Of a DNA stretch of 64,000 bases, positions 1 through 64,000 are shown piece after piece (the stretch's first letter is position 1; each line of letters begins with the position of its first letter). The notes below the pieces were generated by a model that worked only from the letters and a program-made list of their open reading frames with translations, was not told the DNA's origin and searched no databases. The DNA lies in the sequence record PV660463. One strand, given 5' to 3'. The translations under genes were made by a program, and so were the position numbers. Source of the stretch: Escherichia phage LF82-41.

Positions 1-2317
<2,317 letters not shown>

Positions 2318-2344
2318 AAATAAAGCAAATTAAGAGGAATTAAA

Positions 2345-4327
2345 ATGTCACTTCTCTCTCCGGGCGTTGAGCTCAAAGAAACTACCGTACAGAGTACTGT
2401 AGTTAATAACTCCACTGGTACTGCTGCCCTGGCTGGAAAATTCCAATGGGGACCTGCATTCCAGATTAAACAAATCACTGATGAAGTTGCATTAGTTGAT
2501 ATGTTTGGTACTCCTAATACGGATACAGCAGATTATTTCATGTCTGCTATGAACTTCCTTCAATACGGTAATGACCTTCGTGTTGTACGTGCAGTTGATC
2601 GTGATACTGCTAAGAACTCATCTCCTGTAGCAGGCAATATTGAATTCACAATCTCTGCTGCTGGTAGTAACTATGCGGTTGGTGATAAAATTATCGTTAA
2701 GTATTTGACCGAAACTGTTGAAGCAGATGGTTATGTCACTTCAGTTGATGTCGATGGTAAAATTCTTAACGTTTATATCCCAACCGGTAAAATTATTGCT
2801 CGTGCAAAAGAAATTAATGAATATCCTGCGTTGGGTTCTAACTGGACCGCCGAAGTTGCCAGTTCTTCTTCTGGGCTCTCTGGCGTTATTACAATTGGTT
2901 CTATCGTAACCGATTCTGGTATTCTGTTAACCGAAGTTGAAACTTCTGAAGAAGCTATTACTTCTTTAACTTTCCAAGAATCTATTAAAAAATATGGTGT
3001 CCCAGGTGTAGTTGCTCTTTATCCTGGTGAACTTGGCGACCAGCTCGAAATTGAAATCGTATCTAAAGCAGACTATGACAAAGGTGCTTCAGCCCAGTTA
3101 AAAATTTATCCTGATGGTGGTACTCGTGCATCTACTGCTAAAGCAATCTTTGGGTATGGCCCACAAACTGATGACCAATATGCAATTATCGTTCGTCGTA
3201 ACGATGCAGTAGTTCAGAGCGTAATTCTTTCTACTAAACGCGGTGAACGCGATATTTATGGTAGTAATATCTTTATTGATGATTTCTTTGCTAAAGGCGC
3301 AAGCAATTATATTTTCGCTACTGCACAAGGTTGGCCAAAAGGTTTCTCTGGCGTAATCAAACTGGGTGGTGGCTTATCATCTAATGAAACGGTTGACGCC
3401 GGTGATTTAATGGAAGCTTGGGATTTGTTTGCCGACCGCGAATCTGTTAATGCGCAGTTGTTTATTGCCGGTTCTTGTGCAGGTGAATCTTTAGAAGTTG
3501 CTTCTACAGTTCAGAAACATGTTGTAGCAATTGGTGATTCTCGCCAAGATTGCTTGGTTCTTTGCTCACCGCCACGTGCAACTATAGTCGGTATTCCTGT
3601 TAATCGTGCAGTTGATAATCTGGTTGATTGGCGTACTGCATCAGGAACTTACACTGATAATAACTTTAATGTAAGTTCTACTTACGCGGCTATTGACGGT
3701 AACTATAAATATCAATATGACAAATATAATGATGTGAATCGTTGGGTTCCATTAGCTGCTGATATTGCTGGTCTTTGTGCTCGTACAGACAATATTTCTC
3801 AGCCTTGGATGTCTCCTGCCGGTTATAACCGTGGACAAATTCTTAACGTTATTAAGCTTGCAATTGAAACTCGCCAAGCACAACGTGATCGTTTGTATCA
3901 GGAAGCTATTAACCCTGTTACTGGTACCGGTGGTGATGGGTATGTTCTGTATGGTGATAAAACTGCTACTTCCGTTCCTTCACCATTTGACCGTATTAAC
4001 GTTCGTCGTTTGTTCAATATGGTTAAAACGAACATTGGTTCAGCATCTAAATATCGCCTGTTTGAATTGAACAACGCATTTACCCGTTCTTCTTTCCGTA
4101 CAGAGACTTCTCAATATCTACAGGGTATTAAAGCTCTTGGTGGTGTATATAACTTTAAAGTTGTTTGTGATACTACCAATAACACACCAGCGGTTATCGA
4201 CCGTAATGAATTTGTAGCTACTTTCTACTTACAACCTGCGAGATCGATAAATTATATTACGTTGAACTTTGTAGCAACAGCAACGGGTGCCGATTTCGAC
4301 GAACTAATTGGTGCTGTAGGTGGCTAA
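2345..4327 (+). CDS. 18: contractile tail sheath protein (gp18-like)
   Basis: 660 aa, T4 gp18-like sequence and position after gene 17; late promoter and GAGG RBS upstream. Confidence 0.95.
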   Translation: MSLLSPGVELKETTVQSTVVNNSTGTAALAGKFQWGPAFQIKQITDEVALVDMFGTPNTDTADYFMSAMNFLQYGNDLRVVRAVDRDTAKNSSPVAGNIEFTISAAGSNYAVGDKIIVKYLTETVEADGYVTSVDVDGKILNVYIPTGKIIARAKEINEYPALGSNWTAEVASSSSGLSGVITIGSIVTDSGILLTEVETSEEAITSLTFQESIKKYGVPGVVALYPGELGDQLEIEIVSKADYDKGASAQLKIYPDGGTRASTAKAIFGYGPQTDDQYAIIVRRNDAVVQSVILSTKRGERDIYGSNIFIDDFFAKGASNYIFATAQGWPKGFSGVIKLGGGLSSNETVDAGDLMEAWDLFADRESVNAQLFIAGSCAGESLEVASTVQKHVVAIGDSRQDCLVLCSPPRATIVGIPVNRAVDNLVDWRTASGTYTDNNFNVSSTYAAIDGNYKYQYDKYNDVNRWVPLAADIAGLCARTDNISQPWMSPAGYNRGQILNVIKLAIETRQAQRDRLYQEAINPVTGTGGDGYVLYGDKTATSVPSPFDRINVRRLFNMVKTNIGSASKYRLFELNNAFTRSSFRTETSQYLQGIKALGGVYNFKVVCDTTNNTPAVIDRNEFVATFYLQPARSINYITLNFVATATGADFDELIGAVGG

Positions 4328-4340
4328 TAAGACGCCTGAT

Positions 4341-4358
4341 GGGCTATTTCGGTAGCCC
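4341..4358 (+). terminator. intergenic stem-loop after gene 18 (terminator-like)
   Basis: GGGCTA-tttcgg-TAGCCC; no T-run. Confidence 0.45.
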
Positions 4359-4359
4359 A

Positions 4360-4367
4360 TATAAATA
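4360..4367 (+). promoter_or_regulatory. late promoter TATAAATA (gene 19)
   Basis: Exact TATAAATA in intergenic region, part of repeated 16-mer TATAAATATAACTATA. Confidence 0.7.
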
Positions 4368-4439
4368 TAACTATATCGTTTAAAATTAATTCTATGGGCA
4401 TCTGGTTAATCCTAAGCCCATATTACTACAGAGGCTAAT

Positions 4440-4931
4440 ATGTTTGTAGATGACGTAACTCGTGCCTTCGAATCAGGTGATTTCGCTCGCCCTAACCTGT
4501 TCGAAGTAGAAATCTCTTATCTTGGGCAAAACTTTAGCTTCCAGTGTCGTGCTACGGCTCTTCCAGCTGCGATCGTTGAAAAGGTTCCTGTTTCTTATAT
4601 GAACCGTAAAATTAATGTGGCCGGTGATCGTACATTTGATGATTGGACTATTACAGTAATGAACGATGATGCTCATAGCATTCGTCAGAAATTTGTTGAT
4701 TGGCAAGGTATTGCAGCAGGACAAGGTAATGAAATTACCGGTGGTAAACCTGCTGAATATAAAAAGTCTGCTATTGTTCGCCAATTTGCTCGCGATGCTA
4801 AAACGGTCACTAAAGAAGTCGAAATTGTCGGCTTGTGGCCTACTAACGTTGGCGAAGTATCTCTTGATTGGGACAGCAATAACGAGATTGAAACGTTCGA
4901 AGTAACTCTTGCTCTTGATTGGTGGGAATAA
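4440..4931 (+). CDS. 19: tail tube protein (gp19-like)
   Basis: 163 aa; synteny 18-19-20; own late promoter. Confidence 0.9.
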   Translation: MFVDDVTRAFESGDFARPNLFEVEISYLGQNFSFQCRATALPAAIVEKVPVSYMNRKINVAGDRTFDDWTITVMNDDAHSIRQKFVDWQGIAAGQGNEITGGKPAEYKKSAIVRQFARDAKTVTKEVEIVGLWPTNVGEVSLDWDSNNEIETFEVTLALDWWE

Positions 4932-4935
4932 TCTG

Positions 4936-4955
4936 GTTGGGGAGAAATCCCCAGC
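4936..4955 (+). terminator. intergenic stem-loop after gene 19 (GNRA tetraloop)
   Basis: TGGGGA-gaaa-TCCCCA with flanking pairs; no strong T-run. Confidence 0.4.
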
Positions 4956-4979
4956 TTCCCGTGATGACGGAGAAGTCCA

Positions 4980-4987
4980 TATAAATA
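4980..4987 (+). promoter_or_regulatory. late promoter TATAAATA (gene 20)
   Basis: Exact TATAAATA, same 16-mer cassette as at 4360. Confidence 0.7.
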
Positions 4988-5015
4988 TAACTATAATTCC
5001 CATTCGGAGAATACA

Positions 5016-6587
5016 ATGAAATTTAATATCTTAAGTTTGTTTGCTCCATGGGCAAAAATGGACGAACGTGATTACAAAGACCAAGAAAAAGAAAATTTAG
5101 AATCGATCACCACACCAAAATTAGACGACGGCGCTAAAGAATACGAAGTATCTGAAAATGAAGCACAGCAAACATATAATGCTATGTTTCAGAGAATGTT
5201 CGGTAGCCAAGAACCAGGGCTCAAATCAACGCGTGAATTAATCGATACGTATCGAAATTTGATGACGAACTATGAAGTGGATAATGCAGTCTCTGAAATA
5301 GTTTCGGATGCTATCGTATATGAAGATGATACAGAAGTCGTTTCTATAAATTTAGACAACACAAAATTTAGTCCAAATATCAAATCAATGATGTTGGATG
5401 AATTTAACGAAGTGTTAAATCATTTATCTTTCCAACGTAAAGGTTCAGACCATTTTAGACGTTGGTACGTAGATTCTCGAATTTTCTTCCATAAAATTAT
5501 TGACCCTAAACGCCCTAAAGAAGGTATTAAAGAGCTTCGTCGTTTAGACCCACGTCAAGTTCAATATGTCCGTGAAGTTATTACAACCACTGAAGCTGGT
5601 GTTAAAATAGTCAAGGGTTATAAAGAATATTTCATTTATGACACATCACACGAATCTTATGCTTGTGATGGTCGCATATATGAAGCTGGCACAAAAATAA
5701 AAATCCCTAAAGCCGCGATTGTTTATGCCCATTCTGGTTTAGTTGATTGTTGTGGTAAAAATATCATTGGTTATTTGCATCGGGCTATTAAGCCGGCGAA
5801 CCAATTAAAACTTCTTGAAGATGCCGTCGTAATTTATCGTATTACTCGTGCTCCCGATCGTCGTGTATGGTACGTTGATACAGGTAATATGCCTTCAAGA
5901 AAAGCAGCAGAACATATGCAACATGTTATGAATACGATGAAAAACCGTATTGCATATGATGCTACTACAGGCAAGATTAAAAACCAGCAGCATATTATGT
6001 CGATGACCGAAGATTATTGGTTACAACGACGTGATGGTAAAGCAGTAACAGAAGTTGATACATTACCAGGTGCAGATAATACCGGAAATATGGAAGATGT
6101 ACGTTGGTTCCGTAATGCGCTTTATATGGCTTTACGTATTCCTATTACCCGTATTCCAAGCGACCAAGGTGGTATACAGTTTGATGCTGGTACTTCTATT
6201 ACACGAGATGAATTGTCATTTGGTAAATTTATTCGTGAGCTGCAACATAAATTTGAAGAGATATTCCTAGACCCGCTTAAAACTAATTTAATTCTTAAAG
6301 GAATTATTACAGAAGATGAGTGGAATGATGAAATAAATAATATTAAGATAAAATTTCATCGGGATAGTTATTTCTCGGAATTAAAGGATGCTGAGATTCT
6401 GGAGCGTCGTATTAATATGCTTCAGATGGCCGAACCATTTATTGGTAAATATATTTCTCACAGAACAGCTATGAAAGATATTCTTCAGATGTCTGACGAG
6501 GAAATTGAACAAGAGGCTAAGCAAATTGAAGAAGAGTCGAAAGAGGCTCGTTTCCAAGACCCCGACCAAGAACAAGAGGATTTTTAA
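5016..6587 (+). CDS. 20: portal vertex protein (gp20-like)
   Basis: 523 aa; T4 gp20-like length and position; late promoter upstream. Confidence 0.9.
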
Positions 6588-6823
6588 TGGACGATTTAAT
6601 TCAAGCTATTAAATCAAACGACCTCGTTGCTACTCGAAAGTTTTTTGAAAGTGCAATGGCAGAAAAAGCGGTTCGTTTGATTGAAGCGCGTAAAGCAGAA
6701 ATCGCTTCTCAATTTTTGATTGAAGGCGAAGAACCTGAAGAAGAAAAGAAAGCTAAAGCTTCGGAAGACGACGCTGATGAAGGCGATGACGACGAAGACG
6801 ATGATGATGAGGACGATGAATAA
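6587..6823 (+). CDS. 67: prohead core protein (gp67-like)
   Basis: 78 aa with poly-acidic C-terminus; position between 20 and 68. Confidence 0.8.
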
Positions 6824-7248
6824 TGTATCTTATCCCTGAATCTTATGAATTGGTACTCGAAAATGTCGAAGCACTTATTCCTGAAGCACAGGGCCGAATC
6901 GATGCATTGTCTTCTGCTCTCGATATTGACGATATAAATACTATTATCGAGAACATGCTTGAAACTGAAACGGATTTAGCTGTTGCAATGGCTTCCATTA
7001 TTAATGAAGAACAGTTAAATGAGTTTATCGTTAAACATGTTTCTTCTCGTGGTGAAGTCACCCGCACTAAAGACCGTAAAACTCGTGAACGTAACGCGTT
7101 CCAAACCACTGGTCTTTCTAAAGCAAAACGTAGACAAATCGCTCGTAAGGTCGTTAAAGCTAAAAAAGCTAACCCTTCAGGCCAAGTTAAAGGCTTGCGT
7201 AAGCGTAAAAAGGCTCTTAAACGTCGTAAAGCATTAGGATTAAGCTAA
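6823..7248 (+). CDS. 68: prohead core protein (gp68-like)
   Basis: 141 aa, basic C-terminus; synteny. Confidence 0.8.
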
Positions 7249-7889
7249 TGAATAAACCCGAGTTACTTATTGAAACTTGGGGTCAACCCGGTGAGATTAT
7301 TGATGGCGTTCCAATGTTGGAATCTCATGATGGAAAAGATTCTGGCTTAAAACCAGGGCTTTATATAGAAGGTATTTTTCTTCAGGCAGAGGTTGTTAAC
7401 CGAAATAAACGTTTATATCCTAAACGCGTTTTGGAAAAAGCAGTAAGTGACTATATTAAAGAACAAGTCGCAACCAAACAAGCCCTTGGAGAATTAAACC
7501 ATCCACCTCGCGCAAATGTTGACCCTATGCAAGCCGCTATCATTATTGAAGATATGTGGTGGAAAGGAAACGATGTATATGGACGCGCTAGAATTATTGA
7601 AGGCGACCATGGTCCCGGTGATAAATTAGCTGCTAATATACGAGCTGGTTGGATTCCAGGTGTTTCCTCTCGTGGTCTTGGTTCTTTAACCGACACTAAT
7701 AAAGGGTACCGTATCGTGAACGAAGGATTTAAATTAACCGTCGGCGTAGATGCCGTATGGGGACCTTCTGCTCCAGATGCTTGGGTTACTCCTAAACAAA
7801 TATCAGAATCAGAAAATTCGGTGGAAATCACCAAAAACAGTGCTGATGAAGCATTTAAAGCTCTCGCAGAGAGTTTAAAAGCATTATAA
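7248..7889 (+). CDS. 21: prohead core scaffold protein and protease (gp21-like)
   Basis: 213 aa; T4 gp21 length and position. Confidence 0.9.
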   Translation: MNKPELLIETWGQPGEIIDGVPMLESHDGKDSGLKPGLYIEGIFLQAEVVNRNKRLYPKRVLEKAVSDYIKEQVATKQALGELNHPPRANVDPMQAAIIIEDMWWKGNDVYGRARIIEGDHGPGDKLAANIRAGWIPGVSSRGLGSLTDTNKGYRIVNEGFKLTVGVDAVWGPSAPDAWVTPKQISESENSVEITKNSADEAFKALAESLKAL

Positions 7890-7892
7890 ATA
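7885..7892 (+). promoter_or_regulatory. late promoter TATAAATA (gene 22)
   Basis: Exact TATAAATA overlapping gene 21 stop, 31 nt upstream of gene 22 ATG. Confidence 0.65.
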
Positions 7893-7922
7893 ATAATGTA
7901 ATCTAAACCACAGGACACTAAA

Positions 7923-8735
7923 ATGATCAAAGAACAACTTTTGAAAGAAGCTCAGAATATCGAGACTTCAGTTGCTCTTAATAGTGTTTTCGAATCAGTA
8001 GAACTGTCTCCGGACGTTAAAGCTAATTTCAGCACTGTATTCGAAGCCACCGTTAAGCAGGAAGCAGTCAAACTAGCTGAATCTCATATCAAAGCTATCG
8101 CCGAAAAAGCCGAAGAAGAGGTTGAAAAGGCTAAAGAAGATGCTGAAGAGAAAGCTGATAAAAAATTGGCTGAACAAGCTTCTAAATTCCTGGACCATCT
8201 TGCAAAAGAATGGCTCGCAGAAAACCAAATCGCAGTTGATAAAGGCATTAAAGCTGATTTGTTTGAATCCATGCTTGGTGGTCTGAAAGAACTGTTTGTT
8301 GAACATAATGTTGTTGTTCCAGAAGAATCTGTAGATGTTGTAGCAGAAATGGAAGAAGAGCTGGCCGAACATAAAGAAGAAACCGCTCGTTTGTTCGAAG
8401 AAGTTACCAAACGTGATGCATATATCAATTACGTTCAGCGTGAAACCGCTATTAATGAAAGCGTAAAAGACCTGACTGAATCTCAGAAAGAAAAAGTTAT
8501 TGGCCTGGTTGAAGGTATGGATTATTCTGACGCATTTGGTACTAAGTTAACTGCTATTGTAGAAATGGTTAAAGGTTCTACTAAAGAAGAAGCCGCTATT
8601 ACCGAAAGTATAAATACAGTTGACAATGACGCTGCCGGTCTTAATTTTGTTGCCGAAGCAGTTGACACTACCACAACTCAGGTAGAACAGAATTCTAATG
8701 TAAGTTTATATGCGAAAGTCGCATCTCGTTTCTAA
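7923..8735 (+). CDS. 22: prohead core scaffold protein (gp22-like)
   Basis: 270 aa, acidic coiled-coil-rich; late promoter at 7885. Confidence 0.9.
   Translation: MIKEQLLKEAQNIETSVALNSVFESVELSPDVKANFSTVFEATVKQEAVKLAESHIKAIAEKAEEEVEKAKEDAEEKADKKLAEQASKFLDHLAKEWLAENQIAVDKGIKADLFESMLGGLKELFVEHNVVVPEESVDVVAEMEEELAEHKEETARLFEEVTKRDAYINYVQRETAINESVKDLTESQKEKVIGLVEGMDYSDAFGTKLTAIVEMVKGSTKEEAAITESINTVDNDAAGLNFVAEAVDTTTTQVEQNSNVSLYAKVASRF
8609..8616 (+). promoter_or_regulatory. late promoter TATAAATA (gene 23), inside 3' end of gene 22
   Basis: Exact TATAAATA ~137 nt upstream of gene 23 ATG. Confidence 0.6.
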
Positions 8736-8752
8736 TTTAAAGGTTAACACAA

Positions 8753-10321
8753 ATGACTACTATCAAAACTAAAGCTCAGCTCGTAGACAAATGGAAAGAA
8801 CTGCTGGAAGGTGAAGGCCTGCCGGAAATCGCTAATAGCAAGCAGGCTATTATCGCTAAAATCTTCGAAAACCAGGAAAAAGATTTCGAAGTATCCCCTG
8901 AATATAAAGACGAGAAAATCGCTCAGGCATTTGGTTCTTTCTTGACCGAAGCTGAAATTGGTGGTGACCATGGTTATAATGCTCAGAACATCGCAGCAGG
9001 TCAAACCTCTGGTGCAGTAACCCAAATTGGGCCAGCAGTTATGGGTATGGTTCGTCGTGCTATTCCTAATCTGATCGCTTTTGATATTTGTGGTGTTCAG
9101 CCTATGAACAGCCCTACCGGTCAGGTATTTGCTCTCCGTGCAGTATATGGTAAAGACCCTATCGCTGCTGGCGCTAAAGAAGCTTTCCATCCGATGTATG
9201 CCCCAGACGCGATGTTCTCTGGTCAGGGTGCTGCTAAGAAATTCCCAGCTCTGGCTGCTGACACTACTACTGTTGTAGGTGATATCTATACTCACTTCTT
9301 CCAAGAAACTGGTACTGTATATCTGCAAGCTTCTGCTGTCGTAACACTTGATTCTGGTGCAACTGATGCAGCTAAATTAGATGCAGAAGTTAAGAAACAA
9401 ATGGAAGCTGGTGCACTGGTAGAAATCGCTGAAGGTATGGCTACTTCTATCGCTGAACTCCAGGAAGGTTTCAACGGTTCTACCGATAACCCATGGAATG
9501 AAATGGGCTTCCGTATCGATAAACAAGTTATCGAAGCTAAATCTCGCCAGCTGAAAGCTGCTTACTCTATCGAATTAGCACAAGACCTCCGTGCAGTACA
9601 CGGTATGGATGCTGATGCTGAACTGAGCGGTATTCTGGCTACAGAAATTATGCTAGAAATCAACCGTGAAGTTGTTGATTGGATTAACTACTCTGCACAG
9701 GTTGGTAAATCTGGTATGACCCTGACTCCGGGTTCTAAAGCTGGCGTATTTGACTTCCAGGACCCGATTGATATCCGTGGTGCTCGTTGGGCCGGTGAAA
9801 GCTTTAAATCTCTGTTGTTCCAGATTGATAAAGAAGCAGTTGAAATTGCTCGTCAAACCGGCCGTGGTGAAGGTAACTTCATTATCGCTTCCCGTAACGT
9901 AGTTAACGTACTGGCTTCAGTTGATACTGGTATTTCTTACGCTGCACAGGGCCTGGCTTCTGGTTTTAATACCGACACTACTAAATCTGTGTTTGCCGGT
10001 GTACTTGGTGGTAAATACCGCGTATACATCGACCAGTATGCTAAACAGGATTACTTCACCGTTGGTTACAAAGGCGCTAACGAAATGGATGCAGGTATCT
10101 ACTATGCTCCTTACGTTGCACTTACCCCACTGCGTGGTTCCGATCCTAAGAACTTCCAGCCGGTAATGGGCTTTAAAACTCGTTACGGTATCGGTGTTAA
10201 CCCGTTTGCTGAAAGTTCCCTGCAGGCTCCAGGTGCTCGCATCCAGTCCGGTATGCCGTCTATCCTGAACAGCCTTGGTAAGAACGCTTACTTTAGACGC
10301 GTCTACGTTAAAGGAATTTAA
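8753..10321 (+). CDS. 23: major capsid protein (gp23-like)
   Basis: 522 aa; strongly T4 gp23-like; late promoter inside 3' end of gene 22. Confidence 0.95.
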   Translation: MTTIKTKAQLVDKWKELLEGEGLPEIANSKQAIIAKIFENQEKDFEVSPEYKDEKIAQAFGSFLTEAEIGGDHGYNAQNIAAGQTSGAVTQIGPAVMGMVRRAIPNLIAFDICGVQPMNSPTGQVFALRAVYGKDPIAAGAKEAFHPMYAPDAMFSGQGAAKKFPALAADTTTVVGDIYTHFFQETGTVYLQASAVVTLDSGATDAAKLDAEVKKQMEAGALVEIAEGMATSIAELQEGFNGSTDNPWNEMGFRIDKQVIEAKSRQLKAAYSIELAQDLRAVHGMDADAELSGILATEIMLEINREVVDWINYSAQVGKSGMTLTPGSKAGVFDFQDPIDIRGARWAGESFKSLLFQIDKEAVEIARQTGRGEGNFIIASRNVVNVLASVDTGISYAAQGLASGFNTDTTKSVFAGVLGGKYRVYIDQYAKQDYFTVGYKGANEMDAGIYYAPYVALTPLRGSDPKNFQPVMGFKTRYGIGVNPFAESSLQAPGARIQSGMPSILNSLGKNAYFRRVYVKGI

Positions 10322-10350
10322 TGCTTTAACGTTAAAATACATAACCTTAT

Positions 10351-10368
10351 GGGAGACTTCGGTCTCCC
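10351..10368. terminator. rho-independent terminator, bidirectional (gene 23 / minus ORF)
   Basis: GGGAGAC-TTCG-GTCTCCC followed by ATTTTTGGTTTT. Confidence 0.75.
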
Positions 10369-10378
10369 ATTTTTGGTT

Positions 10379-10648
10379 TTATTTCTGTGCAATTTCGATG
10401 TAAGTTTTCAAAATATTTTGCCAATTAGGCATACCTTCTTGGACATATGCTGGAGAACCGTCTTTGTTTTTGAATGATGCAAGTTTATCAGTGGCCCAAT
10501 AACCTTTAGCTCGAGCTTCAGAATCAACTTTCATCCATACTTTGTTGAAGGCATTACCATTAACTTTTGCATCATATTTTTCTACTAACTTATCTGCTTC
10601 AGCTTCTAGAACTTTTAAAGTATCTCTTAAGAAACGTGCTTTAGTCAT
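10379..10648 (-). CDS. hypothetical protein, 89 aa, opposite strand between genes 23 and 24
   Basis: ORF-track ORF with ATG start, GGAG RBS and its own early-type promoter; no recognisable motifs. Confidence 0.55.
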   Translation of the reverse strand: MTKARFLRDTLKVLEAEADKLVEKYDAKVNGNAFNKVWMKVDSEARAKGYWATDKLASFKNKDGSPAYVQEGMPNWQNILKTYIEIAQK

Positions 10649-10678
10649 TTTGTTTACTCCTCTGTAGTTGATAAGTCT

Positions 10679-10708
10679 ATAGTATCACATACCAAATACG
10701 TTGTAAAC
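10679..10708 (-). promoter_or_regulatory. early (sigma70-type) promoter GTTTAC-N18-TACTAT, for ORF 10379-10648
   Basis: -35 GTTTAC (10703-10708), -10 TACTAT (10679-10684) preceded by TGA; member of repeated cassette. Confidence 0.55.
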
Positions 10709-10714
10709 AATCTT

Positions 10715-10722
10715 TATAAATA
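10715..10722 (+). promoter_or_regulatory. late promoter TATAAATA (gene 24)
   Basis: Exact TATAAATA 27 nt upstream of ATG. Confidence 0.7.
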
Positions 10723-10748
10723 ATCTATATCACATAAGGAAAAATGCA

Positions 10749-12032
10749 ATGAGTAAAATCCAAAAATTATTGCGTGAATCTACAACGTCTACTAGCAACT
10801 CAATCGGTCGCCCAAATCTCGTTGCTTTGACTCGCGCTACGACTAAATTAATATATTCTGACATTGTGGCAACACAAAGAACTAATCAACCTGTTGCTGC
10901 TTTTTATGGTATTAAATATCTTAACCCAGACAACGAATTAACATTTAAAACTGGTGCTACTTATGCAGGCGAAGCTGGATATGTAGACCGAGAAAAAATT
11001 ACCGAGCTCACAGAAGAATCAAAAGCCACACTAAATAAAGGTGATTTTTTCAAATATAATAATATAGTCTATAAAGTGTTAGAAGATACACCGTTTGCAG
11101 ATATTCAGGAAAGTGATCTAGAATTAGCTCTTCAGATTGCGGTCGTTCATTTAAAGGTACGGTTATTTTCAGATGCAGCGGTAACAAGCAAATTTGAAAG
11201 CTCTGGTAGCGAAATTTCTGATGCAAGATTCCAGATTAATAAATGGCAAACTTCAGTCAAATCTCGTAAACTTAAAACCGGTCTCACGGTTGAATTAGCG
11301 CAAGATTTAGAAGCGAATGGATTTGATGCCCCTAACTTCTTAGAAGATTTGCTTGCTACTGAAATGGCTGATGAAATTAATAAAGATATTCTTCAGTCTT
11401 TAATTACTGTATCGAAACGTTATAAAGTTACTGGAATTACTGACACTGGATTTATTGACTTGAGCTATGCGTCTGCTCCGGAAGCAGGTCGTTCGTTATA
11501 TCGAATGGTGTGTGAAATGGTATCACACATTCAAAAAGAGTCAACTTATACTGCAACGTTTTGCGTAGCTTCAGCTCGTGCAGCTGCTATTCTTGCTGCT
11601 TCGGGTTGGTTAAAACATAAGCCGGAAGATGATAAGTATCTTTCACAAAATGCTTATGGATTCTTGGCAAATGGATTACCTCTTTACTGCGATACCAACA
11701 GTCCGTTAGATTATGTTATTGTGGGTGTTGTAGAAAATATCGGCGAAAAAGAGATTGTAGGGTCCATCTTTTATGCTCCATACACTGAAGGAATGGATTT
11801 AGACGACCCGGAACATGTCGGTGCATTTAAAGTTGTAGTTGACCCAGAAAGCTTGCAACCGTCTATCGGTTTATTGGTTAGATATGCTTTATCAGCAAAT
11901 CCTTACACAGTAGCAAAAGATGAAAAAGAAGCGAGAGTAATTGATGGCGGGGACATGGATAAAATGGCAGGACGTTCGGACTTGTCTGTTTTACTCGGTG
12001 TTAAATTGCCTAAAATTATTATAGATGAATAA
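10749..12032 (+). CDS. 24: capsid vertex protein (gp24-like)
   Basis: 427 aa as in T4 gp24; late promoter upstream. Confidence 0.9.
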   Translation: MSKIQKLLRESTTSTSNSIGRPNLVALTRATTKLIYSDIVATQRTNQPVAAFYGIKYLNPDNELTFKTGATYAGEAGYVDREKITELTEESKATLNKGDFFKYNNIVYKVLEDTPFADIQESDLELALQIAVVHLKVRLFSDAAVTSKFESSGSEISDARFQINKWQTSVKSRKLKTGLTVELAQDLEANGFDAPNFLEDLLATEMADEINKDILQSLITVSKRYKVTGITDTGFIDLSYASAPEAGRSLYRMVCEMVSHIQKESTYTATFCVASARAAAILAASGWLKHKPEDDKYLSQNAYGFLANGLPLYCDTNSPLDYVIVGVVENIGEKEIVGSIFYAPYTEGMDLDDPEHVGAFKVVVDPESLQPSIGLLVRYALSANPYTVAKDEKEARVIDGGDMDKMAGRSDLSVLLGVKLPKIIIDE

Positions 12033-12040
12033 AAGAAAAA

Positions 12041-12056
12041 GGGACCGTAAGGTCCC
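12041..12056. terminator. rho-independent terminator, bidirectional (gene 24 / rnlB)
   Basis: GGGACC-GTAA-GGTCCC followed by TTTTTTTG, A-run on the other side. Confidence 0.75.
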
Positions 12057-12064
12057 TTTTTTTG

Positions 12065-13072
12065 TTATGATACTAATTCAATCCATGCAGGACGCAGAAC
12101 ATCTTGCACCATTCGGACTAATTCTTTCTTAACAAGATTTGGATTATCAGATGATGTTAATACAATACCTTCACGAGAAGTTTCTTCCAGAATATCTTGA
12201 ACAGTCAATCCCATCACTTTGCCAAAATCTTTTGGCGTTACGGTCCCAATCTTAGAAATAACATTATTAACACGATTTAATGTAACATAACAAGCTAGAA
12301 CATCAAGCAAGTTTTTGTCAATTTCGGTTAATGGAACCTGAGTTTTAATAGGCTTATCAGACTTTTTCTTTTCACTGAATTTAGAGTTCTTGCACTTAAT
12401 AGCTACACGAGTACCGTTTGGCAGCCATTTAGGGAAACAAGGCTTCAGAACATAACCTTCTGCTGTATTATCGCCAATAACATTAGCATCAAATACACAA
12501 TTATTTGCTTCGACAAGGTCTTCTGACGCAGTAGCATTATAAGCGGCTAAAACGGAATCAAGGTCATTTGGAATCATGATAAGAGAATCAAATGTTCCAC
12601 GTCCAAGCATTGGCGCCATTTTAAAACCAAACGTATTACAGAAATCTTGCATTTCGTAATCACTCATGTAATAAGTATCACCGCTTTCTGTGTTTATGAT
12701 GATATCGAATACATAGAAATCTTTTTCACCGTAGTCAACACCTTTCTGAATTCCACCACCAGCGAATTCACCAAAGATTTGATATGTCACTGGCACTGAA
12801 GTTGAAATACTGCCCATGACTTCTTGAACACCTTTAATAGCCTTATCATACTTCTTGAGTACGATTTCATAACCATAAAAATCTTCTGCTGGAAGAATAG
12901 GGCCTGTGCGCTTGGCGCATGTGACGTTGTCACGTTCAATAATTAAACTAAAGTTGGTCCCATGGATTTTCTCACGTGCTACCCAAACACCAGTAGTCAA
13001 ACCGTTAGTGTAGAGTTTTTCAATAAACTTAGAGTTGTAGTGGTTTTCAAGACTGCTGTATTTCTTAAACAT
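12065..13072 (-). CDS. rnlB: RNA ligase 2 (Rnl2, gp24.1-like)
   Basis: 335 aa; N-terminus [13 protein letters not shown] and KIHGTN nucleotidyl-lysine motif match T4 Rnl2 as recalled. Confidence 0.9.
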
Positions 13073-13163
13073 AAATCACCATTATAAATAATAATATCAA
13101 AATAATTAGCAGAGACTCTATCTCCGACCCGATGTTTAATTTGAATGGATAGAACCTAGATTC

Positions 13164-13191
13164 ATTATACCATCAAAAAATGTAAAGCATA
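13164..13191 (-). promoter_or_regulatory. middle (MotA-dependent) promoter-like element upstream of rnlB
   Basis: MotA-box-like TATGCTTTA (13183-13191), 13-nt spacer, TATAAT (13164-13169). Confidence 0.4.
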
Positions 13192-13443
13192 TTAGAACTT
13201 GATTTCTATCCAATGTCCATCACGTTGGTCGTGATTAATTTTGTATTGAAAGCCATTATCACGTAACCACTGCCCGACTTGCTCGGTGATAGTTAAATCA
13301 TTCTTTGACGGGTAGTATGTAAATTGTGTCTGGCCTTTGTCAGCGGCTTTCTCTGCCATCACAGAGAAGTTAGTAATAAAATCACTCAACAAATTGGCTT
13401 TAGTGGCCAGAGCCCTTTCTCTTAATTCCTGTGCAAAACTCAT
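13192..13443 (-). CDS. hypothetical protein (24.2 position)
   Basis: ORF-track ORF, 83 aa; synteny with T4 24.2. Confidence 0.6.
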   Translation of the reverse strand: MSFAQELRERALATKANLLSDFITNFSVMAEKAADKGQTQFTYYPSKNDLTITEQVGQWLRDNGFQYKINHDQRDGHWIEIKF

Positions 13444-13646
13444 TTCTTCACCTTTTTATTAATCAGACGTTTACGGTATACAACTTTTTCTTTTGCTTTA
13501 AACTTTGACCGAGCTGTCTCGGCTTTAGTCCATAGTAATCCAACTTCTTTAGGTTGTAAACCAATTTTTTGAGCAATTTCTACGAATGAAAATCCCGCCT
13601 CATGTAATGTATAAACTTCAACTTCAGCTCTCATAATCAATCCCAT
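13440..13646 (-). CDS. hypothetical protein (24.3 position)
   Basis: ORF-track ORF, 68 aa; 4-nt overlap with downstream ORF. Confidence 0.55.
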   Translation of the reverse strand: MGLIMRAEVEVYTLHEAGFSFVEIAQKIGLQPKEVGLLWTKAETARSKFKAKEKVVYRKRLINKKVKK

Positions 13647-13712
13647 ATTATTTGGTTTGTGCCATTATATACATCAATCTCAAGTTGTGTTTTGTGCTTT
13701 AAAAACGAAGAA

Positions 13713-13728
13713 AGGGGCCTAAGCCCCT
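13713..13728 (-). terminator. terminator after hoc
   Basis: AGGGGC-CTAA-GCCCCT hairpin, T-rich tract on minus strand. Confidence 0.6.
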
Positions 13729-13733
13729 TACGA

Positions 13734-14864
13734 TTATGGATATGTATAGATGATACCAGTTTCCAAAGCAGTTTTATGGATGATGTATCCATTACGTGAT
13801 TCTTGAACATCAACTTCTGGATAGTCTTCCATCATCTTCTGAAGAGTGTAACGATGCAGGTAGTATTTACTATCTGGATCTTCAGTTTTCCAATCTTTAC
13901 CTTCTTCAGTCATTTTTTGGATTTCATCCATAACCCACCAACCGCACCAGATGTAAGCTGAAGTACGATGTGGAAGAGGATGAACATAAGGTAATTCACC
14001 TTCTGGTTCTGGAGCAACTTTATCGGTTACCTGAACTTGACCTTCTGCTGTAATAGTTTTGCTATCATAATCAGTAGCAGTAACAGTGGCAGTAACTTCA
14101 ATAGTTTGACTTCCAACAGATGAAGTATCAACTGTATATACATTAGTTGACCCTTCTACAGGAGAAGAATCTTTCTTCCATGAATATTCAATTTGCGCTT
14201 CTTCTGGGGCATCAGTGACATTAGCGGTAAATGTAGCTGAAGCATCTTGCTGAACGTTAATAGAAGGAGGAGTCAATGTAACCTGTGGATTCATTGTCTT
14301 CTTATTAACTGTTAATGACACTTCATTAGAAGTAACTTCCTTTGCATCATAATCTGTCGCAGTTACTTGGGCTACACATTTAATTCTTTTTACACCACTT
14401 GTAGTTGGAGTATAGCTAAATGTAGAGTTAGTTTCTCCACCAACTTGTGAATCATCTACATACCACTGATACGTAGCAGACGCTCCAACCGGTTGAGAAG
14501 CTAAGGCAGCAGTAAATTGAACCGTGGTTCCAATTACTCCAGCTGAAGGACTATTGGGAGTTACTGCCAAAGTAGTTGACTGAGTTTTATTTTTAACTGT
14601 GATAGTTGCAGTAGTTTCTGCTGTTTCAGCTTCAGCTTCTGGAACTGTATTTGTTGCAACTACTTTAATAGTCTTTTGACCGGCAGGTCCTTTTAGTACA
14701 TAACTAAAAGTTGCTTCAGCTCCATCTTGTGGAACATCATCCACAGTCCAAGCATATGTAATAGTTCCACCTTCAGCCTGACCACTAGGCGTGGCAGTAA
14801 ACTGCTTAGTCTCATCTATAACTCCAGTAGGTGTTTTAGGAGTTATATCAACTGTAAAAGCCAT
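13734..14864 (-). CDS. hoc: Hoc head outer capsid protein with Ig-like repeats
   Basis: 376 aa; repetitive Thr/Val-rich Ig-like domains; T4 Hoc-like N-terminus and position. Confidence 0.85.
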   Translation of the reverse strand: MAFTVDITPKTPTGVIDETKQFTATPSGQAEGGTITYAWTVDDVPQDGAEATFSYVLKGPAGQKTIKVVATNTVPEAEAETAETTATITVKNKTQSTTLAVTPNSPSAGVIGTTVQFTAALASQPVGASATYQWYVDDSQVGGETNSTFSYTPTTSGVKRIKCVAQVTATDYDAKEVTSNEVSLTVNKKTMNPQVTLTPPSINVQQDASATFTANVTDAPEEAQIEYSWKKDSSPVEGSTNVYTVDTSSVGSQTIEVTATVTATDYDSKTITAEGQVQVTDKVAPEPEGELPYVHPLPHRTSAYIWCGWWVMDEIQKMTEEGKDWKTEDPDSKYYLHRYTLQKMMEDYPEVDVQESRNGYIIHKTALETGIIYTYP

Positions 14865-14873
14865 AAGTTATCC

Positions 14874-15542
14874 TTATTTTAATGTTACGAAAGAAGAATT
14901 ACGAGTTTCACGAATTAGGACTGATCCATCGCGATTAATATAATAAATTAAGCTAAATAATGTTTGGTGAGCAGAAGCATGCACAAAACTAGTTGGGCGG
15001 GATTTCCAATCAGGTGTTTCGGCTATCCATTGATAAATCCACCAAGGAACAGTAACATACCCTGGGCCTTTGCCTAATTTAATAAGTGTAGGACTAAAAT
15101 TTTCAGGCAGAACAAAATTTACTTCTTTATTTACCTCTGTCTCAGGCTCCTTTTCAGATTCAACAACCTGAGTAATTGCTTCTTCGAATTTATCATGGTC
15201 GAATTCTTTTTCTTGTTCGACAACTTCTAATACTTCAACTTGGTCTGTTGGAGAATCAAACAACAGAATAGCTTCTTCTTTAACTTCTTCGTTGGTGAAA
15301 TTAACACCGTCCACATCATCTGCGGCAGTAATTAAATCGGTGATAGATAATCCATCAGTTTCAGGTAACGGTTCATCAGCCAGTGCGTTAAGAGCTTCTT
15401 CGATATCAATAACAATATTATCGAATGATTTTGTTTTCTTAACACTAACGCCAAATTGTTCCGCATATTCAAACAGTTTAGCTTTGGCTTCCTTTTTATC
15501 AGAAAGAGCACGTAACTCTTCAATATAGTCTTTATCGATCAT
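14874..15542 (-). CDS. inh: Inh-like inhibitor of prohead protease
   Basis: 222 aa; position next to hoc as in T4. Confidence 0.7.
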   Translation of the reverse strand: MIDKDYIEELRALSDKKEAKAKLFEYAEQFGVSVKKTKSFDNIVIDIEEALNALADEPLPETDGLSITDLITAADDVDGVNFTNEEVKEEAILLFDSPTDQVEVLEVVEQEKEFDHDKFEEAITQVVESEKEPETEVNKEVNFVLPENFSPTLIKLGKGPGYVTVPWWIYQWIAETPDWKSRPTSFVHASAHQTLFSLIYYINRDGSVLIRETRNSSFVTLK

Positions 15543-15555
15543 AGTATTTCCTCAT

Positions 15556-15563
15556 TATAAATA
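15556..15563 (+). promoter_or_regulatory. late promoter TATAAATA upstream of segE-like gene
   Basis: Exact TATAAATA within third copy of the 16-mer cassette. Confidence 0.6.
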
Positions 15564-15579
15564 TAACTATATTTATTAC

Positions 15580-16323
15580 ATGGAAAAGAGTATGTATCAC
15601 TTTGTTTATGAAACCGTAAATTTAATCAATGGTAAAAAGTACATTGGCAAACATTCTACAGAAAATTTAAATGATTCGTATCTAGGGTCAGGTGTTGCCT
15701 TAAATCGCGCTATCAAAAAATACGGAGAAGAATCATTTAAACGTTCAATAATTAAACAATTTGAAACTTCCGCTGAAGCTTTAGAATACGAAGCTCAGTT
15801 AGTAACAGAGGATTTGGTCAAATCTAACGAGTATTATAATATGCGCCAAGGCGGTGAAGGTGGAAGGTATAAGTACACCGAAGCTGATAAGACTAAAATG
15901 TCTAATAGTGCTAAAGAACGAATAAAGAGGCTTGGTCATAATCTTTTAGGAAAACACAGATCGGAAGAAACAAAAAGAAAACTATCTGAAACAAATAAAC
16001 GTCGATACTCTGAAGACCCAACATGCCACGGGCGGTATGGTACAGGAAAGCCAAAGATTGATAAAATTAAAGGTCCTAAAAATCCTACAACTCTAAATAA
16101 AATTTGTGTTAACAACGGTAAAGAAAACAGATTTATATCAGCCGAGGACCCGATGCCTGAAGGATTTGTAAAAGGAATGGTCCAACTTAATAGAAAATCT
16201 AGAAAGGGCTGTGAAGTAAAACCTACGACCACCGGCAGAATATGGGTAAATAACGGGGCTATAAATAAATTAGTAAATCCGTTATCCATCCCAGATGGAT
16301 ATGTTAAAGGCCGTTTAAGGTAA
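15580..16323 (+). CDS. segE: GIY-YIG homing endonuclease (SegE-like)
   Basis: N-terminal GIY-YIG motif (YHFVYETVN...GKKYIGKH); NUMOD3-like GKHRSEETKRKLSE; two C-terminal ~27-aa repeats; same position as T4 segE. Confidence 0.8.
   Translation: MEKSMYHFVYETVNLINGKKYIGKHSTENLNDSYLGSGVALNRAIKKYGEESFKRSIIKQFETSAEALEYEAQLVTEDLVKSNEYYNMRQGGEGGRYKYTEADKTKMSNSAKERIKRLGHNLLGKHRSEETKRKLSETNKRRYSEDPTCHGRYGTGKPKIDKIKGPKNPTTLNKICVNNGKENRFISAEDPMPEGFVKGMVQLNRKSRKGCEVKPTTTGRIWVNNGAINKLVNPLSIPDGYVKGRLR
16260..16267 (+). promoter_or_regulatory. late promoter TATAAATA (uvsW), inside 3' end of segE-like gene
   Basis: Exact TATAAATA ~62 nt upstream of uvsW ATG. Confidence 0.6.
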
Positions 16324-16328
16324 TTATT

Positions 16329-17843
16329 ATGACAGATATTAAAGTACATTTTCGCGATTTTAGCCATGTAAGAATTGAATGCGACGAAAGCGTGTTCTAT
16401 GAATTACGCGACTTTTTTAGCTTTGAAGCCGATGGGTACAAATTCAACCCGCGTTACAAATATGGGAACTGGGATGGTAGAATTCGACTTTTAGATTACA
16501 ATCGTTTGTTACCATATGGACTTGTAGGACAAATAAAAAAGTTCTGTAACAATATGAGTTATTCTGTATGGATTGACCCTAAAATCTTTGAGACTGAAGA
16601 CCTTACCAGGGAAGATTTTGACGCATGGCTTTCTAAACAAGAAATTTATTCAGGCAACACCAAAATCGAACCGCATTGGTATCAAAAAGATGCAGTATAT
16701 GAAGGACTAGTTAATCGTCGTCGAATTTTAAACCTTCCGACATCCGCAGGTAAATCACTAATCCAAGCACTTTTAGCTCGGTATTATTTAGAGAACTATG
16801 AAGGTAAAATTCTCATTATCGTCCCTACAACAGCATTGACAACCCAGATGGCTAATGATTTTGTTGATTATCGCTTGTTTAGTCATTCGATGATTAAGAA
16901 AATTGGCGGTGGTGCTGATAAAGCGGACAAATCTAAAAACGACGCTCCAATTATTGTTGGCACATGGCAAACGGTAGTTAAGCAGCCTAAAGAATGGTTC
17001 TCTCAGTTCGGTATGATGATGAATGATGAATGCCACTTAGCAACAGGCAAAAGTATTTCTTCAATCATCTCAGGATTAAATAATTGCATGTTTAAATTCG
17101 GTTTATCTGGCTCATTAAGAGACGGAAAAGCCAATGTAATGCAGTACGTAGGTATGTTCGGCGAAATCTTCCGTCCTGTTAGCACGTCTAAATTAATGGA
17201 AGACGGACAGGTAACTGAGCTTAAGATTAATAGTATTTTCCTTCGTTATCCAGACGAATTCACCACCAAATTAAAAGGTAAAACATACCAAGAAGAAGTT
17301 AAAATTATTACCGGACTAAAACGACGTACAAAGTGGATTGCTCAACTTTCAGTCAAATTGGCTAAGAAAGACGAGAACGCCTTTGTAATGTTTAAACACG
17401 TTACACACGGTAAAGAAATATTTGAAGCTATTAAAGAGCTTGGATACGAAAAAGTTTATTACGTATCAGGTGAAGTTGATACTGAAACACGTAACGCGCT
17501 TAAAGTCATGGCAGAAAATGGTAAAGGCATTATTATTGTCGCATCATATGGAGTATTCTCTACTGGTATTTCAGTCAAGAATCTTCATCATGTTATTTTT
17601 GCCCATGGTGTTAAATCAAAAATTATCGTACTTCAAACCGTAGGTCGTGTGCTTCGTAAGCACGGTTCTAAAGCTGTTGCTACAGTTTGGGATCTCATCG
17701 ATGACGCAGGTGTAAAACCTAAATCATTAAATACTAAAAAGAAGTATACTCATCTTAATTACTTGTTAAAACACGGTATTGATCGTATCCAGCGTTACGC
17801 TGATGAGAAATTTAACTATGTAATGAAAACAATTAATTTATAA
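16329..17843 (+). CDS. uvsW: UvsW helicase
   Basis: 504 aa; helicase motifs; T4 UvsW-like. Confidence 0.9.
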   Translation: MTDIKVHFRDFSHVRIECDESVFYELRDFFSFEADGYKFNPRYKYGNWDGRIRLLDYNRLLPYGLVGQIKKFCNNMSYSVWIDPKIFETEDLTREDFDAWLSKQEIYSGNTKIEPHWYQKDAVYEGLVNRRRILNLPTSAGKSLIQALLARYYLENYEGKILIIVPTTALTTQMANDFVDYRLFSHSMIKKIGGGADKADKSKNDAPIIVGTWQTVVKQPKEWFSQFGMMMNDECHLATGKSISSIISGLNNCMFKFGLSGSLRDGKANVMQYVGMFGEIFRPVSTSKLMEDGQVTELKINSIFLRYPDEFTTKLKGKTYQEEVKIITGLKRRTKWIAQLSVKLAKKDENAFVMFKHVTHGKEIFEAIKELGYEKVYYVSGEVDTETRNALKVMAENGKGIIIVASYGVFSTGISVKNLHHVIFAHGVKSKIIVLQTVGRVLRKHGSKAVATVWDLIDDAGVKPKSLNTKKKYTHLNYLLKHGIDRIQRYADEKFNYVMKTINL

Positions 17844-17857
17844 GGGCTTCGGCCCTT
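17842..17857 (+). terminator. stem-loop between uvsW and uvsW.1 (UUCG tetraloop)
   Basis: AAGGGC-TTCG-GCCCTT; no T-run. Confidence 0.4.
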
Positions 17858-17868
17858 AGGAGATAAAA

Positions 17869-18102
17869 ATGGTACTTGAATTTAAACAATTTTTATACGA
17901 AGCATCTATTGACGAATTCATGGGTAAAATTGCTAGTTGTCATACCTTAGAAGGGCTTGAAGAATTGGAAGCTTATTATAAGAAACGTATAAAAGAAACG
18001 GAATTAAAAGATACAGATGATATTTCTGTCAGGGATGCCTTAGCAGGTAAGCGCGCCGAACTTGAAGGCGACGATGATGAGGATGAGGAAGAAGACTTCT
18101 AA
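17869..18102 (+). CDS. uvsW.1: UvsW.1 small acidic protein
   Basis: 77 aa following uvsW; AGGAGA RBS. Confidence 0.75.
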   Translation: MVLEFKQFLYEASIDEFMGKIASCHTLEGLEELEAYYKKRIKETELKDTDDISVRDALAGKRAELEGDDDEDEEEDF

Positions 18103-18113
18103 TTAAAAAAAAA

Positions 18114-18137
18114 GGCCCGACCTTTTTTGGAAGGGCC
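18114..18137. terminator. GC-rich stem with T-rich loop after uvsW.1
   Basis: GGCCC...GGGCC stem flanked by A-runs, between convergent genes. Confidence 0.35.
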
Positions 18138-18163
18138 AAAAACCATAGGCAAAAAAGGTAACA

Positions 18164-18331
18164 CTATAGTAAAAGTTGGGTTTCGTTCAATTGCTCTTCT
18201 GAACTTTCTGAAACCGGCAATTGTTGTACATAATTATAACAAGGACCAGGATGTGCTGGACCTTTGTCTGTTTCAACAACCAATGCAGAATCGATTGGAG
18301 TTTTACAGACAACACAAATCTTATCTGACAT
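18164..18331 (-). CDS. small Cys-containing protein, 55 aa (uvsY.-1 position); not in ORF track
   Basis: Hand-translated MSDKICVVCKTPIDSALVVETDKGPAHPGPCYNY...; perfect AGGAGG RBS 5 nt upstream of ATG. Confidence 0.5.
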   Translation of the reverse strand: MSDKICVVCKTPIDSALVVETDKGPAHPGPCYNYVQQLPVSESSEEQLNETQLLL

Positions 18332-18363
18332 GATTGCCTCCTAAGTTGAAATTACATATCTAT

Positions 18364-18588
18364 TTATACCACTCGCATGCACATATCTATACCCATATCT
18401 TTTGTATAAAAATACTCGTCGATGTACCCGGCAAACTTCCCTTTAATATAAAGGACGTCTTCGCCACAAGGGTGATCCGCCAGAATACGAATATCCTGGC
18501 GTCGCAGACGATACTTTTCCATTAAGAATTTAATTTCAGTTTCAAATTCTTCATCATTATTAAAGGCATCTTCAATTGAATAACGCAT
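18364..18588 (-). CDS. hypothetical protein (uvsY.-2 position)
   Basis: ORF-track ORF 74 aa; start overlaps uvsY stop. Confidence 0.55.
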   Translation of the reverse strand: MRYSIEDAFNNDEEFETEIKFLMEKYRLRRQDIRILADHPCGEDVLYIKGKFAGYIDEYFYTKDMGIDMCMRVV

Positions 18589-19001
18589 TATTGCCCCGCT
18601 TCAAATTCTCGCATATCTTGGATATGTTTAAGTGCAAAACTACGAGACTTAACTGCATCAAGTGCACCACTACAGAACTCAAGTAAAATTCCCCAGTATT
18701 GTAAAGTAGTCTCTATTTTAAGCACATCTTTATCTGCGGCCAGGACAGTTTTCATTTCAGATTTTTCGTATCGGTCCATACTGAATTCATCACCATCACC
18801 TCGTCCCGAGTAGTAGTCTAATCTTGCTTTTAGAGCAGTTTTCTTCTGAGTCTCTATACGCAACATTTCTTTACGAATAAATGAGTGCTTACGTAGCCAT
18901 TTGCTATATAACTTAACATTATTCGCCGTCTCATATTGCAACTTTGTTGTATCAATAGCTAAGTCTGCGTCTAACTCTTCCTGTAAATCTTCCAGCTTCA
19001 T
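18588..19001 (-). CDS. uvsY: UvsY recombination mediator
   Basis: Internal ATG at 19001 gives 137 aa starting MKLEDLQEEL as in T4 UvsY; track ORF is 27 codons longer. Confidence 0.9.
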   Translation of the reverse strand: MKLEDLQEELDADLAIDTTKLQYETANNVKLYSKWLRKHSFIRKEMLRIETQKKTALKARLDYYSGRGDGDEFSMDRYEKSEMKTVLAADKDVLKIETTLQYWGILLEFCSGALDAVKSRSFALKHIQDMREFEAGQ

Positions 19002-19056
19002 AATGTTCTCTCTTTTAACTAATAATCTCCCGGCTGTATCGGAAGGACCTAAAACC

Positions 19057-19083
19057 ATTATACATAGGTTGCCTTGAAGCATT
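19057..19083 (-). promoter_or_regulatory. middle (MotA-dependent) promoter upstream of uvsY
   Basis: MotA-box-like AATGCTTCA (19075-19083), 12-nt spacer, TATAAT (19057-19062). Confidence 0.5.
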
Positions 19084-19480
19084 ACACTCTATTGCTTGAT
19101 GCTAACTGAAGTTTGATTTGTTCGATATCATCAGGGTTATCTACGACCGAAAATCTAATCTCTACTATAACCGTATAGTCATCATATACTGGCGTTACAC
19201 TTACAGAAAGTTTGTCGATGCGTGGCTCATAGTTACGGACGGCTGCTTGGATATTACGCTCAATAGTATCGGCTGTAAGTGGTGTCATGTTCTCGAAAAG
19301 TTCATCAACCAAATCGCATCCAAATTCAGGGTCGAATGGGCGTGAGCCTTTTCTAGTTGTCACTATGCCAAGAAGACTATTTTTAATAGAACGAAGTCCT
19401 ACAGAACGAGCAACGTCCTTGTTCCAATCCATACGCATTTCTGGGTCGATATCTGAATAAAGTTTATTGATATTAGACAT
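19082..19480 (-). CDS. 25: baseplate wedge protein gp25-like
   Basis: 132 aa; T4 gp25 length and position. Confidence 0.9.
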   Translation of the reverse strand: MSNINKLYSDIDPEMRMDWNKDVARSVGLRSIKNSLLGIVTTRKGSRPFDPEFGCDLVDELFENMTPLTADTIERNIQAAVRNYEPRIDKLSVSVTPVYDDYTVIVEIRFSVVDNPDDIEQIKLQLASSNRV

Positions 19481-20106
19481 TATAGTAACTCAAAGAATTC
19501 TTTGAGGCCTCGTATTGTGTGAACGTGTGACGCCCCACATTTGGGACATTTAATAGGGGTTGCCAGATAAATTGATGGCGACACCAAAAGATTTTTAATA
19601 TTGATCATGTCATCTTCTGTTATAAGGCCGTAAAGGTCGTTTATTTCTGCTTCAGTTAAATCTTCAACAGGGATGGACTCTCCATTGACAAAAACAGCCT
19701 CAATACATGAAGCAATCATTAATGCGATATTTTTATCATCAAATAATTTAGGTTGACGGAACTTAATTTTAATACCGCTGAACGAATACCAGGGATCGGC
19801 CTGTTCATCTAATTGAGTGTGCAATAAATTCATATAGACTTGAAATGAATGCCCACAGGAACAATTCCAGGTGTGTTCTTGATTCACTTCACCTAATGAA
19901 TGTGCCCACAGATTTACCAACAATAACTCGGCTTCTTGTTTAGTCAAGTTTTTAGCATTAGAGCAATTAGTGATAATATTGTTCACTGCTGATTCAATAG
20001 TACCAGTAGCCCGAGCACCTATGAGCCCTAAATATTCTTTTAAAGTAAAGGCTCTACAATTCACTTCTTTATCGCCTAAACGTACGGTAAACGTATATTT
20101 GTACAT
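19480..20106 (-). CDS. 26: baseplate hub protein gp26-like
   Basis: 208 aa; synteny; AGGAG RBS. Confidence 0.85.
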   Translation of the reverse strand: MYKYTFTVRLGDKEVNCRAFTLKEYLGLIGARATGTIESAVNNIITNCSNAKNLTKQEAELLLVNLWAHSLGEVNQEHTWNCSCGHSFQVYMNLLHTQLDEQADPWYSFSGIKIKFRQPKLFDDKNIALMIASCIEAVFVNGESIPVEDLTEAEINDLYGLITEDDMINIKNLLVSPSIYLATPIKCPKCGASHVHTIRGLKEFFELL

Positions 20107-20124
20107 GTTAACTCCTTTATTGTG

Positions 20125-20132
20125 TATTTATA
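20125..20132 (-). promoter_or_regulatory. late promoter TATAAATA on minus strand (genes 26/25)
   Basis: Forward tatttata = TATAAATA on minus strand, overlapping the gene 51 promoter by 4 nt. Confidence 0.6.
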
Positions 20133-20136
20133 AATA
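20129..20136 (+). promoter_or_regulatory. late promoter TATAAATA (gene 51)
   Basis: Part of TATTTATAAATA between divergent genes 26 and 51. Confidence 0.65.
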
Positions 20137-20153
20137 ATAGAAAAGGAGTAATT

Positions 20154-20906
20154 ATGGCTAATATAATTCGTTGTAAATTACCGGATGGTGTTCATCGTTT
20201 TAAGCCGTTCACTGTGGCGGATTATAGAGACTTTTTACTAGTTAGAAATGATATCGAACATCGTTCGCCACAAGAACAAAAAGAAATAATTGCCGATCTG
20301 ATTGATGATTATTTTGGCGAGTACCCTAAAACATGGCAACCATTTATATTCCTGCAAGTTTTTGCAGGATCTATAGGCAAAACAAAAGTTCCCGTTATTT
20401 TCACTTGCCCTAAATGCTCTAAAGAAAAAACTGCACCATTTGAGATATATCAAAAAGAACTAGTCGAACCTGAACTTGATGTTGCTGGTATAAAAATACG
20501 TTTTTCTTTCCCTGAAAAGTTTTATGACAATAAAGCATTAATGATAAGTGAAAACATAAAAGAAATATATTATAATGATGAATGGTACCCATGGAATGAT
20601 TTGACTGAAGAGAACCAAATCCAAGTAATAGAAGCAATAGACATTGACTCTCTCGAGAAGGTTATTGCTTCTATGAACCCTATTAATTTGACCCTTAGAT
20701 TAGGTTGTTGTGAACGCCATGTTAAAACATATACTGATATCTTAGAGGTTTTTAAATTGTTAGTTAACCCTGATGAGATTTTTACATTCTATCAGATAAA
20801 CCATTCACTAGTAAAGAGTCAATACACATTGGATTCTATTATGCAAATGATTCCTGTTGAACGTGGTATTGCTTTAACATTAGTAGAAAAGGACCATAAA
20901 AAATGA
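20154..20906 (+). CDS. 51: baseplate hub assembly protein gp51-like
   Basis: 250 aa; divergent from gene 26 as in T4; late promoter and AGGAG RBS. Confidence 0.85.
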
Positions 20907-22075
20907 CAGTATTCCAACGTCCAGGATATCCTAACTTAAGCGTTAAATTATACCAAGATTATTCGGCTTGGCAAGAAAATAGATACGTTGAACTCGCAGC
21001 AACAATAACAACTTTAACCATGCGAGATTCGCTATATGGAAGAAATGAAGGGATTCTTCAATTTTATGACACTAAAAACATCCACACTAAAATGGACGGT
21101 AGACAGATAGTTCAAATCTCTGTTTCAAATTCAAACACACCTCTCCAAGTTAGAACTCGAATTTATGGATGTAGACATTATTCTGTGTCTGTGGACTCAA
21201 AAGGTGACAATATTATTGCAATTGAGCTTGGAACAATACATTCTATAGAGAACCTTAAATTTGGGCGTCCATTCTTCCCAGACGCAGGCGAATCTATACG
21301 TGAAATGCTAGGTGTCATATACAAAGACCGTACGTTAATTACTCCGCCAATAAACACTATTAATGCTTATGTTCCTGATATTCCTTGGACAAGCACATTT
21401 GATGATTATTTGGCATATGTCAGAGAATTAGGACTTGCTACAGCGAGTGATAAGTTCGTATTCGTATGGCAAGATATTTTAGGCGTAAACATGATTGACT
21501 ACGATACTCTTATTGGTCAGGAAGGCATTAAGATGATTGTAGGCGAGCCAAATACTGTAGGTCAGTATATTCAAGAGCTTGAGTATCCATTAGTATGGGA
21601 TTTTACCTGGATGACTAAAGCCAACCAATTTACAAGAGACCCTATTAAAAACGCCACAATATTCGCCCATTCATTTTTAGATACATCTATTCCGGTTATT
21701 GTTACAGGTGATGGTGATAATGCTATTCTTGTGTCAAGATCCGGCGGATATTCCGAAATGACCTATCGTAATGGATTTGAAGAAGCAAGTCGTCTTCAGA
21801 CAATGGCTCAATACGACGGTTATGCTAAATGCACTACTACAGGTAATTTTAACATAACGCCTGCTACTAAAATTATATTTGTTGACCAAAAGAACCAATT
21901 CAAATCCGAATTTTACGTGGATGAAGTTATTCATGAGTTATCAAATAACAACTCACAAACTCATCTGTACATGTTTACCAACTCAATGGTGTTAGAACCT
22001 GTTAACCCAGTTAAGGTTAAAAATGAACTTAAATCTGATTCTACCTCTAAAGAAAATAATTCTACCACAGTCTAA
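20903..22075 (+). CDS. 27: baseplate hub protein gp27-like
   Basis: 390 aa; T4 gp27-like N-terminus ([12 protein letters not shown]). Confidence 0.9.
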
Positions 22076-22556
22076 TAAAAAGGTAATGATTCCCAAATTA
22101 GGGCTCAAACATTATAATCTTTTAAAGGACGTTAAAGGTCCTGATGAAAACATGAAAATCTTAGCTGATTCTATTTGTAAAAATATGAGTCCCGCAGATT
22201 TTGATTTTGCATGTCTACATATATTGGAATTTAATAACAAACTTAAGTCTGAAGTTGAAAAAGACGGATTCACATATAAACTAGATGACGTCTATGTATG
22301 CCAACGAACAGAATTCCAATTCCAAGGCAATACTTTTTATTTTAGACCTCCAGGCAAATTTGAACAATTCGCTACAATCAGCGAAATGCTATCAAATTGC
22401 TTAATAAAAGTTAATGACGAAGAGAAAGAAATTTCTTTCCTTGAGATGCCTGCTTTTGTAATCAAATGGGCAGAAGACCTTTCGACAACTATTGCTATTC
22501 CAGGCCCTAATGGCCCTATTAAGGGTATAGCAGAAATTATTGGATTGCTTGAATGA
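22023..22556 (+). CDS. 28: baseplate hub protein gp28-like
   Basis: 177 aa; overlaps 3' end of gene 27. Confidence 0.8.
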
Positions 22557-24325
22557 AACCTGAAGAAATGAAATCCATGCGTAGAAATAAGGTCATTGCC
22601 GATAATAAACCACAAAAAGTAGCTGCAACAGCAGCTACCGATTCATTAGAAGCATTGAATGATATTTCATCAAAACTAGACGATGTCCAAGCCGCGTCTG
22701 AACTCACATCACAAAGTGTAGAAGATAAAGGCAATGGAATTATTGAATCAATTGGAGACTTAAAGAATTCGACAGATAATACTGCTGAAGGCACAGAGCT
22801 TATCGCAGAAGTTATTGAAAAACAAACTGAAGTCACTAAAAGTATAAACGAAGTTTCTAGTGCAATAAGCTCTAAGTTAGACCGATTAGCTACATTATTA
22901 GAGCAAAAATTACAAACATCTACCGCTATTCAAAATACAGGAGGCACCTCTCTTGAAGTAATTGAGAATGCGATACCTGTTAAAGTGGTTGAGAACGAAA
23001 CTTCTGATGAGTTGTTTAAAGCATTCCCTACACCTGAAAAGATTGATAATAAGCCAGACGAAGATTTCTTCCCGGCCCCAGTTCAAGAAAGTGCTAATTC
23101 TACTTCCGATTCTAAAGGCGGAATTAGCTTTAAATTGAGCGATAAAATTGCAATGCTCACCAAAACCGTTCAAACCGGGTTTAATAAATCAATATCAATT
23201 TCAGACAGAATTGCTGGAATGCTTTTCAAATACACTATAACGGCTGCTATTGAAGCAGCAAAAATGGCCGCACTTATTCTTGGTATTGTTATCGGTATTG
23301 ATTTATTGATAGTCCATTTCAAATATTGGACAGACAAATTCACTTCTGCCTGGGATTTATTTGATGAAAACTTTACTAAATTCTCCGATGAAGCTAAAGA
23401 GTGGGGTAAATTCTTAAGTGATATATTCACTTCTATTGACTCGATAAAACAATTGTGGGAAGCTGGAGACTGGGGTGGTTTAACCGTTGCTATTGTCAAA
23501 GGTGTAGGAACAGCATTAATGAACTTAGGTGAACTAATTCAATTAGGAATGGCTAAACTCTCCGCGTCTATATTGCGTGCTATAGGTTTTGGCGATACCG
23601 CAGACGAAATAGAAGGACGTGCTTTAGAAGGATTCCAAGAAACTACCGGGAACAAATTAAAGAAAGAAGACCAAGAGAAAGTCGCTAAATATCAAATGAA
23701 GCGTGACGATGGGGAATTAGGAACCGTTTCTAAAGGTCTTGATATGTTACAACGCGGCAAAACATTCGTTACTAACTGGGTTCGTGGTAATGACAATAAA
23801 GAAGAGTTTAGTACAAGCGATGAGCGTGCTGCGGAATCAGCAAAATTAAAAGAGCTACCTGAAGAGGAGCGTAAAGAGGCATATATAAAAGCTAATGAAA
23901 CTCGTGCGGCACTGGTTAGATTTGAGGATTATATCGATAAAATCGATATGACTAATCCAGAAAATGCTAAAAACGTCGAGAAGTCTTATGCTGATTTAAG
24001 TAAACTTATTAAAGACCCTGAACTTAATAAAACTCCTGTTGTTAAAAAGGAAATAGATGCTAGATTTGAAAAGCTAAATAATAAAATGGCTGAAGCCAAA
24101 AAGGCTCAGACAACAGTTAAGCCTGAATCTTCAACTAAATCTCCGGAAGCAAAACAAGTTCAGTCAATAGAGAAAGGACGTGCTTCTGAATCTAAACAAC
24201 AGCAACCGGTAGCGGCGATTAGTAACACAAATAATGTCGTCAAAAAGAATACCGTAGTCCAGAATATGACCCCTGTAACAAGTACAACGGCTCCTGGAAT
24301 TTTCCATGCCACCGGTGTTAATTAA
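22553..24325 (+). CDS. 29: tail length determinator / baseplate hub gp29-like
   Basis: 590 aa; synteny. Confidence 0.85.
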   Translation: MKPEEMKSMRRNKVIADNKPQKVAATAATDSLEALNDISSKLDDVQAASELTSQSVEDKGNGIIESIGDLKNSTDNTAEGTELIAEVIEKQTEVTKSINEVSSAISSKLDRLATLLEQKLQTSTAIQNTGGTSLEVIENAIPVKVVENETSDELFKAFPTPEKIDNKPDEDFFPAPVQESANSTSDSKGGISFKLSDKIAMLTKTVQTGFNKSISISDRIAGMLFKYTITAAIEAAKMAALILGIVIGIDLLIVHFKYWTDKFTSAWDLFDENFTKFSDEAKEWGKFLSDIFTSIDSIKQLWEAGDWGGLTVAIVKGVGTALMNLGELIQLGMAKLSASILRAIGFGDTADEIEGRALEGFQETTGNKLKKEDQEKVAKYQMKRDDGELGTVSKGLDMLQRGKTFVTNWVRGNDNKEEFSTSDERAAESAKLKELPEEERKEAYIKANETRAALVRFEDYIDKIDMTNPENAKNVEKSYADLSKLIKDPELNKTPVVKKEIDARFEKLNNKMAEAKKAQTTVKPESSTKSPEAKQVQSIEKGRASESKQQQPVAAISNTNNVVKKNTVVQNMTPVTSTTAPGIFHATGVN

Positions 24326-24335
24326 AAGGATTATT

Positions 24336-25445
24336 ATGATTAGTGTAAAAGAAATAGTAGTAGATGCAAAGGATTTAAATAAAGCAATCCCAGTCTCAGA
24401 AAGTGCTGGGCAAAGCACTAAAACCGAAACAACTACTAAAACTTATGTTGCTCAATTTCCTACAGGAAGAGCAGCCGGAAATGACTCCACAGGAGACTTC
24501 CAGGTAACAGACCTTTATAAGAATGGATTATTATTTACCGCGTACAATATGTCTGCACGCGATTCAGGATCCCTCAGGAATTTACGTCCGGCATACGCCG
24601 GGACTTCATCTAATGGTATCATATCAGATTTAACTGATAATGTGAAAGATGCAGTGACTAAATTCTCTAATGGGTTGCTTCCTGCTGGAGCTAATAAGTC
24701 TACTATAAATAAAACTCCTGTTGCTAATATACTTTTGCCACGTTCTAAATCTGACGTCGATACAACTTCACATCGTTTTAATGATATCGGTGATAGCCTT
24801 ATTACTAAAGGTGGAGGTACTGCTACAGGTGTTTTAAGTAACATTGCTTCTACTGCAGTCTTTGGTGCATTAGATTCTATTACCCAAGGGCTTATGGCTG
24901 ATAATAACGAACAGATTTATACGACTTCTCGTAGTATGTATGGTGGTGCTGAGAACCGTACTAAAGTCTTTACATGGGATTTAACTCCACGTTCAACTGA
25001 AGACCTTATGGCTATTATAAACATTTACCAGTATTTTAACTATTTCTCATATGGTGAGACCGGTAAATCACAGTACGCCCAAGAGATTAAAAGTTATTTA
25101 GACGAATGGTACCGTTCAACGTTTATTGAGCCTATGACGCCAGATGATGCAGTAAAAAATAAGACATTGTTTGAAAAGATTACTGCGTCATTAACAAATG
25201 TATTAGTTGTAAGCAACCCTACAATTTGGATGGTTAAAAACTTTGGTTATACATCTAAATTTGACGGATTAACTGACGTATTTGGTCCATGTCAAATTCA
25301 AAGCGTACGTTTTGATAAAACTCCAAACGGACAATTTAATGGTCTCGCTGTTGCTCCTAACTTACCATCAACATTTACGTTAGAGATAACAATGCGAGAA
25401 ATTATTACATTAAACCGTTCTTCACTTTATGCGGGGACTTTCTAA
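24336..25445 (+). CDS. 48: baseplate tail tube cap gp48-like
   Basis: ATG at 24336 with AAAGGA RBS just after gene 29 stop; track ORF starts at upstream in-frame ATG 24306. Confidence 0.8.
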   Translation: MISVKEIVVDAKDLNKAIPVSESAGQSTKTETTTKTYVAQFPTGRAAGNDSTGDFQVTDLYKNGLLFTAYNMSARDSGSLRNLRPAYAGTSSNGIISDLTDNVKDAVTKFSNGLLPAGANKSTINKTPVANILLPRSKSDVDTTSHRFNDIGDSLITKGGGTATGVLSNIASTAVFGALDSITQGLMADNNEQIYTTSRSMYGGAENRTKVFTWDLTPRSTEDLMAIINIYQYFNYFSYGETGKSQYAQEIKSYLDEWYRSTFIEPMTPDDAVKNKTLFEKITASLTNVLVVSNPTIWMVKNFGYTSKFDGLTDVFGPCQIQSVRFDKTPNGQFNGLAVAPNLPSTFTLEITMREIITLNRSSLYAGTF

Positions 25446-26407
25446 TGTACTCTTTAGAAGAATTTAATAACCAAGCTATAAATGCAGATTTCCAACGAAA
25501 CAATATGTTTAGTTGTGTATTTGCTACTACGCCATCGACTAAATCATCTTCACTGATTTCGTCAATTGGTAGTTTTGCTTATAATAACTTAGGGTTGGAT
25601 TCTGATTGGTTAGGATTAACTCAAGGTGATATCAATCAGGGCGTAACAACCCTGATTACAGCAGGAACACAGAAATTAATTCGAAAATCAGGTATAAGTA
25701 AATATCTGATTGGAGCAATGAGCCAACGTACGGTACAAAGCTTGTTAGGTGAGTTCACGGTAGGATCTTATCTGATAGACTTCTTCAATATGGCATATAA
25801 TAATACAGGTTTAATGATTTATTCTGTAAAAATGCCTGAGAACCGATTATCTTATGAAACGGATTTCAACTATAACTCCCCGAACATCCGAATTACCGGC
25901 AGAGAAATGGACCCATTAGTAATAAGCTTTAGAATGGATTCCGAAGCATCTAACTTTAGAGCAATGCAAGACTGGGTAAACTCGGTCCAAGACCCTGTAA
26001 CAGGACTTCGCGCTTTACCACAAGACGTCGAAGCAGATATTCAGGTTAATTTACATGCGCGAAATGGGTTACCGCATACAGCTGTCATGTTCACTGGATG
26101 TATTCCTGTTAGTGTCTCTTCTCCTGAGTTAACGTATGATGGTGATAATCAGATAACAGTTTTTGATGTAACATTTGCTTATCGCGTTATGCAATCAGGT
26201 GCTGTAAATAGACAGGCTGCTTTAGAATGGCTGGAATCAGGACTTATTAGTAGTGTTTCAGGAATGTTTGGGAATAATCAAAATGATTCTGGGCTAGGAA
26301 GTGCAGTATCAAGACTTTCTAGATTAGGTGGGACCGCTGGAGGTGTGTCTAATATAAACACATTGACAGGTGTGGTGAATTCTGCATCAAGAGTTTTAGG
26401 TCTATAA
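25445..26407 (+). CDS. 54: baseplate tail tube initiator gp54-like
   Basis: 320 aa; synteny. Confidence 0.85.
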   Translation: MYSLEEFNNQAINADFQRNNMFSCVFATTPSTKSSSLISSIGSFAYNNLGLDSDWLGLTQGDINQGVTTLITAGTQKLIRKSGISKYLIGAMSQRTVQSLLGEFTVGSYLIDFFNMAYNNTGLMIYSVKMPENRLSYETDFNYNSPNIRITGREMDPLVISFRMDSEASNFRAMQDWVNSVQDPVTGLRALPQDVEADIQVNLHARNGLPHTAVMFTGCIPVSVSSPELTYDGDNQITVFDVTFAYRVMQSGAVNRQAALEWLESGLISSVSGMFGNNQNDSGLGSAVSRLSRLGGTAGGVSNINTLTGVVNSASRVLGL

Positions 26408-26414
26408 GAAAAAA

Positions 26415-26431
26415 GGGAGACGTTGTCTCCC
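26415..26431. terminator. bidirectional terminator between gene 54 and alt.-1
   Basis: GGGAGAC-gtt-GTCTCCC followed by TTTAGGGGTTTATTT. Confidence 0.6.
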
Positions 26432-26440
26432 TTTAGGGGT

Positions 26441-26734
26441 TTATTTACGGAATGAAAGGAATGCTGGTGCTCGGAACGGAGTATCATCTTTAGAGTATTT
26501 AACTAATACGACCATTGGTACCTCTGTTTCTAAATGACCTGTCAGTACACCGATAAAAATTTGATCAGTGTGTTCAGGGTCACGAAAGTTTTTAAGAGGT
26601 TCCATAGCAATATGGAATGCACCTGGGAATACTCGATTCAATTCGTCAATCACAGCTTCGTTAAAAACATCATCCGCTGGGATAGCATCTTCAACTACTA
26701 GTTCTTGACCATTAAAGCGAAGCATAGATTTCAT
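26441..26734 (-). CDS. hypothetical protein (alt.-1 position), 97 aa
   Basis: ATG at 26734 with GAGGAA RBS downstream of an early promoter; track start 26806 is TTG inside the promoter. Confidence 0.5.
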   Translation of the reverse strand: MKSMLRFNGQELVVEDAIPADDVFNEAVIDELNRVFPGAFHIAMEPLKNFRDPEHTDQIFIGVLTGHLETEVPMVVLVKYSKDDTPFRAPAFLSFRK

Positions 26735-26763
26735 AACGTTTTCCTCATGTTGTTGATGGGATG

Positions 26764-26793
26764 ATAGTATCACACATCCATGTGCTTGTAAAC
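26764..26793 (-). promoter_or_regulatory. early promoter GTTTAC-N18-TACTAT between alt and alt.-1
   Basis: Same architecture and conserved leader as other cassette copies. Confidence 0.55.
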
Positions 26794-28880
26794 TATCCTT
26801 GAACAAATTTAAACGGAACCGATTCCAAATCCATTAAAGATGCTAACAGTTTCAATCCTTTAGGAGCACTAGTTTTTTCTACAAATGAGGAGAACGATAC
26901 CGGCTCATCTGATTCGATTTCACCCGTCATAGCAACCACCTCGCCTGTTTCCATGAGAACATCACCATCGTAAATGACAGCTTCATCCAACTGGTCTGAG
27001 GACATGACTTCAGCTTGAATAAATTTAAGGTTGGATTCTAAACCTGCACCAGTGTCAGATGACGCATCTGTAATTTTATTTATCTGCAAGAGAATGCCTC
27101 TAGGCAAAATAATTTCTTGCTCATTAGGGTGATTACTCAACTGTCCTGGATAAATCACGTTAACTTTATGGGCGCCATCAATAGCCCATCCAACGTTAAC
27201 ACGGATTTGTTCTGGTGCATGCATAGCTGTTCTTACTTGACTAGGAGAAATAGTAACACCTTCGTCATTATTGTCAATGTTAAGCTCTTTGCGAACTTCT
27301 TCAGGAGCAAGTCCAAGGGCAACGTTCTCTTTAAACCCACCGAAAATAATAGGAGCTAGTGAAGTGGAAACATAGTTTCTGAAGTAGAATACCTTATTTT
27401 TAACCATTGCTTCGTAAATAGGCATTCTGATAGACTGAGCTCTATATAACGTTAGTCCTTCAGGTAAACGGTCTCCATTTAAAAACGCCGAATCAAGACC
27501 ATCAATAGCGCGTTTAACTTCATCTTCATCTGCAACATCGTAAAAATCTGGTTTATAACGACCTAACAACATATTATTGATATCGGTATACGCAGAAGAG
27601 GCATATTCACGAATAGCTCGTTTTTCAGCAACAGAGTATTGTTTAGGGTCCCGATTCATTGTTATATTAAAGGTGCCTCTAGCCGATTCTCGGGCATAAG
27701 TATACATCACATTAGACAAGAACGCTGATTTACGTTGTTTCCAAGTTCTTTCAGATACTTCAGCTAAAACGTCGTCAGGCAGTTGGAAATTATCACGTCT
27801 AAAATCTTCAAACCATTCGTCTCTAATAGAGTCTGCAATTTCGTTTGCAGCTTCAACAAAAGCGGCTAATGCTTTAACAGATGTTGTTTTTTCAGTTTTA
27901 ATTTTCTTAGCAAACTTTTCTAAAGTCGGCTTAATAACACTACCATAAGAAACTTCATCAGCAAATTTAAAGGATTCATCAATACGATTATAAATCTTAT
28001 TTTCGATATCAGCAACTAAAGTGCCTTTTGCTGTGGACGATGCTTGGGCTAGTACAATTTCATATGCTTCAGGAAGTAATTCGGCTGTAGCTGGGCCACT
28101 AACTTCTTTAGCAGAATTTTCGTATTTCTGGAATAACTCACCTTCTTGTCGGTCAGCTTCTAAAGATTGGCTTGCTGCAATAGCACGACGAGAAATTTTA
28201 GTACGAGCAATAACAGGCTTATCTTTACGTTTTTCTTCTACAGCAGCAATAGAACCAGCGATAGCCGTTTCTTTGGTGACCTTTTCACCAGTCTTTTTAC
28301 TCACATAAACTTCGCCAACATCAGAATCTACTTTCGTGTACAACTCTGTGTTAATGTTAGGGATGCCTTTAATATCTTCAATGTTGGCATTTTTACGAAC
28401 CATCATCACATAGGTGTGTTTACCTGTGAATTGATACATTGCCGACAATACTTTAAAACGACCACCAGTTTTAGTAGAAACTAAACGAGCAAGAAGAGTT
28501 TGAAGTTGTTGTCCACGTCCTTTCAATTTCTTGGTAGGGAATCGGAACAGAACTGCATCCATACGAAGAGCTTTAACCTGTTCATACACTGTATTGAAAA
28601 TGGTGTTGATTGCATCAATAGGAGCAGGACCAAGGCCATTTTTCAATTCAGCGAGATTACCCTTTTCAGACAGACTCATAATAACGACATGAGCGTATTT
28701 GTCACCAAGTTTAACTTGTTTTACAGCATCGCCTTCGGAAAGGTAAGAGAATAAACGAACTACGATGTTTGTATCGATATCACCAATTTTCCAGACTTGT
28801 GGAACTTTAGCTTTAGGGTTCAAATTGACGACAGGAAGACTGCCTTCAGATTCAAACACTTCATTTAATTGTTCAGACAT
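26793..28880 (-). CDS. alt: Alt ADP-ribosyltransferase
   Basis: 695 aa; T4 Alt-like size and position between 54 and 30. Confidence 0.85.
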   Translation of the reverse strand: MSEQLNEVFESEGSLPVVNLNPKAKVPQVWKIGDIDTNIVVRLFSYLSEGDAVKQVKLGDKYAHVVIMSLSEKGNLAELKNGLGPAPIDAINTIFNTVYEQVKALRMDAVLFRFPTKKLKGRGQQLQTLLARLVSTKTGGRFKVLSAMYQFTGKHTYVMMVRKNANIEDIKGIPNINTELYTKVDSDVGEVYVSKKTGEKVTKETAIAGSIAAVEEKRKDKPVIARTKISRRAIAASQSLEADRQEGELFQKYENSAKEVSGPATAELLPEAYEIVLAQASSTAKGTLVADIENKIYNRIDESFKFADEVSYGSVIKPTLEKFAKKIKTEKTTSVKALAAFVEAANEIADSIRDEWFEDFRRDNFQLPDDVLAEVSERTWKQRKSAFLSNVMYTYARESARGTFNITMNRDPKQYSVAEKRAIREYASSAYTDINNMLLGRYKPDFYDVADEDEVKRAIDGLDSAFLNGDRLPEGLTLYRAQSIRMPIYEAMVKNKVFYFRNYVSTSLAPIIFGGFKENVALGLAPEEVRKELNIDNNDEGVTISPSQVRTAMHAPEQIRVNVGWAIDGAHKVNVIYPGQLSNHPNEQEIILPRGILLQINKITDASSDTGAGLESNLKFIQAEVMSSDQLDEAVIYDGDVLMETGEVVAMTGEIESDEPVSFSSFVEKTSAPKGLKLLASLMDLESVPFKFVQG

Positions 28881-28900
28881 AGTGTTTTCCTTTTAGTAAT

Positions 28901-28908
28901 AATTTATA
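28901..28908 (-). promoter_or_regulatory. late-promoter-like variant TATAAATT upstream of alt
   Basis: 7/8 match to TATAAATA, 20 nt upstream of alt ATG. Confidence 0.3.
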
Positions 28909-28920
28909 TTTATGCCAAAA

Positions 28921-28936
28921 AGAGCCCGAAGGCTCT
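28921..28936 (-). terminator. terminator upstream of alt
   Basis: AGAGCC-CGAA-GGCTCT; minus-strand continuation TTTTTGG. Confidence 0.6.
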
Positions 28937-29124
28937 TAATCCACAATCGGAAGCAAAGTACGATAAACTTCAAAATTAGGGCCTTTTTCGTACTTATCAA
29001 AATTGTCCATAAAAATATTATAAGAATCGTTATTAGGAAAATCTAATATAATCTGAGAGCAAGAGGTGGAAACATCTCCACCGTCCTTCTTAGCTACAAT
29101 AACTGTTTCTAAATAAGCTTTCAT
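28936..29124 (-). CDS. hypothetical small protein, 62 aa
   Basis: ATG at 29124 overlaps gene 30 stop (TAATG); track start 29145 is GTG. Confidence 0.45.
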   Translation of the reverse strand: MKAYLETVIVAKKDGGDVSTSCSQIILDFPNNDSYNIFMDNFDKYEKGPNFEVYRTLLPIVD

Positions 29125-30617
29125 TATAAACCTGTCTGGGACCACGGTCCAAATACGTCTTCAAATGAATCCGCTTCTGTTTTATCAAAACGGAACCCTT
29201 TAATAATTGGAAGGAAAATACCTACAGTACCTTCACGGCCTTTAGAATGAACCCAACCATTACATTCGCAATCAGCAATACGTCCAATCAATTTACCTTC
29301 ACGAGCTTCAGCCATTAATCGTTCACGGTCTAAATCATGACGTTCATCTAAAGGAATAAGAACCTTTACACCATCAACTGTTTTATGAGTTGTATCTTTA
29401 AACCCTGAACCACAATCGGTTGTAATACGACGACAACGTGATACGAGTTCGACACCACCTAATTTGTTAGGGTCTTTAGAGTGTTCATAGTATCCTACAA
29501 CTTCTAAAGCGATATCAATAACTTCTTTAAATTTAATTAGGTTCTTAGAGCGTTTGTTTTCCCAGTATGAATCACGGTTTTTAAGGATAATACCTTCAAG
29601 ACCTTGGTCAACATATTTTTTATAAACCACTTTAGCTTCGTCAAGATTACGAACTAACTGATTTTCAATTGGCTCAATTCGCTTAAAGCCTTCAGCCATA
29701 TTTTCAAGAGCAGCAAAACGAACATCGTATTTCTGACCTTTAATTTTGCCATCAGAATAGACTTCATCTAAAGGAACATAGTCCCAGGCTTGAAGAACCA
29801 TACCTTCAGCTTCTTTAGGAGAAATAGTCCCTTGAAGAGATTTATTTGCTAAACCATTTGAAGTGCTACGGTCTGCAACTTGTACTTCTTCGGATTCTTC
29901 ATTATCACCAAATAAGAACGACAGGTCATTTCCTGAGCTCACAGCCTTTTTAATATCAAATGAATGATAAACTAATTCACCGTCGATTAAAACCCCATTA
30001 GGGTGTCTTTCGCGAGCTTCTTTAGTCATTTCCATTAGTTCATCTGCTAATAGGGTAAGACCATGGTATTCATTACCAGCACGAGAAAAGAATTGAACAC
30101 CATCATCGCGAACTTCAGCGAAACAACGAGCACCATCTGCTTTTAATTGGGCAAATGCGGGCCATTTAATATTTTTAGTAATCAATTTCTCATCATATGC
30201 AGATGCTAACATCTGTGGTTGCAATTGAATAAGTCCAGGCCACACCTTATTCGCGATAGACACTGAAGCACCTACTTCAAGGTCGCGCATCATTACACGA
30301 CGAAGGACTTCTACATCATCAGGTTTACCATCAGCGATATAACCCATGAGCTCTTTAATTGCCGCATTACCAGTGAGTTTACGAGTGGCTAATGTGAACT
30401 CAATAAAATCCAACATGTCATCTAATTCAAGAAGACCATACGCTTGAGACCTTTCACCTGGTCCTGGCCATTTCTTAATATAATACTGGATACCACGTGC
30501 ATATGTTAAACGATACACACGTTCAAGTAATTTGTTGTCCTTATTTTTCTTAAGGATTTCCTGTTTTGTTTTAGTAGAACCGATCGCAGCTATTTGGTTT
30601 AAAATATCTAAAATCAT
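29124..30617 (-). CDS. 30: ATP-dependent DNA ligase (gp30)
   Basis: 497 aa; N-terminus MILDILNQIAAIGSTKTKQ and KADGAR adenylation motif match T4 DNA ligase as recalled. Confidence 0.95.
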   Translation of the reverse strand: MILDILNQIAAIGSTKTKQEILKKNKDNKLLERVYRLTYARGIQYYIKKWPGPGERSQAYGLLELDDMLDFIEFTLATRKLTGNAAIKELMGYIADGKPDDVEVLRRVMMRDLEVGASVSIANKVWPGLIQLQPQMLASAYDEKLITKNIKWPAFAQLKADGARCFAEVRDDGVQFFSRAGNEYHGLTLLADELMEMTKEARERHPNGVLIDGELVYHSFDIKKAVSSGNDLSFLFGDNEESEEVQVADRSTSNGLANKSLQGTISPKEAEGMVLQAWDYVPLDEVYSDGKIKGQKYDVRFAALENMAEGFKRIEPIENQLVRNLDEAKVVYKKYVDQGLEGIILKNRDSYWENKRSKNLIKFKEVIDIALEVVGYYEHSKDPNKLGGVELVSRCRRITTDCGSGFKDTTHKTVDGVKVLIPLDERHDLDRERLMAEAREGKLIGRIADCECNGWVHSKGREGTVGIFLPIIKGFRFDKTEADSFEDVFGPWSQTGL

Positions 30618-30883
30618 TTGATGTCCTCGATTTTGGTTACGGTTCTATTATAAGCCACTTCATCTAGAAGCGATTTCAGCGTTTTCTGATAAGTGGTAAT
30701 CCATTTACCGAGTCCTTCAACATAGTATTCTGAAATGTAGATGAACCCTTGTTCAACACACTCTTTAAATATTTCTGCGTCTTTTACTGAACGAAACAAT
30801 GGCCAGTCTCGAAAGAACATGTTAACGTGACCGTAGTCACGTGTGGTGTTTTTGCCATCTGTAATATCATGAACTACAAACAT
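30614..30883 (-). CDS. hypothetical protein (30.1 position)
   Basis: ORF-track ORF 89 aa; 4-nt overlap with gene 30. Confidence 0.55.
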   Translation of the reverse strand: MFVVHDITDGKNTTRDYGHVNMFFRDWPLFRSVKDAEIFKECVEQGFIYISEYYVEGLGKWITTYQKTLKSLLDEVAYNRTVTKIEDIK

Positions 30884-30892
30884 AAGTATCCC

Positions 30893-31717
30893 TTAACAAT
30901 TTATAGACCAAGTCCATTTAGACGAATCTAAAGGAAAGTTTTGAATCGTCCACCACGGCTGCATATCAGTTGGTCCTGGGGTTCGCCAGGTATATGGAGT
31001 ACGTGTTGTCGAGGGGCCACCAATTTGATTAGGCCATGCACCTGGACTTGTTGCACCAGATTCTTTAAGCAAATCCGCCAATCGTTTTAAAAGGTCTTCA
31101 CGATCTGAATCTGAATTATTCTTAGGCAGAACCAAACGAGATTCAATATCATCCCACGTGTGTACACGTTGTGCAGTGCGAGGAATATCATCACGTTCAC
31201 CACGAGCCATCCAATAAATCGGTACATTAAGAATTTCTGCCGCATGGTCACAGTGATGAGCTAAATCGTCAACGTAACAAATCACGTTGTATTTTGTTTT
31301 AGCTAGTTCGAATAATTGTTCCTTTGAAGAATCATGACCACACATCATTACTTCAGAGAAAGCGCCTGGGAACAAAGCATTCAAATTAAATTGTCTATTC
31401 AATCGAGCATCAATTGAATCACCTAGCGCCGTCACGGCTACAAAATTATAGTCTTCTTTTAGTTTATTGATAACTCGAAGAGCATCCGAATAAGGCGCTA
31501 AGTAACGAATAAAATCAGAGCTATTATATTTTTCTATTAATTGTTTACCGAGGTTATCATCGGTATTGAATAGTTTACCAGGAGAAATAAATTTTTCGTC
31601 CTGAATCATTTTTAAAATATGTTCTAATGGAAGATTATATTTTTGGGCAAAATAAGGAAGTCCAGATTGCCAACTTAAACATACACCATCAATATCAGTC
31701 AAAATAGTAGGCTTCAT
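30893..31717 (-). CDS. HAD-superfamily hydrolase-like protein (30.2 position)
   Basis: 274 aa; N-terminal DIDGV (HAD motif I-like) and later VDD motif; Trp/Pro-rich C-terminal tail. Confidence 0.65.
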   Translation of the reverse strand: MKPTILTDIDGVCLSWQSGLPYFAQKYNLPLEHILKMIQDEKFISPGKLFNTDDNLGKQLIEKYNSSDFIRYLAPYSDALRVINKLKEDYNFVAVTALGDSIDARLNRQFNLNALFPGAFSEVMMCGHDSSKEQLFELAKTKYNVICYVDDLAHHCDHAAEILNVPIYWMARGERDDIPRTAQRVHTWDDIESRLVLPKNNSDSDREDLLKRLADLLKESGATSPGAWPNQIGGPSTTRTPYTWRTPGPTDMQPWWTIQNFPLDSSKWTWSINC

Positions 31718-32181
31718 AAAGAGTCTCTTAATAGGTTTAACACATCAACAAATTCAGTTTCGGTTAGTATTGTATCATCTTTTGTTAGGTGGCTAGCCAT
31801 GCTGTGCTTCAAAATTTTTCCTTTAGAGGCTTGTAAGGCATCACGAAATCCCTTATTTTGGATCGCTGCTTCAAAATATGCATTTGTGTATAATTCTTTC
31901 CACGCTTCAGAGTATCTTGAAAATGGAACTCCTAACCAGAAGAGAGTCCCATGGTCCTGAGCTCTTGCATAAGACCTTCCAGCTTGCTGTGCGGCCAGTC
32001 CTGACAGCCCAAATATACGTCTTTGTTGTTCAACATTTTTCACCTTACATCCTTGGAGAAATCCTTCAAGACCTCCGAATTGAATACCATCCATAACGAA
32101 AGGCCACTGGGCAAAATTACTTAATGCACATGACGGCCATCTAAAATTGCTTCTAATCTCTAACTCAGACATCTTTAACAC
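31714..32181 (-). CDS. NADAR/YbiA-like (DUF1768-like) protein (30.3 position)
   Basis: 155 aa; ALSNFAQWPFVMDG...EGFLQGCK resembles NADAR hallmark motifs (SNF, DG, E-x-[FY]-x-Q-x-x-K). Confidence 0.65.
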   Translation of the reverse strand: MLKMSELEIRSNFRWPSCALSNFAQWPFVMDGIQFGGLEGFLQGCKVKNVEQQRRIFGLSGLAAQQAGRSYARAQDHGTLFWLGVPFSRYSEAWKELYTNAYFEAAIQNKGFRDALQASKGKILKHSMASHLTKDDTILTETEFVDVLNLLRDSL

Positions 32182-32380
32182 TTATAATTTCAACATCAGC
32201 CCAATGACCATAAGCCGGTAGACGGTCTTTGATAGATAAATTTCCGTCATTTTTAGGTAGTTTAATCGATGTGATATACGGTTCTAAATGGTCTTCTGTA
32301 TGCGGAGAAACATCTGTCACACGATAAGTAACTTCAACCATTTCCGTACCAAACAATTTCTGGATTAGTTTATTCAACAT
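32165..32380 (-). CDS. hypothetical protein
   Basis: ORF-track ORF 71 aa in compact early operon. Confidence 0.5.
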   Translation of the reverse strand: MLNKLIQKLFGTEMVEVTYRVTDVSPHTEDHLEPYITSIKLPKNDGNLSIKDRLPAYGHWADVEIISVKDV

Positions 32381-32567
32381 GTTTCAACCCTTTAATAGGA
32401 GATAACTCTTTACCCATACGTATGTCAGAAGTCCAATCAACCCATTGAACAGCATACGCTTCATTGATAATTCCAGCGGCGGTTTTAAATTCAGGGAGAA
32501 CTTTAAAAATCACCCCAGGAATTCCAACACCTTTTAATTGGACTGTTTGTGCTATTAAAAATTTCAT
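32370..32567 (-). CDS. hypothetical protein
   Basis: ORF-track ORF 65 aa; ATG at 32567; promoter-like element upstream. Confidence 0.5.
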   Translation of the reverse strand: MKFLIAQTVQLKGVGIPGVIFKVLPEFKTAAGIINEAYAVQWVDWTSDIRMGKELSPIKGLKHVE

Positions 32568-32591
32568 ATTTTTCCACTTACTAAAGAAATC

Positions 32592-32622
32592 ATTATACTC
32601 TAATCCGTCCTTGGATGTAAAC
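32592..32622 (-). promoter_or_regulatory. early-promoter-like GTTTAC-N19-TATAAT
   Basis: Perfect hexamers but 19-nt spacer; upstream of ORF 32370-32567. Confidence 0.35.
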
Positions 32623-33236
32623 TACTTAATGAAATTAATTTCTACCGGATGAACAACAGGTTGAGCAGTGATATATTGAGTAATTGCTTTCATGACTAGA
32701 GCTTCAGAGCCAGGATTTTTCTCAACGAATTCACGTGCTTGGTTATGAGCTTCAAGTTCACTTAGTAAACCACTTCGTTGACATCCACGGTCTTGAGTAC
32801 CCTGTTCAGATAAAAAGGCGACGATGTATTTTTCATCGTCATAAGGTTTAGGCAGTTGAGCAAATGTTCCTTTACTTCCAAAAGGAGAGTTATGACGCCA
32901 CATCACGCCGTGAGGAGTTTCAACCTTCGTATATTCGTGTGGGCCATTTTTCTTAGTTTCTTGATGTGGAACTTCGTAGACCTTAGGGTTAGGACATTCA
33001 ATAAAATGCTCATCTAAATCAGTCGAGAATATTAAAGTAAAACAATTACTGAATTTACCAACACCTGCCTGATAAATTTTACCTTCAGAAGTTCTAATTT
33101 CACAAACTGAGCCAGCATCAGTAACTTCTAAAACTTCAAAAGGCTCGATAAGGTCATATGAGAACATGTTTTTAAGGCGTGGAGTAATATCCCCATTTTT
33201 AAAATTCATTTTATAAAAAGTATTAACTTTAAACAT
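32622..33236 (-). CDS. hypothetical protein, 204 aa
   Basis: ORF-track ORF; ATG with GAGGA RBS. Confidence 0.6.
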   Translation of the reverse strand: MFKVNTFYKMNFKNGDITPRLKNMFSYDLIEPFEVLEVTDAGSVCEIRTSEGKIYQAGVGKFSNCFTLIFSTDLDEHFIECPNPKVYEVPHQETKKNGPHEYTKVETPHGVMWRHNSPFGSKGTFAQLPKPYDDEKYIVAFLSEQGTQDRGCQRSGLLSELEAHNQAREFVEKNPGSEALVMKAITQYITAQPVVHPVEINFIK

Positions 33237-33249
33237 AATTTCCTCAATA

Positions 33250-33265
33250 GGGAGCCGAAGCTCCC
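33250..33265 (-). terminator. intercistronic UUCG-tetraloop hairpin
   Basis: GGGAGC-CGAA-GCTCCC just before GAGGA RBS; no T-run. Confidence 0.4.
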
Positions 33266-33272
33266 AATTAAT

Positions 33273-33638
33273 TTAGATATCAAATTCGTTAAGAACTACA
33301 TCAAAGATTGCTTCGAGATGTTCAGGTTTAGCTCGGTTACTCAGGATATGACGAATCCAAGTTTTAACCAGAAGTTTACGATTAACACCATTCCAGCAAG
33401 GATGAGTACCTAAATCACGCTGACGGAAATCATCATCTAATGCAATTTTAAAATTTGAACCTTCCATCGTGATTGAAACCGTGATGCCATTTTCAAATCG
33501 CATATAAACGTAATTAGGAGTCATGCACTGTTCGATTTCACATACTGAACCATTTTTATGTTTCCATAAGCAAATAACTTCAGAAGAACCAGCGATACCG
33601 TTAGAAACATATTTGCGTTCGAAGTTGATGTAGTTCAT
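33273..33638 (-). CDS. hypothetical protein (30.7 position)
   Basis: ORF-track ORF 121 aa; ATG start. Confidence 0.6.
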   Translation of the reverse strand: MNYINFERKYVSNGIAGSSEVICLWKHKNGSVCEIEQCMTPNYVYMRFENGITVSITMEGSNFKIALDDDFRQRDLGTHPCWNGVNRKLLVKTWIRHILSNRAKPEHLEAIFDVVLNEFDI

Positions 33639-33668
33639 TTTATTCTCCAGATGTTTAAGTTGTTTATT

Positions 33669-33699
33669 GGTACAGGTCTATAATAACATAACCTGTACC
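33669..33699. repeat. perfect 9-bp inverted repeat with 13-nt loop
   Basis: GGTACAGGT...ACCTGTACC; loop holds the -10 hexamer of an early promoter. Confidence 0.8.
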
Positions 33700-33708
33700 A
33701 AAGTAAAC
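33680..33708 (-). promoter_or_regulatory. early promoter GTTTAC-N17-TATTAT
   Basis: -10 lies in the loop of a perfect 9-bp inverted repeat (33669-33699). Confidence 0.5.
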
Positions 33709-33712
33709 TGTT

Positions 33713-34081
33713 TTATGCAACTTTAATCCAATTGTCTAAATTTAAAACACCTTTGGCTTTCATTTTTTCGATCAGGTTATCTGCTGTAATGCGTCCATTT
33801 TGATACCATGTAACATCTTCAGAGTAACCAGTTTCTTCGTCAACATATGTTTCTGAACGAATTTTACCGGTAATAATAGTTTTTAATTCGTACGTGTCAC
33901 CTGTGAAAAAGTTTGCTAACACAATTTTCCAAGAGAAATCATCAGAAGGACCTTCAGGGGTCATACAACCTACGAACTCAAATTGCTCTTTGTATAACAT
34001 CCACTGGAATTCTTTAATTTCGATAGCTTTATAACCGTCGTGGTCTTTACATTTGATGTATGAGTTCAGATTGATTTTCAT
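33713..34081 (-). CDS. hypothetical protein (30.8 position)
   Basis: ORF-track ORF 122 aa; early promoter and CGGAGA RBS upstream. Confidence 0.6.
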   Translation of the reverse strand: MKINLNSYIKCKDHDGYKAIEIKEFQWMLYKEQFEFVGCMTPEGPSDDFSWKIVLANFFTGDTYELKTIITGKIRSETYVDEETGYSEDVTWYQNGRITADNLIEKMKAKGVLNLDNWIKVA

Positions 34082-34122
34082 TTTATTCTCCGGTTGTTTT
34101 ATTGATTAGGTGGTACAAGTCT

Positions 34123-34151
34123 ATAGTAACACATCCTACAGGAGAGTAAAC
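34123..34151 (-). promoter_or_regulatory. early promoter GTTTAC-N17-TACTAT
   Basis: Cassette copy upstream of ORF 33713-34081. Confidence 0.55.
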
Positions 34152-34188
34152 ATCTTTTTTAAACTTTTTCTGCCCTAAACGCACAAAA

Positions 34189-34206
34189 GGGAGACCGAAG
34201 TCTCCC
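34189..34206 (-). terminator. rho-independent terminator after small basic ORF
   Basis: Minus-strand GGGAGAC-UUCG-GUCUCCC followed by UUUUG. Confidence 0.65.
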
Positions 34207-34211
34207 TAAAA

Positions 34212-34391
34212 TTATGCAACAACCTTTCCAAAACGAGAAGCATCATCTCGAAGAACTGCACGTGCTCTGCGCATGATCTTCTCAACTGTTTGATTAATAC
34301 GAGAGTTCGACCCACGCTTGTATCCAGCGCGTTTAGAGGTACCATCAACTTTCTTTTCAACTGCTTTCTTTGCTTTAGCTTGTTTTGCCAT
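34212..34391 (-). CDS. small basic protein, 59 aa; not in ORF track
   Basis: Hand-translated MAKQAKAKKAVEKKVDGTSKRAGYKRGSN...; AAAGAG RBS; stop immediately followed by terminator hairpin. Confidence 0.45.
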   Translation of the reverse strand: MAKQAKAKKAVEKKVDGTSKRAGYKRGSNSRINQTVEKIMRRARAVLRDDASRFGKVVA

Positions 34392-34554
34392 TATAAATTC
34401 TCTTTAAATGAAAATGCAGGACTTATTGACATTGCCTGCGCAAGCCCTCAAGGGGAACATAGGTTTTGGGTATTTAACGACAGGATAACCATAAACCCGT
34501 CATCATACCTACCATGACTTACACAGCTAACCTTTTGCTGACGCATGATAGCAA

Positions 34555-34803
34555 TTATTTCAAAGTAATAACAAAATGACGAACTGCTTTGCGTGCTGCA
34601 GAAGCCAGAGGCTTAGCATATTTCAATTCATCTTTAGCTTCCAGTTCAGCAGCCAGAGTAGCCTGAGCAGGATTCAGATGTTTGAAATAACGCAGAATTT
34701 CCAGTGCTTCGGCTTCAACATCAATTGACGCACCGTAGTTTTCGTGACCGTTATTCCATGCGTTGCGTTGCAGTTCAAGAGCGTGTTGTAATTGTTTAAT
34801 CAT
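34555..34803 (-). CDS. rIII: rIII lysis inhibition accessory protein
   Basis: 82 aa; T4 rIII-like sequence and position downstream of gene 31. Confidence 0.9.
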   Translation of the reverse strand: MIKQLQHALELQRNAWNNGHENYGASIDVEAEALEILRYFKHLNPAQATLAAELEAKDELKYAKPLASAARKAVRHFVITLK

Positions 34804-34919
34804 TTTAAATTCTCAATTCGAGATAATATTTAGTAGCCACGTTCGTCTGAATTTCACCTTCTTTCGACAAGTCTCTCAGTTGTAGGCTACCGCTTAGAAG
34901 AGTGTTCTCTTCATATAGT

Positions 34920-34927
34920 TATTTATA
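34920..34927 (-). promoter_or_regulatory. late promoter TATAAATA on minus strand (rIII)
   Basis: Forward tatttata adjacent to gene 31 stop. Confidence 0.5.
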
Positions 34928-35260
34928 TCACTTATAAAGACACGGAATAGCTTTATAGTGGCATGTTACGAATTTCTGTTTAATTTCTTTAGGTTGTTTA
35001 AGTCCCAAAGCCACAAATGGATGTGGAACATTTCGAATTTGTCCAACTGGTAGTGGAGTCAAATCACCGACTTCAACAAAACCTTCAGGAACATCAGGAC
35101 CTACAGAATGAACTACACATAGTTCAGGAACTTCACCTTGAACACGTTTACCAATCACAAGTCCTGATTCGGTAACTTCTTCATCACCTGCTTGAGCGGG
35201 TTCAGAAACCAGAATGACATATTCACCAACAGCACGAATTGGGAGTTGTACTTCAGACAT
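34928..35260 (-). CDS. 31: co-chaperonin for GroEL (gp31)
   Basis: 110 aa; near-identical to T4 gp31 as recalled ([29 protein letters not shown]). Confidence 0.95.
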
Positions 35261-35290
35261 CTTATTTCCTTGTTGTTTGACGATAGATTA

Positions 35291-35317
35291 ATAATACCAT
35301 ACTATTCGTAAAGCATA
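35291..35317 (-). promoter_or_regulatory. middle (MotA-dependent) promoter upstream of gene 31
   Basis: MotA-box-like TATGCTTTA (35309-35317), 12-nt spacer, TATTAT (35291-35296); AAGGAAA RBS. Confidence 0.45.
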
Positions 35318-35614
35318 TTACATAAGAAGCAAACGTTCTACCGGAGTACCATCAACCGAAATTACTTTATCAAGGCGGAAAGAACGCCACTGACCTAACT
35401 TGGTATCAAATGCTCGAACTGATTCACGAGGTTCAGAACGAACTTCTGTTGCCGGATTGTTATTTTCATATTTGACTTCAAGTTCATCGCGGGAGGCAAA
35501 CATAGTGCGTACCTCGCCGTTAGCCTTTTCAAATACAACACAATGAACGCCTACAGACAGAATAGTTTTAATACGTTCACGAAGAACCATAGTTTCTTGT
35601 TCAGTTAAAATCAT
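35318..35614 (-). CDS. hypothetical protein (31.1 position)
   Basis: ATG at 35614 one nt after cd stop; track start 35626 is GTG. Confidence 0.6.
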   Translation of the reverse strand: MILTEQETMVLRERIKTILSVGVHCVVFEKANGEVRTMFASRDELEVKYENNNPATEVRSEPRESVRAFDTKLGQWRSFRLDKVISVDGTPVERLLLM

Positions 35615-35615
35615 A

Positions 35616-36197
35616 TTATTCACCACAAAAGTTTCGGATTTGTTCCCAATTCAGAGAACGAAGATTATTACGAGAGTACTGAATTACTTCAATACCAGCT
35701 TGTTTAAGAATGTCTGCCCAGTTTTCAGGAGATCGGTCATATAATTCTGCATATACAACCTTTTTAATACCTGACTGCGTAATAGCTTTAGTACAATCAG
35801 GACATGGAGAAAGCGTCGTATATAACGTAGCACCTTCAATAGAATTACCTTTACGAGCGGCAAACAAAATTGCATTCAATTCTGCATGGATTTCATTATT
35901 AGCAGACCATGCACTATGAGCAGCTCGATGTTCTTTGGCTAAAACAAAATTATCTACCCGTCCAAATGCTGTAGTGCCTTCTTTATGTCCAGCAACGATG
36001 ACTGGGATTGGTTTATTCTTCAACCAACCATTTTCAGATGCATGTTCGCAACAGTTAACGCCACCTGCAGGTGAACCGTTATATCCAGTAGAAATAATGC
36101 GTCCATCTTTTTCAATGACGGCACCAACTTTCCATGAACAACATTTTGATTCTTGAGAAATCAGATATGCAATCTGAAGGTATGTGCTAGCTTTCAT
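35616..36197 (-). CDS. cd: dCMP deaminase
   Basis: 193 aa; zinc-binding HAE and PCxxC motifs; T4 Cd-like. Confidence 0.9.
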   Translation of the reverse strand: MKASTYLQIAYLISQESKCCSWKVGAVIEKDGRIISTGYNGSPAGGVNCCEHASENGWLKNKPIPVIVAGHKEGTTAFGRVDNFVLAKEHRAAHSAWSANNEIHAELNAILFAARKGNSIEGATLYTTLSPCPDCTKAITQSGIKKVVYAELYDRSPENWADILKQAGIEVIQYSRNNLRSLNWEQIRNFCGE

Positions 36198-37189
36198 TAT
36201 TGAACCTTATTAATATAAGTTAACAGCTCTTTAGTTTGTTCCCAACTGATGCACGCATCGGTAACGGAAACGCCATAGGACATATTATCAGAAATTTTTT
36301 GATTTCCTTCATGTAGGAACGATTCTATCATAATTCCTTTGACCAAATCATTAGCTGCTAAATTTTTACCAATACCAATTTGATTGCTATAATGCCCATC
36401 AGCGTTTGCATGGCTACAGTCAACCATTACATAATGATTCAGACCTACTGCCCTTGCTTTGTTAGAAGCTTCTTGAATATCAGAAGAATGATAGTTCGGG
36501 CCGTTGGTCCCGCCACGCAATACGATATGCGTATTCTGATTACCTTCAGCTTCAACAATGCCTACAGTACCATCGACGTCCATACCCATATACCGATGAG
36601 GCCAGGCGGCACTATACATCGCGTCTGTAGCTACTTTAATAGAACCATTGGTTGCGTTCTTGAAGCCTACGCACATCGGTAGACCTGAAGCAATTTCACG
36701 ATGTGTCTGACTTTCAGTCGTACGGGCGCCAATAGCAACCCATGAGAAAATACCAGAAAGATACTTAATCGTGAATGGGTCTAATACTTCAGTTGCTAAT
36801 GGAAGTCCCATACGTAGAAGTTTACGACACAATGTTCGTGCAACTATAAGACCGTGGTTCATATCAAAACTTCCGTCAAGATATGGATCATTTACAAGAC
36901 CTTTCCAACCTACGGTAGTTCGAGGCTTTTCAAAATAAACGCGCATCACTAACAGAACATTAGGAAGACGAGTTTGAAGTTCAGCCAGACGTTTGCCGTA
37001 TTCAACAGCAGCAATAGGGTCATGAATTGAACAAGGACCTACAACAATAAGTTTGCGTGGGTCTTCACCGTTCATAATCGAATTAACTTGTTCGCGATGA
37101 GAAGCCACTTGTGATGCGTAAGCTTCCGACAAAGGAATAATCTCAGCCAGTTCTTTTGGAGAAATAAGTTTTCCGACGACAGGTAACAT
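36197..37189 (-). CDS. 3-deoxy-D-arabino-heptulosonate-7-phosphate (DAHP) synthase, type I (AroG/F/H-like)
   Basis: 330 aa; motifs GPCSIHD, MRVYFEKPRTTVGWKGL, IGARTTESQ, ILRGG, CSHANA, IESFLHEGNQ, TDACI; stop overlaps cd start; AAGGA RBS. Confidence 0.9.
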   Translation of the reverse strand: MLPVVGKLISPKELAEIIPLSEAYASQVASHREQVNSIMNGEDPRKLIVVGPCSIHDPIAAVEYGKRLAELQTRLPNVLLVMRVYFEKPRTTVGWKGLVNDPYLDGSFDMNHGLIVARTLCRKLLRMGLPLATEVLDPFTIKYLSGIFSWVAIGARTTESQTHREIASGLPMCVGFKNATNGSIKVATDAMYSAAWPHRYMGMDVDGTVGIVEAEGNQNTHIVLRGGTNGPNYHSSDIQEASNKARAVGLNHYVMVDCSHANADGHYSNQIGIGKNLAANDLVKGIMIESFLHEGNQKISDNMSYGVSVTDACISWEQTKELLTYINKVQ

Positions 37190-37309
37190 AACAATCCTTA
37201 GGAGATATAAACAGATTCTGATTCAACAATACCTTTAACCGGATTAGACAGGCTAAGTTGGTAGTGCTCAGATTTATGACCATTCTCGATAGTAATGAGA
37301 TAGCTCTCA

Positions 37310-37546
37310 TTATAGTGTTCCATATACTCGAGTTGCTTCAACAAGACCATCACTGCCTAATTTAAGGCTAGTAATCTGGTCACCATCTTTAGGATTAACG
37401 ATTATGAGAAAAGAACGTGGAGATTCTTGAATAACTCGTAATGTTGCATCCTGGAAACGTTCAGACACTTTATTGATGAGTGCTTGAGCAAATTCTTTTA
37501 CTTTAATCTGAAATTCGTGTACTGTAATTGGGGTTTCACTTAGCAT
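37310..37546 (-). CDS. hypothetical protein, 78 aa
   Basis: ORF-track ORF; ATG with GAGG RBS downstream of early promoter cassette. Confidence 0.55.
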   Translation of the reverse strand: MLSETPITVHEFQIKVKEFAQALINKVSERFQDATLRVIQESPRSFLIIVNPKDGDQITSLKLGSDGLVEATRVYGTL

Positions 37547-37575
37547 TTCGATTTCCTCATTGTGTTGGTAGAGTT

Positions 37576-37605
37576 ATAGTATCACAACTCCACCATGTTG
37601 TAAAC
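37576..37605 (-). promoter_or_regulatory. early promoter GTTTAC-N18-TACTAT
   Basis: Cassette copy upstream of ORF 37310-37546. Confidence 0.55.
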
Positions 37606-37607
37606 CA

Positions 37608-37883
37608 TTAAATTGCTTTGCATTCAATTTTTTGTGTACCGAAATTGATATCACATTGGATAACTAAATCGCCGTCAAGATCAAATACCACTATGACGTG
37701 TGCAGACCCAGGGAGAAGAGTAATAGCAATAGAATCTACTTGGTCTGGGAGTAAAGCATTGAGTACATGAGTTAGTTGAGCATGAACTCTGAGTTCGGCT
37801 GCATTATCAAGCACTTCAAACATATTATTAGCAATAATCTGACTGAAGACTACCTTTACAATTTCAGAATAAGTTGGGAACAT
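37608..37883 (-). CDS. hypothetical protein, 91 aa
   Basis: ORF-track ORF in compact early operon. Confidence 0.5.
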   Translation of the reverse strand: MFPTYSEIVKVVFSQIIANNMFEVLDNAAELRVHAQLTHVLNALLPDQVDSIAITLLPGSAHVIVVFDLDGDLVIQCDINFGTQKIECKAI

Positions 37884-37890
37884 AATTACC

Positions 37891-38115
37891 TCAGTGCACA
37901 GTATTTACTTTAACTCGAACAACAAATCGCTCGGTTGGTTCACCTACAGGAACAAACTCTACATGATATTCGCCTTTGTATCGAGTATTCAGGTCATTAC
38001 GAATTCCTGCGAGTTTGTTGATTAATGTAGGACTCATATTAAGTCCCACTAGTTTACGAAGCATTTTGTATGCTTCATCTTCGATTTCATGATGTTTATC
38101 GTACATAGTTTTCAT
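37891..38115 (-). CDS. hypothetical protein, 74 aa
   Basis: ORF-track ORF; ATG start. Confidence 0.5.
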   Translation of the reverse strand: MKTMYDKHHEIEDEAYKMLRKLVGLNMSPTLINKLAGIRNDLNTRYKGEYHVEFVPVGEPTERFVVRVKVNTVH

Positions 38116-38286
38116 TTAACCATTCAATTGCCTGGTCGACGTTATCAAATATGCCACCGTCCAAACGTTCTTCATGCTCATAGTTCAGCACATCAATACC
38201 GAACTGTCCATTTACTAAAGGCCAGGCAACAAACAAATATTCTTTATGCCGTTCAATGGCCTCAATCACTTCATATAATCGTTTCA

Positions 38287-38287
<1 letters not shown>
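38096..38287 (-). CDS. hypothetical protein, 63 aa
   Basis: ORF-track ORF; start overlaps pseT stop. Confidence 0.5.
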
Positions 38288-39373
<1,086 letters not shown>

Positions 39374-39374
<1 letters not shown>

Positions 39375-39673
39375 TATTTTATTCCTAAGAAAATTTCAAG
39401 AATACGAATGTTATGCTCGCGCCGGTCTTTATTAATTTCAGCAACGTTTTTATTAATTGACGTACTTCTAACGTTTGAAGAAATAAATTTAATCATATGA
39501 CTTTTGAGTTGTTGCAAATCCATCCCTTTTTCTTTAGCAGCTTTACGAAGAGCTTTACCTGCTTCATCTAGTGCCTTTGCTGCATCTTTGTCATAATTGC
39601 CAAGTGACATTCCACGACAGATATCAATATACTCATCAGACCGTTTGATGTAATTCTCTAGTAATGTTTTCAT
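39374..39673 (-). CDS. hypothetical protein, 99 aa
   Basis: ORF-track ORF; ATG with GAGG RBS and early promoter upstream. Confidence 0.55.
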
Positions 39674-39701
39674 TTAGATTTCCTCAATTATCCATAGGAG
39701 C

Positions 39702-39731
39702 ATTATAATCTGCTCCTGAGAGTTTGTAAAC
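39702..39731 (-). promoter_or_regulatory. early promoter GTTTAC-N18-TATAAT
   Basis: -10 overlaps loop of a 6-bp inverted repeat (39697-39716); upstream of ORF 39374-39673. Confidence 0.5.
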
Positions 39732-39955
39732 TATTTTACTAAAGATTCAATATACTCATGAAGAGCTTTAGTCGCTACTGCCCACTTATTCTGATATTCA
39801 TTTTTCAGATTAGCACGAGACTGAACTAACAATCGGTCATTAGTCGGAGGCAAAGATTCTAATCGTTGAATCTGGCGCCCATAAATCATAGCCGCCATTT
39901 CAGATTCATAGATAAGCCCTTTAATGTATTCATGCTGTTCTTTAGTCATTGGCAT
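39731..39955 (-). CDS. hypothetical protein, 74 aa
   Basis: ORF-track ORF. Confidence 0.5.
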   Translation of the reverse strand: MPMTKEQHEYIKGLIYESEMAAMIYGRQIQRLESLPPTNDRLLVQSRANLKNEYQNKWAVATKALHEYIESLVK

Positions 39956-40236
39956 TTTTCCTCTTTTAAACCACTACGATAATAACATATCATAGTCTTC
40001 TGGTCATGTACATATCTTTTTACGTCGTTTAACCAGATACGAAATTCTTGAGAGTCTTCAAACGGCATTCCAACCCATGGATTACCATCAATAACCTTTA
40101 CTTGCCATTTCTGGTTATATTCAACAATAGATTCAGGCCATGGTGGATGTAAAGTTTCTTTAGGGCTTAAGGGCACATCCTGGGCACATCCAGCCAAAAT
40201 ACCAATAGATAATACAACTGCGGTTAATTTAATCAT
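39946..40236 (-). CDS. outer-membrane spanin lipoprotein (o-spanin; T4 pseT.2 equivalent)
   Basis: 96 aa; signal peptide with lipobox ILAGC; 4-nt overlap with upstream i-spanin ORF. Confidence 0.7.
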   Translation of the reverse strand: MIKLTAVVLSIGILAGCAQDVPLSPKETLHPPWPESIVEYNQKWQVKVIDGNPWVGMPFEDSQEFRIWLNDVKRYVHDQKTMICYYRSGLKEEKCQ

Positions 40237-40589
40237 TCTGAGAGCTTCCTGAGGTCTTCTGCAAAGGAATCGAAGGACCTGTTGATTTGTTTTTCGACCA
40301 ATCCTGGCTTACTTGCCACCACGTTCTTCTTCTTCGAATCCTTACGGAGCTTTTCATTTTCGGCCTTAAGTTGGTCAACTAAAACACGGTTCTTATAAGT
40401 CATTTCTTCGATTGACTGATATTGAACTTTGAAGTCGTCTAATACTTTAGCATTGTTTTTAGCAGCCTCTTTAACAGAAGCTAATTCAGTATTCAACGAA
40501 TCAACTTTGTTGTTTAAGACAACTATTGTTACCGTAGAAACTAGAGCAAAAGCTGCTACTATAACATAAATCGGATTTACTTTAAGCAT
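40233..40589 (-). CDS. inner-membrane spanin (i-spanin; T4 pseT.3 equivalent)
   Basis: 118 aa; N-terminal TM helix then coiled-coil-like region; paired with lipoprotein ORF. Confidence 0.7.
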   Translation of the reverse strand: MLKVNPIYVIVAAFALVSTVTIVVLNNKVDSLNTELASVKEAAKNNAKVLDDFKVQYQSIEEMTYKNRVLVDQLKAENEKLRKDSKKKNVVASKPGLVEKQINRSFDSFAEDLRKLSE

Positions 40590-41077
40590 GTTTGAATAAT
40601 CTCAATGATTTCGTCTCGGGATAATCCATTGATAAGAACTGTTTTAGGCCCATCAGTTTGGATTTTGTAGGTCTCAAACATTACACACAACTCTTCTGCT
40701 GTATGATATGGACTTGAAATTCCGAGACGGTTGAATTTGTCGGTAAGAGGGTCGCAAATGATGTAGAATTTTATACCTGCGATATGTACATTTGGTTGAC
40801 TAATATTAATGAACACATTAGCGTCATATTTAGTTAAATTGTTTTGAAGAAATTCTACCATAGCATTAACTGCTTCTGGCATCGCTTCGCGTTTCTCTTC
40901 AGCGTATCGGGTTGAATACTCTTTTTGCTTTAACTTCTTTTTAGCATTTTTCGCTAGAGTAGTACGAAGGTCCGTAAGATAACCAACTGGACGGCCTTTC
41001 TTAAAGACCCGGATTCCATCTGTAGAATCACCAAATGCTGCCACAACCATATCGTTAGTAATCAATTGCATATTCAT
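40577..41077 (-). CDS. alc: Alc-like protein (inhibitor of host transcription)
   Basis: ATG at 41077 with GAGGAG RBS gives ~166 aa (T4 Alc 167 aa); position between spanins and rnlA; track ORF starts 21 codons earlier. Confidence 0.65.
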   Translation of the reverse strand: MNMQLITNDMVVAAFGDSTDGIRVFKKGRPVGYLTDLRTTLAKNAKKKLKQKEYSTRYAEEKREAMPEAVNAMVEFLQNNLTKYDANVFINISQPNVHIAGIKFYIICDPLTDKFNRLGISSPYHTAEELCVMFETYKIQTDGPKTVLINGLSRDEIIEIIQTCLK

Positions 41078-41107
41078 AATTTTCTCCTCGTGTTGTTGAT
41101 AAAACCC

Positions 41108-41137
41108 ATAGTAACACCATCCTTGGTGTTTGTAAAC
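41108..41137 (-). promoter_or_regulatory. early promoter GTTTAC-N18-TACTAT upstream of alc
   Basis: Cassette copy followed by GAGGAG RBS and alc ATG. Confidence 0.55.
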
Positions 41138-41139
41138 CA

Positions 41140-42273
<1,134 letters not shown>

Positions 42274-42319
42274 TCAGTTAGTTTTTTTAAATTATACCAC
42301 AATCCTTGTGGTGTGTAAA

Positions 42320-42730
42320 CTACTTTTTCTTATGTTGGATATTCCAAGGCGGGTTGAACTTTTTGATAAAAAGCGGTTCTTCAAGGTCCATTGTTGCGAT
42401 GGTCATTGAACCAAGTTCGTTGGTGACTGAAAGGTCAAAACATTGGCGGGCCCAGAATTCAACCTTTTTGCCTTGCATTAAGGCATCCAAAATCATAAGT
42501 GATTTTCTTGAATCTGAAGTCTGGTCTTTTCGATTTATGGCTGTTCGATAATAGTTAATGCGTTTCTTTAAATTCTTGGTTTTACCAATATACACAAGTT
42601 CGTCATCTATAGCAATAGCGTATATGACATTTTTCTTATTAGGGACATCAACTGTTTTAATTGTTGCATCTTCTAATAGCTCCAATTCTGTATATTTAAT
42701 AAAGGAATATTCGGCGGCAATATCTTTCAT
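42320..42730 (-). CDS. denA: endonuclease II (GIY-YIG family)
   Basis: 136 aa; IYAIAIDDELVYIGKT motif; matches T4 EndoII length and termini. Confidence 0.85.
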   Translation of the reverse strand: MKDIAAEYSFIKYTELELLEDATIKTVDVPNKKNVIYAIAIDDELVYIGKTKNLKKRINYYRTAINRKDQTSDSRKSLMILDALMQGKKVEFWARQCFDLSVTNELGSMTIATMDLEEPLFIKKFNPPWNIQHKKK

Positions 42731-42738
42731 AATAAAGT

Positions 42739-42752
42739 GGGACCGAAGTCCC
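42739..42752 (-). terminator. intercistronic UUCG-tetraloop hairpin between nrdB and denA
   Basis: GGGAC-CGAA-GTCCC; no T-run. Confidence 0.4.
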
Positions 42753-42756
42753 GTCC

Positions 42757-43935
42757 TTAGAAATATTTTTTGTATGAATTGATTACATTTTGGTCTACAT
42801 CATTATCAATTTGTGCGACAAGATAAGAACTGATTTCAACTTCCTGAGGAGCTGCTTGAACTAAATCAGAGTTCAGATATTCACGAATCCAAGGATACGG
42901 ATGCTTGGTCGGAGCATCAGTGATTGGGCATGGCAAACCGCACTGTTTCATACGAGACACAGTCAAGTAATCAACAAAAGCACACATACTCTGCGTATTG
43001 ATACCTGGACATGTACCATCTTTAAAGAGGTGTGCAGCCCATTCCTTCTCTTGACTATTTACTTCCATAAAGATATCTACTGCTTCTTGCTCACACTCTT
43101 TAGCAATTTGAACCCACTCATCACCATCAGTACCAGATTGAAGTTGACGGATAATGTACTGAGTACCCTTGAGGTGGAGTTGTTCGTCACGAGCAATGAA
43201 CTTCATAATCTTTGCATTACCTTCCATAATTTCCATATTTTTATGGAAGTTGAAAGTACATGCAAATGATACGTAAAAACGAATAGCTTCCAACGCGTTG
43301 ATTACATGGAGGCAGAGGTAAAGAGATTTCATTAGCTCACGCTTCCAATATGTCTCATGCTCAATAGCATCTTCAATAACGTCTTCGTCTGCATTAATTT
43401 CTTTTTGGTATTCGATATCAGCTTTAGCGTTTTCCCAATAACGAGTTTTAACCAGAACATCATCGTAATATTTACCTATTGATTCAGCTCGTTTCATGAT
43501 TGCTTCGTCTAATACAATCTCATCAAATACCTTAGATGGGTCTGTATAAAGATTTCGCATAATATGAGTATACGAACGAGAGTGAATAGTTTCACTGAAT
43601 GTCCATGTTGCAACCCATGTATCTAATGAAGGGTCAGAAATCAGTGCCATAAGTACCGCAGATGGGGCCCTGCCTTGGATAGAATCTAATAATGATTGAT
43701 ACTTAAGATTGTTTGTAAAGATGTCCTGTTGGAACTGAGGAAGCTTATTGAACTGCGCAGAGTCCAACATCAAGTTTACCTCTTCGGGGCGCCAGAAAAA
43801 TGAGAGAGATTTTTCAGTAAGGTCTTCAAAAACTTTATGGCGTTGAATATCATAACGCGCAATACCAAGACCAGAACCAAAGAACATCGGTTCATTCAAA
43901 ACATCGACTTGTTGTGTGTTAAAAACTGTACTCAT
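42757..43935 (-). CDS. nrdB: ribonucleotide reductase small subunit
   Basis: ATG at 43935 gives MSTVFN... as in T4 NrdB; track start 43947 is GTG; uninterrupted (no intron). Confidence 0.9.
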   Translation of the reverse strand: MSTVFNTQQVDVLNEPMFFGSGLGIARYDIQRHKVFEDLTEKSLSFFWRPEEVNLMLDSAQFNKLPQFQQDIFTNNLKYQSLLDSIQGRAPSAVLMALISDPSLDTWVATWTFSETIHSRSYTHIMRNLYTDPSKVFDEIVLDEAIMKRAESIGKYYDDVLVKTRYWENAKADIEYQKEINADEDVIEDAIEHETYWKRELMKSLYLCLHVINALEAIRFYVSFACTFNFHKNMEIMEGNAKIMKFIARDEQLHLKGTQYIIRQLQSGTDGDEWVQIAKECEQEAVDIFMEVNSQEKEWAAHLFKDGTCPGINTQSMCAFVDYLTVSRMKQCGLPCPITDAPTKHPYPWIREYLNSDLVQAAPQEVEISSYLVAQIDNDVDQNVINSYKKYF

Positions 43936-43988
43936 TATATTTCTCACTTAGTTTTAACTCATCCATGAGTAAATTATAATCAAAAGTC

Positions 43989-46244
43989 TTAAAGCTTACA
44001 AGCAGAACAATCTTCAGCTTTAGGTGTTTCTAATTCATAGTCATCTGTACCTGACCCATCACGAGTGTTATGATAGTAGAGGTTTTTTCCACCAAAGTAC
44101 CAGAAGTAAAGCAGATCGTCAAGCATTACTGACATTGGCACTTTACCTTTCTCAAATACTGCAGGGTCATAGTAAGTATTAGCAGAAGCAGATTGGCACA
44201 CCCATTTCAACATGATAGCAACTTGAGTCAAATAAGGTTTATTACCTTTCTTAGCAAGTTTCCACGCGTAGTCGTAAAGACCCATGTTATGTTCTATATT
44301 AGGAACAACCTGACGGAAGTTGCCTTCTTTAGATTCTTTAATACTCACTGGACCACGCGGCGGTTCAATCCCGTTTGTAGAGTTAGATACTTGACTGCTT
44401 GACTCACAAGGCATGAGTGCAGACAACGTTGAGTTACGAATTCCATGTTCTTTGAGTTCAGCTCGAAGTTCTTCCCAGTCACAGACGTAGTTCGGGGCTG
44501 CGATTTGGTCAATTTTTTTATTGTACCAGTCGATAGGTAATTCGCCTCTAGACCATTTAGTGTCTGAATAATACTCACAAGGTCCTTTTTCTTTGGCAAG
44601 TTTGATTGACGCTTTGATAAGGCCATATTGTAATCTCTCAAACAATTCATGAGTCAAATCGTTAGCATCTTCGTATGAAGCAAAGTTAGAAGCTAACCAG
44701 GCTGCATAGTTAGTAACACCAATACCAAGATTACGACGCTTTTTAGCTTTTAAAGCTTCTGGAACCGGATAGTCTTGATAGTCTAACAGGTTATCAAGTG
44801 CACGTACTTGTACTTCGGCCAGTTCATTAATTTTATCTTGGTCTTGCCAATCAAATTTATCTAATACAAAAGCAGATAACGTACATAAACCAATTTCAGC
44901 ATCAGGACCATTCACATCATTAGTTGGAATAGCGATTTCACAACATAAGTTACTTTGACGAATTGGAGCTTTTTCACGAATAAATGGAGTGTAGTTATTC
45001 GTGTTATCAACAAACTGTGGATAAATTCGAGCAGTACCAGAACGTTCAGTCATGAACAATTCAAAGAGTTCTAGTGCTTTGATTCTTTTCTTTCTGATTG
45101 TTGGGTCTTTTTCAGCTTTCTCATAAAGCTCACGGAATTTATCTTGATCTTCAAAGAACGAGTAATATAGTTCGCCTGACATTTCGTGAGGGCTAAATAA
45201 AGTAATATAATCATTTTTACCAAGGCGTTCCATCATAAGGTCATTAATCTGAATTCCGTAGTCCATATGTCGAATACGGTTTTCATCCACGCCTTTGTTA
45301 TTTTTCAGAACTAATAGGTTCTCTACTTCTAAGTGCCACATCGGATAATACGCTGTAGCAGCACCACCACGAATACCACCTTGAGAACAAGATTTTACTG
45401 CAGTTTGGAAATGTTTCCAGAACGGAATAACACCAGTATGTCGAACTTCACCCATACCGATCTTAGAACCTTCTGCACGAAGCATACCAACGTTGATACC
45501 AATACCAGCTCGTTTAGAAATATATTCAATAATTGATGCCGAAGTTTTGTTAATAGATTTTAACGAATCACCAGCTTCAATAACTACACAACTAGAGAAC
45601 TGGCGAGTTGGAGTACGAGCACCTGCCATAATTGGAGTAGGCAATGAAACTTGATGAGTAGAAACGGCATCATAAAAACGAATAATATGTTTCAAACGGT
45701 CATGAGTTTCATCCTGATGTAAGGCCATGCCAATAGCCATGATAGCAAACTGTGGAGTTTCATAAATCTTCCCAGTTGTTTTATCTTTAACTAGATATTT
45801 TTCTTTAAGCTGCATAGCACCAGCATAAGTCAGGTCAAAGTCTCGTTCATGTTTAATCTGTGAATCGAGATAAATGATTTCTTCTGCTGAATATTGAGAC
45901 AACAGCTCAGGGTCGTATTTGCCTTCATTAACACAATAAGAAATATGGTCGATAAAAGCAGGCGGTTCAAACTGCCCATACACATCTTTACGAAGTGCAA
46001 ACATTAATCCTTTAGCGGCAACATATTGATAGTCAGGTTCTTCGACAGAAATCAAGTTAGCTGCAACTTTAATACAAATCTTCTGGATATCTTTGGTACT
46101 CATCCCATCAACCAGATGAGTCTTAATTTCTTCATACAATTCGTATGGGTCGATTTGTGTTCCTTCACACTGCCAAGTTAAGACTTGAATAATTTTCTGT
46201 GCATCAAAATTTTGGGATACACCACTGCTCTTAGTTACTTGCAT
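43989..46244 (-). CDS. nrdA: ribonucleotide reductase large subunit
   Basis: 751 aa; T4 NrdA-like throughout. Confidence 0.95.
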   Translation of the reverse strand: MQVTKSSGVSQNFDAQKIIQVLTWQCEGTQIDPYELYEEIKTHLVDGMSTKDIQKICIKVAANLISVEEPDYQYVAAKGLMFALRKDVYGQFEPPAFIDHISYCVNEGKYDPELLSQYSAEEIIYLDSQIKHERDFDLTYAGAMQLKEKYLVKDKTTGKIYETPQFAIMAIGMALHQDETHDRLKHIIRFYDAVSTHQVSLPTPIMAGARTPTRQFSSCVVIEAGDSLKSINKTSASIIEYISKRAGIGINVGMLRAEGSKIGMGEVRHTGVIPFWKHFQTAVKSCSQGGIRGGAATAYYPMWHLEVENLLVLKNNKGVDENRIRHMDYGIQINDLMMERLGKNDYITLFSPHEMSGELYYSFFEDQDKFRELYEKAEKDPTIRKKRIKALELFELFMTERSGTARIYPQFVDNTNNYTPFIREKAPIRQSNLCCEIAIPTNDVNGPDAEIGLCTLSAFVLDKFDWQDQDKINELAEVQVRALDNLLDYQDYPVPEALKAKKRRNLGIGVTNYAAWLASNFASYEDANDLTHELFERLQYGLIKASIKLAKEKGPCEYYSDTKWSRGELPIDWYNKKIDQIAAPNYVCDWEELRAELKEHGIRNSTLSALMPCESSSQVSNSTNGIEPPRGPVSIKESKEGNFRQVVPNIEHNMGLYDYAWKLAKKGNKPYLTQVAIMLKWVCQSASANTYYDPAVFEKGKVPMSVMLDDLLYFWYFGGKNLYYHNTRDGSGTDDYELETPKAEDCSACKL

Positions 46245-46280
46245 ATATTCCTCAGTATAGGTTGATAGACATTACTCCAA

Positions 46281-46301
46281 ACGGGATAGTATTTATCCCG
46301 T
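46281..46301. repeat. 8-bp inverted repeat hairpin upstream of nrdA
   Basis: ACGGGATA-gtatt-TATCCCGT. Confidence 0.7.
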
Positions 46302-46331
46302 TAATTTATTATACACTTTTAAACTGAAGCG

Positions 46332-46586
46332 TTAATTATCCTCAGCAATAATTTCTTCATATTCTTTAGGAGTCAAGACTGTAATATCGAAATAAACCAG
46401 AGGCTCTTTTTCCATACCGAATCCACCACAGAATTCACGATATTCATAAATTCGTTCATGTGAATGGCAAATGAATCGTTCACCTTTAACTGTGATTTCA
46501 CTATTCGGTGAAGGGATATCCAGTTCACTCGGATTTTTCATTTCAAAAATTGTGGTGCCATATGAATTAATAAAACGTAAAATCAT
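46332..46586 (-). CDS. hypothetical protein, 84 aa
   Basis: ATG at 46586 just after td stop; track start 46649 is GTG inside td. Confidence 0.5.
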   Translation of the reverse strand: MILRFINSYGTTIFEMKNPSELDIPSPNSEITVKGERFICHSHERIYEYREFCGGFGMEKEPLVYFDITVLTPKEYEEIIAEDN

Positions 46587-46587
46587 T

Positions 46588-47448
46588 TTATACCGCCATT
46601 TTAGCTTTGATAGCTGGATGTGATTCGTAATTTTTAAGAATGAAATCACTCGGATTCATATGCTCTGTTACCCAATGAAGCTGTAGTGTCGTGCTCCAAT
46701 CAGAGAATCCTTCAGGCCAATCAATTTTAAGTTCACACAGTTCTTTAGGCTCACGACGAAGAACTTCTTTGCATTGTTCTACATGATTGCTGTAGATATG
46801 CGTGTTGCCGCCTGAGAACACTAAATCGCCCGGGATAAGATTACACATCTTAGCTACAATATGAGTCAAGGCAGCGTACGAGGCAATGTTGAACGGCAAA
46901 CCCAAGAAAACATCTACACTGCGTTGATACCATTGTAAATCAAGATGTCCATTACGCACATTGAACTGATAGAACATATGGCAAGGAGGAAGAGCCATTT
47001 GATTTATTTCGGCCGGATTCCAGGCAGAAACAATTTGACGACGATCAGTTGGTAATTTTTTAATACGGTCGATTGTTTCAACTAATTGGTCCACACCACC
47101 GAAATCACGCCATTGTTTACCATATATAGGACCAAGTTCACCACTATGATAACCGAGGTCTTTTGCCTGATTTTCGTAATTATCGTCCCAAATAGTTTTA
47201 CCTTCAATTAGACTACCATGAGTACGAAGACGTAATTCATTAACATTAGTAGAACCGGACATGAACCACAGTAACTCGGCAATACAAGCTTTCCATGCTA
47301 ATTTCTTAGTTGTTACTGCAGGGAATCCTTTAGTCAGGTCCCAACGTAATTTAGTTCCGAACAGGGCAATTGTTCCTGTGCCTGTACGGTCGTCTGTTTC
47401 GTAGCCATTTTCTAGGATATCATTAATCAGGTATTGGTATTGTTTCAT
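46588..47448 (-). CDS. td: thymidylate synthase
   Basis: 286 aa; catalytic Cys in LPPCHMFYQF; contiguous, no group I intron. Confidence 0.95.
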   Translation of the reverse strand: MKQYQYLINDILENGYETDDRTGTGTIALFGTKLRWDLTKGFPAVTTKKLAWKACIAELLWFMSGSTNVNELRLRTHGSLIEGKTIWDDNYENQAKDLGYHSGELGPIYGKQWRDFGGVDQLVETIDRIKKLPTDRRQIVSAWNPAEINQMALPPCHMFYQFNVRNGHLDLQWYQRSVDVFLGLPFNIASYAALTHIVAKMCNLIPGDLVFSGGNTHIYSNHVEQCKEVLRREPKELCELKIDWPEGFSDWSTTLQLHWVTEHMNPSDFILKNYESHPAIKAKMAV

Positions 47449-48032
47449 TTATATACGCTCTCAGTAATTTCGGTGAGTTCATCGATTCTGTAGTAATGAG
47501 ATTCTACCATAGAACGTTGAAGCATAATATCTTGGATGAAATCTTTATCAAGTTGAACATCGGAATTAACACGACATTTCTTAATGATTTTAGTCATCAC
47601 AATTTCATCGGCATAAGGCAGTGCTTGTTTTAATAAGGCAGAACCGCCGATAACAGATACATCAACATGTTCAGTAGAAAGTTTAAACGGTACGTCTGTT
47701 GAAGGGCCGAACAAGTTAATTTCACTACCAGTCACCAGGGTAATAAATTCTGCTTGGGTGATATAGAACCGTGCAAGTTCGTCGCTTTTAGTCCTAGGCA
47801 GTTTTCTGGCCATATCAGTGACAACCACATGAGTACGATCTGGTAGTAGACGAGGTAATGATGCAAAAGTCTTAGCACCCATAACCAATACAGTGTTTTT
47901 AGTGCGAGCAACAAAGTTACTCATATCTTGTTTGATATGCTTCCACGGCAGTCCATCACCTAATCCAAAAGCATATTCCAGTTTATCATCAACTGTTTTA
48001 GATGGTGCGCATGCGAATACCAATTTAAGCAT
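47445..48032 (-). CDS. frd: dihydrofolate reductase
   Basis: 195 aa; T4 Frd-like; 4-nt overlap with td. Confidence 0.9.
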   Translation of the reverse strand: MLKLVFACAPSKTVDDKLEYAFGLGDGLPWKHIKQDMSNFVARTKNTVLVMGAKTFASLPRLLPDRTHVVVTDMARKLPRTKSDELARFYITQAEFITLVTGSEINLFGPSTDVPFKLSTEHVDVSVIGGSALLKQALPYADEIVMTKIIKKCRVNSDVQLDKDFIQDIMLQRSMVESHYYRIDELTEITESVYK

Positions 48033-48270
48033 CTTTAAGCCCTTTAATAACTTTTTGGATTTGTGATTTTGATGAAACTAAATCACACTGGATTTGGCAA
48101 CCATCGGCAGGGTCAAATGTTGTAACGCAAACACGTGCTGGCATGGTGTATTCGTCAGACAAATCGAATGCATCAGCAATATATTTGGCTAAATCCGGGT
48201 GGTCTAAATTGACCGAAGTATAAACTTCATATCCGTCATCACCCTTGGAGTATTCAACAACAATAATCAT
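48025..48270 (-). CDS. hypothetical protein, 81 aa
   Basis: ORF-track ORF overlapping frd start. Confidence 0.55.
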   Translation of the reverse strand: MIIVVEYSKGDDGYEVYTSVNLDHPDLAKYIADAFDLSDEYTMPARVCVTTFDPADGCQIQCDLVSSKSQIQKVIKGLKDA

Positions 48271-48272
48271 TT

Positions 48273-48464
48273 TTATTTCCTCAGATATTTTTTGACCATA
48301 TAGTATTGGAATTCAAACATTCTTGAATCAATAACAAAAATTTGTTTTCTTGGGCATTCATTTAATCGTACAGCTGAACACCCAAACGCAAGTTCATGAT
48401 ATTGTTTCTTTTCTATTTCTGAAAGGAAAGTTCTAAGATAACGGAAAAATAGACAGTTAATCAT
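48273..48464 (-). CDS. hypothetical protein, 63 aa
   Basis: ORF-track ORF. Confidence 0.5.
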   Translation of the reverse strand: MINCLFFRYLRTFLSEIEKKQYHELAFGCSAVRLNECPRKQIFVIDSRMFEFQYYMVKKYLRK

Positions 48465-48466
48465 AA

Positions 48467-48715
48467 TTATTTCCTCAGATTTTTCTTAACAACTTTCCAA
48501 TCGGCTTTAAACGATTCAACATCAGAATGGTGAATCCAGAATCCTGCGCTTTCACCATCTTCGTAGAGTGGACATCCATCACATTCTTCATTCCATCCCA
48601 TTTCACGTAAAGCTTCTTCAGCTTGTTCAAGGAGTTCAGCATCTTTACCAACAACGTTGAAGTACCATTTACCTCTAACTTCAGAATCTTTGATGCTCTG
48701 TCGTTGCAATCTCAT
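48467..48715 (-). CDS. hypothetical protein, 82 aa
   Basis: ATG at 48715 with AAGGAG RBS; longer track ORF would run through a 10-bp stem hairpin. Confidence 0.55.
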   Translation of the reverse strand: MRLQRQSIKDSEVRGKWYFNVVGKDAELLEQAEEALREMGWNEECDGCPLYEDGESAGFWIHHSDVESFKADWKVVKKNLRK

Positions 48716-48738
48716 TTTATTCTCCTTCACTTTTGATT

Positions 48739-48766
48739 TGATAGGGCTACTATAACATAGCCCTAT
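48739..48766. repeat. perfect 10-bp inverted repeat with 8-nt loop
   Basis: GATAGGGCTA-ctataaca-TAGCCCTATC in intergenic region; loop resembles an extended -10. Confidence 0.8.
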
Positions 48767-48777
48767 CTGATTGTACA

Positions 48778-49164
48778 CTACTTTTTAAAAGTTTTTTGCA
48801 AAAGTTTGATGATTTCGTCGACGTTGGTTTCATCTACAATACAATGGATTTTTGTTACACCTAAAGTTATACCTTCGTTAGTAGATTGTGGCTTTTCTAA
48901 AGTTACCTCAGTAAAGTATTTGAATTCTTCAGAGTAAATCTCAAAATACGTCTCAAGTGGGCCACCAGCCATGTATTCAGTGCCGTCTTCCATAGTTACA
49001 CGTACCACACAGTCACCAGCACAATCATCACTTTCCATTTCATCTACAACAAAACTAGGTCCGTGCTTCTCTATTAAATTTAGCATCATTACATTGCAAC
49101 GGCACTCGTTAGCAAAGTCATCTTTAAATAAAGGGTTAATGATATAAGATTTTCCGATTTCCAT
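48778..49164 (-). CDS. hypothetical protein, 128 aa
   Basis: ORF-track ORF; ATG with GAGG RBS downstream of early promoter cassette. Confidence 0.6.
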   Translation of the reverse strand: MEIGKSYIINPLFKDDFANECRCNVMMLNLIEKHGPSFVVDEMESDDCAGDCVVRVTMEDGTEYMAGGPLETYFEIYSEEFKYFTEVTLEKPQSTNEGITLGVTKIHCIVDETNVDEIIKLLQKTFKK

Positions 49165-49193
49165 TTTGATTTCCTCATGTTGTTGATAAGTCT

Positions 49194-49222
49194 ATACTAA
49201 CACATCCAGGGAAGAAGTAAAC
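49194..49222 (-). promoter_or_regulatory. early promoter GTTTAC-N17-TAGTAT
   Basis: Cassette copy between gene 32 and ORF 48778-49164. Confidence 0.55.
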
Positions 49223-49253
49223 AACTTTTTCAGCAATTTACAGATACTCAAAA

Positions 49254-49271
49254 GGGAGACCGAAGTCTCCC
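49254..49271 (-). terminator. rho-independent terminator after gene 32
   Basis: Minus-strand GGGAGAC-UUCG-GUCUCCC followed by UUUUGAG. Confidence 0.65.
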
Positions 49272-49277
49272 AATTTA

Positions 49278-50177
49278 TTATAGACCAGCTAACAGGTCAT
49301 CGAGGTCGCCATCGTCAGAAGACGAGGAACTCATGAAGTCATCTTCAGTTTTTGCAGAACTAAAGGCTTCCATGTCTTTATCAAAATCGTCAAGGTCGGA
49401 AGCAACTTTATCTGCAACAGAAGCTGCTGCGGCTGCTGCACCACCAAGAGCGGCAGTGCCAAGAACCTTAGCGAAAGATTCATTTAATTTTTCAAAGGAT
49501 TTGAACTGGTCTTTAGCCGTCAAAGTAGTAAGGTCTACCATCTGGTCATATAGTTCTTTCTGGAATGCTTCGTCATTAATACGAGGAATTTCAGATTGAC
49601 CCAAGAATTTAGATTCGTCGTAGTTGCTAAAACCAGAAACCTGCTTAGCTTTCAGAACGAAGTTGGCACCTTCAAACGGGCAAGTAACATCAACCGGAGT
49701 TTCACCCATTTCGGTATCAACTGCAATCATTGCATTGATTTTGTCCCAAATCTTTTTACCGAAACGATATTTAAATACTTTACCTTCATTATCTGGAGCT
49801 TGAGGGTCTTTAACAACCAGAATATTAGCCCAATAAGAAGTTTTACGTTTCAGTTGAGAATATTCAGTTTTGTTGGTATTGTACAGGTCATTTTTACTAA
49901 TGTACTGACATACAGGACAAGAGTCGTAATCACCATGTGTAGAAGAGCAATTTTCAATATACCATTTACCATTTTTCTTGAAACCGTGGTTAACAAGAAT
50001 TGCAAATGGTAGTGCGTCATCAGTTTTTGCTGGCAGGAAACGAATTACCGCTTGACCATTACCTGATGCATCTAGCTTCAGCTTCCATTCGCCTTTATCT
50101 TCTGAAGAGAAACCTTTGTTACCGTTCAGTTTAGCCATTTGAGCAGCGAGGTCAGCAGTAGATTTACGTTTAAACAT
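49278..50177 (-). CDS. 32: single-stranded DNA-binding protein gp32
   Basis: 299 aa; T4 gp32-like including acidic C-terminus; structured AU-rich leader upstream. Confidence 0.95.
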
Positions 50178-50250
50178 TATATTTACCTTTATTTAGATTA
50201 TTTAAATTATTTACAGTTGGTTACTACGACACTTATACCTCGTAGCTGGT
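50178..50250 (-). promoter_or_regulatory. gene 32 5' leader: stem-loop plus AU-rich repeats (putative gp32 translational operator)
   Basis: 6-bp stem CUACGA/UCGUAG (50224-50245), then repeated UAAAUAAU-type tracts before the ATG. Confidence 0.5.
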
Positions 50251-50256
50251 ATGATT

Positions 50257-50264
50257 TATTTATA
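50257..50264 (-). promoter_or_regulatory. late promoter TATAAATA on minus strand (gene 32)
   Basis: Forward tatttata ~80 nt upstream of gene 32 ATG. Confidence 0.6.
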
Positions 50265-50293
50265 AAGTAATTTTAACACACAAGAAATAAAGC

Positions 50294-50947
50294 TTAATAC
50301 TTACATGATTTGATTGTTTCTATGAACAATTTCTTAGCAGCATTTCCATCGATTTGAAGTATTTTTCGATATGCCTTTAATTTGGTAGAATAATTTTGCC
50401 AGACTAAATTGTCGGTGAGTTCGTCGTGCTTATCTATAATATTCAAGAATGAATCCAACAACAAGAAGGTTTCAAATGAAATTATATTGCTTTGTAGCAA
50501 TTTAAATATGTAGCTCGACTGAACTTTATTATTATAATCAAATATCTCTTGAAGCGCACTAACTTCCACTTTCTTACTGAAATAGTAGATGTTACGTACA
50601 TCTTCAGCAAACGTCTCCTTGGCTTGTTTGAGTCGTCCAATATATTCCCTATAGAAAACTAATGCATCAGCGTCTGATATCTCACCAATCCATGCGTCTT
50701 GGTTAGCAACTAAGTTGCTTATGAATATCAAGGTGAGTTCCTTCAATTTATATTTCTCTGCTAGTTTTTCAAAGAAATATTTATCTCGGCGTTTTTGATA
50801 CGCATTATCCGAAACACGCATGCACCAGTTATATTTGATTACGTCATACCGACCACCAAAATGGTTTTTGCACATCAAGTATAGTTTGTATACCGATTTT
50901 CCATTAATATAACGTTCTCCATCAGGAGGCATACGTATTTTAATCAT
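50294..50947 (-). CDS. 59: helicase loader gp59
   Basis: 217 aa as in T4 gp59. Confidence 0.9.
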   Translation of the reverse strand: MIKIRMPPDGERYINGKSVYKLYLMCKNHFGGRYDVIKYNWCMRVSDNAYQKRRDKYFFEKLAEKYKLKELTLIFISNLVANQDAWIGEISDADALVFYREYIGRLKQAKETFAEDVRNIYYFSKKVEVSALQEIFDYNNKVQSSYIFKLLQSNIISFETFLLLDSFLNIIDKHDELTDNLVWQNYSTKLKAYRKILQIDGNAAKKLFIETIKSCKY

Positions 50948-51282
50948 AATAAGAAATCTAACGTATTAGTTTTTTCACCACGAGCAACTGATGGGCGAAG
51001 CATGTTTTCGTCAATTGCTTCGCTTGTAATTTTTTCAACAATTCCTGTAGGAATAAATTTAGCAAATTGTGTTTCTGGAATAGAATTTTCTTCTAAGAAA
51101 GCAGTTGTTGCTTCTAAATAAGACATACCAAATTGTTCAACCATAGATTCGATAATGAATCCGTTTTCTTGCCGGTCAAGCAATTTAGCGATATCATCTT
51201 TATCATGTTTTACTGCTAATTCTTGTTCAGATAAACCGGCCTCATCAACCGGTTTAATATCACTTAGTGAAAACTGTGTCAT
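50944..51282 (-). CDS. 33: late transcription co-activator gp33
   Basis: 112 aa as in T4 gp33. Confidence 0.9.
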   Translation of the reverse strand: MTQFSLSDIKPVDEAGLSEQELAVKHDKDDIAKLLDRQENGFIIESMVEQFGMSYLEATTAFLEENSIPETQFAKFIPTGIVEKITSEAIDENMLRPSVARGEKTNTLDFLL

Positions 51283-51529
51283 AAAGCTCGACTACCTCTT
51301 CGTTTTCAGCTTCAAATTGATCACGAGCGTCTTTATGATAAAGAGCTAACAAACGATTAAACATTTTTCCATCGACACCAAGCTCTTCTTTAGCACGAGT
51401 ACGAATGTCTTTAATCAGTTCATTATAACCAGAAATTTTAAGTTTGTTATCGGAAGCTTCCTTGACTAGTTTAGCCAGTTCTTCACCATGCACATCTTGA
51501 TTAAATTCAACTGCTTCTTTCTTAGCCAT
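51260..51529 (-). CDS. dsbA: double-stranded DNA-binding protein DsbA
   Basis: ATG at 51529 with GAGG RBS gives 89 aa MAKKEAVEF... as in T4 DsbA; track ORF is 6 codons longer. Confidence 0.85.
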   Translation of the reverse strand: MAKKEAVEFNQDVHGEELAKLVKEASDNKLKISGYNELIKDIRTRAKEELGVDGKMFNRLLALYHKDARDQFEAENEEVVELYDTVFTK

Positions 51530-51536
51530 GTTTACC

Positions 51537-52454
51537 TCAGAATTCATTAATTACACTTGTTAATTTAGAAAGACCAGATTTTACAAAGTATGAATAAATC
51601 TTGCCTTTAGGTTGTTGTTTATACGAGTTATAATACTCTATAATGGTTGAAGCAATATTATCAGGGATATAATCAAAATCAATGAGAACCAAATTTTCTT
51701 GATACCGTTTATATTCTTCTGCACTTAATAATACTTCAGCTTGAGAACGGTCATTGGCAATTGCTTCAATAATCGTCGTTTTCATGCTCGGAGTTCGTTC
51801 ACCATCAACTCGAGTAAACCAGAAGTCACCACGAACTCGAACAGATGCAACGCCATCTTTACGGTCACCTTTAAGAATTTTAGTCATGCAATCAATTTCA
51901 GCAGAACCGTTCTTAATTTTAACCCATTTTTTCTGTGGTGGCGACCACTGTTTAACGTTAGGGTATTTGTGTAATTGTGTAAAGTCACCGTCTGATGCAA
52001 CAATACATACCTTATGACCGGCTAATGACAAATATTTAGTTAATACACCGATATGGTCATCCGCTTCATACTTATCAATATCCATTACAACGTATGGCAT
52101 GTATTTCTTAATCTCATCAACAACTTGGCGGAGTGCAGTAAAATATCCTTCCCAATCCCACTTTGAAGCTTCACGATCGGTTTTACGATTTTTCTTGTAA
52201 TAGTAAGCAAAATCACGTCGCCAATAACCTGAAGTAGCATTATCCATACACAATACAAATTTTGTATAGCCTTGCTTACGGAACATCACTACGTTTTTAC
52301 GAATTGAATTCAAGATTACATGACGAACCATCGGAACAGTAATTTTATCGCCGTCTTCAAAGTTGTTTAATGCAGCTGCCAATGCAATGTTACTAAAGTC
52401 GGCAAGTGCAATACCTTCTTTGTAATCTTCATCCAACATCATTTCTAAATCCAT
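51537..52454 (-). CDS. rnh: RNase H (5'-3' exonuclease)
   Basis: 305 aa as in T4 RNase H; early promoter and AAGAGG RBS upstream. Confidence 0.9.
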   Translation of the reverse strand: MDLEMMLDEDYKEGIALADFSNIALAAALNNFEDGDKITVPMVRHVILNSIRKNVVMFRKQGYTKFVLCMDNATSGYWRRDFAYYYKKNRKTDREASKWDWEGYFTALRQVVDEIKKYMPYVVMDIDKYEADDHIGVLTKYLSLAGHKVCIVASDGDFTQLHKYPNVKQWSPPQKKWVKIKNGSAEIDCMTKILKGDRKDGVASVRVRGDFWFTRVDGERTPSMKTTIIEAIANDRSQAEVLLSAEEYKRYQENLVLIDFDYIPDNIASTIIEYYNSYKQQPKGKIYSYFVKSGLSKLTSVINEF

Positions 52455-52486
52455 ATGAACCTCTTGTTCAGTTAGTCAACTTGTCT

Positions 52487-52516
52487 ATAGTAACACACTC
52501 ATTTGAAAGCGTAAAC
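52487..52516 (-). promoter_or_regulatory. early promoter GTTTAC-N18-TACTAT upstream of rnh
   Basis: Cassette copy; back-to-back with gene 34 late promoter. Confidence 0.55.
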
Positions 52517-52519
52517 TGG

Positions 52520-52527
52520 TATAAATA
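52520..52527 (+). promoter_or_regulatory. late promoter TATAAATA (gene 34)
   Basis: Exact TATAAATA 31 nt upstream of gene 34 ATG. Confidence 0.7.
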
Positions 52528-52557
52528 AGTATTATTGAAACAATAAAGGAAAAACGA

Positions 52558-55500
52558 ATGGCCGACATCAAACGTAAGTTCAGAGCCGAAGACGGTCTGG
52601 ACGCCGGTGGCGACAAGATTGTTAACGTAGCATTAGCCGACCGTACAGTAGGTACTGATGGCGTAAACGTTGACTTCCTGGTACAAGAAAACACCGTTCA
52701 AGTATATGATTCTACGCGTGGATATAACAAAGGATTTGTTGTTCTTTATGACAACCGTTTATATCAAGCAATAAATGATATCGTATCTCCTTCCGGGGCA
52801 TTTAACCTTTTACAATGGCGTGCAGTTCGTACCGATGCACAATGGATAACTGTCGCTTCTGGGACTTATCAACTTTCTTCAGGTGAATCGATTTCGGTTA
52901 ACACTGGTGCCGGCAATGATATGGTTTTCACATTGCCAAATACGCCGGTTGATGGTGATACTGTTGTTTTGGCTGATATTGGTGGAAGAACCGGGACAGT
53001 TAAAGTACAGATTAACGCGTCTGTGCAGAGTATTTTAAACTTTAGAGGTGAACAAGTTCGTACAGTTTTAATGACGCGTCCACGTTCACAACTATTGTTT
53101 GTGTTTAGTAATCGTTTGTGGCAGATGTATATTACCGATTATGGTAAAGAATCAATCACTGTTACACCTGCGACACCATATCAAGCACAAGCAAATGATT
53201 TTATCGTTCGTCGTTTTACTAGTGCAGCACCAATCAACATTACACTTCCACGTAATGCTAACAATGGTGATATAATCAGCCTAGTCGATTTAGATGGATT
53301 AAACCCACTATATCATACAATTGTTAAAACATTTGATGATACAACGTCTATTGGCGAAGTCGGGACTCATATTGCCGAAGGCAGAAATGACTCTGACGCG
53401 TTTTTTGTTTTTGATGCTTCAAATAGTTTATGGCGTATATGGGAAGGCGACCAGAAATCGCGTCTTCGTATTATCCGTGCAGATTCAAATATTCGTCCAA
53501 ATGAAGAAGTTCTTATTTTTGGCACAAATAACGCTACAGCCGGAACTATTAATCTTACGCTGCCTTCCGGAATTTTGAGTGGTGACACTGTTAAAATTTC
53601 AATGAACTACATGCGTAAAGGCCAAACAGTAAAAATTAAAGCTGCCGAAGGTGATACAATTGCTTCTTCTGTTGCATTGCTTCAGTTCCCTAAACGTTCT
53701 GAATATCCACCTGATGCTCAATGGGTCTCTGTTACTGAACTAGAATTCAATGGCACTACTTCATATGTTCCTGTATTAGAATTAGCGTATATCGAAGATA
53801 CCGTTGCTGGTACACGTTATTGGGTTGTGCAACAGAATGTCCCTACAGTAGAACGTGTTGATGCTGGAACTGATGCTACACGAGCTCGTTTAGGTGTTAT
53901 TGCTCTTGCTACTCAAGCGCAAGCAAATGTTGATTTAGAGAATACTCCAGCTAAAGAAGTGGCTATTACTCCTGAAACGTTGGCAAATCGTACAGCAACT
54001 GAAGCTCGACGTGGTATCGCTAAAATTGCTACAACAGCACAAGTTAACCAGAATTCCACAGCAACATTTGTGGACGATACTATTGTTACGCCTAAAAAAC
54101 TAAATGAGCGTACAGCAACTGAAACTCGTCGTGGTCTTGCTGAAATTGCTACTCAGGTTGAAACCGATGCTGGTCTTGATGACACAACGATTATTACACC
54201 TAAGAAATTACAGGCACGTCAGGGTTCTGAAACACTATCGGGTATAGTTAAATATGTATCAACTACTTCTGCTACACCTGCCGCGACCCGTGGAGCTGCA
54301 GGTACTAATGTTTATAATAAAGACACAACCACGTTAACTATTTCTCCTAAAGCCCTTGACCAATATAAAGCAACTTATGCTCAACAAGGTTCAGTAATTT
54401 TAGCTGTTGATAGTGAAGTAATTGCTGGTCAATCACAAGCAGGTTATTCTCACGCTGTAGTAACTCCTGAAACACTACATAAGAAAACTTCTACTGATGG
54501 ACGTATTGGTTTAATTGAAATTGCTACGCAAGCAGAAACTAATGCTGGGACTGATTATACACGTGCAGTAACGCCTAAGACGTTAAATGATAGGAAAGCT
54601 ACGGAAGGATTATCCGGCATAGCCGAAATTGCTACGCAAGTTGAATTTGATACTGGAACTGATGATACTCGTATCTCGACTCCACTGAAAATTAAAACTC
54701 ATTTTGATTCTTCTGACCGTACCAGTGTTAATTCTGATTCTGGACTTATTGAAGAAGGAACCTTGTGGAACCATTATACTCTTGATATTTCTAAAGCAAA
54801 TGAAACACAACGTGGTACACTTCGCGTAGCGACTCAGGCAGAATCTAATGCAGGAACTTTAGATGATGTTCTTATTACTCCTAAAAAGCTTTTAGGGACT
54901 AAGTCCACTGAAACGTCTGAAGGTGTAATTAAGGTTGCTACTCAGGCTGAAACTGTAACAGGAACTTCTGCTAATACCGCTGTATCTCCTAAGAATTTAA
55001 AATGGATTGTCCAGAACGAACCAACATGGGCTGCTACTACAGCAATTCGCGGATTCGTTAAAACTTCATCCGGTTCAATTACATTCGTTGGCAACGATAC
55101 TCAAGGTAGTACCCAGGATCTGAATCTTTACGAGAAAAATAGTTATGCTATTTCTCCATATGAATTAAACCGTGTACTTGCTAACTATTTGCCATTAAAA
55201 GCAAAAGCTGCTGACGCAAATTTATTAGATGGTCTAGATTCATCTCAGTTCATTCGTAGGGATATTGCACAGACGGTTAATGGTTCACTAACCTTAACCC
55301 AACAAACGAATCTGAGTGCCCCTCTTGTATCATCTAGTACTGCTACGTTTGGTGGTTCGGTATCTGCTAATAGTACATTAACTATTTCTAATACAGGTGC
55401 TTCAACTCGCTTAATATTTGAAAAAGGTCCACAAACTGGAAACAACCCTGCTCAGGCGATGAATATCCGTGTATGGGGTAACCAATTCGCCGGCGGTTCT

Positions 55501-56433
55501 GATACATCTCGTGCTACGATATTTGAAGTTGGTGATGAAACATCTAACCACTTTTATTCACAACGGGATAACCTTGGTAATATTACTTTCAGCATCAACG
55601 GTACAGTTCGGCCGATTAATGTTAATGCATCCGGAACATTGAATGCTAATGGTGCGGCAACATTCGGTCGTTCAGTTACTGCTAATGGCGAATTCATTAG
55701 CAAGTCTGCAAATGCTTTCAGAGCAATTAGCGGTGATTACGGATTCTTTATTCGTAATGATGCTGCTAATACCTATTTTATGCTTACTGCATCCGGTGAT
55801 CAGACCGGTGGATTTAATGGATTACGTCCTTTGGCTATTAATAATGCATCTGGCCAAGTAACGATTGGTGAAGGCTTAATCATTGCCAAAGGTGCTACTA
55901 TAAATTCAGGTGGTTTAACTGTTAACTCGAGAATTCGTTCTCAGGGTTCTAAAACATCTGATTTATATACCCGGGCGCCAACATCTGATACCGTAGGATT
56001 CTGGTCAATCGATATTAACGATTCAGCCACTTATAACCAGTTCCCAGGTTATTTTAAAATGGTTGAAAAAACTAATGAAGTGACTGGGCTTCCATACTTA
56101 GAACGTGGCGAAGAAGTTAAATCTCCTGGTACATTGACCCAGTTTGGTAATACACTTGATTCGCTTTACCAAGATTGGATTACTTATCCAACAACTCCAG
56201 AAGCACGTACAACCCGTTGGACTCGTACATGGCAGAAAACTAAAAATTCTTGGTCAAGTTTTGTTCAGGTATTTGATGGTGGAAACCCTCCTCAACCTTC
56301 TGATATTGGTGCTTTACCTTCTGATAATGCAACAATCGGAAACTTGACAATAAGGGATTTCTTAAGGATTGGTAATGTCCGCATTATTCCAGACCCTGTG
56401 AATAAATCTGTTAAATTTGAGTGGATTGAATAA
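52558..56433 (+). CDS. 34: long tail fibre proximal subunit gp34
   Basis: 1291 aa; internal repeated motifs; late promoter and AAGGA RBS. Confidence 0.9.
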   Translation: MADIKRKFRAEDGLDAGGDKIVNVALADRTVGTDGVNVDFLVQENTVQVYDSTRGYNKGFVVLYDNRLYQAINDIVSPSGAFNLLQWRAVRTDAQWITVASGTYQLSSGESISVNTGAGNDMVFTLPNTPVDGDTVVLADIGGRTGTVKVQINASVQSILNFRGEQVRTVLMTRPRSQLLFVFSNRLWQMYITDYGKESITVTPATPYQAQANDFIVRRFTSAAPINITLPRNANNGDIISLVDLDGLNPLYHTIVKTFDDTTSIGEVGTHIAEGRNDSDAFFVFDASNSLWRIWEGDQKSRLRIIRADSNIRPNEEVLIFGTNNATAGTINLTLPSGILSGDTVKISMNYMRKGQTVKIKAAEGDTIASSVALLQFPKRSEYPPDAQWVSVTELEFNGTTSYVPVLELAYIEDTVAGTRYWVVQQNVPTVERVDAGTDATRARLGVIALATQAQANVDLENTPAKEVAITPETLANRTATEARRGIAKIATTAQVNQNSTATFVDDTIVTPKKLNERTATETRRGLAEIATQVETDAGLDDTTIITPKKLQARQGSETLSGIVKYVSTTSATPAATRGAAGTNVYNKDTTTLTISPKALDQYKATYAQQGSVILAVDSEVIAGQSQAGYSHAVVTPETLHKKTSTDGRIGLIEIATQAETNAGTDYTRAVTPKTLNDRKATEGLSGIAEIATQVEFDTGTDDTRISTPLKIKTHFDSSDRTSVNSDSGLIEEGTLWNHYTLDISKANETQRGTLRVATQAESNAGTLDDVLITPKKLLGTKSTETSEGVIKVATQAETVTGTSANTAVSPKNLKWIVQNEPTWAATTAIRGFVKTSSGSITFVGNDTQGSTQDLNLYEKNSYAISPYELNRVLANYLPLKAKAADANLLDGLDSSQFIRRDIAQTVNGSLTLTQQTNLSAPLVSSSTATFGGSVSANSTLTISNTGASTRLIFEKGPQTGNNPAQAMNIRVWGNQFAGGSDTSRATIFEVGDETSNHFYSQRDNLGNITFSINGTVRPINVNASGTLNANGAATFGRSVTANGEFISKSANAFRAISGDYGFFIRNDAANTYFMLTASGDQTGGFNGLRPLAINNASGQVTIGEGLIIAKGATINSGGLTVNSRIRSQGSKTSDLYTRAPTSDTVGFWSIDINDSATYNQFPGYFKMVEKTNEVTGLPYLERGEEVKSPGTLTQFGNTLDSLYQDWITYPTTPEARTTRWTRTWQKTKNSWSSFVQVFDGGNPPQPSDIGALPSDNATIGNLTIRDFLRIGNVRIIPDPVNKSVKFEWIE

Positions 56434-56441
56434 GAGGTATT

Positions 56442-57569
56442 ATGGAAAAATTTATGGCTAAGTTTGGACAAGGATACGTCCAAACGCCATTTTTATCGGA
56501 AAGCAATTCAGTACGATTTAAATTAAGCATAGCGGGCTCTTGTCCGCTATCAACATCTCCTGCTTATATTAAGTTCCAGGATAATCCACTTGGGTCCCAG
56601 GTTTTTTCTGTTGGATTAAACGTTCGTGTAATAAATCCTACAACAGGTGCAGTAGTTGAATCTAAGTCATATAATTTCTCTACTGAAAACGACGCCACGT
56701 CAAGTGCATTTGTTACTTTCATGGACACATACGCTTCAAATTTTATATTTGCTCTTGTTACTAACGCTAAAACAAACTTTCCGCCAGAAGTTCTTGCATG
56801 GTTTACCAAAGCTGGGAGTTCTGCTATTCCATTAGCTCAACAAGTTTTAAATATAGTGGACATTTCTTATTCGGCATTTTATATTTCTGGTAAGAATGCT
56901 ATAGCGCTAGAACATATTAAGTATAGTAATAAGAAAACTTCAACCGACTATAGTACACCACTTGATGTTGTGTACGACACGATCGATGATATTGGTGCGA
57001 CCGGCTTCCCTAGACGTACGTATGAATCGACAGACACATTTTTATCTGCTGTTGGAGGTACTAATAACGAAATTAAAAGGATGCCTACAACATCCATTAT
57101 TACACCTCTCGCTGGGTATAAATTGAAGCCTGGAGATTTCCTTTATATGAAATTCCAACTAATGGCTGATGCCGATTTGTTAGCACAAGGGACGACACGA
57201 CTTTCTATTCGTTTCTTTAAATCTCCTTCTACTTCACCTATTTCATTTAAGGATACAAACTTTGATGGGGCTGCAGGTGAATGGAAGATATATGAAGACT
57301 ACATAGAAATTCCTGCTGGTGCTGACGGGTTCACGATTTATTGTTATCGTACAGCTCCAGTCGGGCAAGGTGGATTAAGAAACGTTATATTCACTGAAGT
57401 ATCATGTAATGGAAGCGTTTCAAAACCTGCTGAGTTTGGTATAAATGGTATTCGTGTAAATTATGTTTCAGAATCTTTAAGTGCTCCAGACATAATGACA
57501 TTACCTACTCAATCTTCAACTGATACTGGTAAGGTATTTGGACAAGAATTTAAAGAAGCATCAGAATAA
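56442..57569 (+). CDS. 35: long tail fibre hinge connector gp35
   Basis: 375 aa; synteny 34-35-36-37. Confidence 0.85.
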   Translation: MEKFMAKFGQGYVQTPFLSESNSVRFKLSIAGSCPLSTSPAYIKFQDNPLGSQVFSVGLNVRVINPTTGAVVESKSYNFSTENDATSSAFVTFMDTYASNFIFALVTNAKTNFPPEVLAWFTKAGSSAIPLAQQVLNIVDISYSAFYISGKNAIALEHIKYSNKKTSTDYSTPLDVVYDTIDDIGATGFPRRTYESTDTFLSAVGGTNNEIKRMPTTSIITPLAGYKLKPGDFLYMKFQLMADADLLAQGTTRLSIRFFKSPSTSPISFKDTNFDGAAGEWKIYEDYIEIPAGADGFTIYCYRTAPVGQGGLRNVIFTEVSCNGSVSKPAEFGINGIRVNYVSESLSAPDIMTLPTQSSTDTGKVFGQEFKEASE

Positions 57570-57574
57570 ATTTA

Positions 57575-57592
57575 GGGAGACTTCGGTCTCCC
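57575..57592 (+). terminator. rho-independent terminator after gene 35
   Basis: GGGAGAC-TTCG-GTCTCCC followed by ATTTTTG. Confidence 0.75.
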
Positions 57593-57599
57593 ATTTTTG

Positions 57600-57607
57600 T
57601 ATAAATA
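57600..57607 (+). promoter_or_regulatory. late promoter TATAAATA (genes 36-37)
   Basis: Exact TATAAATA right after gene 35 terminator. Confidence 0.7.
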
Positions 57608-57631
57608 TGGTATACATATAAGGAGACAACT

Positions 57632-58297
57632 ATGGCCGATTTAAAAGCTGGTAGTACAACTGGCGGTGCCGTTATATGGCATCAAGGTAATTTCCCTTTA
57701 ATGCCAGCAGGTGATGACGTCCTGTATAAAACGTTTAAACTCTATTCAGAATATAATAAACCAAAAGCGGCTGATAACGATTTCGTTTCTAAAGCTAATG
57801 GTGGTACGTATGCATCAAAGGTAACATTTAACGGCGGCGTTCAAGTCCCGTATGCTGTAAACAACACAAACCCGTGCGGTATTTATCCAGGTAACGGTGA
57901 TAATGCTACTTTTGCTGTAGCAAATATCGATATTGTTTCATGGAATGGTATTGGTTTTAAATCATCGCAAGGTTCAGCAGCCCGAACTGTTGTAATTAAT
58001 GCACGTAATGGTGATATTAATACAAAAGGTGTTGTGTCTGCGGCAGGTCAAGTAAGAAGTGATGCAGCTGCTCCTATAGCAGCGAATGACCTTACTAGAA
58101 AGGACTATGTTGATGGACGAATAAATATTGTTACGGATAACGCAAATTCCCGTGTATTGCGTAAAGGCGATACCATGACTGGTACTTTAACAGCACCAAA
58201 CTTTTTCTCACAGAATCCGGCGTCTGAGGCTAATCATGTTCCTCGTTTCGACCAGATTGTAATTAAAGATTCTGTTCAAGATTTCGGCTATTATTAA
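57632..58297 (+). CDS. 36: long tail fibre distal connector gp36
   Basis: 221 aa as in T4 gp36; late promoter upstream. Confidence 0.85.
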
Positions 58298-58305
58298 GAG
58301 GACTT

Positions 58306-61300
58306 ATGGCTACATTAAAACAGATACAATTTAAAAGAAGCAAAGTAGCAGGAGTTAATCCTACTGCAGCACAATTAGCCGAAGGCGAATTAGCGATAAA
58401 CTTAAAAGATCGAACTCTTTTTACTAAAGACGACCTCGGTAATATTATTAGCCTAGGCTTTGCTAAGGGCGGGCAAGTTGACGGCAACGTTACTATTAAC
58501 GGACTTTTGAGATTAAATGGCGATTATGTACAAACAGGTGGAATGACTGTAAACGGACCAATTGGTTCTACTGACGGCGTAACTGCAAAAGTTTTCAGAT
58601 CTACACAGGGTTCGTTTTATACAAGAGCATCAAACGATACTGCAAATGCTCATTTATGGTTTGAAAATACAAATGGATCAGAACGTGGCGTTTTATATTC
58701 AAAACCACAGTCTGAAAATGAAGGCGTAATTACAATGCGTGTTCGTCAAGGAACCGCTGCGGGAGCTCAAAATTCAGAATTTCATTTCATTTCTACTGAT
58801 GGCGGTATCTTCCAGGCACGTAAGTTAACTGCTTTAACTTCTATTAGTACACCAACTATTAGTGTTAATTTAATTAATCATGATTCTAAATCATTTGGAC
58901 AATACGATTCACAATCATTAGTTAACTATGTATACCCAGGCACCGGTGAAACGAATGGTGTAAACTATCTTCGTAGAGTTCGTGCCAAATCCGGTGGTAC
59001 AATGTATCATGAAATTGCTACTGCACAAACAGACCAGGCTGATGAAGTTTCTTGGTGGTCTGGTAATACACCATCATTTAAATTATATGGTATTCGTAAT
59101 GACGGCCGAATGATCGTCCGCAATAGCGTAGCCATCGGGACCGTGACTGCAGGATACCCGTCAAGCGACTATGGTAATGGTGCCGCTTTAGGATTCGGTG
59201 TTTATTTAGCTCTAGGCGATAACGGGACGGGGCTATCATACAAAAAAACCGGTGTTTATGATTTAGTTGGCGGTGGATATTCTGTTGCTTCTATTACTCC
59301 TGACAGTTTACGTAGTACTCGTAAAGGTATATTTGGTCGTTCCGAGGACCAAGGCGCATCGTGGATAATGCCTGGAATTAACGCGGCATTATTAAGCGTT
59401 CAAACACAAGCAGATAATAACAATGCAGGTGACGGCCAAACCCATATTGGTTATAATTCCGGCGGGAAAATGTCTCACTATTTTCGTGGCGCTGGCCTGA
59501 TGAATATCAACACCCAACAAGGTATGGAAGTCAATCCAGGTGTTTTAAAATTGACTACTGGTCCTAATAATGTTATATTTTATGCTGATGGGGGCATTAC
59601 ATCAACTAAGCAACTTTCAGTTTATAACGGTGTTTATTTAGCGGCTAATAACTCTACAGCAGGTTTAACTTTTGCACCTACAACTACTATTGACGGCACT
59701 AAGCAAATTCTCTGGGAAGGCGGTACTCGCGCAGGACAGAACAAAAGTTATGTGACCATGAAAGCATGGGGTAACTCATTTAATGCCACCGGTGATAAAG
59801 CTCGTGAAACAGTATTTGAGGTTTCTGATGGACAAGGTTATTATTTCTATTCTCAACGCGTAGCTCCGACTGGTTCTGAAACTACTGGTCCTGTTATAAC
59901 TCAGTTCAATGGGCAAGTTAATGCTAATGGAAGTATTAATACCGCAGGAAGTCTTAAAGTTGATGGGCTAAGCACTTTAACCGGCAACGTTACCATGAAT
60001 AACGGTTTGTTTGTTCAAGGTGGGGCCTCAATTACAGGACAGGTTAAAATCGGTGGAACTGCAGATGCCTTCCGTATTTACAATGCGGAATATGGAGCTA
60101 TTTTCCGTCGTTCTGAAGCGGCATTGCATATTATCCCTACACTTAAAGATGCAGGTGAAAGTGGTGGTATTTCTAACCTTCGTCCATTGAGTATTTCTCT
60201 TAACAACGGAATGGTTCAAATGCGTCATTCTGTTACATTGGGTGATGATGGCGCTGGCGGTAATATGGTCACCGTAGACAATGATACAAAACTCGTTGTG
60301 TTGACCACCAATTCGCGTATAAGTCCTAATTTCCGTATGCAAATAGGACAATCGGCATATATCGACGCTGAATGTACTGATACTGCACGACCTGCTGGAG
60401 CTGGTTCATTTGTCTCGCAAAATAATGAAAATGTTCGTGCCCCATTCTACATGAATATTAATCGTACAGATACAAGTACTTACGTTCCTATTTTGAAACA
60501 ACGATATGTCCAGGGCGATAGTTGTTATTCTTTGGGTACATTAATTAGTACGGGTGATTTTAGAATTCACTATCATGAAGGCGGTGATAATGATTCAACA
60601 GGTCCACAAAAGGCGGATTTAGCATGGCAATTTAGACGTGATGGCTCGTTCCGTTCACCTAATAAAATTGAAATTAATACCGTTATAATTGGTACTGATG
60701 GTAATATCACAGGTGGTACTGGTAACTTTGCTAACCTAAATACGACGATAAATAGTCTTAAGACGGATATCATCTCTAGTTATCCGATTGGTGCTCCGAT
60801 TCCATGGCCAACTGATACACCTCCTGTGGGTTATGCTATTATGGAAGGCCAGACGTTTGATACTGACTTGTATCCTAAGTTAGCTGCGGTGTATACTTCA
60901 GGAACTATTCCTGATATGCGTGGACAAACTATTAAAGGTAAACCGAGTGGTCGTGCAGTGTTGAGTACAGAAGCAGATGGTGTTAAATCTCATACCCATA
61001 GTGCTTCTTCTAACTCGGTTGATCTAGGTACAAAAACGACGTCAAGTTTTGACTATGGTACTAAGACGACAAGTAGTTTCGACTACGGTACTAAAACGAG
61101 TAATAATACTGGTGCGCATACACATAGTCTGAGCGGTTCCACAAACTCAACCGGCGCTCATGCTCACACAGATGGTTTAAGGATGAACAGTAGTGGTTGG
61201 AGCCAATACGGAACAGTAACCATTCCGGCAAGTGTATCCACGGTTAAAGGAACCAACCAGCAGGGAGCTGGTTATTGTTCGAAAACAGACAGTCAGGGCA

Positions 61301-61515
61301 ACCACAGTCACTCTTTATCTGGTACTGCTGCAAGTGCAGGAGCACATGCACATACAGTCGGTATAGGTGCTCATACACATACAGTCGGTATAGGTGCTCA
61401 CACGCATACAGTCGCTTTAGGTTCACATAGTCACACAATAACAGTTAACGCAACAGGTAATACAGAGAACACCGTTAAAAACGTTGCATTTAACTATATC
61501 GTTCGTTTAGCTTAA
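58306..61515 (+). CDS. 37: long tail fibre distal subunit gp37 (receptor-binding tip)
   Basis: 1069 aa; C-terminal His-x-His repeats (GAHTHS, GAHAHT, GSHSHT) and tandem repeats. Confidence 0.9.
61027..61107 (+). repeat. tandem 30-bp coding repeat (x2.7) in gp37
   Basis: Encodes [27 protein letters not shown]; copies differ at synonymous and nearby sites. Confidence 0.85.
61351..61431 (+). repeat. tandem 27-bp coding repeat (x3) in gp37 His-box region
   Basis: Encodes [27 protein letters not shown]. Confidence 0.85.
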
Positions 61516-61520
61516 GGAGA

Positions 61521-61534
61521 GGGCCTTCGGGCCC
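61521..61534 (+). terminator. terminator-like hairpin after gene 37
   Basis: GGGCC-TTCG-GGCCC followed by TTTATAAT. Confidence 0.55.
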
Positions 61535-61543
61535 TTTATAATA

Positions 61544-62095
61544 ATGAAAATTTACCACTACTATTTTGACACTAAAGAATTTTATAAAGAAGAAACATAT
61601 AAACCTGTTAAAGGCGTTGGACTCCCGGCGCATTCTACAACTAAAAAACCACTTGATCCTAAAGAAGGATATGCGATTGTTTTTGACGAACTCATTCAAG
61701 ATTGGATTTATGAAGAAGATCATCGCGGTAAACTAGCTTGGACCTTCGATAAACAACCCGTTAAAATTGATAGTATAGGAAGCTTACAGGGTGCAACATT
61801 TGATGAGCCTGGCGAGTTTGATCTTTGGATAGATGGCGGCTGGAAAGAGGATGAGTGTTATAAACGTTTGACTCTTAGAAATAGAAAACTTGATCAACTT
61901 TTTAAAGAGTACCAAGTCTTGTCTAATTTGGTTGAAGCTTCTGTTGCAAATAAAGACGAGAAATTCTATTACCAGAATCTTAAACGTTTCTTTGCTCTTT
62001 ATGAAAAGCATGAGCATTTAGGTGGCGAATTCCCGGCATGGCCAGAAAAAGAACGAAAATCATTTTTTAAAAGAGTGATAAATATCTTCAGATAA
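61544..62095 (+). CDS. 38: tail fibre assembly chaperone gp38 (T4 type)
   Basis: 183 aa; N-terminus MKIYHYYFDTKEFYKEE matches T4 gp38 as recalled. Confidence 0.9.
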   Translation: MKIYHYYFDTKEFYKEETYKPVKGVGLPAHSTTKKPLDPKEGYAIVFDELIQDWIYEEDHRGKLAWTFDKQPVKIDSIGSLQGATFDEPGEFDLWIDGGWKEDECYKRLTLRNRKLDQLFKEYQVLSNLVEASVANKDEKFYYQNLKRFFALYEKHEHLGGEFPAWPEKERKSFFKRVINIFR

Positions 62096-62105
62096 AGGAG
62101 GTATT

Positions 62106-62765
62106 ATGGCAACACCAAAAGTGTCATTTTCGCCTAGTGATATTCTATTTGGGTTGCTAGATCGTATTTTCAAAGATAACGCTACTGGAAAGGTTTTAAT
62201 GTCCCGAGTAGCGGTAATTATTCTTTTGTTCCTAATGGCACTAATATGGTACAAAGGAAGTATTTTGCTGGATTATTATGTAAGATCTAAGTATGATACT
62301 TATACTGAAATAATCCAAAAAGAACGAGCTTTACGTTTTGAATCTGCGGCTCTAGAACAACTGCAAATAGTTCATATCTCTTCCGGTGCAGATTTTAGTG
62401 CTGTGTATTCTTTCAGACCTAAAAACTTAAATTATTTCGTCGACCTTATAGCTTATGAAGGCAAACTGCCTAGCACAATTTCTGAAAAGTCCCTTGGTGG
62501 ATTCCCAGTAGATAAAACGGCCAATGAATATATAATTCATTTAAGTGGCCGTCATTTCTCGTCTAAATCAGAATTTGCATTTTTGCCTACAAAATCTAAG
62601 ACTGCCGAACTTTCTTATATGTATAGTTGTCCATACTTTAATTTGGATAACATCTACGCTGGAACTGTGACGATGTATTGGTATAAGGGGAGTAATATAC
62701 TTGAGGAAGATCGCTTAGCGGCTATATGCAACCAAGCGGTCCGAATACTAGGAAGGGCTAAATAA
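62106..62765 (+). CDS. t: holin T
   Basis: 219 aa; single TM segment plus large periplasmic domain; T4 T-like sequence; AAGGAGG RBS. Confidence 0.9.
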   Translation: MATPKVSFSPSDILFGLLDRIFKDNATGKVLMSRVAVIILLFLMALIWYKGSILLDYYVRSKYDTYTEIIQKERALRFESAALEQLQIVHISSGADFSAVYSFRPKNLNYFVDLIAYEGKLPSTISEKSLGGFPVDKTANEYIIHLSGRHFSSKSEFAFLPTKSKTAELSYMYSCPYFNLDNIYAGTVTMYWYKGSNILEEDRLAAICNQAVRILGRAK

Positions 62766-63038
62766 TTAGTTGTTAGAATACATCGCTAAATGACGATAAA
62801 TATTTTCAAAACCTTCATTGAATTCACTAATCAGTGTTTTCTTTTCTTCGGCAGTTAAATTTGTAATTAGTTTTCTGAACGAATTCTGATTTAGCTGCCG
62901 ACCATCTTTTTTAATTCCAATCTCATTCAAGAATCCGATGAAACTTGCTCGGTCTTCAACAATATCTTCCCTAGAGAATTTAATCAAAATAGAAGCAATA
63001 GTAATAATTTCACGTACAATTTCAATATCTTTATTCAT
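62766..63038 (-). CDS. asiA: anti-sigma-70 protein AsiA
   Basis: 90 aa; MNKDIEIVREIITIASILIKFSREDIVE matches T4 AsiA as recalled. Confidence 0.9.
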   Translation of the reverse strand: MNKDIEIVREIITIASILIKFSREDIVEDRASFIGFLNEIGIKKDGRQLNQNSFRKLITNLTAEEKKTLISEFNEGFENIYRHLAMYSNN

Positions 63039-63084
63039 AACGTTTTATTCATTCCACTTAGTTGATATGGATATAGTACCATTA

Positions 63085-63246
63085 TCAGTGTTGATTGTAA
63101 ACGGCTTTTTCTACGCTTTTAACGTAATCAATGTAGTCTTCCTGTTCGTACGAGTGTAAGACCAAGAACGAGGCTAATAGTTCATTATAGACTAAAGCCT
63201 CACGCTCACGTTCGGCCTCTACTACGTTCTGAAGATTATGACTCAT
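63085..63246 (-). CDS. hypothetical small protein, 53 aa
   Basis: ATG at 63246 with AAGGAA RBS; track ORF extends to 63300. Confidence 0.4.
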   Translation of the reverse strand: MSHNLQNVVEAEREREALVYNELLASFLVLHSYEQEDYIDYVKSVEKAVYNQH

Positions 63247-63448
63247 ATTGTTCCTTATAACTATCAATGTAGTCCTGTATGTCGAAGAATGACATTTCAT
63301 ATTCTAGGGCATTAAGAGCCCGTTCTTCAGTATAGTCAGAACCAAAGACGATAGTGATTTCACCAGGCTTCATATGATTGAAATCGACACTAAAAGGAAT
63401 ACGAGAACATACTTCGTCTGCCATATCTACGATAACACTACGACACAC
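63236..63448 (-). CDS. hypothetical protein; in frame with an upstream 17-codon ORF across a TAA stop
   Basis: Track ORF starts at GTG 63448; first internal ATG at 63424 lacks a clear RBS. Confidence 0.4.
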   Translation of the reverse strand: MCRSVIVDMADEVCSRIPFSVDFNHMKPGEITIVFGSDYTEERALNALEYEMSFFDIQDYIDSYKEQYES

Positions 63449-63618
63449 TTCTCGGTTAACCTGATAAAGCTCTGCAAGTTCTTAACAACGAATAACAAGT
63501 TCAGTGGCAGGATTTTCTTTGATTTTAGTAAACATAGTCTTTACCCTTATGTTTTTGTTTGCGTTTAGATTGAAGTTCTGATTTCTTCTTGTCCTTATGG
63601 ACAGAAGCCTTATTGAAA

Positions 63619-63837
63619 TCATGTTTTGCTACAAGATTGTTCATAATGATTTATAACCTCATTTAAACATTTGTCTGTGAAAGAAAACTTTTTAGCCACA
63701 GAACATTCGATAATGTGCTCTTTCAAATCTTTAGAGTCAGTATATCCCATCTCAGTAATAAAGTGGCGAATTAAAGCTTTATTCTTATCATTAACAGAAT
63801 TAAAATAATCTGCTTTAGAATCAATTATTCTCATCAT
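63619..63837 (-). CDS. hypothetical protein, 72 aa
   Basis: ORF-track ORF; ATG start overlapping upstream stop. Confidence 0.5.
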   Translation of the reverse strand: MMRIIDSKADYFNSVNDKNKALIRHFITEMGYTDSKDLKEHIIECSVAKKFSFTDKCLNEVINHYEQSCSKT

Positions 63838-64000
63838 CTAATTTCCTTAATTGATATTGCAACGAGCTAATAATTTCTTCGTTCATTTTAATATACATGT
63901 CGCGCAAGAAAGGTTTTAACCCATCACGAATAATTGCTAACGTATCACCTTTACATAAATTAACCAAATAAGGATGATCTAAAGCATCCCAACCAGGCTG
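63834..64000 (-). CDS. hypothetical protein, 3' portion only (5' end beyond window)
   Basis: Open frame from window edge, hand-translated ...DMYIKMNEEIISSLQYQLRKFR; stop overlaps next start. Confidence 0.45.

Follow-up and report, generated by a model that had tools for sequence, protein, structure and literature searches.

Repeated modules of an RB69-like phage as probable T4-type early promoters fused to short leaders

Probable early promoter cassettes of the window

The window, a stretch of 64,000 nucleotides from Escherichia phage LF82-41 (PV660463), is 96-98% identical to Mosigvirus genomes and has a T4-like gene order. Judged by this sequence comparison, it belongs to an RB69-like (Mosigvirus) T4-type phage. 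It carries repeated modules of ~60 nt, which are very probably host-polymerase "early" promoters with a leader and a ribosome-binding site. The motif GTTTAC-N16-19-TAnnAT has 13 matches in the window, all 13 on the minus strand, compared to 1.28 ± 1.05 expected by chance (100 dinucleotide shuffles, none of which reached 13). A weight-matrix (PWM) scan found 14 cassettes, 14/14 on the minus strand, versus 0-1 in shuffles. The cassettes are real and far above chance. The strand with all motif matches is the early-gene strand, and in the whole genome of LH01 37 of 38 motif matches lie on one strand.

The earlier note had listed ten loci as early promoter-leader-RBS units. All ten are present in place on the minus strand, and their description as such units is supported. 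Four cassettes, with -35 starts at 13561, 42320, 48778 and 63102, were absent from its list. An ATG preceded by a Shine-Dalgarno sequence lies 26-41 nt downstream of each cassette, except at 13561. An extended -10 TG is found in most cassettes. The -10 had been called consistently TACTAT-like; it is TACTAT in 8 of the 13 regex matches, but TATAAT in three, and TATTAT and TAGTAT once each. A TACTAT-like -10 is already covered by the published T4/PST consensus, TTTACW-N17-TAYWAT, which has TAYWAT at this position.

Cassettes, all on the minus strand, are named below by their higher coordinate. The cassette at 10646-10708 (regex; PWM 41.3; RB69 orthologue Pe:109605) precedes an 89-aa ORF (10379-10648) that sits between genes 23 and 24 and had no match in the T4 locus searched. 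Its -35 GTTTAC pairs with GTAAAC right after the Shine-Dalgarno sequence (fold z = -1.39). The match at 13532-13561 (regex and PWM; RB69 orthologue Pe:112451), absent in T4, lies within the 24.3 ORF, with the 24.2 start 89 nt downstream, and is followed by the hairpin CCGAGacagCTCGG (z = -1.96). The alt.-3 orthologue cassette (26732-26793; regex; RB69 Pe:125323) has the exact leader ATCAACAACATGAGGA and orthologues in T4, CF1 and TU02. The cassette of a 30.5-like ORF (32565-32622; regex; PWM 22.8) is weaker, with a 19-nt spacer and TATAAT as its -10, and T4 has no promoter at the corresponding position. Next lie the cassettes of 30.7 (33636-33708; RB69 Pe:131670), 30.8 (34079-34151; regex; RB69 Pe:132117) and cd.2 (37544-37605; RB69 Pe:134561); the T4 orthologue of the latter is the recognised early promoter Pe133295.

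The cassette at 39671-39731 (regex; RB69 Pe:136687) precedes a 99-aa ORF without a T4 homologue. It is followed by those of alc (41075-41137; RB69 Pe:138093) and rnlA (42262-42320; regex and PWM; RB69 Pe:139277), where T4 has a MotA-box-like TGCTT. The frd.1 cassette (48713-48778; PWM 32.6; RB69 Pe:145300) is a variant, GTGTAC...TATAGT, matched by the weight matrix only, and, when set against LH01, is a chimera of two cassettes. The cassette of a frd.2-like ORF (49162-49222; PWM 44.0) carries the full consensus of the earlier note, AGACTTATCAACAACATGAGGA; its RB69 match, Pe:146013, precedes a different ORF, and T4 has frd.3 here. The rnh cassette (52452-52516; regex and PWM; RB69 Pe:149309) and the asiA cassette (63036-63102; regex; PWM 35.8; RB69 Pe:160217 by spacing) complete the set, the latter beyond the range covered by the earlier note.

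Intrinsic terminators accompany two cassettes. On the minus strand, GGGAGAC-TTCG-GTCTCCC-TTTTG (34184-34206) precedes the -35 of the 30.8 cassette by about 30 nt. It is identical to the gene 32 terminator GGGAGACTTCGGTCTCCCTTTTG (49249-49271, minus strand), which precedes the -35 of the 49222 cassette by about 26 nt and forms a terminator-promoter composite with it.

Consensus and similarity between copies

The copies had been described as near-identical, which does not hold. An average pair of window cassettes has 37 of 72 anchored columns in common (~51%) and the best pair, 33708/34151, has 52 of 72, while a repeat finder gave 69-76% identity across 45-91 nt. The claim of a conserved leader stands for a 16-nt core, ATCAACAACAYGAGGA, which three cassettes carry without a mismatch (26742, 41085 and 49172), but not for the 22-nt form AGACTTATCAACAACAYGAGGA, which occurs only twice at ≤3 mismatches.

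The class-wide consensus consists of an A-tract, GTTTAC, TGTG, TAyTAT, AGACCTATCAAC (-6 to +6) and a GAGGA ribosome-binding site. According to the information profile of 32 Mosigvirus promoters, it spans from the A-tract at -43 to -39 to about +6, with C-3 in 23/32, T-1 in 24/32, A+1 in 25/32, T+2 in 23/32 and C+3 in 20/32. Conservation beyond the hexamers, as claimed earlier, is thereby confirmed. This is in line with reviews, in which the T4 early-promoter consensus extends past the UP element, the -35, the TGn and the -10, and with the preference for C at -3 to -1 in RB69 early promoters. A column-shuffle null accounts for the pairwise identity of all but a few pairs. The likeness among copies thus appears to be mostly class-wide consensus. 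The consensus at +1 to +6 could reflect function, or homogenisation instead.

Spacer-leader complementarity and hairpins

In four genera, promoter spacers are complementary specifically to their own leaders or ribosome-binding site. When spacers and leaders were re-paired at random, a mean as good as that of the native pairs was obtained in 24/20000 cases in the window, 2/20000 in LH01 outside the window, 0/20000 in T4 genome-wide, 17/20000 in CF1 and 625/20000 in TU02.

Clearly significant hairpins (z ≤ -3.3) occur in only three window cassettes, each with a stem that surrounds the -10: 33708 (GGTACAGG/CCTGTACC; MFE -20.9 kcal/mol, z = -3.97, 0/200 shuffles), 37605 (GGTGGAGTT/AACTCTACC; z = -3.31, 0/200 shuffles) and 48778 (GATAGGGCT/AGCCCTATC; z = -4.88). 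The 33708 stem is the same in T4, whereas TU02 and CF1 have other stems, and T4 Pe133295, the counterpart of the cd.2 cassette, has the stem GGTAGAGTT/AGCTCTACC. Hairpins are not general here, since, among the 14 window cassettes, eight have folds no more stable than those of shuffles and another three are marginal. The 39731 cassette has a stem AGGAGC/GCTCCT on either side of its TATAAT (z = -1.54), and the 34151 spacer TCTCCTGT is able to pair with ACCGGAGA, Shine-Dalgarno sequence included, with a fold z of only -0.46. The rnh cassette has no significant fold (z = 0.02), in contrast to its T4 orthologue, which carries the stem AGATTT/AAATCT. The rnlA spacer contains the palindrome CCACAaggaTTGTGG. 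In the alc cassette, the palindrome ACACCAaggaTGGTGT lies within the spacer, and the leader ATCAACAACACGAGGA is present in exact form; the hairpin that covers the Shine-Dalgarno sequence of the alc promoter in other genera is absent from this lineage.

The 3' arm of the window hairpins is usually at -6 to +4, and hence the -10 lies inside the stem. At other sites of these genomes, a 3' arm over the Shine-Dalgarno sequence is common. Sense and antisense pairing are equally stable (-11.66 vs -11.36 kcal/mol), which does not point to hairpins that work at the RNA rather than the DNA level.

Proposed mode of action

The modules are very probably T4-type early promoters of an RB69-like phage, each fused to a short leader and a ribosome-binding site, those of the first gene under its control. 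By analogy with T4 and RB69, they would fire early. As in T4, unmodified host sigma70 RNA polymerase would read an A-rich UP-like tract, the GTTTAC -35, the TGn at -15/-14 and the TAyTAT -10. Transcription would most likely start at the A of the conserved CCT-ATCAAC, yielding a CA-rich, G-poor RNA leader of about 20-35 nt with GAGGA or GGAG at its end, 5-8 nt before the ATG. The copies would be alike mainly through the extended class consensus (about -45 to +6) and the common Shine-Dalgarno sequence, and also because each cassette descends vertically with its gene. Homologous recombination between conserved segments would occasionally homogenise two cassettes, or delete or insert an intervening ORF, as in the published PeSL model. 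A subset of cassettes sits in a hairpin with the promoter spacer as 5' arm, and where the 3' arm covers the Shine-Dalgarno sequence, read-through RNA would be structured unlike RNA from the cassette's own promoter. The 13561 match, in a coding region and without an adjacent start codon, and the weak 32622 cassette, absent from the RB69 early-promoter list, fit this explanation less well.

Vertical inheritance, exchange and the role of the hairpins

The RB69 early-promoter (Pe) predictions match 12 of the 14 window cassettes by sequence, and most window cassettes have positional orthologues in T4, Moonvirus or Jiaodavirus, including orthologous cassettes upstream of alt.-3, 30.7, 30.8, cd.2, alc, rnlA and rnh in T4, CF1 or TU02; their spacers are lineage-specific. 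These orthologues indicate that cassette inheritance is mainly vertical. Alternatively, the cassettes might primarily be mobile or duplicated elements, PeSLs in the strong sense, that were recently copied and that account for most of the ORF gain and loss in the region. Local exchange does leave traces. The LH01 pairs 164495/164174 (64/72) and 8930/51115 (56/72) exceed the column-shuffle null, and the best window pair lies above its mean maximum (48.4) and below its largest value (55). The T4 alc and alt.-3 cassettes are identical at 53 of 54 positions from the -35 to the Shine-Dalgarno sequence. T4 also contains families of leaders that extend over about 40 nt. In CF1, the 30.7 and 30.8 cassettes are homogenised, closer to each other than to their orthologues; in TU02 they are identical over 26 nt, but overall no more alike than to their orthologues. 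Downstream of gene 32, the ORFs that come after the same promoter differ among T4, RB69, LH01 and the window. The lh_250 ORF indel in the gene 32-frd region lies between two cassettes, with its junction in their conserved +1 segment, CCTaTCAAAaCAAATGA, within the 48778 cassette, and published RB49 mini-circles have crossovers between the -10 and the ATG. Yet, only one of five indels relative to LH01 or ZQ3 is at cassette junctions; two are homing-endonuclease insertions and one is bounded by promoterless repeats. The latter, the ORF at 48273-48464 (minus strand), is absent from phage ZQ3 and is flanked (48264-48490) by two 33-nt direct repeats (48264-48296 and 48458-48490; 85% identical) that comprise a translation-initiation region but no promoter; the alignment breaks at these repeats (48296 and 48461). 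Moreover, the earlier suggestion that cassette junctions tend to border ORFs without T4 counterparts is not supported, as T4 homologues are lacking for 2/13 promoter-proximal ORFs versus 6/42 other minus-strand ORFs (Fisher p = 1.0). With the low mean identity, the consensus-only null that fits most pairs and the RB69 orthologues shared in position and sequence, primarily mobile cassettes seem unlikely. The earlier preference for duplication or mobility over convergence is supported only in part; local exchange is real but occasional.

As for hairpin function, which we infer, the spacer hairpins might be translational gates, such that read-through RNA is blocked at the Shine-Dalgarno region while own-promoter RNA, without the 5' arm, is translated. 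In read-through RNA, the Shine-Dalgarno sequence becomes less accessible in 6/32 Mosigvirus and 6/32 T4 promoters (regB, alc, denV and nrdC.8 among the latter), its unpaired probability dropping from 0.5-0.9 to 0.00-0.09, where shuffled 5' parts predict 1.7 and 2.1 such promoters, respectively. The alc promoter has at least seven leader versions, each with a complementary spacer, and its stem shows 2-3 Watson-Crick pair types at 12 of 15 tabulated positions. The same logic is established, with late promoters, for T4 e, soc, 49 and I-TevI. However, enrichment is modest against the 5' parts of other promoters (6 vs 3.6 and 6 vs 2.4), pairing is strand-symmetric, and strong occlusion occurs in 0/13 window cassettes, with partial effects only at 34151 (0.61 to 0.17) and 49222 (0.61 to 0.29); with the three significant window hairpins, the Shine-Dalgarno sequence is more accessible than in controls. 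We therefore consider gating rather doubtful. Strand symmetry would be compatible with a DNA-level role, and the stem-loops might instead be recombination signals, or might attenuate or terminate transcription from upstream, a proposal of the PeSL authors, and have no role in translation. An RB49 PeSL stem-loop matched the rrnB T1 terminator in its reduction of lacZ expression, and the 34151 and 49222 cassettes lie directly downstream of canonical intrinsic terminators. The stems at 33708, 37605 and 48778, however, are unlike intrinsic terminators because no U-runs follow them, their AT content is higher than that of the GGGG/CCCC stems of RB49, and no recombinase or binding protein for them is known; a role of this kind is improbable as well.

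Early promoters fused to leaders thus remain our preferred reading. The 2006 predictions for RB69 had already included 12 (probably 13) of the 14 cassettes, and descriptions of the class as "PeSL" cassettes date from 2010-2014. The resemblance to PeSLs drawn earlier is apt, given their published definition: an AT-rich stretch, a sigma70-like early promoter, a stem-loop and a Shine-Dalgarno sequence with start codon. Overall, the cassettes are ordinary and already known, and the new angle, spacer-leader complementarity, is modest. If the hairpins did act as translational gates, the genes concerned would be expressed only during early-promoter activity.

Early promoters in the window

The window is 96–98% identical to T4-type phages of the genus Mosigvirus (RB69-like), such as LH01, p000y and NBG1. 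More than 140 complete genomes of this genus span at least 80% of a test segment of 10 or 25 kb from the window. With annotation transferred from LH01, RB69 and T4, the gene order is 20..23, 24, rnlB, hoc, inh, uvsW, uvsY, 25–29, 48, 54, alt, 30, 30.x, rIII, 31, cd, pseT, alc, rnlA, denA, nrdB, nrdA, td, frd, 32, 59, 33, dsbA, rnh, 34–37, t and asiA. The minus strand holds the early and middle genes. Between cd.2 and cd lies an ORF of 330 aa (36197–37189, minus strand), which is annotated in relatives as phospho-2-dehydro-3-deoxyheptonate aldolase. It found no match within the searched T4 locus, and RB69 is annotated with no gene between cd.2 and cd.

All ten loci at which the earlier note had placed promoter-leader-RBS cassettes were recovered. 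Four further cassettes had been overlooked: 13561 (inside the 24.3 ORF), 42320 (rnlA), 48778 (frd.1, with the variant elements GTGTAC...TATAGT) and 63102 (asiA), each named after the minus-strand coordinate at which its −35 element starts. The pattern GTTTAC-N16-19-TAnnAT has 13 matches in the window, all 13 on the minus strand, compared to 1.28 ± 1.05 in 100 dinucleotide shuffles, none of which reached 13. With a weight matrix of two blocks, trained on 31 promoters of Mosigvirus, we found 14 sites, again all on the minus strand, and 0–1 in shuffled sequence. Only this T4-type pattern discriminates; a generic sigma70 consensus scan for the family was uninformative (68 sites vs 62.2 expected). 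Rfam gave zero family matches across the whole window. Thirteen of the 14 cassettes are intergenic, each with an AT-rich tract upstream of an early promoter of sigma70 type and, downstream, a Shine-Dalgarno sequence and ATG, the exception being the intragenic 13561, which has no adjacent ATG. For annotation, the cassettes would define 14 putative early transcription units in the window.

Similarity between cassettes

The cassettes had been described as near-identical, a description that our alignments contradict. Over 72 columns anchored on the −35, the −10 and the ATG, pairs share a mean of 37, and the best window pair, 33708 and 34151 (upstream of 30.7 and 30.8), has 52 in common. A repeat finder independently returned the cassettes as dispersed repeats of 45–91 nt with 69–76% identity. 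The proposed 22-nt leader occurs twice at up to three mismatches. Its 16-nt core, ATCAACAACAYGAGGA, is exact in three cassettes, upstream of alt.-3 (26742), alc (41085) and frd.2 (49172), and indel variants of it are found at 10708 and 37605.

We derived the class consensus from 32 promoters, located in the window or elsewhere in the LH01 genome. Its elements are an A-tract at −43 to −39, GTTTAC, GG at −20/−19, TGTG at −17 to −14, TAyTAT, and AGACCTATCAAC from −6 to +6, where the information content is 0.4–1.0 bit per position. The extended −10 has T at −15 in 26 and G at −14 in 27 of the 32 promoters, while the A-rich, UP-like element has A at −43 to −39 in 19–22 of them. Hence, conservation does continue past the promoter, and more than the hexamers is shared, but the additional conservation belongs to the whole promoter class and not to a family of seven members.

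Truly near-identical cassette families exist in T4, at promoters 27080, 55384, 70696 and 163673, where T4 promoter calls are our own pattern matches except for Pe133295. The T4 leaders of imm.1, nrdC.10, e.8 and motA have TACTATACAACTATCAACTACTGATAC..GGAGAAT.AAATG in common, and the nrdC.10 and frd.3 promoters (55384 vs 146875) are identical over 39 nt. Repeats of another kind occur on the plus strand of the window, within gene 34 (53836–54833, internal repeats of 44–48 nt) and gene 37 (61152–61418, tandem 27-nt units). These are tail-fibre protein repeat motifs and have no relation to the cassettes.

Relation to known early promoters and PeSL

Early-promoter cassettes of this type are already known, from the RB69 prediction of 2006 and from the cassette and recombination idea of 2010–2014, and our catalogue adds nothing fundamental to them. 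Nolan et al. (2006, Virol J 3:30) used a 51-nt model to predict the early promoters of RB69, 57 according to the text and 58 in the list, noted a preference for C at −3 to −1, and placed 45 sites upstream of T4 orthologues and 13 upstream of novel ORFs. Their coordinate list has 14 sites between 109 and 160 kb, the spacing of which mirrors the window cassettes. Comparison with the extracted RB69 sequences identified 12 window cassettes as direct orthologues of listed Pe (early promoter) sites; 63102 was matched to Pe:160217 by spacing only, 32622 (upstream of a 30.5-like gene) is missing from the RB69 list, and the weak Pe:136969 of RB69 has no counterpart in our catalogue. Likewise, Pe133295, named in the T4 record at the cd.2/cd.3 junction, is the orthologue of 37605 (cd.2).

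Like the RB69 and T4 early promoters, the window cassettes have a GTTTAC −35, a spacer of 17–18 nt, TGn, a TAnnAT −10, an A-rich UP-like tract and C at −3 to −1, and on the early strand they precede early genes and small ORFs. Hinton's review likewise credits T4 early promoters with consensus in addition to the UP, −35, TGn and −10 elements. In contrast to the RB69 set of Nolan et al., the window comes from another isolate, ~96–98% identical to the nearest records, and the published 51-nt model ends at about +4, without leader or Shine-Dalgarno sequence.

The suggestion that these are early promoter cassettes of the PeSL (promoter-early stem-loop) type appears to be right. PeSL in RB49/phi1 (Arbiol et al., 2010) and in PST/T4 and nt-1/KVP40 (Comeau et al., 2014) are the same composite of AT-rich tract, early promoter, stem-loop and Shine-Dalgarno/ATG. 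The TACTAT-like −10 is the published norm, since the T4/PST consensus is TTTACW-N17-TAYWAT (Comeau et al., 2014). As in PeSL, stems occur in the gap separating −35 and −10, overlapping the −10, or upstream as terminators. Two cassettes, 34151 and 49222 (upstream of the frd.2-like gene), lie ~26–32 nt downstream of an identical intrinsic terminator, GGGAGACTTCGGTCTCCCTTTTG, which is the terminator-promoter form described for T4/PST. Unlike PeSL, however, clearly significant stems are present in only three of the 14 window cassettes, with three marginal and two having upstream terminators; the stems are not of the G-tract/C-tract type of RB49; and the cassettes are not enriched beside lineage-specific ORFs. 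The PeSL papers interpreted the stems as attenuators.

A UUCG-tetraloop terminator, GGGAGAC-TTCG-GTCTCCC, has four copies in the window, where the chance expectation is zero: 10351–10373 and 57575–57597 on the plus strand, and 34184–34206 and 49249–49271 on the minus strand. They sit after genes 23, 35, 30.9 and 32.

Inheritance and exchange

How did the cassettes reach their present positions? A promoter is found at the same place upstream of the alt.-3 (26732–26793), 30.7, 30.8, alc and rnh (52452–52516) orthologues of T4, CF1 (Moonvirus), TU02 (Jiaodavirus) and ZQ3, and in part upstream of cd.2 and rnlA, while the spacers and leaders of orthologous cassettes are lineage-specific. This combination argues for vertical inheritance. 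The earlier note had instead proposed duplicated or mobile cassettes bordering ORFs without T4 counterparts. That border preference is not seen: a T4 homologue is lacking for two of 13 promoter-proximal ORFs, compared to six of 42 others (Fisher p = 1.0). Mobility finds local support, in cassette exchange and in the gene 32–frd segment, but no wider support. Nor does gene duplication explain the likeness of the 30.7 and 30.8 cassettes, since their gene products showed no cross-matches.

Exchange between cassettes appears to be real. The alc cassette of T4 matches the alt.-3 cassette at 53 of 54 positions, GTTTAC through GAGGA, with differing flanks. The adjacent 30.7 and 30.8 cassettes of CF1, and those of TU02 over a stretch of 26 nt, are closer to each other than to their orthologues. 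Downstream of gene 32, one promoter precedes differing ORFs: frd.3 in T4, ORF245c in RB69, and the frd.2-like gene directly in the window and LH01.

Alignment of the window with LH01 or ZQ3 revealed five indels, one of which falls at cassette junctions. Here, two cassettes of LH01 enclose an additional ORF, lh_250, which is paralogous to the frd.2-like gene; the window has one chimeric cassette (48713–48778) in their place. The indel junction lies inside the common segment CCTaTCAAAaCAAATGA, and mini-circle crossovers of RB49 were mapped to the corresponding segment. As in the RB49 mini-circles, the crossover of this ORF indel falls downstream of the −10 and before the ATG. The other indels are a segE-like homing-endonuclease ORF present in the window (15586–16329), an endonuclease insertion in nrdA of ZQ3, an indel in the 30.9–rIII spacer, and the ORF 48273–48464. 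An association of cassettes with variable ORFs and indels was therefore found locally, in the gene 32–frd segment, and not overall.

Two of these indels deserve description in their own right. The first is a 247-aa ORF between inh and uvsW (15580–16329, plus strand), absent from LH01 and ZQ3, with alignment breaks at 15586 and 16329. T4 has the homing endonuclease gene segE at this position, so the ORF is probably a mobile seg-type endonuclease gene. The ORF 48273–48464 is bracketed by 33-nt translation-initiation repeats, AAAAATCTGAGGAAATAAnnATGATT, at 48264–48296 and 48458–48490 on the minus strand, 85% identical and without a promoter. The ZQ3 alignment breaks exactly at these repeats, and hence promoterless repeats of ribosome-binding regions can also mark ORF indels.

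Three individual cassettes

Morons are promoter-ORF-terminator units inserted between conserved phage genes. The 10708 unit is moron-like, as it combines a promoter, an 89-aa ORF and the bidirectional terminator at 10351–10373, inserted antisense between the late genes 23 and 24. The 89-aa ORF had no match in the T4 locus searched. The likeness is limited to 10708; the other cassettes head conserved early operons.

At 13485–13561 (minus strand), a strong early-promoter match within the 24.3 coding sequence is followed by the hairpin CCGAGacagCTCGG. This promoter is kept in RB69 (Pe:112451) and absent in T4, and it might serve 24.2 as an internal promoter or give rise to a short RNA.

Upstream of rnlA (42291–42320, minus strand), the early-promoter element GTTTAC of the window is matched in position by a MotA-box-like ATGCTTC in T4, equally far from a conserved −10. 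The palindrome CCACA..TGTGG in the spacer is conserved between the window and T4. The region looks like a swap between early and middle promoters.

Complementarity of spacer and leader

The spacer that separates −35 from −10 often recurs, as its reverse complement, downstream of the −10. We compared the duplex energy of each spacer with its own leader and with the leaders of other promoters, a control that keeps the class consensus. In the window, native pairs averaged −9.7 vs −7.1 kcal/mol, and a mean as good was reached in 24 of 20000 random re-pairings. The corresponding number was 2 of 20000 for LH01 outside the window, 17 for CF1 and 625 for TU02, while in T4 (32 promoters genome-wide; −12.1 vs −7.7 kcal/mol) none of 20000 re-pairings was as good.

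The complementarity occurs in either of two geometries. The first has its 3′ arm at −6 to +4, with the −10 enclosed by the stem. Such stems are predicted in the window at 33708, 37605 and 48778 (fold z of −3.97, −3.31 and −4.88, respectively), and stems of this type are kept in T4 or replaced by other stems in TU02 and CF1. Folds are marginal at 13561, 39731 (upstream of a 99-aa ORF) and 10708, and the remaining eight of the 14 do not exceed shuffles in fold stability. To obtain covariation data for the 37605 hairpin, viral contigs were searched for relatives of cd.2, which yielded only two loci, near-identical to each other.

In the other geometry, the 3′ arm covers the Shine-Dalgarno sequence, whose predicted unpaired probability falls from 0.5–0.9 in RNA started at the own promoter to 0.1 or less in read-through RNA. 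Strong occlusion is predicted for six of the 32 Mosigvirus promoters, all six outside the window, and for six of 32 in T4, including regB, alc, denV and nrdC.8. Expected counts were 1.7–2.1 with shuffled 5′ parts and 2.4–3.6 with the 5′ part of another promoter. None of 13 window cassettes had an unpaired probability of 0.10 or less, with partial effects at 34151 and 49222. Occlusion as a class-wide property was rejected (native vs shuffled 5′ parts, Wilcoxon p = 0.76); it holds for a subset only. Sense and antisense pairings, compared as a test of an RNA vs a DNA role, were equally stable.

The alc promoter

Among 21 viral contigs and the reference phages, the alc promoter has at least seven leader versions, each with a matching spacer, as in ATCCTCATTTTGTTG/CAACAAAATGAGGAT and TCTCCATTTGGTT/AACCAAATGGAGA. 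Of the 15 stem positions tabulated, 12 have two to three types of Watson-Crick pair. This covariation is strong in other genera; the hairpin is absent in the window and the RB69 lineage, and the window cassette (41137) has an intraspacer palindrome in its place. Here, the hairpin may have been lost when the leader was replaced by one common to the alt.-3 and frd.2 cassettes. RNAalifold predicted no pairs on a MAFFT alignment of the alc promoters, the arms having been thrown out of register by indels. A scripted pair count gave 12.9 native vs 8.9 cross-group pairs, a weak separation, since all promoters share the part that pairs with the Shine-Dalgarno sequence.

The longest alc ORF (40577–41140, minus strand) has 187 aa, as annotated in LH01, and starts upstream of the alc promoter. 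Read from 41077, where a Shine-Dalgarno sequence precedes the start codon, the ORF has 166 aa, in agreement with the ZQ3 annotation; the T4 alc CDS has 504 nt (~167 aa). The LH01-style call is probably too long, and the cassettes thus help annotation by correcting at least one over-long gene call.

Possible control of translation by transcript start

Reviews describe RBS-sequestering hairpins with an internal promoter for T4 e, soc, 49, I-TevI and segB and for Aeh1 mobE, late genes only. In these, the promoter lies in the 5′ strand of the hairpin and the Shine-Dalgarno region in the 3′ strand, so that only internally started transcripts have a free RBS. As a prediction, the same geometry recurs in T4 at the regB, alc and denV early promoters, and at several promoters in LH01, CF1 and TU02. 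In contrast to the late genes, an early promoter takes the internal position here, so that expression would be limited to early times instead of delayed, and the feature is weak or absent in the window.

The specific and covarying complementarity of spacer and leader is a modest new addition, mainly from outside the window. A tentative and rather doubtful reading is that T4-type early promoters in at least four genera often lie within a hairpin whose spacer is complementary to the leader or the Shine-Dalgarno sequence. Should the pairing act at the level of RNA, genes such as regB, alc and denV might be translated only from transcripts of their own promoters and remain silent on read-through (delayed-early or middle) RNA, and the lineage of the window might be a natural hairpin-loss variant at alc. 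If true, this 'early-only' control would parallel the gating known from the late genes e, soc, 49 and I-TevI. Gating of translation by transcript start through spacer-leader pairing would then explain how some products of T4-like phages can be confined to the first minutes of infection despite continued read-through transcription.

Follow-up and report, generated by a model that had tools for sequence, protein, structure and literature searches.

The stretch of DNA analyzed here, called the window, comprises 64,000 nucleotides of Escherichia phage LF82-41 (sequence record PV660463), a Mosigvirus, that is, an RB69-like T-even phage. Its genes 23 and 24 are separated by a gap of 427 bp, which contains an 89-codon ORF on the minus strand (Table 1). 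A hairpin lies between the ORF and gene 23; on the other side of the ORF are a Shine-Dalgarno sequence, an early-type promoter and, on the plus strand, the late promoter of gene 24. An initial annotation of this DNA had described a minus-strand ORF of 89 aa between the two capsid genes, with an early-type promoter GTTTAC-N18-TACTAT and a GGAG ribosome-binding site. All three are present, the last within a GAGGAG sequence, and the promoter proved to belong to a class of repeated minus-strand motifs.

Table 1. Features of the 23/24 gap in the window and at corresponding or related loci of other phages.
Feature	Position	Strand	Remarks
Gene 23, major capsid protein	8753-10321	+	
Hairpin AUGGGAGAC-UUCG-GUCUCCCAU	10349..10370	both	9-bp GC-rich stem; starts 9 nt past the ORF stop codon
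89-aa ORF	10379..10648	-	ATG start; stop codon 10381-10379; from the ORF listing
Shine-Dalgarno sequence GAGGAG	10657..10662 (10662-10657)	-	8 nt before the ATG; read from the sequence
Extended -10, TGaTACTAT	10679..10687	-	TACTAT 10684-10679, TG 10687-10686; from the promoter scan
-35, GTTTACA	10702..10708	-	GTTTAC 10708-10703; T4-type early -35
Late promoter TATAAATA of gene 24	10715..10722	+	Bounds the slot; 19 copies in the window, 7.2 expected
Gene 24, vertex protein	10749-12032	+	
Other early-motif starts	13532, 25953, 26764, 32592, 33680, 34123, 37576	-	GTTTAC-N17-19-TANNNT
Other early-motif starts	39702, 41108, 42291, 49194, 52487, 52640, 63073	-	GTTTAC-N17-19-TANNNT
Swapped cassette	LF82-2 (L026) 3001-3930; AV116 (L027) 1968-2897		Corresponds to window 10383-10656
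T4, 23/24 gap			segD, antisense
T4 segD promoter-like site	NC_000866 ~107253-107281 (L028 2454-2482)	-	TTTACA-17-TATTAT with TG
RB51 (T4 relative), S16, Potts1, 23/24 gap			Gap of ~85-95 bp; only terminator and late promoter
Krischvirus G2494 (L015)	3277-3599		Two tiny same-strand ORFs, 45 and 50 aa
Pseudotevenvirus PF-CE2 (L016)	3038-3676		Same-strand homing endonuclease gene
Acinetobacter-phage-type homologues	L004 (ABPH49) 3501-3767; L011 4001-4264		Large non-T4-like genomes, many small same-strand ORFs

Promoters and hairpin of the 23/24 gap

A simple promoter scan reads the ORF promoter equally as TTTACA-N17-TACTAT with a TG. Within the 64-kb window, the pattern GTTTAC-N17-19-TANNNT occurs 15 times, in all cases (15/15) on the minus strand, compared with 3.4 ± 1.9 times in shuffled sequences, indicating that the ORF promoter represents a genuine class of phage promoter and not a chance match. 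Several copies have a longer form in common (GTTTACAA...TGTGATACTAT), and the minus-strand copies could be used to map the early transcription units of the window.

Among the aligned T-even lineages, the -35 GTTTACA is found in 6 of 7, with an imperfect GTGTACA in L007, and the extended -10 is kept across lineages as TGnTAnTAT while the spacer has diverged. Equally retained are the ribosome-binding site, as GAGGAG or GGAG in Mosigvirus, Dhakavirus and the metagenomic homologues, the late promoter TATAAATA in all aligned lineages and, for the most part, the hairpin core GGGAGACCGAAGTCTCCC, which is identical in the Mosigvirus, Dhakavirus, L007 and L009 lineages. Conservation of such elements amid diverging intervening spacers is the signature of functional regulatory elements. 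The late promoter of gene 24 and the early promoter of the ORF are arranged back to back, the former inside the A/T-rich upstream region of the latter.

In its -35 GTTTAC and -10 TAnnnT at a spacing of 17-18 nt, its location on the early-gene strand and the Shine-Dalgarno sequence of its ORF, the unit corresponds to a T4-type early (sigma-70) unit, and by analogy with T4 segD the ORF is probably expressed early. We propose that host sigma-70 RNA polymerase would start at GTTTACA-N17-TGaTACTAT, near position 10672, right after infection. Leftward transcription would produce a 24-nt leader with GAGGAG followed by the 89-codon ORF, and the resulting RNA of about 0.3 kb would end, or be stabilized, at the gene 23 terminator hairpin. 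The early promoters would be shut down by the time the late promoters of genes 23 and 24 become active, so that the antisense unit and the heavily transcribed capsid genes would be separated in time and need not collide.

The hairpin has a folding energy of approximately -19 kcal/mol on either strand, with z scores of -4.5 and -5.6. It scored as an intrinsic terminator on the plus strand only, that is, for gene 23, where the tail UUUUUGGUUUU is a canonical U-tract. The minus-strand tail, AAGGUUAUGUAUUUU, is U-poor and was not scored as a terminator. Of the bidirectional stop proposed in the initial annotation, the gene 23 terminator and the capacity to fold on both strands thus stand, whereas the minus strand lacks the canonical U-tract. 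To judge from these sequences, the hairpin is a probable 3' end or stabilizer of the ORF transcript and a two-way stop is plausible; the transcript may also read on, antisense, into gene 23. In VR20, a different hairpin (GGGACC-tcaa-GGGTCCC, approximately 3283-3330) is located 3' of the homologue; on the ORF strand it is flanked by an A-rich stretch on its 5' side and a T-run on its 3' side, and it may act as a two-way terminator.

A conserved protein under purifying selection

The 801-base stretch around the ORF matched 119 phage records with a coverage of at least 80% and identities of up to 99.4%. A tblastn search with the window protein identified 218 phage records, 119 of them at 90-99% identity. 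The protein is a member of PHROG 6003 (E 8.9e-44), its residues 1-89 aligning with positions 1-90 of the 90-position profile. Other members of PHROG 6003 are JS98 orf173, VR20 AVV68_gp246 ("similar to VR7 gp190") and RB69ORF188c/189c, all annotated as hypothetical protein and all of the same family, in the same slot and in the same orientation. The window allele is of the Mosigvirus class, 30-37% identical to the Dhakavirus and Gaprivervirus alleles, and does not differ from them in kind.

The homologues of JS98 (Dhakavirus) and VR20 (Gaprivervirus), 33-37% identical to the window protein, lie antisense between genes 23 and 24, as do those of four metagenomic T-even lineages, which are 69% (P0004), 60% (P0006), 34% (P0019) and 30% (P0016) identical in the family alignment. 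Together with Mosigvirus, the family thus occupies this position and orientation in at least seven diverged lineages. A scan of IMG/VR loci yielded nine loci, all from Dhakavirus or Gaprivervirus and none from Mosigvirus, and according to the record tallies the family was not found in T4-type records. A separate branch, at approximately 30-38% identity, is carried by Acinetobacter phage ABPH49 and by metagenomic contigs resembling it, away from any capsid gene. It follows that the function of the protein is not tied to genes 23 and 24, and that the gene has moved between unrelated groups of phages. Each ABPH49-type copy has GC-rich hairpins on both sides and a conserved CCGCCAGCCAC box ahead of it.

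The window protein has a pI of 9.3, is free of cysteine and is predicted to be soluble. All 18 aligned family members are basic (pI 8.0-9.9) and predicted to be soluble, with at most one cysteine each. A basic pI is common in the proteomes of A+T-rich phages and constitutes weak evidence of nucleic-acid binding. The alignment of these 18 sequences, which are 28-97% identical, has nine invariant residues, M1, K3, F6, N30, G31, N32, N35, A45 and Q70, including a polar cluster made up of N30-G31-N32, N35 and Q70. Based on this alignment, AlphaFold2 gave a model of the window protein with a pLDDT of 94.1 and a pTM of 0.80, consisting of helices at 3-25 and 31-48, a beta-hairpin at 52-60/66-70 and a further helix at 76-88. 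In the sister clade of Dhakavirus-type alleles, in which selection was measured, pairwise dN/dS was 0.04-0.14 at dS of up to 0.69 (eight alleles, 28 pairs).

The dN/dS values, the full-length match to PHROG 6003, the confidently predicted fold and the nine invariant residues identify the ORF at 10379-10648 as a real, conserved accessory gene under strong purifying selection. We reject a spurious antisense ORF on account of dN/dS and conservation. A degenerate remnant of an endonuclease is likewise rejected, the protein being devoid of the relevant motifs and its fold compact and confidently predicted.

These data bear equally on the possibility that the functional product is an RNA. Early antisense read-through into gene 23 would then damp premature capsid expression, and the ORF would be incidental. 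Read-through is likely given the U-poor tail of the hairpin on the minus strand, and early "anti-late" RNAs have been described for T4. However, a dN/dS of about 0.1 and residues conserved at 30% identity show selection on the protein, whose fold is predicted with high confidence. Moreover, the family also exists away from capsid genes, and in endonuclease-carrying phages 660 extra bases lie between the ORF and gene 23. We thus regard a functional RNA as highly improbable and consider the protein to be the product under selection.

Searches for a function placed the protein within its own family. The sole Pfam match of the window protein, to DUF4859, had 18.9 bits (E 0.0015), below the Pfam gathering threshold of 22.6 bits, and this sub-threshold match was seen in just 3 of the 18 family members. 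Pfam gave neither a GIY-YIG nor an HNH match for the 89-aa protein, as the initial annotation had noted from the motifs. A homing endonuclease of the SegD-like class would be expected to have a GIY-YIG or HNH catalytic domain, as well as a DNA-binding domain, in a protein of at least ~200 aa; the window protein, with 89 aa and no catalytic domain, falls outside this class. The NCBIfam search returned noise alone, three divergent family members had no match among the PADLOC anti-phage defence profiles, and a profile search of PDB sequences gave E values of 0.12 or worse. Using Foldseek, the best E value against the PDB was 0.5, and the viral structure library yielded the family itself only, namely a 31%-identical member with the same predicted fold (TM 0.88).

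A HMMER profile search of 1.8 billion representative proteins recovered the family itself and artefacts only. We rejected P0025 and P0026, repeat proteins of 996 and 1347 aa matched through short repeated low-complexity stretches, and P0023, a chimeric contig-end protein of 160 aa in which a 30-residue Dhakavirus-type fragment is fused to unrelated sequence. According to these sequence and structure searches, the PHROG 6003-type family is small and confined to phages, and its fold is unmatched in the PDB and viral-model libraries. The homology and structure prediction called for initially have thus led to PHROG 6003, a family with no assigned function, and to a confident fold with matches within that family. 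Searches of the literature on RB69ORF188c, orf173 and the Mosigvirus and RB69 transcriptomes found nothing specific, and an Rfam scan of positions 9500-11500 found nothing credible.

Replacement of the gene alongside a SegD-like endonuclease

Comparison of the junction across T4-like genomes showed that the content of the 23/24 gap varies between genera (Table 1), and segD, which the initial annotation placed at this junction in T4, does lie there, in antisense orientation. As a side observation, JS98, VR20, L007 and L009 have two tandem gene 24 paralogues (24a and 24b), compared with one in the window and T4. S16 and Potts1 also have two vertex-protein genes, and the JS98 and VR20 records annotate the pairs as gp24-like.

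Variation also exists within Mosigvirus. A gene 24 at 95-99% identity to that of the window is present in 149 records. In approximately 120 of these, the gap holds the window-type allele of the ORF, at 90-99% identity, and in approximately 30, among them LF82-2 and AV116, it holds instead a Dhakavirus-type ORF together with a SegD-like endonuclease gene. The slot of LF82-2 and AV116 contains an 88-aa allele 30% identical to the window ORF, followed after 3 nt by a gene for a 219-aa GIY-YIG endonuclease, which is 57% identical to T4 SegD. A search with the 930-bp cassette identified 38 full-length copies, about 30 in Mosigvirus-like records and the remainder in Dhakaviruses, for example IME08 and IME341. 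Another 47 records matched the first 257 nt only and accordingly have the Dhakavirus-type ORF without the endonuclease gene. IME341, which carries the endonuclease gene, and JS98, which does not, share 99.7% identity as far as the final codons of the ORF, positioning the endonuclease gene precisely between the ORF stop codon and the terminator. The cassette has a single promoter-like site, 5' of the ORF, and the endonuclease gene is presumably cotranscribed with the ORF from it.

Alignment with the window located the ends of the replacement. In LF82-2, the sequence changes from Mosigvirus-like to Dhakavirus-like inside the common GAGGAG, whereas in AV116 the upstream breakpoint is farther 5', near the leader or start of gene 24; both switch back within the shared hairpin. 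The differing upstream breakpoints indicate that exchange took place at least twice, with conserved regulatory sequence as the anchor each time. The entire coding sequence was replaced because the alleles have no nucleotide homology, so that repair extends to the next conserved sequence.

Comparative genomics thus suggests the following course of events. In the branch comprising Mosigvirus, Dhakavirus and Gaprivervirus, the PHROG 6003-type family would have occupied the 23/24 gap ancestrally. A SegD-like gene would have inserted 3 nt after the ORF stop codon in some Dhakaviruses and subsequently moved into about one-fifth of the Mosigviruses, dragging along the Dhakavirus-type allele and overwriting the resident one. 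The conserved elements bounding the gap, the hairpin on one side and the ribosome-binding site and early and late promoters on the other, would serve as homology anchors for recombination. The pattern matches homing with co-conversion, and we infer the homing event itself from the comparison of genomes.

Co-conversion of flanking markers is documented for the free-standing T4 endonucleases SegB, SegE, SegF, SegG and MobE (PMC2988022). Shared with these systems are the presence/absence polymorphism of the endonuclease gene, its intergenic insertion beside conserved genes and the carrying along of flanks. Unlike in T4, the tract here is a whole gene swapped for a 30%-identical homologue, and mobility is deduced. 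According to the title of a 2018 paper cited in PMC10448857, T4 SegD was reported not to home.

A closer bond between the two genes can be envisaged, in which the coding sequence of the ORF contains the cleavage site and diverged alleles are thereby immune, or the ORF protein modulates the endonuclease, making the two genes one mobile unit. The endonuclease gene always lies 3 nt 3' of the ORF, without a ribosome-binding site or promoter-like site of its own; in Mosigvirus the record tallies place the Dhakavirus-type allele only alongside the endonuclease gene; and the entire resident coding sequence was overwritten. Full replacement would be expected anyway, however, between alleles that share no nucleotide homology. 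Most carriers of the ORF are without the endonuclease gene (~120 records of Mosigvirus and 47 of the Dhakavirus type), T4 has segD but not the ORF, and the Acinetobacter-phage homologues have no neighboring ORF of endonuclease length. Such a functional tie consequently appears quite unlikely to us.

The initial annotation took the locus for a replaceable insertion slot. Replaceability stands in that the content differs among genera and a cassette was swapped within Mosigvirus; the replacement was a homologue plus an endonuclease gene, though, not an unrelated gene. The notion of a casual or recent insert is contradicted by the occurrence of one family at 30-69% identity, in the same slot and orientation, in at least seven lineages and under purifying selection. 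The ORF belongs to the conserved core at the level of this clade, but not of T4-like phages overall. In a stronger version, the gene would be freely replaceable, recently acquired cargo and the 23/24 gap a generic landing pad. This would accommodate the variety of slot contents among genera (empty, segD, another endonuclease gene, tiny ORFs), the family members in unrelated Acinetobacter-phage-like genomes and the allele replacement that is directly visible. It would also fit the conflict between the ORF tree and its flanks, as seen in L007, whose allele is 60% identical to the window ORF, although the flanking gp23 and gp24 have diverged as far as in Dhakavirus, with its 33%-identical allele. 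Yet the gene has been seen replaced only by a homologue, purifying selection is strong, position and orientation are constant across the diverged T-even lineages, and either one or the other allele appears to be present in all Mosigvirus-type genomes counted. Generic cargo is therefore an unlikely description, and we retain the view of a long-standing resident gene whose alleles are exchanged.

Individual copies have nevertheless been damaged. The RB69 record (AY303349, L005 2437-2710) splits the gene into RB69ORF189c and RB69ORF188c, as a result of a +1 insertion accompanied by clustered mismatches and, farther on, a -1 deletion relative to other Mosigviruses; these frameshifts could be real decay in a laboratory strain or old sequencing errors. 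Truncated copies of 51 aa in mogra (P0007) and 64 aa in 310Ecol104PP (P0022), one of the Mosigvirus type and one of the Dhakavirus type, suggest that the gene is dispensable under some conditions.

T4 segD and the role of the gene

The T4 segD locus resembles that of the window in the gap it occupies, in its antisense orientation, in a homologous promoter-like sequence and in a similar leader. It differs in the presence of the endonuclease gene, which is absent from the window, and in the endonuclease-carrying relatives the segD-like gene is 3' of the ORF and not in place of it. Upstream of T4 segD, the best promoter-like site of the region is aTTTACA-N17-TGaTATTAT (10/12 matches), and the segD leader resembles the leaders of metagenomic alleles of the ORF. 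The T4 arrangement looks like an ORF-plus-segD unit from which the ORF was lost. These similarities suggest that segD is located behind a promoter of the early type that came from the ORF unit, and we regard it as a candidate promoter.

A 2010 review of T4 mobile elements stated that no segD-specific promoter had been found and that vanishingly low transcript was expected (PMC2988022). More recently, time-resolved omics of T4 classified segD as "early RNA, middle protein," and SegD was detected by mass spectrometry (PMC9697503 supplements). An inherited early-type promoter fits this published early segD RNA, which in turn indirectly supports, by experiment, the view that the homologous promoter of the window is active early.

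The gene is small, has an early promoter of its own, is patchily distributed, diverges fast between genera and is occasionally inactivated; in these respects it resembles the small non-essential early genes of T-even phages, which are reportedly described, with their sigma-70 early promoters, in the T4 genome review by Miller et al. of 2003. Most small T-even early genes reside in long early-strand clusters, however, whereas the ORF in the window is isolated between two late structural genes. As accessory genes go, it is ordinary and of a known kind, and it is already annotated as "hypothetical."

By analogy with such genes, the product most likely binds a host or phage macromolecule early, and our best guess is a dispensable factor in host takeover or counter-defence. 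This guess is based on the small size of the protein, which is without catalytic motifs, its patchy distribution, its fast divergence between genera alongside strong constraint within genera, its horizontal spread to unrelated phages and its occasional inactivation. A more specific proposal, which we consider doubtful while granting it some chance, is a counter-defence or takeover effector with a fold not seen before, the two allele classes (30% identity) being alternative specificities shuffled among T-even genera by the SegD-like endonuclease. If this were true, the endonuclease would be a vehicle for exchanging an arms-race gene, with the capsid-gene terminator and promoters as recombination anchors.

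In conclusion, the additional value of the present analysis lies in the resolved history of the locus and in a candidate promoter for T4 segD, none of which is surprising in kind. For annotation, what is labeled "hypothetical protein" in the 23/24 gap of RB69-, JS98- and VR7-like phages is a gene that is under selection and probably expressed early; both RB69 fragments belong to it. The candidate promoter bears on the puzzle left by the 2010 review, the missing promoter of the antisense segD of T4 (PMC2988022). With respect to evolution, the locus is a clear natural case of a distant homologue overwriting an entire gene in company with a free-standing homing endonuclease.

Follow-up and report, generated by a model that had tools for sequence, protein, structure and literature searches.

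The gene at 31714-32172 on the minus strand of the window (i.e. the whole 64,000-nucleotide stretch of Escherichia phage LF82-41 DNA that was analysed, record PV660463) belongs to a Tequatrovirus-type genome and is, with a probability of about 0.93, orthologous to T4 gene 30.3 (adfN), encoding an anti-DarTG1 ADP-ribosylglycohydrolase. It is an ordinary orthologue of an already characterised gene, and the gene is not new; the family assignment was in print by 2023, and papers of 2024 and 2025 added the biochemistry and the biological role, respectively. The initial annotation of this DNA had read the open reading frame as NADAR/YbiA-like and had raised, as speculation, a role in countering host ADP-ribosylating toxins of the DarTG type. 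The first reading is borne out by a fold search, a profile match to YbiA, cross-matches to the NADAR family PF08719 and the literature on the T4 orthologue. The second is correct, and had already been published for AdfN, the 95%-identical T4 orthologue.

Table 1. Positions of adfN, its neighbours and the sequence features discussed in the text.
Feature	Coordinates	Strand	Evidence or comment
alt, Alt ADP-ribosyltransferase, 695 aa	26793..28880	minus	PF03496, E = 6.6e-28; T4 annotation
Late-promoter-like CATAAATATAAATT, 20 nt upstream of alt ATG	28901..28914	minus	7/8 match
Terminator-like hairpin and T-run between alt.1 and alt, 7 bp, UUCG loop	28917..28937	minus	
alt.1 homologue, 62 aa	28936..29124	minus	PF24647 'Phage blade protein', E = 6.3e-30; start overlaps ligase stop
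30.2 homologue, 274 aa, HAD-like N-terminal domain	30893..31717	minus	phrog_420, E = 4.7e-79; weak HAD_2 match
adfN / gene 30.3 CDS, 152 aa, phage-type NADAR ADP-ribosylglycohydrolase	31714..32172	minus	stop included
C-terminal helix, ~residues 138-152	31717..31761	minus	model helix 138-151; frame intact to 152 as in T4
His123, last-strand residue that defines phage NADARs	31804..31806	minus	invariant in 65 sequences
Motif EGFLQGCK, residues 36-43	32044..32067	minus	Glu36 32065-32067; Lys43 32044-32046
Motif ALSNFAQWPFVMDG, N-terminal NADAR core, residues 16-29	32086..32127	minus	
30.4 homologue, 71 aa	32165..32380	minus	phrog_2042, E = 1.1e-35; stop overlaps adfN start; T4 gene order
Three extra codons GTG-TTA-AAG in earlier ORF call	32173..32181	minus	probably outside gp30.3 translation
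Putative T4 early-type sigma-70 promoter: GTTTACA, 17-18 nt spacer, TATAAT	32592..32621	minus	11/12 match, the region's best

The reading frame ends at a TGA codon at 31714 and opens mechanically at a GTG at 32181, giving the 155 amino acids of the original call. The frame is real, and its start is probably further in. Translation most likely begins at the ATG at 32172 and not at the GTG, because the resulting 152 amino acids match the annotated length, with an ATG start, of both T4 30.3 and the orthologue in phage Mizar, and because the 30.4 homologue just upstream ends in a stop codon that shares bases with this ATG (ATGTCTGA). Around adfN, an 8-kb stretch matches Escherichia phage TH12 at 98% identity and many other T4-like phages of E. 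coli at 97-98%. The window is a T4-type (Tequatrovirus-like) genome segment that keeps the T4 gene order, i.e. gene 54, alt, gene 30, 30.1-30.9, rIII, 31 and cd, and LF82-41 shares with T4 the immediate neighbourhood 30.4, 30.3, 30.2, 30.1 and ligase.

The protein is 95% identical to T4 gp30.3 across all 152 residues, without gaps. The seven substitutions are R74H, P89E, V120I, I125M, G128H, A139T and I142V; three are near His123, and all seven lie outside the columns with 90% or more conservation in an alignment of 65 homologues. At the DNA level 41 of the 459 positions differ from T4, 29 of them at third codon positions, with pN/pS ~0.10. This pattern indicates purifying selection acting on adfN in its frame. 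Pfam family PF08010 (Phage_30_3) is matched over its full length (hmmscan, 230.5 bits, E = 6.5e-69, model positions 1-138 of 138) where the curated cut-off is 36 bits; PHROG 652 is also matched. Homologues are present in at least 1510 phage records by tblastn, with hosts that include Escherichia, Klebsiella, Aeromonas, Acinetobacter and Vibrio. From the PF08010 score, the number of tblastn records and the third-position bias with its low pN/pS we conclude that the frame has not arisen by chance.

Within T4 gene 30.3 an internal out-of-frame ORF, 30.3′, is annotated (75 aa; positions 6403-6630 of the T4 sequence L001). The same frame in LF82-41 (31932-32036, minus strand) stops after 34 codons, so that 30.3′ is not conserved and is probably not a genuine gene.

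Two checks had been proposed for the family assignment, a search for PF08719 and a comparison of the predicted structure with YbiA. With the single gp30.3 sequence, hmmscan against Pfam at E ≤ 1 gives PF08010 as the sole match and misses PF08719, and there is no match in NCBIfam or, by phmmer, among PDB sequences; the NADAR assignment therefore rests on profile, fold and literature. PF08719 is reached indirectly. It is matched by 24 of 65 diverse gp30.3 homologues (best E = 1.5e-7), the top PDB sequence for the family profile is E. coli YbiA (E = 0.017), and hhalign pairs the family alignment with YbiA at a probability of 92.5% (E = 4.7e-7) over residues 15-122. The missing direct match reflects divergence, and not exclusion from the NADAR superfamily. 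An AlphaFold2 model computed from the 65-homologue family alignment minus the T4 sequence (pLDDT 93.8, pTM 0.89) has the NADAR fold. Three NADARs are the only solved structures that it matches significantly, i.e. the Phytophthora NADAR with bound ADP-ribose (8bau, score 11.8), E. coli YbiA (2b3w, 11.5) and the DarG1-type NADAR of Geobacter lovleyi (8bat, 9.5). The next match, to an unrelated structure, scores 3.9.

Both of the core motifs quoted in the initial annotation are present in the minus-strand frame. The N-terminal motif ALSNFAQWPFVMDG aligns with YbiA FSNFAAWPIKVDG, and E36 and K43 of EGFLQGCK are aligned to E48 and K55 of YbiA. They have the E-x6-K spacing of E43/K50 in the Phytophthora NADAR and E88/K95 in the E. 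coli C7 NADAR, where the glutamate and lysine contact the ribose and phosphates (PMC11543638). Substitution of either residue by alanine (E36A or K43A) impairs T4 AdfN (PMC11825919). In the alignment of 65 diverse family members P13, A16, L17, S18, N19, F20, F25, E36, G37, F38, Q40, A61, A112, H123, L136 and T137 do not vary, and at least 90% of the sequences retain K43.

The third catalytic position, on the last strand, distinguishes the NADAR types, being Glu in the YbiA type, Asp in the DarG1 type and His in phage NADARs (PMC11125620, PMC11543638, PMC12945103). With reference to a previous bioinformatic study of the superfamily, Schuller et al. 2023 (PMC11543638) treat the phage NADARs as a group in which His replaces the YbiA Glu, and a 2024 paper in Toxins (PMC11125620) equates this group with the gp30.3 proteins. 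H123 of gp30.3 comes directly after the ILK/KLV segment aligned by hhalign and lies opposite YbiA E125. It is thus the phage-type histidine, and not the glutamate of YbiA and the Phytophthora NADAR; overall identity to YbiA (2b3w), to the Phytophthora NADAR (8bau) and to PF08719 is ~20%.

The C-terminal helix is intact. This element is required for full activity, and its loss explains the defective RB69 allele (PMC11825919). In some other T4-like phages (e.g. TOPO13, CM8 and KIT03) the gp30.3 match ends at residue 144 of 152. Such alleles could have an altered or shortened C-terminus, and by the RB69 precedent might leave the phage sensitive to DarTG1.

Johannesman et al. (Nat Commun 2025; PMC11825919) traced the ability of T-even phages to resist DarTG1 to gene 30.3, which they renamed adfN (anti-DarT factor NADAR). 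When adfN is deleted neither T4 nor T2 plates on DarTG1 hosts, and expression of the gene rescues RB69. Purified T4 AdfN strips ADP-ribose from DNA modified by DarT1, the E36A variant fails to do so, and there is no effect on the thymidine-targeting DarTG2. This work and the three studies that follow characterise T4 AdfN as a DNA ADP-ribosylglycohydrolase specific for guanine, both necessary and sufficient for overcoming DarTG1. Independent work in vitro showed that the T4 NADAR cleaves guanine-linked ADP-ribose (Toxins 2024, PMC11125620), as a later paper confirmed (Toxins 2026, PMC12945103). A transposon-sequencing preprint (HIDEN-SEQ; bioRxiv 10.1101/2025.11.20.689424) finds the gene dispensable on K-12 and essential on a DarTG1 host. 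The T4 and LF82-41 proteins share E36, K43, H123 and the C-terminal helix, as well as membership of PF08010, and from their 95% identity we infer that the LF82-41 allele acts as T4 AdfN does, hydrolysing guanine-linked ADP-ribose and conferring resistance to DarTG1. We note that the methods of the 2024 study (PMC11125620) give the T4 gp30.3 construct as 'residues 1-208', compared with a protein of 152 aa; this may be a typographical error or a tagged construct.

We propose the following mechanism. AdfN would be a minimal, 152-aa enzyme of NADAR fold in which ADP-ribose is held by its distal ribose and phosphates through Glu36 and Lys43, with His123 taking the third catalytic position. The gene is probably transcribed early, from the early-type promoter near 32600 and/or by read-through, as part of the packed block 30.5-30.4-30.3-30.2-30.1-30-alt.1. 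On infection of a DarTG1 host DarT1 would ADP-ribosylate guanine in the phage DNA, blocking replication; AdfN would then cut the guanine-ADP-ribose bond, restoring the DNA, so that the phage escapes abortive infection. The mechanism is incomplete. T4 AdfN has its full function only in T-even infections, implying a T-even co-factor (PMC11825919), and in uninfected E. coli it failed to protect against DarT1 (PMC11825919, PMC11125620).

The activity proposed for gp30.3 would be like that of DarG1, the NADAR antitoxin associated with DarT1 (E. coli C7; Geobacter lovleyi, 8bat), yet gp30.3 is not a member of the DarG1 group. DarG1 has an Asp on the last strand and an N-terminal extension, and is encoded beside DarT1. 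By contrast, gp30.3 has His123 and comprises the 152-aa core only, and it is an orphan, with 30.4 and 30.2 as neighbours and no adjacent ADP-ribosyltransferase gene. Nor does T4 AdfN replace DarG1 in uninfected cells. Other phage factors that neutralise DarTG defence differ from AdfN in other ways. AdfA (gp61.2) binds DarT1 and does not erase the mark, while AdfM (the tk.4 macrodomain) acts against the thymidine-targeting DarTG2. AdfN-Bas32 and AdfN-Bas60 belong to other NADAR clades and, unlike T4 AdfN, do not need the T-even factor.

The initial annotation identified alt correctly, and placed adfN in an early transcription unit ending with it. The minus-strand order is 30.5, 30.4, 30.3, 30.2, 30.1, 30 (ligase), alt.1, alt and alt.-3, so that four genes (30.2, 30.1, the DNA ligase gene and alt.1) lie between adfN and alt, which is 2.8 kb downstream on the same strand. 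The early promoter is the probable start of the unit that holds 30.5, 30.4 and adfN, and from there to alt.1 the stop and start codons of successive genes overlap or nearly abut. Between alt.1 and alt the RNA is predicted to fold into the hairpin AAGAGCC-UUCG-GGCUCUU, with a U-run behind it (-14.2 kcal/mol, z = -2.6). This element is absent from the output of the terminator scan, and was found by reading and folding the sequence; it is conserved in T4, aligning with the T4 hairpin GGCCTTCGGGCC. The late-promoter consensus of T4 is TATAAATA. An exact search upstream of alt on the minus strand found no copy of it, only 7/8 variants; one of these, CATAAATATAAATT, aligns with an exact TATAAATA at the same position in T4, and a late promoter for alt is likely on that account. 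Alt is a virion protein of the internal head, injected with the DNA (PMC2988021; T4 annotation), and must therefore be made late. The transcription timing rests on sequence features and a 2010 review (PMC2988021). The hairpin and the late-promoter-like element separate alt from the genes upstream, and co-transcription of adfN with alt is not supported, although some read-through could occur. Nor does the minus-strand block end at alt; it ends after the alt.-3 homologue, at a strong 10-bp hairpin terminator (26412-26434) located between alt.-3 and the convergent gene 54. The alt.-3 homologue (26441-26734) is 51% identical to that of T4, and is all that remains here of the T4 genes alt.-1 to alt.-3; 26412-26806 lacks alt.-1 and alt.-2, which in T4 form a partial duplication of alt.

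This arrangement bears on the suggestion that the phage balances its own ADP-ribosylation, i.e. that gp30.3 reverses or limits modification by Alt (or ModA/ModB) and is located near alt for that reason. The shared strand and the 2.8-kb distance would suit such a role, as would the retention in T4 of the order 30.3 ... 30 - alt.1 - alt, but the chemistry does not. Alt modifies arginine in protein, at Arg265 of the RNA polymerase alpha subunit (PMC2988021), whereas the phage NADARs tested act on guanine-linked ADP-ribose in DNA or RNA and not on the thymidine-linked form (PMC11825919, PMC11125620, PMC12945103), and they are not among the enzymes that reverse cytidine-linked ADP-ribose in the substrate table of the 2026 study (PMC12945103). 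Besides the four intervening genes, an injected virion protein with its own late-promoter-like element behind a hairpin would be expressed at a different time, and no ADP-ribosyltransferase family was detected among the neighbours of distant gp30.3-type NADARs. We rejected the pairing on substrate chemistry and expression timing, and consider it very improbable; the proximity of adfN to alt is best read as conserved T4 synteny and not as a writer-eraser pair. There is similarly little to recommend a YbiA-type role, in which gp30.3 would be a metabolic N-glycosidase for riboflavin-pathway intermediates or have some other small-molecule function outside defence. The glutamate that defines the YbiA family is replaced by a histidine invariant in 65 relatives, and the gp30.3 proteins are placed in a separate phage-NADAR family (PMC11125620, PMC11543638). 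The contexts also differ, YbiA being associated with a LexA operon and riboflavin intermediates and the Phytophthora NADAR being eukaryotic. Moreover T4 can do without the gene on K-12, and the phenotype of its loss clearly depends on DarTG1 (PMC11825919; bioRxiv 10.1101/2025.11.20.689424), so that we think a metabolic role highly unlikely.

A decaying or inactive allele, like the frameshift variant of RB69, has a precedent in the truncation of the RB69 protein by 15 residues (PMC11825919), and several gp30.3 entries in the databases are fragments. This is largely refuted for LF82-41 by the sequence, in which the allele is of full length, the C-terminal helix is intact, the catalytic residues are all present and purifying selection appears strong; the chance of an inactive allele is minimal. 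More room can be given to a broader eraser, which would also counter guanine-directed enzymes like pierisin/ScARP or YarT, or, in infected cells, clear RNA of guanine-linked ADP-ribose. Guanine modified by ScARP is a substrate of the T4 NADAR, which hydrolyses the linked ADP-ribose, and in vitro removal of this mark from RNA is reported for every NADAR family (both PMC11125620 and PMC12945103). The at least 1510 phage records span many hosts, and the family also occurs in jumbo-phage-like and integrase-bearing contigs. Against this, DarTG1 is the only demonstrated target, and we regard the broader activity as possible but rather unlikely. It would add to the anti-DarTG1 explanation and not replace it.

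With AdfN taken as an anti-DarTG1 glycohydrolase, its dependence on a T-even factor directs attention to the adjoining genes. The start of 30.2 overlaps the adfN stop (ATGA), and 30.2 homologues are found in 1438 phage records by tblastn. It is unlikely, if conceivable, that the factor comes from the coupled cassette (i.e. the HAD-like gp30.2 or the small gp30.4), making a two-component anti-ADP-ribosylation module; if so, the adfN locus would be such a module and not a single enzyme. An alternative explanation of the dependence is a preference of AdfN for DNA that contains glucosyl-hydroxymethylcytosine. Pairing of 30.2 with 30.3 beyond the T4-like phages was considered and dropped. No recognisable 30.2 was seen beside the NADAR at three distant gp30.3-type loci, and at one of these (L003) the gene adjoining the gp30.3 homologue has no similarity to 30.2 and no Pfam match.

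Family members at 35-45% identity are found further afield, in jumbo-phage-like contigs of ~300 kb with a NUDIX hydrolase and a Thg1-like gene nearby, and another is in an integrase-bearing contig; neither a 30.2-like nor an ADP-ribosyltransferase neighbour was found at these distant loci. They fit the published view that phages carry orphan NADARs. The L003 protein (L003 6001-6468; from a 308-kb ENA contig) is 38% identical to gp30.3, with the NUDIX hydrolase and Thg1-like genes ~2.6-4.8 kb downstream; this neighbourhood may be another cluster related to NAD or ADP-ribose.

Closely related phage records, including one in a 2025 release, still describe the adfN product as a 'hypothetical protein'. 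The annotation could be upgraded to 'AdfN, NADAR-family DNA ADP-ribosylglycohydrolase (anti-DarTG1)'. The intact gene predicts that LF82-41 will resist DarTG1-carrying hosts, which is relevant to the prediction of host range.

The LF82-41 locus differs from that of T4 in several respects besides the interruption of 30.3′. The gp30.2 protein is only ~70% identical to that in the T4 record (phage T4T), the variable part being the C-terminal ~80 residues, which are rich in Trp and Pro, while the adjoining adfN is at 95%; the 30.2/30.3 junction marks a probable boundary of a recombination mosaic. A 204-aa ORF (32622-33236, minus strand; phrog_17531, no Pfam match) replaces 30.6 at the T4 30.6 position and looks like a variable cargo gene, and the 54-nt gap after it holds a textbook T4 early promoter. 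Directly upstream of cd, at the position of T4 cd.1, is a 330-aa DAHP synthase (36197-37189, minus strand; PF00793, E = 5.2e-75), an auxiliary gene of the aromatic-amino-acid pathway in a T4-like phage.

Follow-up and report, generated by a model that had tools for sequence, protein, structure and literature searches.

Promoter-early stem-loop (PeSL) cassettes were described in the T4-type phages phi1 and RB49 as sigma-70-like early promoters that are preceded by AT-rich sequence and accompanied by a stem-loop. Reporter constructs revealed promoter as well as terminator/attenuator activity, and the cassettes were implicated in the shuffling of small ORFs as modules (Arbiol et al, 2010; PMC2839356). 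Later, T4/PST and KVP40/nt-1 were added to the class, with TTTACW-N17-TAYWAT as the T-even consensus (Comeau et al, 2014; PMC4122927). Five positional subclasses are distinguished, and a stem-loop that overlaps the -10 box, or one placed "between -35 and -10", is listed as the commonest position.

Here, we analyse a 64,000-nucleotide stretch of Escherichia phage LF82-41 (PV660463; hereafter, the window), in which a stem-loop encloses the -10 element of an early promoter at 33.7 kb (site P3) and of further early promoters (P6, P7, and P9). Both the class and, in effect, its occurrence at the P3 locus are on record: the annotation of OL960576, a phage with 97% identity, gives the site as a "rho-independent terminator" that overlaps a "T4 early promoter".

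Promoters are also placed inside hairpins in T4 e, soc, 49, and I-TevI, where the hairpins act as translational gates (reviewed in PMC3014915). These gates share with the window sites a promoter within the structure-coding sequence and a 5′ arm upstream of the start site, such that only read-through RNA folds. However, they contain late promoters and sequester the Shine-Dalgarno sequence or the AUG, whereas the window sites contain early promoters and leave the Shine-Dalgarno sequence outside the hairpin, with equal predicted accessibility. With Rho-independent terminators, the window sites have in common a stable sense-strand RNA hairpin directly after a stop codon, but they differ by the missing U-tract, by loops of 8-13 nt, and by the overlap with a promoter. 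REP-type intercistronic mRNA stabilisers of E. coli operons are barriers to 3′-exonucleases that lie between cistrons and lack a U-tract. The window hairpins could likewise protect the upstream RNA segment, a putative function; in contrast to REP elements, they are interleaved with promoters and do not form a dispersed identical repeat.

Anatomy of the P3 site

The 4 kb flanking P3 are 97-98% identical to RB69-like Mosigvirus coliphages (phiEC1, LF82-x, SA79RD), and the window is assigned to this T4-like group. It starts with the small terminase gene and contains, on the minus strand at ~26.4-52.5 kb, an early-gene block that comprises alt, ligase, 30.x, rIII, 31, cd, and pseT as well as alc, rnlA, denA, nrdAB, td, frd, and 32, up to rnh. 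Within this block, P3 occupies the 74-nt gap between the homologues of gp30.8 (upstream) and gp30.7 (downstream).

An earlier interpretation of this DNA made from the letters alone (hereafter, the sequence-only reading) had noted a perfect 9-bp inverted repeat at 33669-33699, with the -10 TATTAT of the early promoter for ORF 33273-33638 in its loop. The repeat is real, GGTACAGGT (33669-33677) being perfectly complementary to ACCTGTACC (33691-33699), and it is longer, extending over 33667-33701. The perfect 11-bp stem is formed by TTGGTACAGGT (33667-33677) and ACCTGTACCAA (33691-33701), closes a 13-nt loop, and gives a hairpin with a dG of -20.7 kcal/mol (Table 1). Along the minus strand, the gp30.8 stop codon TAA is followed after 5 nt by the -35 element GTTTAC, a 17-nt spacer that includes the 5′ arm, the extended -10 TG-T-TATTAT in the loop, the 3′ arm, an A-rich leader, GGAG, and ATG. 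This promoter anatomy bears out the placement of the -10 in the loop. Judged by these elements, P3 is a T4-type early promoter for the gp30.7 homologue, with predicted promoter activity. There is no sign that RNA polymerase is denied access to the -10, as the term "sequestered" in the sequence-only reading had implied. The tail after the 3′ arm is A-rich (AUAAACAAC) and lacks a U-tract. A candidate antisense promoter on the plus strand, with TATAAT in the P3 loop, was rejected, as no acceptable -35 is found at a distance of 16-18 nt.

The features by which PeSL cassettes are defined recur at P3 and in the window. P3 contains a -35, a spacer within the 16-18 nt range, a -10, a Shine-Dalgarno sequence, and a start codon, fits TTTACW-N17-TAYWAT, and encloses its -10 in the 11-bp stem. 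In all ten window promoters, the 8 bases preceding the -35 hexamer TTTACN are A-rich (AAAAGTAG, TAAAATAG, TAAAACAG, and similar), which corresponds to the A-rich upstream region of the class. Moreover, the element is present in multiple copies, with ~10 cassettes associated with small non-essential early ORFs, and P3, P9, and P7 lie at junctions marked by insertion, deletion, or replacement. By all of these sequence-level features, the window sites belong to the PeSL class. As in the published cassettes, an early promoter is combined with a stem-loop and a downstream Shine-Dalgarno/ATG, in many copies and in association with junctions. There are also differences. The PST/T4 set has its stem-loops "just upstream" of the promoter, and the -10-in-loop subclass is illustrated in phi1/RB49 with polyG/polyC stems, whereas the window stems are of mixed sequence and lack U-tracts. 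Further, cross-genus covariation and a sense-strand G·U bias go unmentioned in the parts of the PeSL papers drawn on here.

Table 1. Positions of the nested early promoters, their elements, and the genes flanking P3 in the window.
Feature	Position	Strand	Remarks
gp30.8 homologue	33713-34081	minus	Pfam PF06019
P3 -35 GTTTAC	33703-33708 (hexamer TTTACT 33702-33707)	minus	equivalent OL960576 site annotated as T4 early promoter
P3 5′ arm	33691-33701	minus	UUGGUACAGGU in transcript; inside promoter spacer, upstream of start site
P3 13-nt loop with extended -10 TG-T-TATTAT	33678-33690 (-10: 33680-33685)	minus	
P3 3′ arm	33667-33677	minus	ACCUGUACCAA; spans predicted transcription start; no terminator call
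P3 GGAG Shine-Dalgarno (33645-33648) and gp30.7 ATG (33636-33638)	33636-33648	minus	outside hairpin
gp30.7 homologue	33273-33638	minus	Pfam PF06919
P6 early promoter, cd.2 homologue	37567-37605 (-35: 37600-37605)	minus	orthologue named early promoter Pe133295 in the T4 GenBank record
P7 early promoter	39696-39731 (-35: 39726-39731)	minus	7-bp stem AGGAGCA / UGCUCCU
alc promoter spacer hairpin	41114-41129	minus	wholly in spacer
P8 early promoter for rnlA	42291-42320	minus	7-bp hairpin ACCACAA-gga-UUGUGGU (42296-42312) wholly in spacer
P9 early promoter, frd.1/DUF5417 homologue	48740-48778 (-35 GTGTAC: 48773-48778)	minus	stem GAUAGGGCUA / UAGCCCUAUC

Recurrence of nested promoters in the early region

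About ten related promoter cassettes, all on the minus strand, are distributed over the 26-kb early region (26.4-52.5 kb). Four of them have the -10 within the hairpin loop (at 33.7, 37.6, 39.7, and 48.7 kb), while two further early promoters, those of rnlA and alc, have a hairpin within the spacer. P8, the rnlA promoter, represents the cassette variant that has its stem-loop between -35 and -10. P3 and P4 have TATAGACyTGTACCA and GGAGAATAAAATG in common. A GGAG Shine-Dalgarno sequence is present at three of the sites; GGAG is the target motif of RegB.

Two of these sites had been listed alongside P3 in the sequence-only reading. The one at 39697-39716 (P7) exists and encloses the -10; its stem is one base pair longer (7 bp), with arms at 39696-39702 and 39711-39717, and the -10 TATAAT (39702-39707) lies in the loop and runs one base into the 3′ arm. 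The other (P9), placed at 48739-48766, also exists with an enclosed -10, but its coordinates were off by one (48740-48767). Here, GATAGGGCTA and TAGCCCTATC (48740-48749 and 48758-48767) pair over 10 bp, or 11 bp with a G·U, around the -10 TATAGT (48749-48754). P6 was absent from that list, as were both spacer hairpins. The P6 stem, GGUGGAGUU / AACUCUACC (37586-37594 / 37567-37575), comprises 9 bp including one G·U, which is A-U in T4, and the -10 TACTAT (37576-37581) lies in the loop.

The hairpins were compared with chance expectation by RNA folding of the whole intergenic gaps, the check suggested by the sequence-only reading, against 200 dinucleotide shuffles. P3 (z = -3.83), P6 (z = -3.77), and P9 (z = -5.08) came out clearly, with 0/200 shuffles as good in each case, while P7 is marginal (z = -1.97; 9/200 shuffles as good). 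P8 is weak when taken alone (z = -1.36), and the spacer hairpins are not significant individually. The claim that the recurrence exceeds chance holds: in 3/10 predicted early promoters, the -10 hexamer lies wholly within a perfect hairpin of at least 7 bp, compared with a background of 2.9% (binomial P = 0.0026). Further, the window contains 11 perfect stems of at least 9 bp versus 4.8 ± 1.5 in shuffles. A scan of the whole window with Rfam covariance models gave no match at the gathering score.

Conservation of the layout and turnover of the stem

In close relatives, promoter and hairpin form a conserved island, and both flanks are variable. Upstream of gp30.7 homologues, the GGTACAGG stem occurs in Mosigvirus, Tequatrovirus (including T4), and Dhakavirus. 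In T4 itself, GGTACAGG...CCTGTACC pairs over 8 bp upstream of gene 30.7, with TATTAT in the loop. At the same site, the stem is formed by TTGGTGTAGGAGTA / TACTCTTACACCAA in Marfa, by GCTGATTGAGTGT / ACACTCAATCAGC in EcS1 (a perfect 13-bp stem), by GGTGAGGGTCT / AGACTCTCACC in L044, and by TGGGTGGT.CTGGGT and its partner in Roth79; in these genomes, the -10 is always located in the loop or the 3′ arm. The frd.1/DUF5417 site (P9) keeps the same layout while its stem sequence turns over, with ~25 distinct sequences in IMG/VR. The 30.7 and frd.1 layouts are thus kept in at least five genera with differing stem sequences. Some lineages (L059, L129, and Marfa 22100) have lost the 5′ arm.

Loss of stem complementarity in related phages had been named in advance as the observation that would speak against the element; complementarity is kept, with compensatory changes across genera. 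As the pairing register varies by lineage (i+j = 29-30, 35-36, or 39), a single consensus structure for all orthologues is impossible, and the formal pair count is consequently confined to one register group of 10 sequences. In this group, 90.7% of the cells are standard pairs in the common register, compared with 33-50% when the register is slid by 1-3 columns, and both-sided (compensatory) changes are found at 10/14 pairs. None of 500 shuffles reaches the observed values, a significance that is inflated, since the 10 sequences are related and not independent.

Strand bias of the stems

The pairing differs markedly between the two strands. Sense folds contain 73 G·U pairs versus 15 in antisense folds, and of 44 distinct stable hairpins, 38 fold better on the sense strand and one on the antisense strand. 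Moreover, the stems are unrelated between sites of one genome and between genera at one site. Since the non-Watson-Crick positions are nearly all G·U on the transcribed strand and the stems are unrelated between sites, we infer that the stem is selected at the RNA level, in sense-strand read-through RNA and not as a DNA palindrome or cruciform. A cruciform or symmetric operator would not tolerate the weakening of one strand only, and the strand bias thus counts against both.

The promoter geometry indicates which RNA would fold. The predicted start, 6-8 nt past the -10, falls within the 3′ arm, and the 5′ arm lies upstream of it. Consequently, RNA initiated at the promoter would lack the hairpin, and only read-through RNA would form it, in line with the proposal of the sequence-only reading that the hairpins fold in read-through RNA at intercistronic junctions; the processing or stability role suggested there is putative.

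Strand-biased mutation could explain part of the G·U excess in these counts.

Coincidence with mosaic junctions

Three of the four -10-in-loop sites coincide with mosaic junctions. At P3, the gp30.7 homologue is 94% identical to that of T4 and the gp30.8 homologue 37%, while the relation is reversed toward Marfa (51% and 75%, respectively); nucleotide homology with T4 begins exactly at the G of the P3 GTTTAC. At P9, frd.1 is 81% and frd.2 43% identical to T4. Downstream of P7, two lineage-specific ORFs (39374-39673 and 39183-39374) are absent from the syntenic regions of T4, EcS1, Marfa, PG7, and Roth79. P6 shows no identity discontinuity. Further, two phages carry the same cassette, GGTGTAGGAG...CTCTTACACCAACAA, at different loci, one at the 30.7 site and the other at the frd.1 site.

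Proposed function of the embedded hairpin

We interpret the element as a PeSL-type cassette, in which a strong sigma-70-type early promoter is interleaved with a stem-loop, and in which the hairpin probably serves as a transcript-end or insulator element. The 5′ arm falls within the spacer and the -10 within the loop, and the 3′ arm straddles the transcription start; the predicted effect of the hairpin concerns the read-through RNA. Initiation at the embedded promoter would produce an RNA without the 5′ arm, with an unstructured leader and an accessible Shine-Dalgarno sequence. A polymerase arriving from the upstream gene, in turn, would copy both arms and generate a stable hairpin a few nucleotides past the upstream stop codon (5-15 nt at these sites), which probably marks and protects the 3′ end of the upstream cistron. 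It could do so by attenuating or pausing transcription, by blocking 3′-exonucleases once the RNA has been cleaved further downstream, or in both ways. Neighbouring early genes would thereby be insulated in gaps too short to hold a terminator of their own, and the conserved 60-70 bp cassette would provide a junction for recombinational gene shuffling.

The layout of early promoters was surveyed at 41 predicted promoters in six genomes, with one T4 promoter without a located upstream stop omitted. Where the -35 abuts the upstream stop codon, a compact embedded hairpin is present at 18/30 promoters (20/30 including those that reach the Shine-Dalgarno sequence). Promoters with a long gap have an embedded hairpin in 3/10 cases, and all ten have a stand-alone upstream hairpin, several with a U-tract. 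The complementary distribution of embedded and stand-alone hairpins is a trend, suggestive in strength, and fits the insulator reading.

Beyond the single cassette, a general design rule can be put forward as a tentative proposal with a limited chance of being correct: the spacer would supply the 5′ arm of an RNA structure formed on the sense strand, each early promoter would be associated with two RNA isoforms of different fate, and the stem-loops may be no terminators. In class A, with the 3′ arm at the start site, the read-through hairpin could be a processing, stability, or insulation signal. In class B, the 3′ arm is the Shine-Dalgarno sequence, and only RNA started at the gene's own early promoter would be translated. 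Class B examples are the alc promoter (window and T4), the alt.-3 and 30.8 promoters of T4, and the 30.7 promoter of Karamvirus and Gelderlandvirus. These early promoters of the window and its relatives resemble the T4 gates, and by analogy, class B would be for early genes what the gates e, 49, soc, and I-TevI are for late genes. Cross-genus covariation and the sense-strand G·U bias are compatible with the design rule. The literature searched contains no description of it, and the search returned nothing relevant on T4 Term-seq data or on anti-Shine-Dalgarno gating of early promoters.

The hairpin could instead be an efficient Rho-independent terminator superimposed on the promoter, which would halt nearly all transcription from upstream and make each gene a separate transcription unit. 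One phi1 stem-loop lowered lacZ about as much as rrnB T1 in the reporter data drawn on here (PMC2839356), WebGeSTer calls a terminator at the P3 site in OL960576, and the position just past the upstream stop codon would suit this role. However, a U-tract follows none of the -10-in-loop hairpins in the window or in the orthologues (tails AAUAAAC, CAAAUCAAAAG, AACAAGGAG), and a consensus terminator scan called none of the -10-in-loop sites, while it flagged the stand-alone GGGAGAC-UUCG-GUCUCCC-UUUU (49254-49271). Moreover, hairpins with a 7-11 bp stem and an 8-13 nt loop make poor terminators. Given the A-rich tails, the missing U-tract, and the lack of a terminator call, efficient intrinsic termination is doubtful and this reading unlikely; a canonical Rho-independent terminator was rejected, as the U-tract is missing.

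An element that acts at the DNA level, either as a palindromic operator controlling early promoters or as a cruciform or single-strand hairpin for recombination or promoter melting, is improbable. In its favour, the inverted repeat brackets the -10, both DNA strands are foldable (z = -4.4 and -4.7), and the GGTACAGG arms stay unchanged from T4 through Mosigvirus between variable flanks; in addition, PeSL recombination crossovers were mapped in or near the stem-loop in the published data drawn on here (PMC2839356). The stem turnover between sites and genera, in contrast, excludes a common sequence-specific binder, and wobbles are tolerated almost only on the sense strand, the antisense hairpins being systematically weaker. 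On these two grounds, the single protein-binding palindrome or cruciform that the sequence-only reading had offered as an alternative was rejected.

It is very improbable that the -10-in-loop sites are translational gates of the T4 e, soc, 49, and I-TevI type, in which read-through RNA would be untranslatable and promoter-initiated RNA translated. The architecture is the same, with the promoter inside the structure and the 5′ arm upstream of the start (PMC3014915). Further, the 30.7 spacer of Karamvirus and Gelderlandvirus pairs with the Shine-Dalgarno sequence (CUCCGUUGUAU / AUACAACGGAG, with a compensatory variant in L060), and predicted accessibility rises there from 0.23 in the read-through to 0.70 in the promoter-initiated RNA. 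At the four window sites, however, Shine-Dalgarno sequence and AUG lie 14-25 nt beyond the hairpin. The predicted unpaired probability from Shine-Dalgarno sequence to AUG, read-through versus promoter-initiated, is 0.64 versus 0.62 at P3, 0.62 versus 0.47 at P6, 0.57 versus 0.30 at P7, and 0.72 versus 0.81 at P9, and a gate was rejected for these sites on this predicted accessibility. Finally, functionless hairpins, left as by-products of cassette duplication or recombination or as chance matches in AT-rich spacers, are hardly credible: P7 and the spacer hairpins are weak individually, ~65 perfect stems of at least 7 bp are expected by chance in 64 kb, and the 5′ arm is lost in the three lineages named above, but the compensatory changes, the pairing that no shuffle matches, the layout at orthologous sites in at least five genera, and three sites with z-scores between -3.8 and -5.1 argue against them.

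Implications for T4-type early genes

To the known PeSL class, the present analysis adds evidence for RNA-level selection, consisting of compensatory changes in at least five genera and strand-specific G·U pairs. It further adds a -10-in-loop subclass that lacks terminator U-tracts and leaves the ribosome-binding site unmasked, and it locates three of the four window copies exactly at mosaic boundaries. PeSL cassettes are thought to be promoter/terminator units and also recombination junctions through which small accessory genes are shuffled between T4-like phages. If the hairpins control the fate of read-through RNA and not termination, the view of how T4-type early genes are insulated would be refined; if true, this would also help to design compact synthetic phage expression cassettes.

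Hairpins at early promoters and putative stand-alone terminators

The window contains at least five copies of an identical GGGAGAC/GUCUCCC stem, distributed over both strands and closed by a UUCG or CGAA loop at four sites and by GUU at 26412-26434. Since a U-tract often follows the stem, the hairpin looks from its sequence like a reused stand-alone terminator module. Quite different phages also have overlapping terminator/promoter units, located upstream of their DUF5417 (frd.1) homologues, where a GC-rich hairpin with a U-tract either carries the -35 in its loop or is followed immediately by the -10.

A further set of hairpins, 5-7 bp long, lies entirely within the promoter spacer, with the extended -10 (TGTGG or GTGAT) as the 3' arm. 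The 5' arm tracks the 3' arm in phages EcS1, Marfa, PG7 and Roth79, giving the covarying pairs CCACA/TGTGG and ATCAC/GTGAT. The rnlA copy in the window has a U-rich segment, UAUAAUUU, after the hairpin, and the -10 forms part of this segment.

Coordinates of hairpins and promoter elements in the window and in comparison loci
Feature	Source	Position
GGGAGAC/GUCUCCC stem	window	10349-10370; 26412-26434; 34188-34207; 49254-49271; 57575-57592
Terminator/promoter overlap at DUF5417	RB43-like contigs	L084-L091
Terminator/promoter overlap at DUF5417	~50-kb phage contigs	L103-L127
Spacer-internal hairpin	window	42296-42312 (rnlA); 41114-41129; 26735-26792
Spacer-internal hairpin	L027-L030	equivalent alt.-3 sites
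Near-identical cassettes	T4 (L026)	alc promoter, locus ~14277-14340; alt.-3 promoter, locus ~1034-1100
Shine-Dalgarno-complementary spacer	window	alc promoter 41069-41137; 30.8 promoter 34082-34211; 49165-49277
Shine-Dalgarno-complementary spacer	T4 (L026)	alc, alt.-3 and 30.8 promoters
Shine-Dalgarno-complementary spacer	PG7 (L029)	30.7 promoter

Possible rearrangement of promoter cassettes

In T4, the alc and alt.-3 promoter cassettes of ~50 nt each are near-identical, GTTTACAAGTCCCTCGTGTTGTGTTATAGTAGTCTTACT(G/A)ACATAACATGAGGA, and lie 13 kb apart, a similarity that duplication of the cassette or gene conversion could explain. The T4 GenBank entry (AF158101) further holds a misc_feature at 11301-11314 of the T4 locus (T4 133300-133313), described as the inverted complement of the earlier published sequence and as a correction to early promoter Pe133295. 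The T4 hairpin orthologous to that of P6, the early promoter of the cd.2 homologue in the window, has this segment in its loop region; the loop between the T4 inverted repeats either was mis-assembled in the past or genuinely flips.

For three small window ORFs (39374-39673, 39183-39374 and 32622-33236), the syntenic early regions of T4, EcS1, Marfa, PG7 and Roth79 contain no homologue. The first two lie immediately downstream of the hairpin-bearing early promoter P7, and together with it resemble an insertion cassette composed of a promoter-early stem-loop (PeSL) and ORFans.

Separately, the 163-nt intergenic stretch downstream of rIII (34392-34554) has a strong predicted fold (raw energy -39.9 kcal/mol) and matched no Rfam family.

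Predicted pairing of promoter spacers with the Shine-Dalgarno sequence

In some early promoters, the spacer is complementary to the downstream Shine-Dalgarno sequence, as in CUCCGUUGUAU/AUACAACGGAG, and comparison locus L060 carries a compensatory variant of this pairing. For such promoters, the predicted unpaired probability from the Shine-Dalgarno sequence to the AUG is 0.23-0.39 in read-through RNA versus 0.51-0.91 in promoter-initiated RNA. As modelled, this pairing would give early genes a counterpart of the T4 e, 49, soc and I-TevI gates, in which hairpins containing late promoters mask the Shine-Dalgarno sequence or AUG in read-through RNA.

Follow-up and report, generated by a model that had tools for sequence, protein, structure and literature searches.

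The gene at positions 36,197–37,189 (minus strand) of the 64,000-nt stretch of Escherichia phage LF82-41 that we analyzed (PV660463; the whole stretch is called the window) encodes a 330-residue protein that profile, structural, and modeling comparisons identify as a type I-alpha, AroF-like DAHP synthase. Its catalytic residues are intact, and in all members of its phage clade the pocket that binds Tyr or Phe in related enzymes is remodeled and an N-terminal arm is lost; the enzyme is probably feedback-insensitive.

The window belongs to a T4-like Mosigvirus and is 99.7% identical to phiEC1. The existence of the gene is already known: more than 200 phage genomes carry it as an annotated gene, it is one and the same as phrog_5045 and as the “phospho-2-dehydro-3-deoxyheptonate aldolase” of Mosigvirus, Kanagawavirus, and their relatives, and identical (100%) proteins have been deposited and annotated, among them those of O157 typing phages 3 and 6 and of p000v. 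The initial annotation took it for a likely auxiliary metabolic gene, which is how PHROG 5045 catalogues it. The DAHP synthase of Kanagawavirus KLB31 has been called a putative auxiliary metabolic gene (PMC11845039), and the genome paper on phiC120 mentions a DAHP synthase domain match (PMC8022965). In the literature searched, which was thin on subscription journals, we found such annotation-level mentions and no functional study of any phage DAHP synthase, no study of a shikimate-entry function in any phage, and no mention of allosteric-site remodeling in the phage copies. What is new here is that the phage genes form a single clade, occupy a common slot, are under purifying selection, and share a six-site pocket signature together with loss of the arm.

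The open reading frame begins with ATG, and the ORF listing bears out the length and coordinates first assigned to it. Direct reading of the sequence places a Shine-Dalgarno motif, AAGGA, at 37,195–37,199 (minus strand), with the ATG five bases further on. An in-frame TGA (37,225–37,223) lies 12 codons 5' of the ATG with no intervening ATG, GTG, or TTG, so the N terminus is no longer than called. At the other end, the stop codon (TAA, 36,199–36,197) and the ATG of cd (36,197–36,195) have one base in common, and the resulting TAATG (36,195–36,199, minus strand) is predicted to couple translation of the two genes; both this overlap and the ribosome-binding site had been described in the initial annotation and are present as described. 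The product of cd (35,616–36,197, minus strand), directly downstream, is a dCMP deaminase that matches PF00383 (E = 1.6e-26) and aligns with the Cd proteins of T4 and RB69.

The assignment as a type I DAHP synthase, proposed from motifs, is borne out by strong database matches: PF00793 (E = 5e-75, 252 bits against a cut-off of 25.5), TIGR00034 aroFGH (428 bits against 173), NF009395 (455 bits against 343), phrog_5045 (E = 3e-182), and the structure of E. coli AroF (6AGM, E = 5e-105; 51% identity to AroF). The protein falls under the cut-offs of the AroG equivalog NF006723 (363 bits against 568) and of the AroH model NF009396 (386 bits against 463), and no AroF-specific NCBIfam model was among its reported matches. 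Six of the seven motifs originally cited are exact (GPCSIHD, EKPRTTVGWKGL, IGARTTESQ, CSHANA, IESFLHEGNQ, and TDACI), and the seventh, given as ILRGG, reads VLRGG (within HIVLRGG).

We aligned the catalytic residues of 27 phage-clade proteins with those of the 98 closest cellular enzymes. The metal ligands C53, H260, E289, and D311 (AroG C61, H268, E302, and D326) are the same throughout both sets (27/27 phage, 98/98 cellular). The PEP-binding set of AroG (R92, K97, A164, R165, K186, and R234) is kept as R83, K88, A155, R156, K177, and R225, and the E4P-phosphate motif as K88-P89-R90-T91. This KPRT motif is the feature that sets DAHP synthases apart from KDO8P synthases. The 13 residues of the metal, PEP, and E4P sites are all intact, and they are invariant across the 27 phage and 98 cellular sequences, from which we infer catalytic competence. 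An AF2 model (pLDDT 93.3) predicts a (β/α)8 barrel that superimposes on the N. meningitidis and E. coli DAH7PS structures with a TM score of 0.96 and an rmsd of 1.4 Å, and it includes the b6a/b6b hairpin (strands 198–203 and 209–214). The phage protein thus has in common with E. coli AroF (6AGM/6AGL) the fold, the metal ligands, the PEP and KPRT(T) E4P residues, the hairpin, and the Tyr-type Gly. It differs from AroF in being encoded by a phage gene whose composition has shifted toward AT, in lacking the first ~9 residues, and in its inhibitor site, which is I/K/G/P/Y/A where AroF and AroG have P/Q/D/S/F/T.

An unbiased scan of 329 aligned columns, comparing the 27 phage-clade proteins with the 98 closest cellular enzymes, found only six columns that were fixed but differed between the two groups. 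In AroG numbering these are P150I, Q151K, D155G, S180P, F209Y, and T223A (phage I141, K142, G146, P171, Y200, and A214), so that IKGPYA replaces PQDSFT. To judge from published residue roles, all six belong to the pocket for the Tyr/Phe inhibitor or lie next to it, and a published list of feedback-resistance and contact positions covers four of the six (Fisher p = 6e-6). The P150 equivalent is replaced in 26/27 phage sequences, and both residues reported to contact the main chain of the inhibitor (Q151 and S180) are replaced in 27/27. In AroG, P150L is completely resistant and S180F and F209A/S are resistant; Q151 and S180 touch the inhibitor main chain, and a salt bridge made by D155 stabilizes the site (PMC9529685). 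In AroF, substitution of Gln152 or deletion of Ile11 makes the enzyme insensitive to Tyr (PMC5791370). The natural phage substitutions, and the N-terminal truncation described next, hit the positions whose mutation relieves inhibition in the laboratory aroG(fbr) and aroF(fbr) alleles, but the amino acids differ from those of the laboratory alleles, and they co-occur as a fixed six-site signature that has been conserved in evolution.

The second alteration is at the N terminus. Fifty-two residues precede the metal Cys in the phage protein, compared with a median of 61 and a minimum of 58 in the 98 cellular relatives, and 19 residues follow the metal Asp, compared with a median of 24.5. The I-alpha N-terminal extension is present in the phage protein but ~9 residues shorter, and the arm that carries the equivalents of Asp6, Asp7, and Ile10 is missing from 27/27 phage-clade proteins. 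The initial annotation was therefore correct that the protein is shorter than AroG at both ends, as it also is relative to AroF and AroH; its suggestion that these termini are tied to allosteric feedback holds for the N-terminal arm, whereas no link to allostery is known for the C-terminal shortening.

In a set of 150 cellular representatives that are more divergent, the residues of the pocket and the length of the N terminus differ widely, so that a noncanonical pocket alone does not prove deregulation, and the statement that the pocket residues are near-invariant in cells applies to the 98 closest relatives. The case for feedback insensitivity is strengthened by the absence of the arm in 27/27 proteins and by the concentration of the fixed differences on resistance and contact positions. 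Together, the remodeled pocket and the lost arm suggest that the phage DAHP synthase is probably insensitive to feedback.

The way in which the pocket is conserved raises a different interpretation, in which the site is still alive but binds another effector, so that DAHP synthesis would be tuned to a signal relevant to the phage. The segment DPFTIKYLSG (D137–G146, codons at 36,752–36,781, minus strand), which forms the remodeled pocket helix and contains I141, K142, and G146, is near-invariant in the phage clade, with an entropy of 0.17 compared with 0.79 in cellular enzymes and 0.99 globally, among genera that are just 53–77% identical overall. I141, K142, G146, P171, Y200, and A214 are likewise near-invariant among these divergent genera, and the AF2 model retains the regulatory b6a/b6b hairpin, which, with the pocket loop, is encoded at 36,548–36,679 (minus strand; codons of P171 via Y200 to A214). 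A pocket more conserved in phages than in bacteria is not predicted by plain loss of regulation, which leaves room for a new ligand, and the change from Gln to Lys would add a positive charge that could accommodate an anionic one. Conceivable effectors include a phage protein, a metabolite connected with nucleotides or folate, and chorismate or prephenate. The lost N-terminal arm, however, made up half of the ancestral site, the ligand is purely hypothetical, and the conservation would fit equally well a self-filled pocket locked in the active conformation. We regard such re-targeting as unlikely, if worth keeping in mind, and we give slightly less weight to the specific proposal that the pocket, armless and with its I-K-G-P-Y-A signature, has become a conserved new sensor that ties entry into the shikimate pathway to the nucleotide and folate economy of the phage.

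The enzyme might instead have remained sensitive to Tyr and serve simply to raise dosage, by supplying extra copies that escape the shut-off of host transcription and repression by TyrR. Its nearest characterized relative is the Tyr-sensitive AroF, and several pocket residues are retained in the phage clade (AroG D146 and L179, AroF P148, and the Tyr-type Gly at the position of AroG S211). These residues are, however, accompanied by replacement of the main-chain contact pair in every phage sequence, by replacement of the complete-resistance position P150 in all but one, and by loss of the arm that spans the position of AroF Ile11, and we consider a merely increased dosage of a Tyr-sensitive enzyme to be distinctly unlikely.

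We therefore hold, with rather more conviction than doubt, that the gene encodes a competent, AroF-derived DAHP synthase that has been freed from feedback by Tyr, Phe, and Trp and feeds chorismate synthesis during infection. According to this proposal, a Tyr-sensitive, AroF-like enzyme would have been captured once by the forebear of T4-like genera that infect Enterobacterales. It would then have lost the N-terminal arm, which in AroG and AroF completes the inhibitor site of the neighboring subunit, and have exchanged the residues that bind the inhibitor main chain (Gln to Lys and Ser to Pro) and their neighbors in the pocket (Pro to Ile, Phe to Tyr, Asp to Gly, and Thr to Ala). The gene would share its transcription with the early genes for nucleotide metabolism (frd-td-nrdA-nrdB ... 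pseT-cd.x-DAHPS-cd), and the enzyme would condense PEP and erythrose-4-phosphate to DAHP without being switched off by Tyr, Phe, or Trp, while also lying outside host repression by TyrR and TrpR. Even when amino acids were plentiful, carbon could thus continue to flow through the other shikimate enzymes of the host to chorismate, and from there to aromatic amino acids for phage proteins and possibly to p-aminobenzoate and folate, on which the thymidylate and hydroxymethyl-dCMP enzymes of the adjacent genes would draw. DAHP synthase is the flux-controlling step of the shikimate pathway, and so one gene could sustain flux to chorismate. Tyr makes up 3.96% of the residues of ORFs in the window, compared with 2.44% in an E. 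coli sample; the arguments from Tyr demand and from folate are circumstantial.

Another purpose that can be imagined is the consumption of E4P, PEP, or both, with DAHP as a by-product: fructose-6-phosphate and glyceraldehyde-3-phosphate would be drawn through transketolase into pentose phosphates for nucleotides, or PEP would be lowered. Some phages do steer carbon into the pentose-phosphate pathway, the cyanophage genes talC and CP12 being a precedent for such redirection, and the DAHP synthase gene lies within a block for nucleotide precursors and is predicted to be coupled translationally to cd. This idea is derived by inference alone, however; one PEP would be spent for each E4P, the host shikimate enzymes would process the DAHP anyway, and a sink and an enzyme that feeds the pathway look alike in sequence. 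We judge it very unlikely.

Parallels to an added enzyme at a control point exist elsewhere. By its published description, PhzC of phenazine producers is likewise an extra DAHP synthase beside AroF/G/H that supplies most of the pathway carbon for a special demand; it is cellular, lies in a biosynthetic cluster, and is described as unlike AroF/G/H (PMC8772962). Cyanophage talC/CP12 embodies the same concept of a phage version of a host enzyme that is expressed in infection and acts at a flux-controlling point, in a different pathway, and so does phage NAD+ salvage (cited in PMC11845039). With the existence of the gene known, it is the enzymology of the altered feedback site that is potentially important: a natural DAHP synthase, conserved over many T4-like phages of Enterobacterales, is seemingly altered where engineers mutate aroG and aroF for resistance. 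If the proposal is correct, it would provide a clear example, simple to test, of a phage that overrides the allosteric as well as the transcriptional control of host biosynthesis, and a natural feedback-resistant enzyme ready for production of aromatic compounds. Since natural relatives that lack the gene exist (RB69, JK36, and moha), it would also give a handle on what limits the growth of T4-like phages, be it Tyr supply, folate, or something else.

The gene is a genuine, integral part of the phage genome. It is carried by 212 phage records and is intact in all of them, and it occupies the pseT–cd slot in Mosigvirus, Kanagawavirus, Winklervirus, Marfavirus, Bragavirus, and Kagamiyamavirus and in an uncultured T4-like contig. 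The phage clade is monophyletic (95/100 bootstrap), which suggests a single acquisition by the ancestor of several T4-like genera. Its dN/dS of 0.14–0.23 indicates purifying selection, its cellular homologues are no more than 55% identical, and its GC content is 41%, compared with 38% in the phage flanks and 52% in the host aro genes. A reading of the gene as DNA that strayed in from the host or is decaying, or as a selfish passenger that contributes nothing to infection, would suit its presence/absence polymorphism inside Mosigvirus and the short imperfect flanking repeat, which is typical of recombinational gain or loss, but is effectively refuted by these conservation data, by the amelioration of its GC content toward that of the phage, and by its invariant catalytic residues, and we give it almost no credence; in this the data agree with the initial annotation. 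About 11 Mosigvirus records, RB69 included, lack the gene, which is therefore dispensable.

No donor lineage was found: the nearest cellular sequences are 50–55% identical and come from unrelated phyla. A search with a phage-clade profile in a 50%-identity representative library, in which the phage clade is not a separate representative, likewise gave no donor; its top match, a tandem double-domain protein, scored high solely through its two copies and was rejected. An independent acquisition is found in Aeromonas phage HJ05, where a methyltransferase, unknowns, and an Acb2/Tad1-type sponge surround the gene; these neighbors give no hint of its function. A defense role was dropped, as PADLOC returned no match for the DAHP synthase.

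Upstream, the strand that encodes the DAHP synthase also carries frd, td, nrdA, and nrdB, as well as a homologue of RB69/T4 cd.2 (37,310–37,546, minus strand; DUF7320, PF24005, E = 7e-36; phrog_1504). In T4 the slot is filled by cd.1, and the cd–pseT interval holds only cd.1–cd.5, as the initial annotation stated. A sigma-70-like promoter between cd.3 and cd.2 (TTTACA-17-TACTAT with TG, 37,576–37,604, minus strand; 9/12 match) corresponds in position, by blastn mapping, to the early promoter that the annotation of T4 places between its cd.2 and cd.3. A promoter and terminator scan of the region gave counts equal to the shuffled expectation, without enrichment, and so the promoter call uses only positional homology to T4; with its weak match to consensus, this candidate promoter may drive the gene early. 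The 120-nt upstream spacer has an unremarkable folding energy (z = −0.88), with just a small hairpin over the vestigial cd start and no sign of a regulatory RNA.

The gene and about 105 bp of upstream spacer make up a 1,094-bp segment that is absent from RB69 (36,201–37,294, from blastn break-points); the flanks at 35,000–36,200 and 37,295–38,400 match contiguous RB69 DNA with 96–98% identity. Beside this segment, the start of cd recurs as an imperfect duplicate (ATAATGAGAGCTATCTCA, 37,296–37,313, minus strand, compared with ATAATGAAAGCTAGCACA at 36,200–36,183), which appears to be a recombination footprint flanking the insert. The duplicate could form an 8-bp hairpin over its vestigial ATG.

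The initial annotation called the minus-strand ORF at 36197..37189 of the window (330 aa, ATG start) a complete DAHP synthase (DAHPS), and we accept this identity because all profile searches concur. The protein matches Pfam DAHP_synth_1 (E=5e-75) and scores 428 bits against NCBIfam TIGR00034 (aroFGH; cut-off 173) and 455 bits against NF009395 (cut-off 343); it falls under the cut-offs of both the AroG-specific and the AroH-specific NCBIfam models. The best solved structure is that of E. coli Tyr-sensitive AroF (6AGM, E=5e-105), and pairwise identity to the E. coli enzymes is 51% for AroF, 47% for AroG, and 44% for AroH. A confident AlphaFold model (50-sequence alignment; pLDDT 93.3, pTM 0.92) closely resembles the N. 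meningitidis and E. coli DAH7PS structures (TM 0.96, rmsd 1.4 Å). In an alignment of 27 proteins of the phage clade and the 98 cellular enzymes closest to them (AroG, AroF, and AroH included), 13/13 catalytic residues are invariant throughout; these are the four metal-binding residues, those that bind PEP, and the KPRT motif. Six of the seven motifs originally listed read exactly in the protein; the other, given as ILRGG, is VLRGG.

The TAA stop (36199-36197, minus strand) overlaps the ATG of the dCMP deaminase gene cd (36197-35616, minus strand) by one base, giving TAATG, and AAGGA lies 5 bases 5' of the DAHPS ATG; this overlap and ribosome-binding site, both noted initially, were read directly in the window sequence. 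The N-terminus is fixed by an in-frame TGA 12 codons 5' of the ATG; the intervening codons include no other start. All neighbours are phage genes: cd downstream, and homologues of cd.2, cd.3, and cd.4 and the polynucleotide kinase gene pseT upstream, with alc, rnlA, nrdB, nrdA, td, and frd farther upstream on the same strand. A sigma-70-like site (37604-37576, minus strand) lies where, by homology, T4 has an early promoter, between cd.2 and cd.3. Two plus-strand ORFs antisense to the gene (36380-36682, 100 aa; 36771-36938, 55 aa) have nothing independent to support them and are in all likelihood spurious.

The order pseT - cd.x - DAHPS - (cd.1) - cd - 31.x - 31 - rIII is repeated in six named genera (Mosigvirus ATK47; Kanagawavirus Entb_45 and PEi26; Winklervirus X20; Marfavirus PWKp18; Bragavirus PM2; Kagamiyamavirus EcS1) and in one uncultured T4-like contig. 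In contrast, cd.1 occupies the DAHPS slot in T4, and in RB69, the type Mosigvirus, cd.2 runs directly into cd; the window carries a 1,094 bp insert (36201-37294) relative to RB69. Among Mosigvirus-level records, ~139 have the gene and ~11 have an empty site. No cellular protein is more than 55% identical to DAHPS; phage-clade proteins are 55-98% identical to it, and they are 319-343 aa long, compared with 341-388 aa for cellular proteins. The phage clade was monophyletic in 95/100 neighbour-joining bootstraps, the GC content of the gene is 41.4% (flanks, 37.8%; host aro genes, 52%), and its dN/dS against other genera is 0.14-0.23. Taken together with the synteny, these results argue for one old capture followed by long phage residence under purifying selection. 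DAHPS is therefore an integral but accessory phage gene and not stray host DNA, as had been proposed.

From cd to pseT the window matches Escherichia phage phiEC1 at 99.7% identity and many Mosigvirus genomes at ~98-99%, and tblastn found DAHPS in 212 phage records, full length in all. Several database copies match the protein at 100% identity and carry the annotation phospho-2-dehydro-3-deoxyheptonate aldolase, aroF, or DAHP synthase I alpha, and the PHROGs family phrog_5045 (category "moron, auxiliary metabolic gene and host takeover") covers the protein. In the searched literature there were two mentions, both at annotation level, and no functional study: a paper on Kanagawavirus KLB31 (PMC11845039) hypothesised that the gene is an auxiliary metabolic gene, and one on Mosigvirus phiC120 (PMC8022965) gave it as a domain hit. 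Its existence is thus already known, and its novelty is low because it is already catalogued. What is added here is the conserved, clade-wide remodelling of the feedback site, a specific and cheap-to-test prediction that we did not find in the searched literature.

The N-terminal shortness relative to AroG that was noticed initially extends across the clade. None of the 27 phage proteins has the N-terminal arm with the AroG Asp6/Asp7 columns: 48-52 residues precede their metal Cys, compared with a median of 61 (never fewer than 58) in the 98 cellular enzymes. When all columns were scanned without bias for those that reach 90% fixation or more within both groups and yet differ between phage and cellular proteins, 6 of 329 emerged: AroG P150, Q151, D155, S180, F209, and T223, which are I, K, G, P, Y, and A, respectively, in the phage proteins (the IKGPYA signature). 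The published list of positions that confer feedback resistance or contact the inhibitor includes four of these six (Fisher p=6e-6). AroG P150L is completely Phe resistant, S180F and F209A/S are resistant, Q151 and S180 (AroF Q152 and S181) bind the inhibitor main chain, and D155 stabilises the region through a salt bridge (PMC9529685); T223 is two residues from resistance position V221. AroF becomes Tyr-insensitive after Gln152 substitution or Ile11 deletion (PMC5791370), and Ile11 is within the arm that phage DAHPS lacks. Gly at the AroG S211 position marks the Tyr-type ancestry of the phage enzyme.

IKGPYA was found only in phage-context sequences. Among other homologues, P0020, from a T4-like contig with the same synteny, has IRNPYA, P0022 has PKGPYA, and P0024, which adjoins metH and nfuA, has the cellular signature. 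Phage genera with just 53-77% overall identity hardly differ in the segment LATEVLDPFTIKYLSGIFSWV: its entropy is 0.17, whereas the protein as a whole has 0.99 and the bacterial counterpart of the segment 0.79. The remodelled region shows no decay; its conservation fits a pocket that is locked active or has a new ligand, and does not fit a site that was simply abandoned.

Judged from these sequence features, the enzyme is probably active, expressed early in infection, putatively from the sigma-70-like site, and unaffected by Tyr, Phe, and Trp feedback, and the overall interpretation offered initially is supported. Because it lies within a phage transcription unit, the gene would also escape TyrR/TrpR repression. 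Flux is controlled at the DAHPS step, as is well established (restated in PMC9529685), and therefore one gene could sustain chorismate synthesis via the host AroB-AroC enzymes. The product may be used for aromatic amino acids, since the window ORFs are Tyr-rich (3.96% versus 2.44% in a 44-kb E. coli sample), and/or for p-aminobenzoate and folate for the chemistry of the neighbouring td, frd, and cd, a link that we infer from gene neighbourhood. A re-targeted allosteric site would also suit the conserved pocket, with its replacements at inhibitor-binding positions, and is rather unlikely. A still Tyr-sensitive enzyme that serves as a dosage boost would agree with the Tyr-type ancestry and sits poorly with the missing arm; we consider it doubtful. 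An E4P/PEP sink feeding pentose phosphates is improbable. Set beside the invariant catalytic residues and low dN/dS, a functionless passenger gene is scarcely credible.

We broadened the pocket comparison to 150 sequences, each representing one 50%-identity cluster of a 1.8-billion-protein collection; those looked up were cellular. The canonical pocket is present in 52/150, S180P and F209Y in 21/150 each, Q151K in 5/150, and a short N-terminus in 33/150, and the full phage signature in 0/150. As far as sequence can tell, non-canonical pockets are a recurrent natural theme, and the non-universality of the canonical pocket limits the deregulation reading. Aeromonas phage HJ05 (locus L012, OQ594355) has an independently acquired, distant DAHP synthase (3899-5062; 387 aa, 38% identity) with a long N-terminus and a non-canonical pocket (Q151H, S180P, F209V). 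Immediately downstream is a protein (5196-5546) with an Acb2/Tad1 hairpin domain (E=8.5e-17), of the anti-CBASS/anti-Thoeris sponge family, and a methyltransferase lies a few genes upstream. Two metagenomic homologues, P0121 (799 aa) and P0122 (730 aa), each consist of two DAHP synthase domains in tandem. In P0122 the catalytic motifs of both halves are degraded (GPVSAHD or GPEAIHD for GPCSIHD; KPRT lost), which suggests a pseudo-enzyme or regulatory duplicate.

In X20 (locus L007, 3498-3839) and EcS1 (locus L013, 3483-3818), a cd.1 homologue of ~112 aa sits between DAHPS and cd, which places the cassette slot between cd.1 and cd.2; Mosigvirus has no cd.1 at all. Proteus phage PM2 (locus L009, 1106-1822) has a homing endonuclease gene between pseT and the cd.x/DAHPS genes, another sign that the pseT-cd interval is a hot spot of gene traffic. 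At the edges of the insert in the window, the start of cd is imperfectly duplicated: ATAATGAAAGCTAGCACA at 36183-36200 and a degenerate copy, ATAATGAGAGCTATCTCA, at 37296-37313 (minus strand), directly after the cd.2 stop. The three differences in the copy yield a hairpin with a perfect 8-bp stem, TAATGAGA-GCTA-TCTCATTA, in which the vestigial ATG would be hidden. The duplicate looks like a recombination footprint of cassette gain or loss relative to RB69. The annotated RB69 Cd (locus L011, NC_004928 5743-6252) has 169 aa and ends in ...ADILKPSWY and a stop, unlike the Cd of the window and T4 (193 aa, ending ...AGIEV...NFCGE), which suggests a frameshift or truncation near the cd 3' end in the RB69 record.
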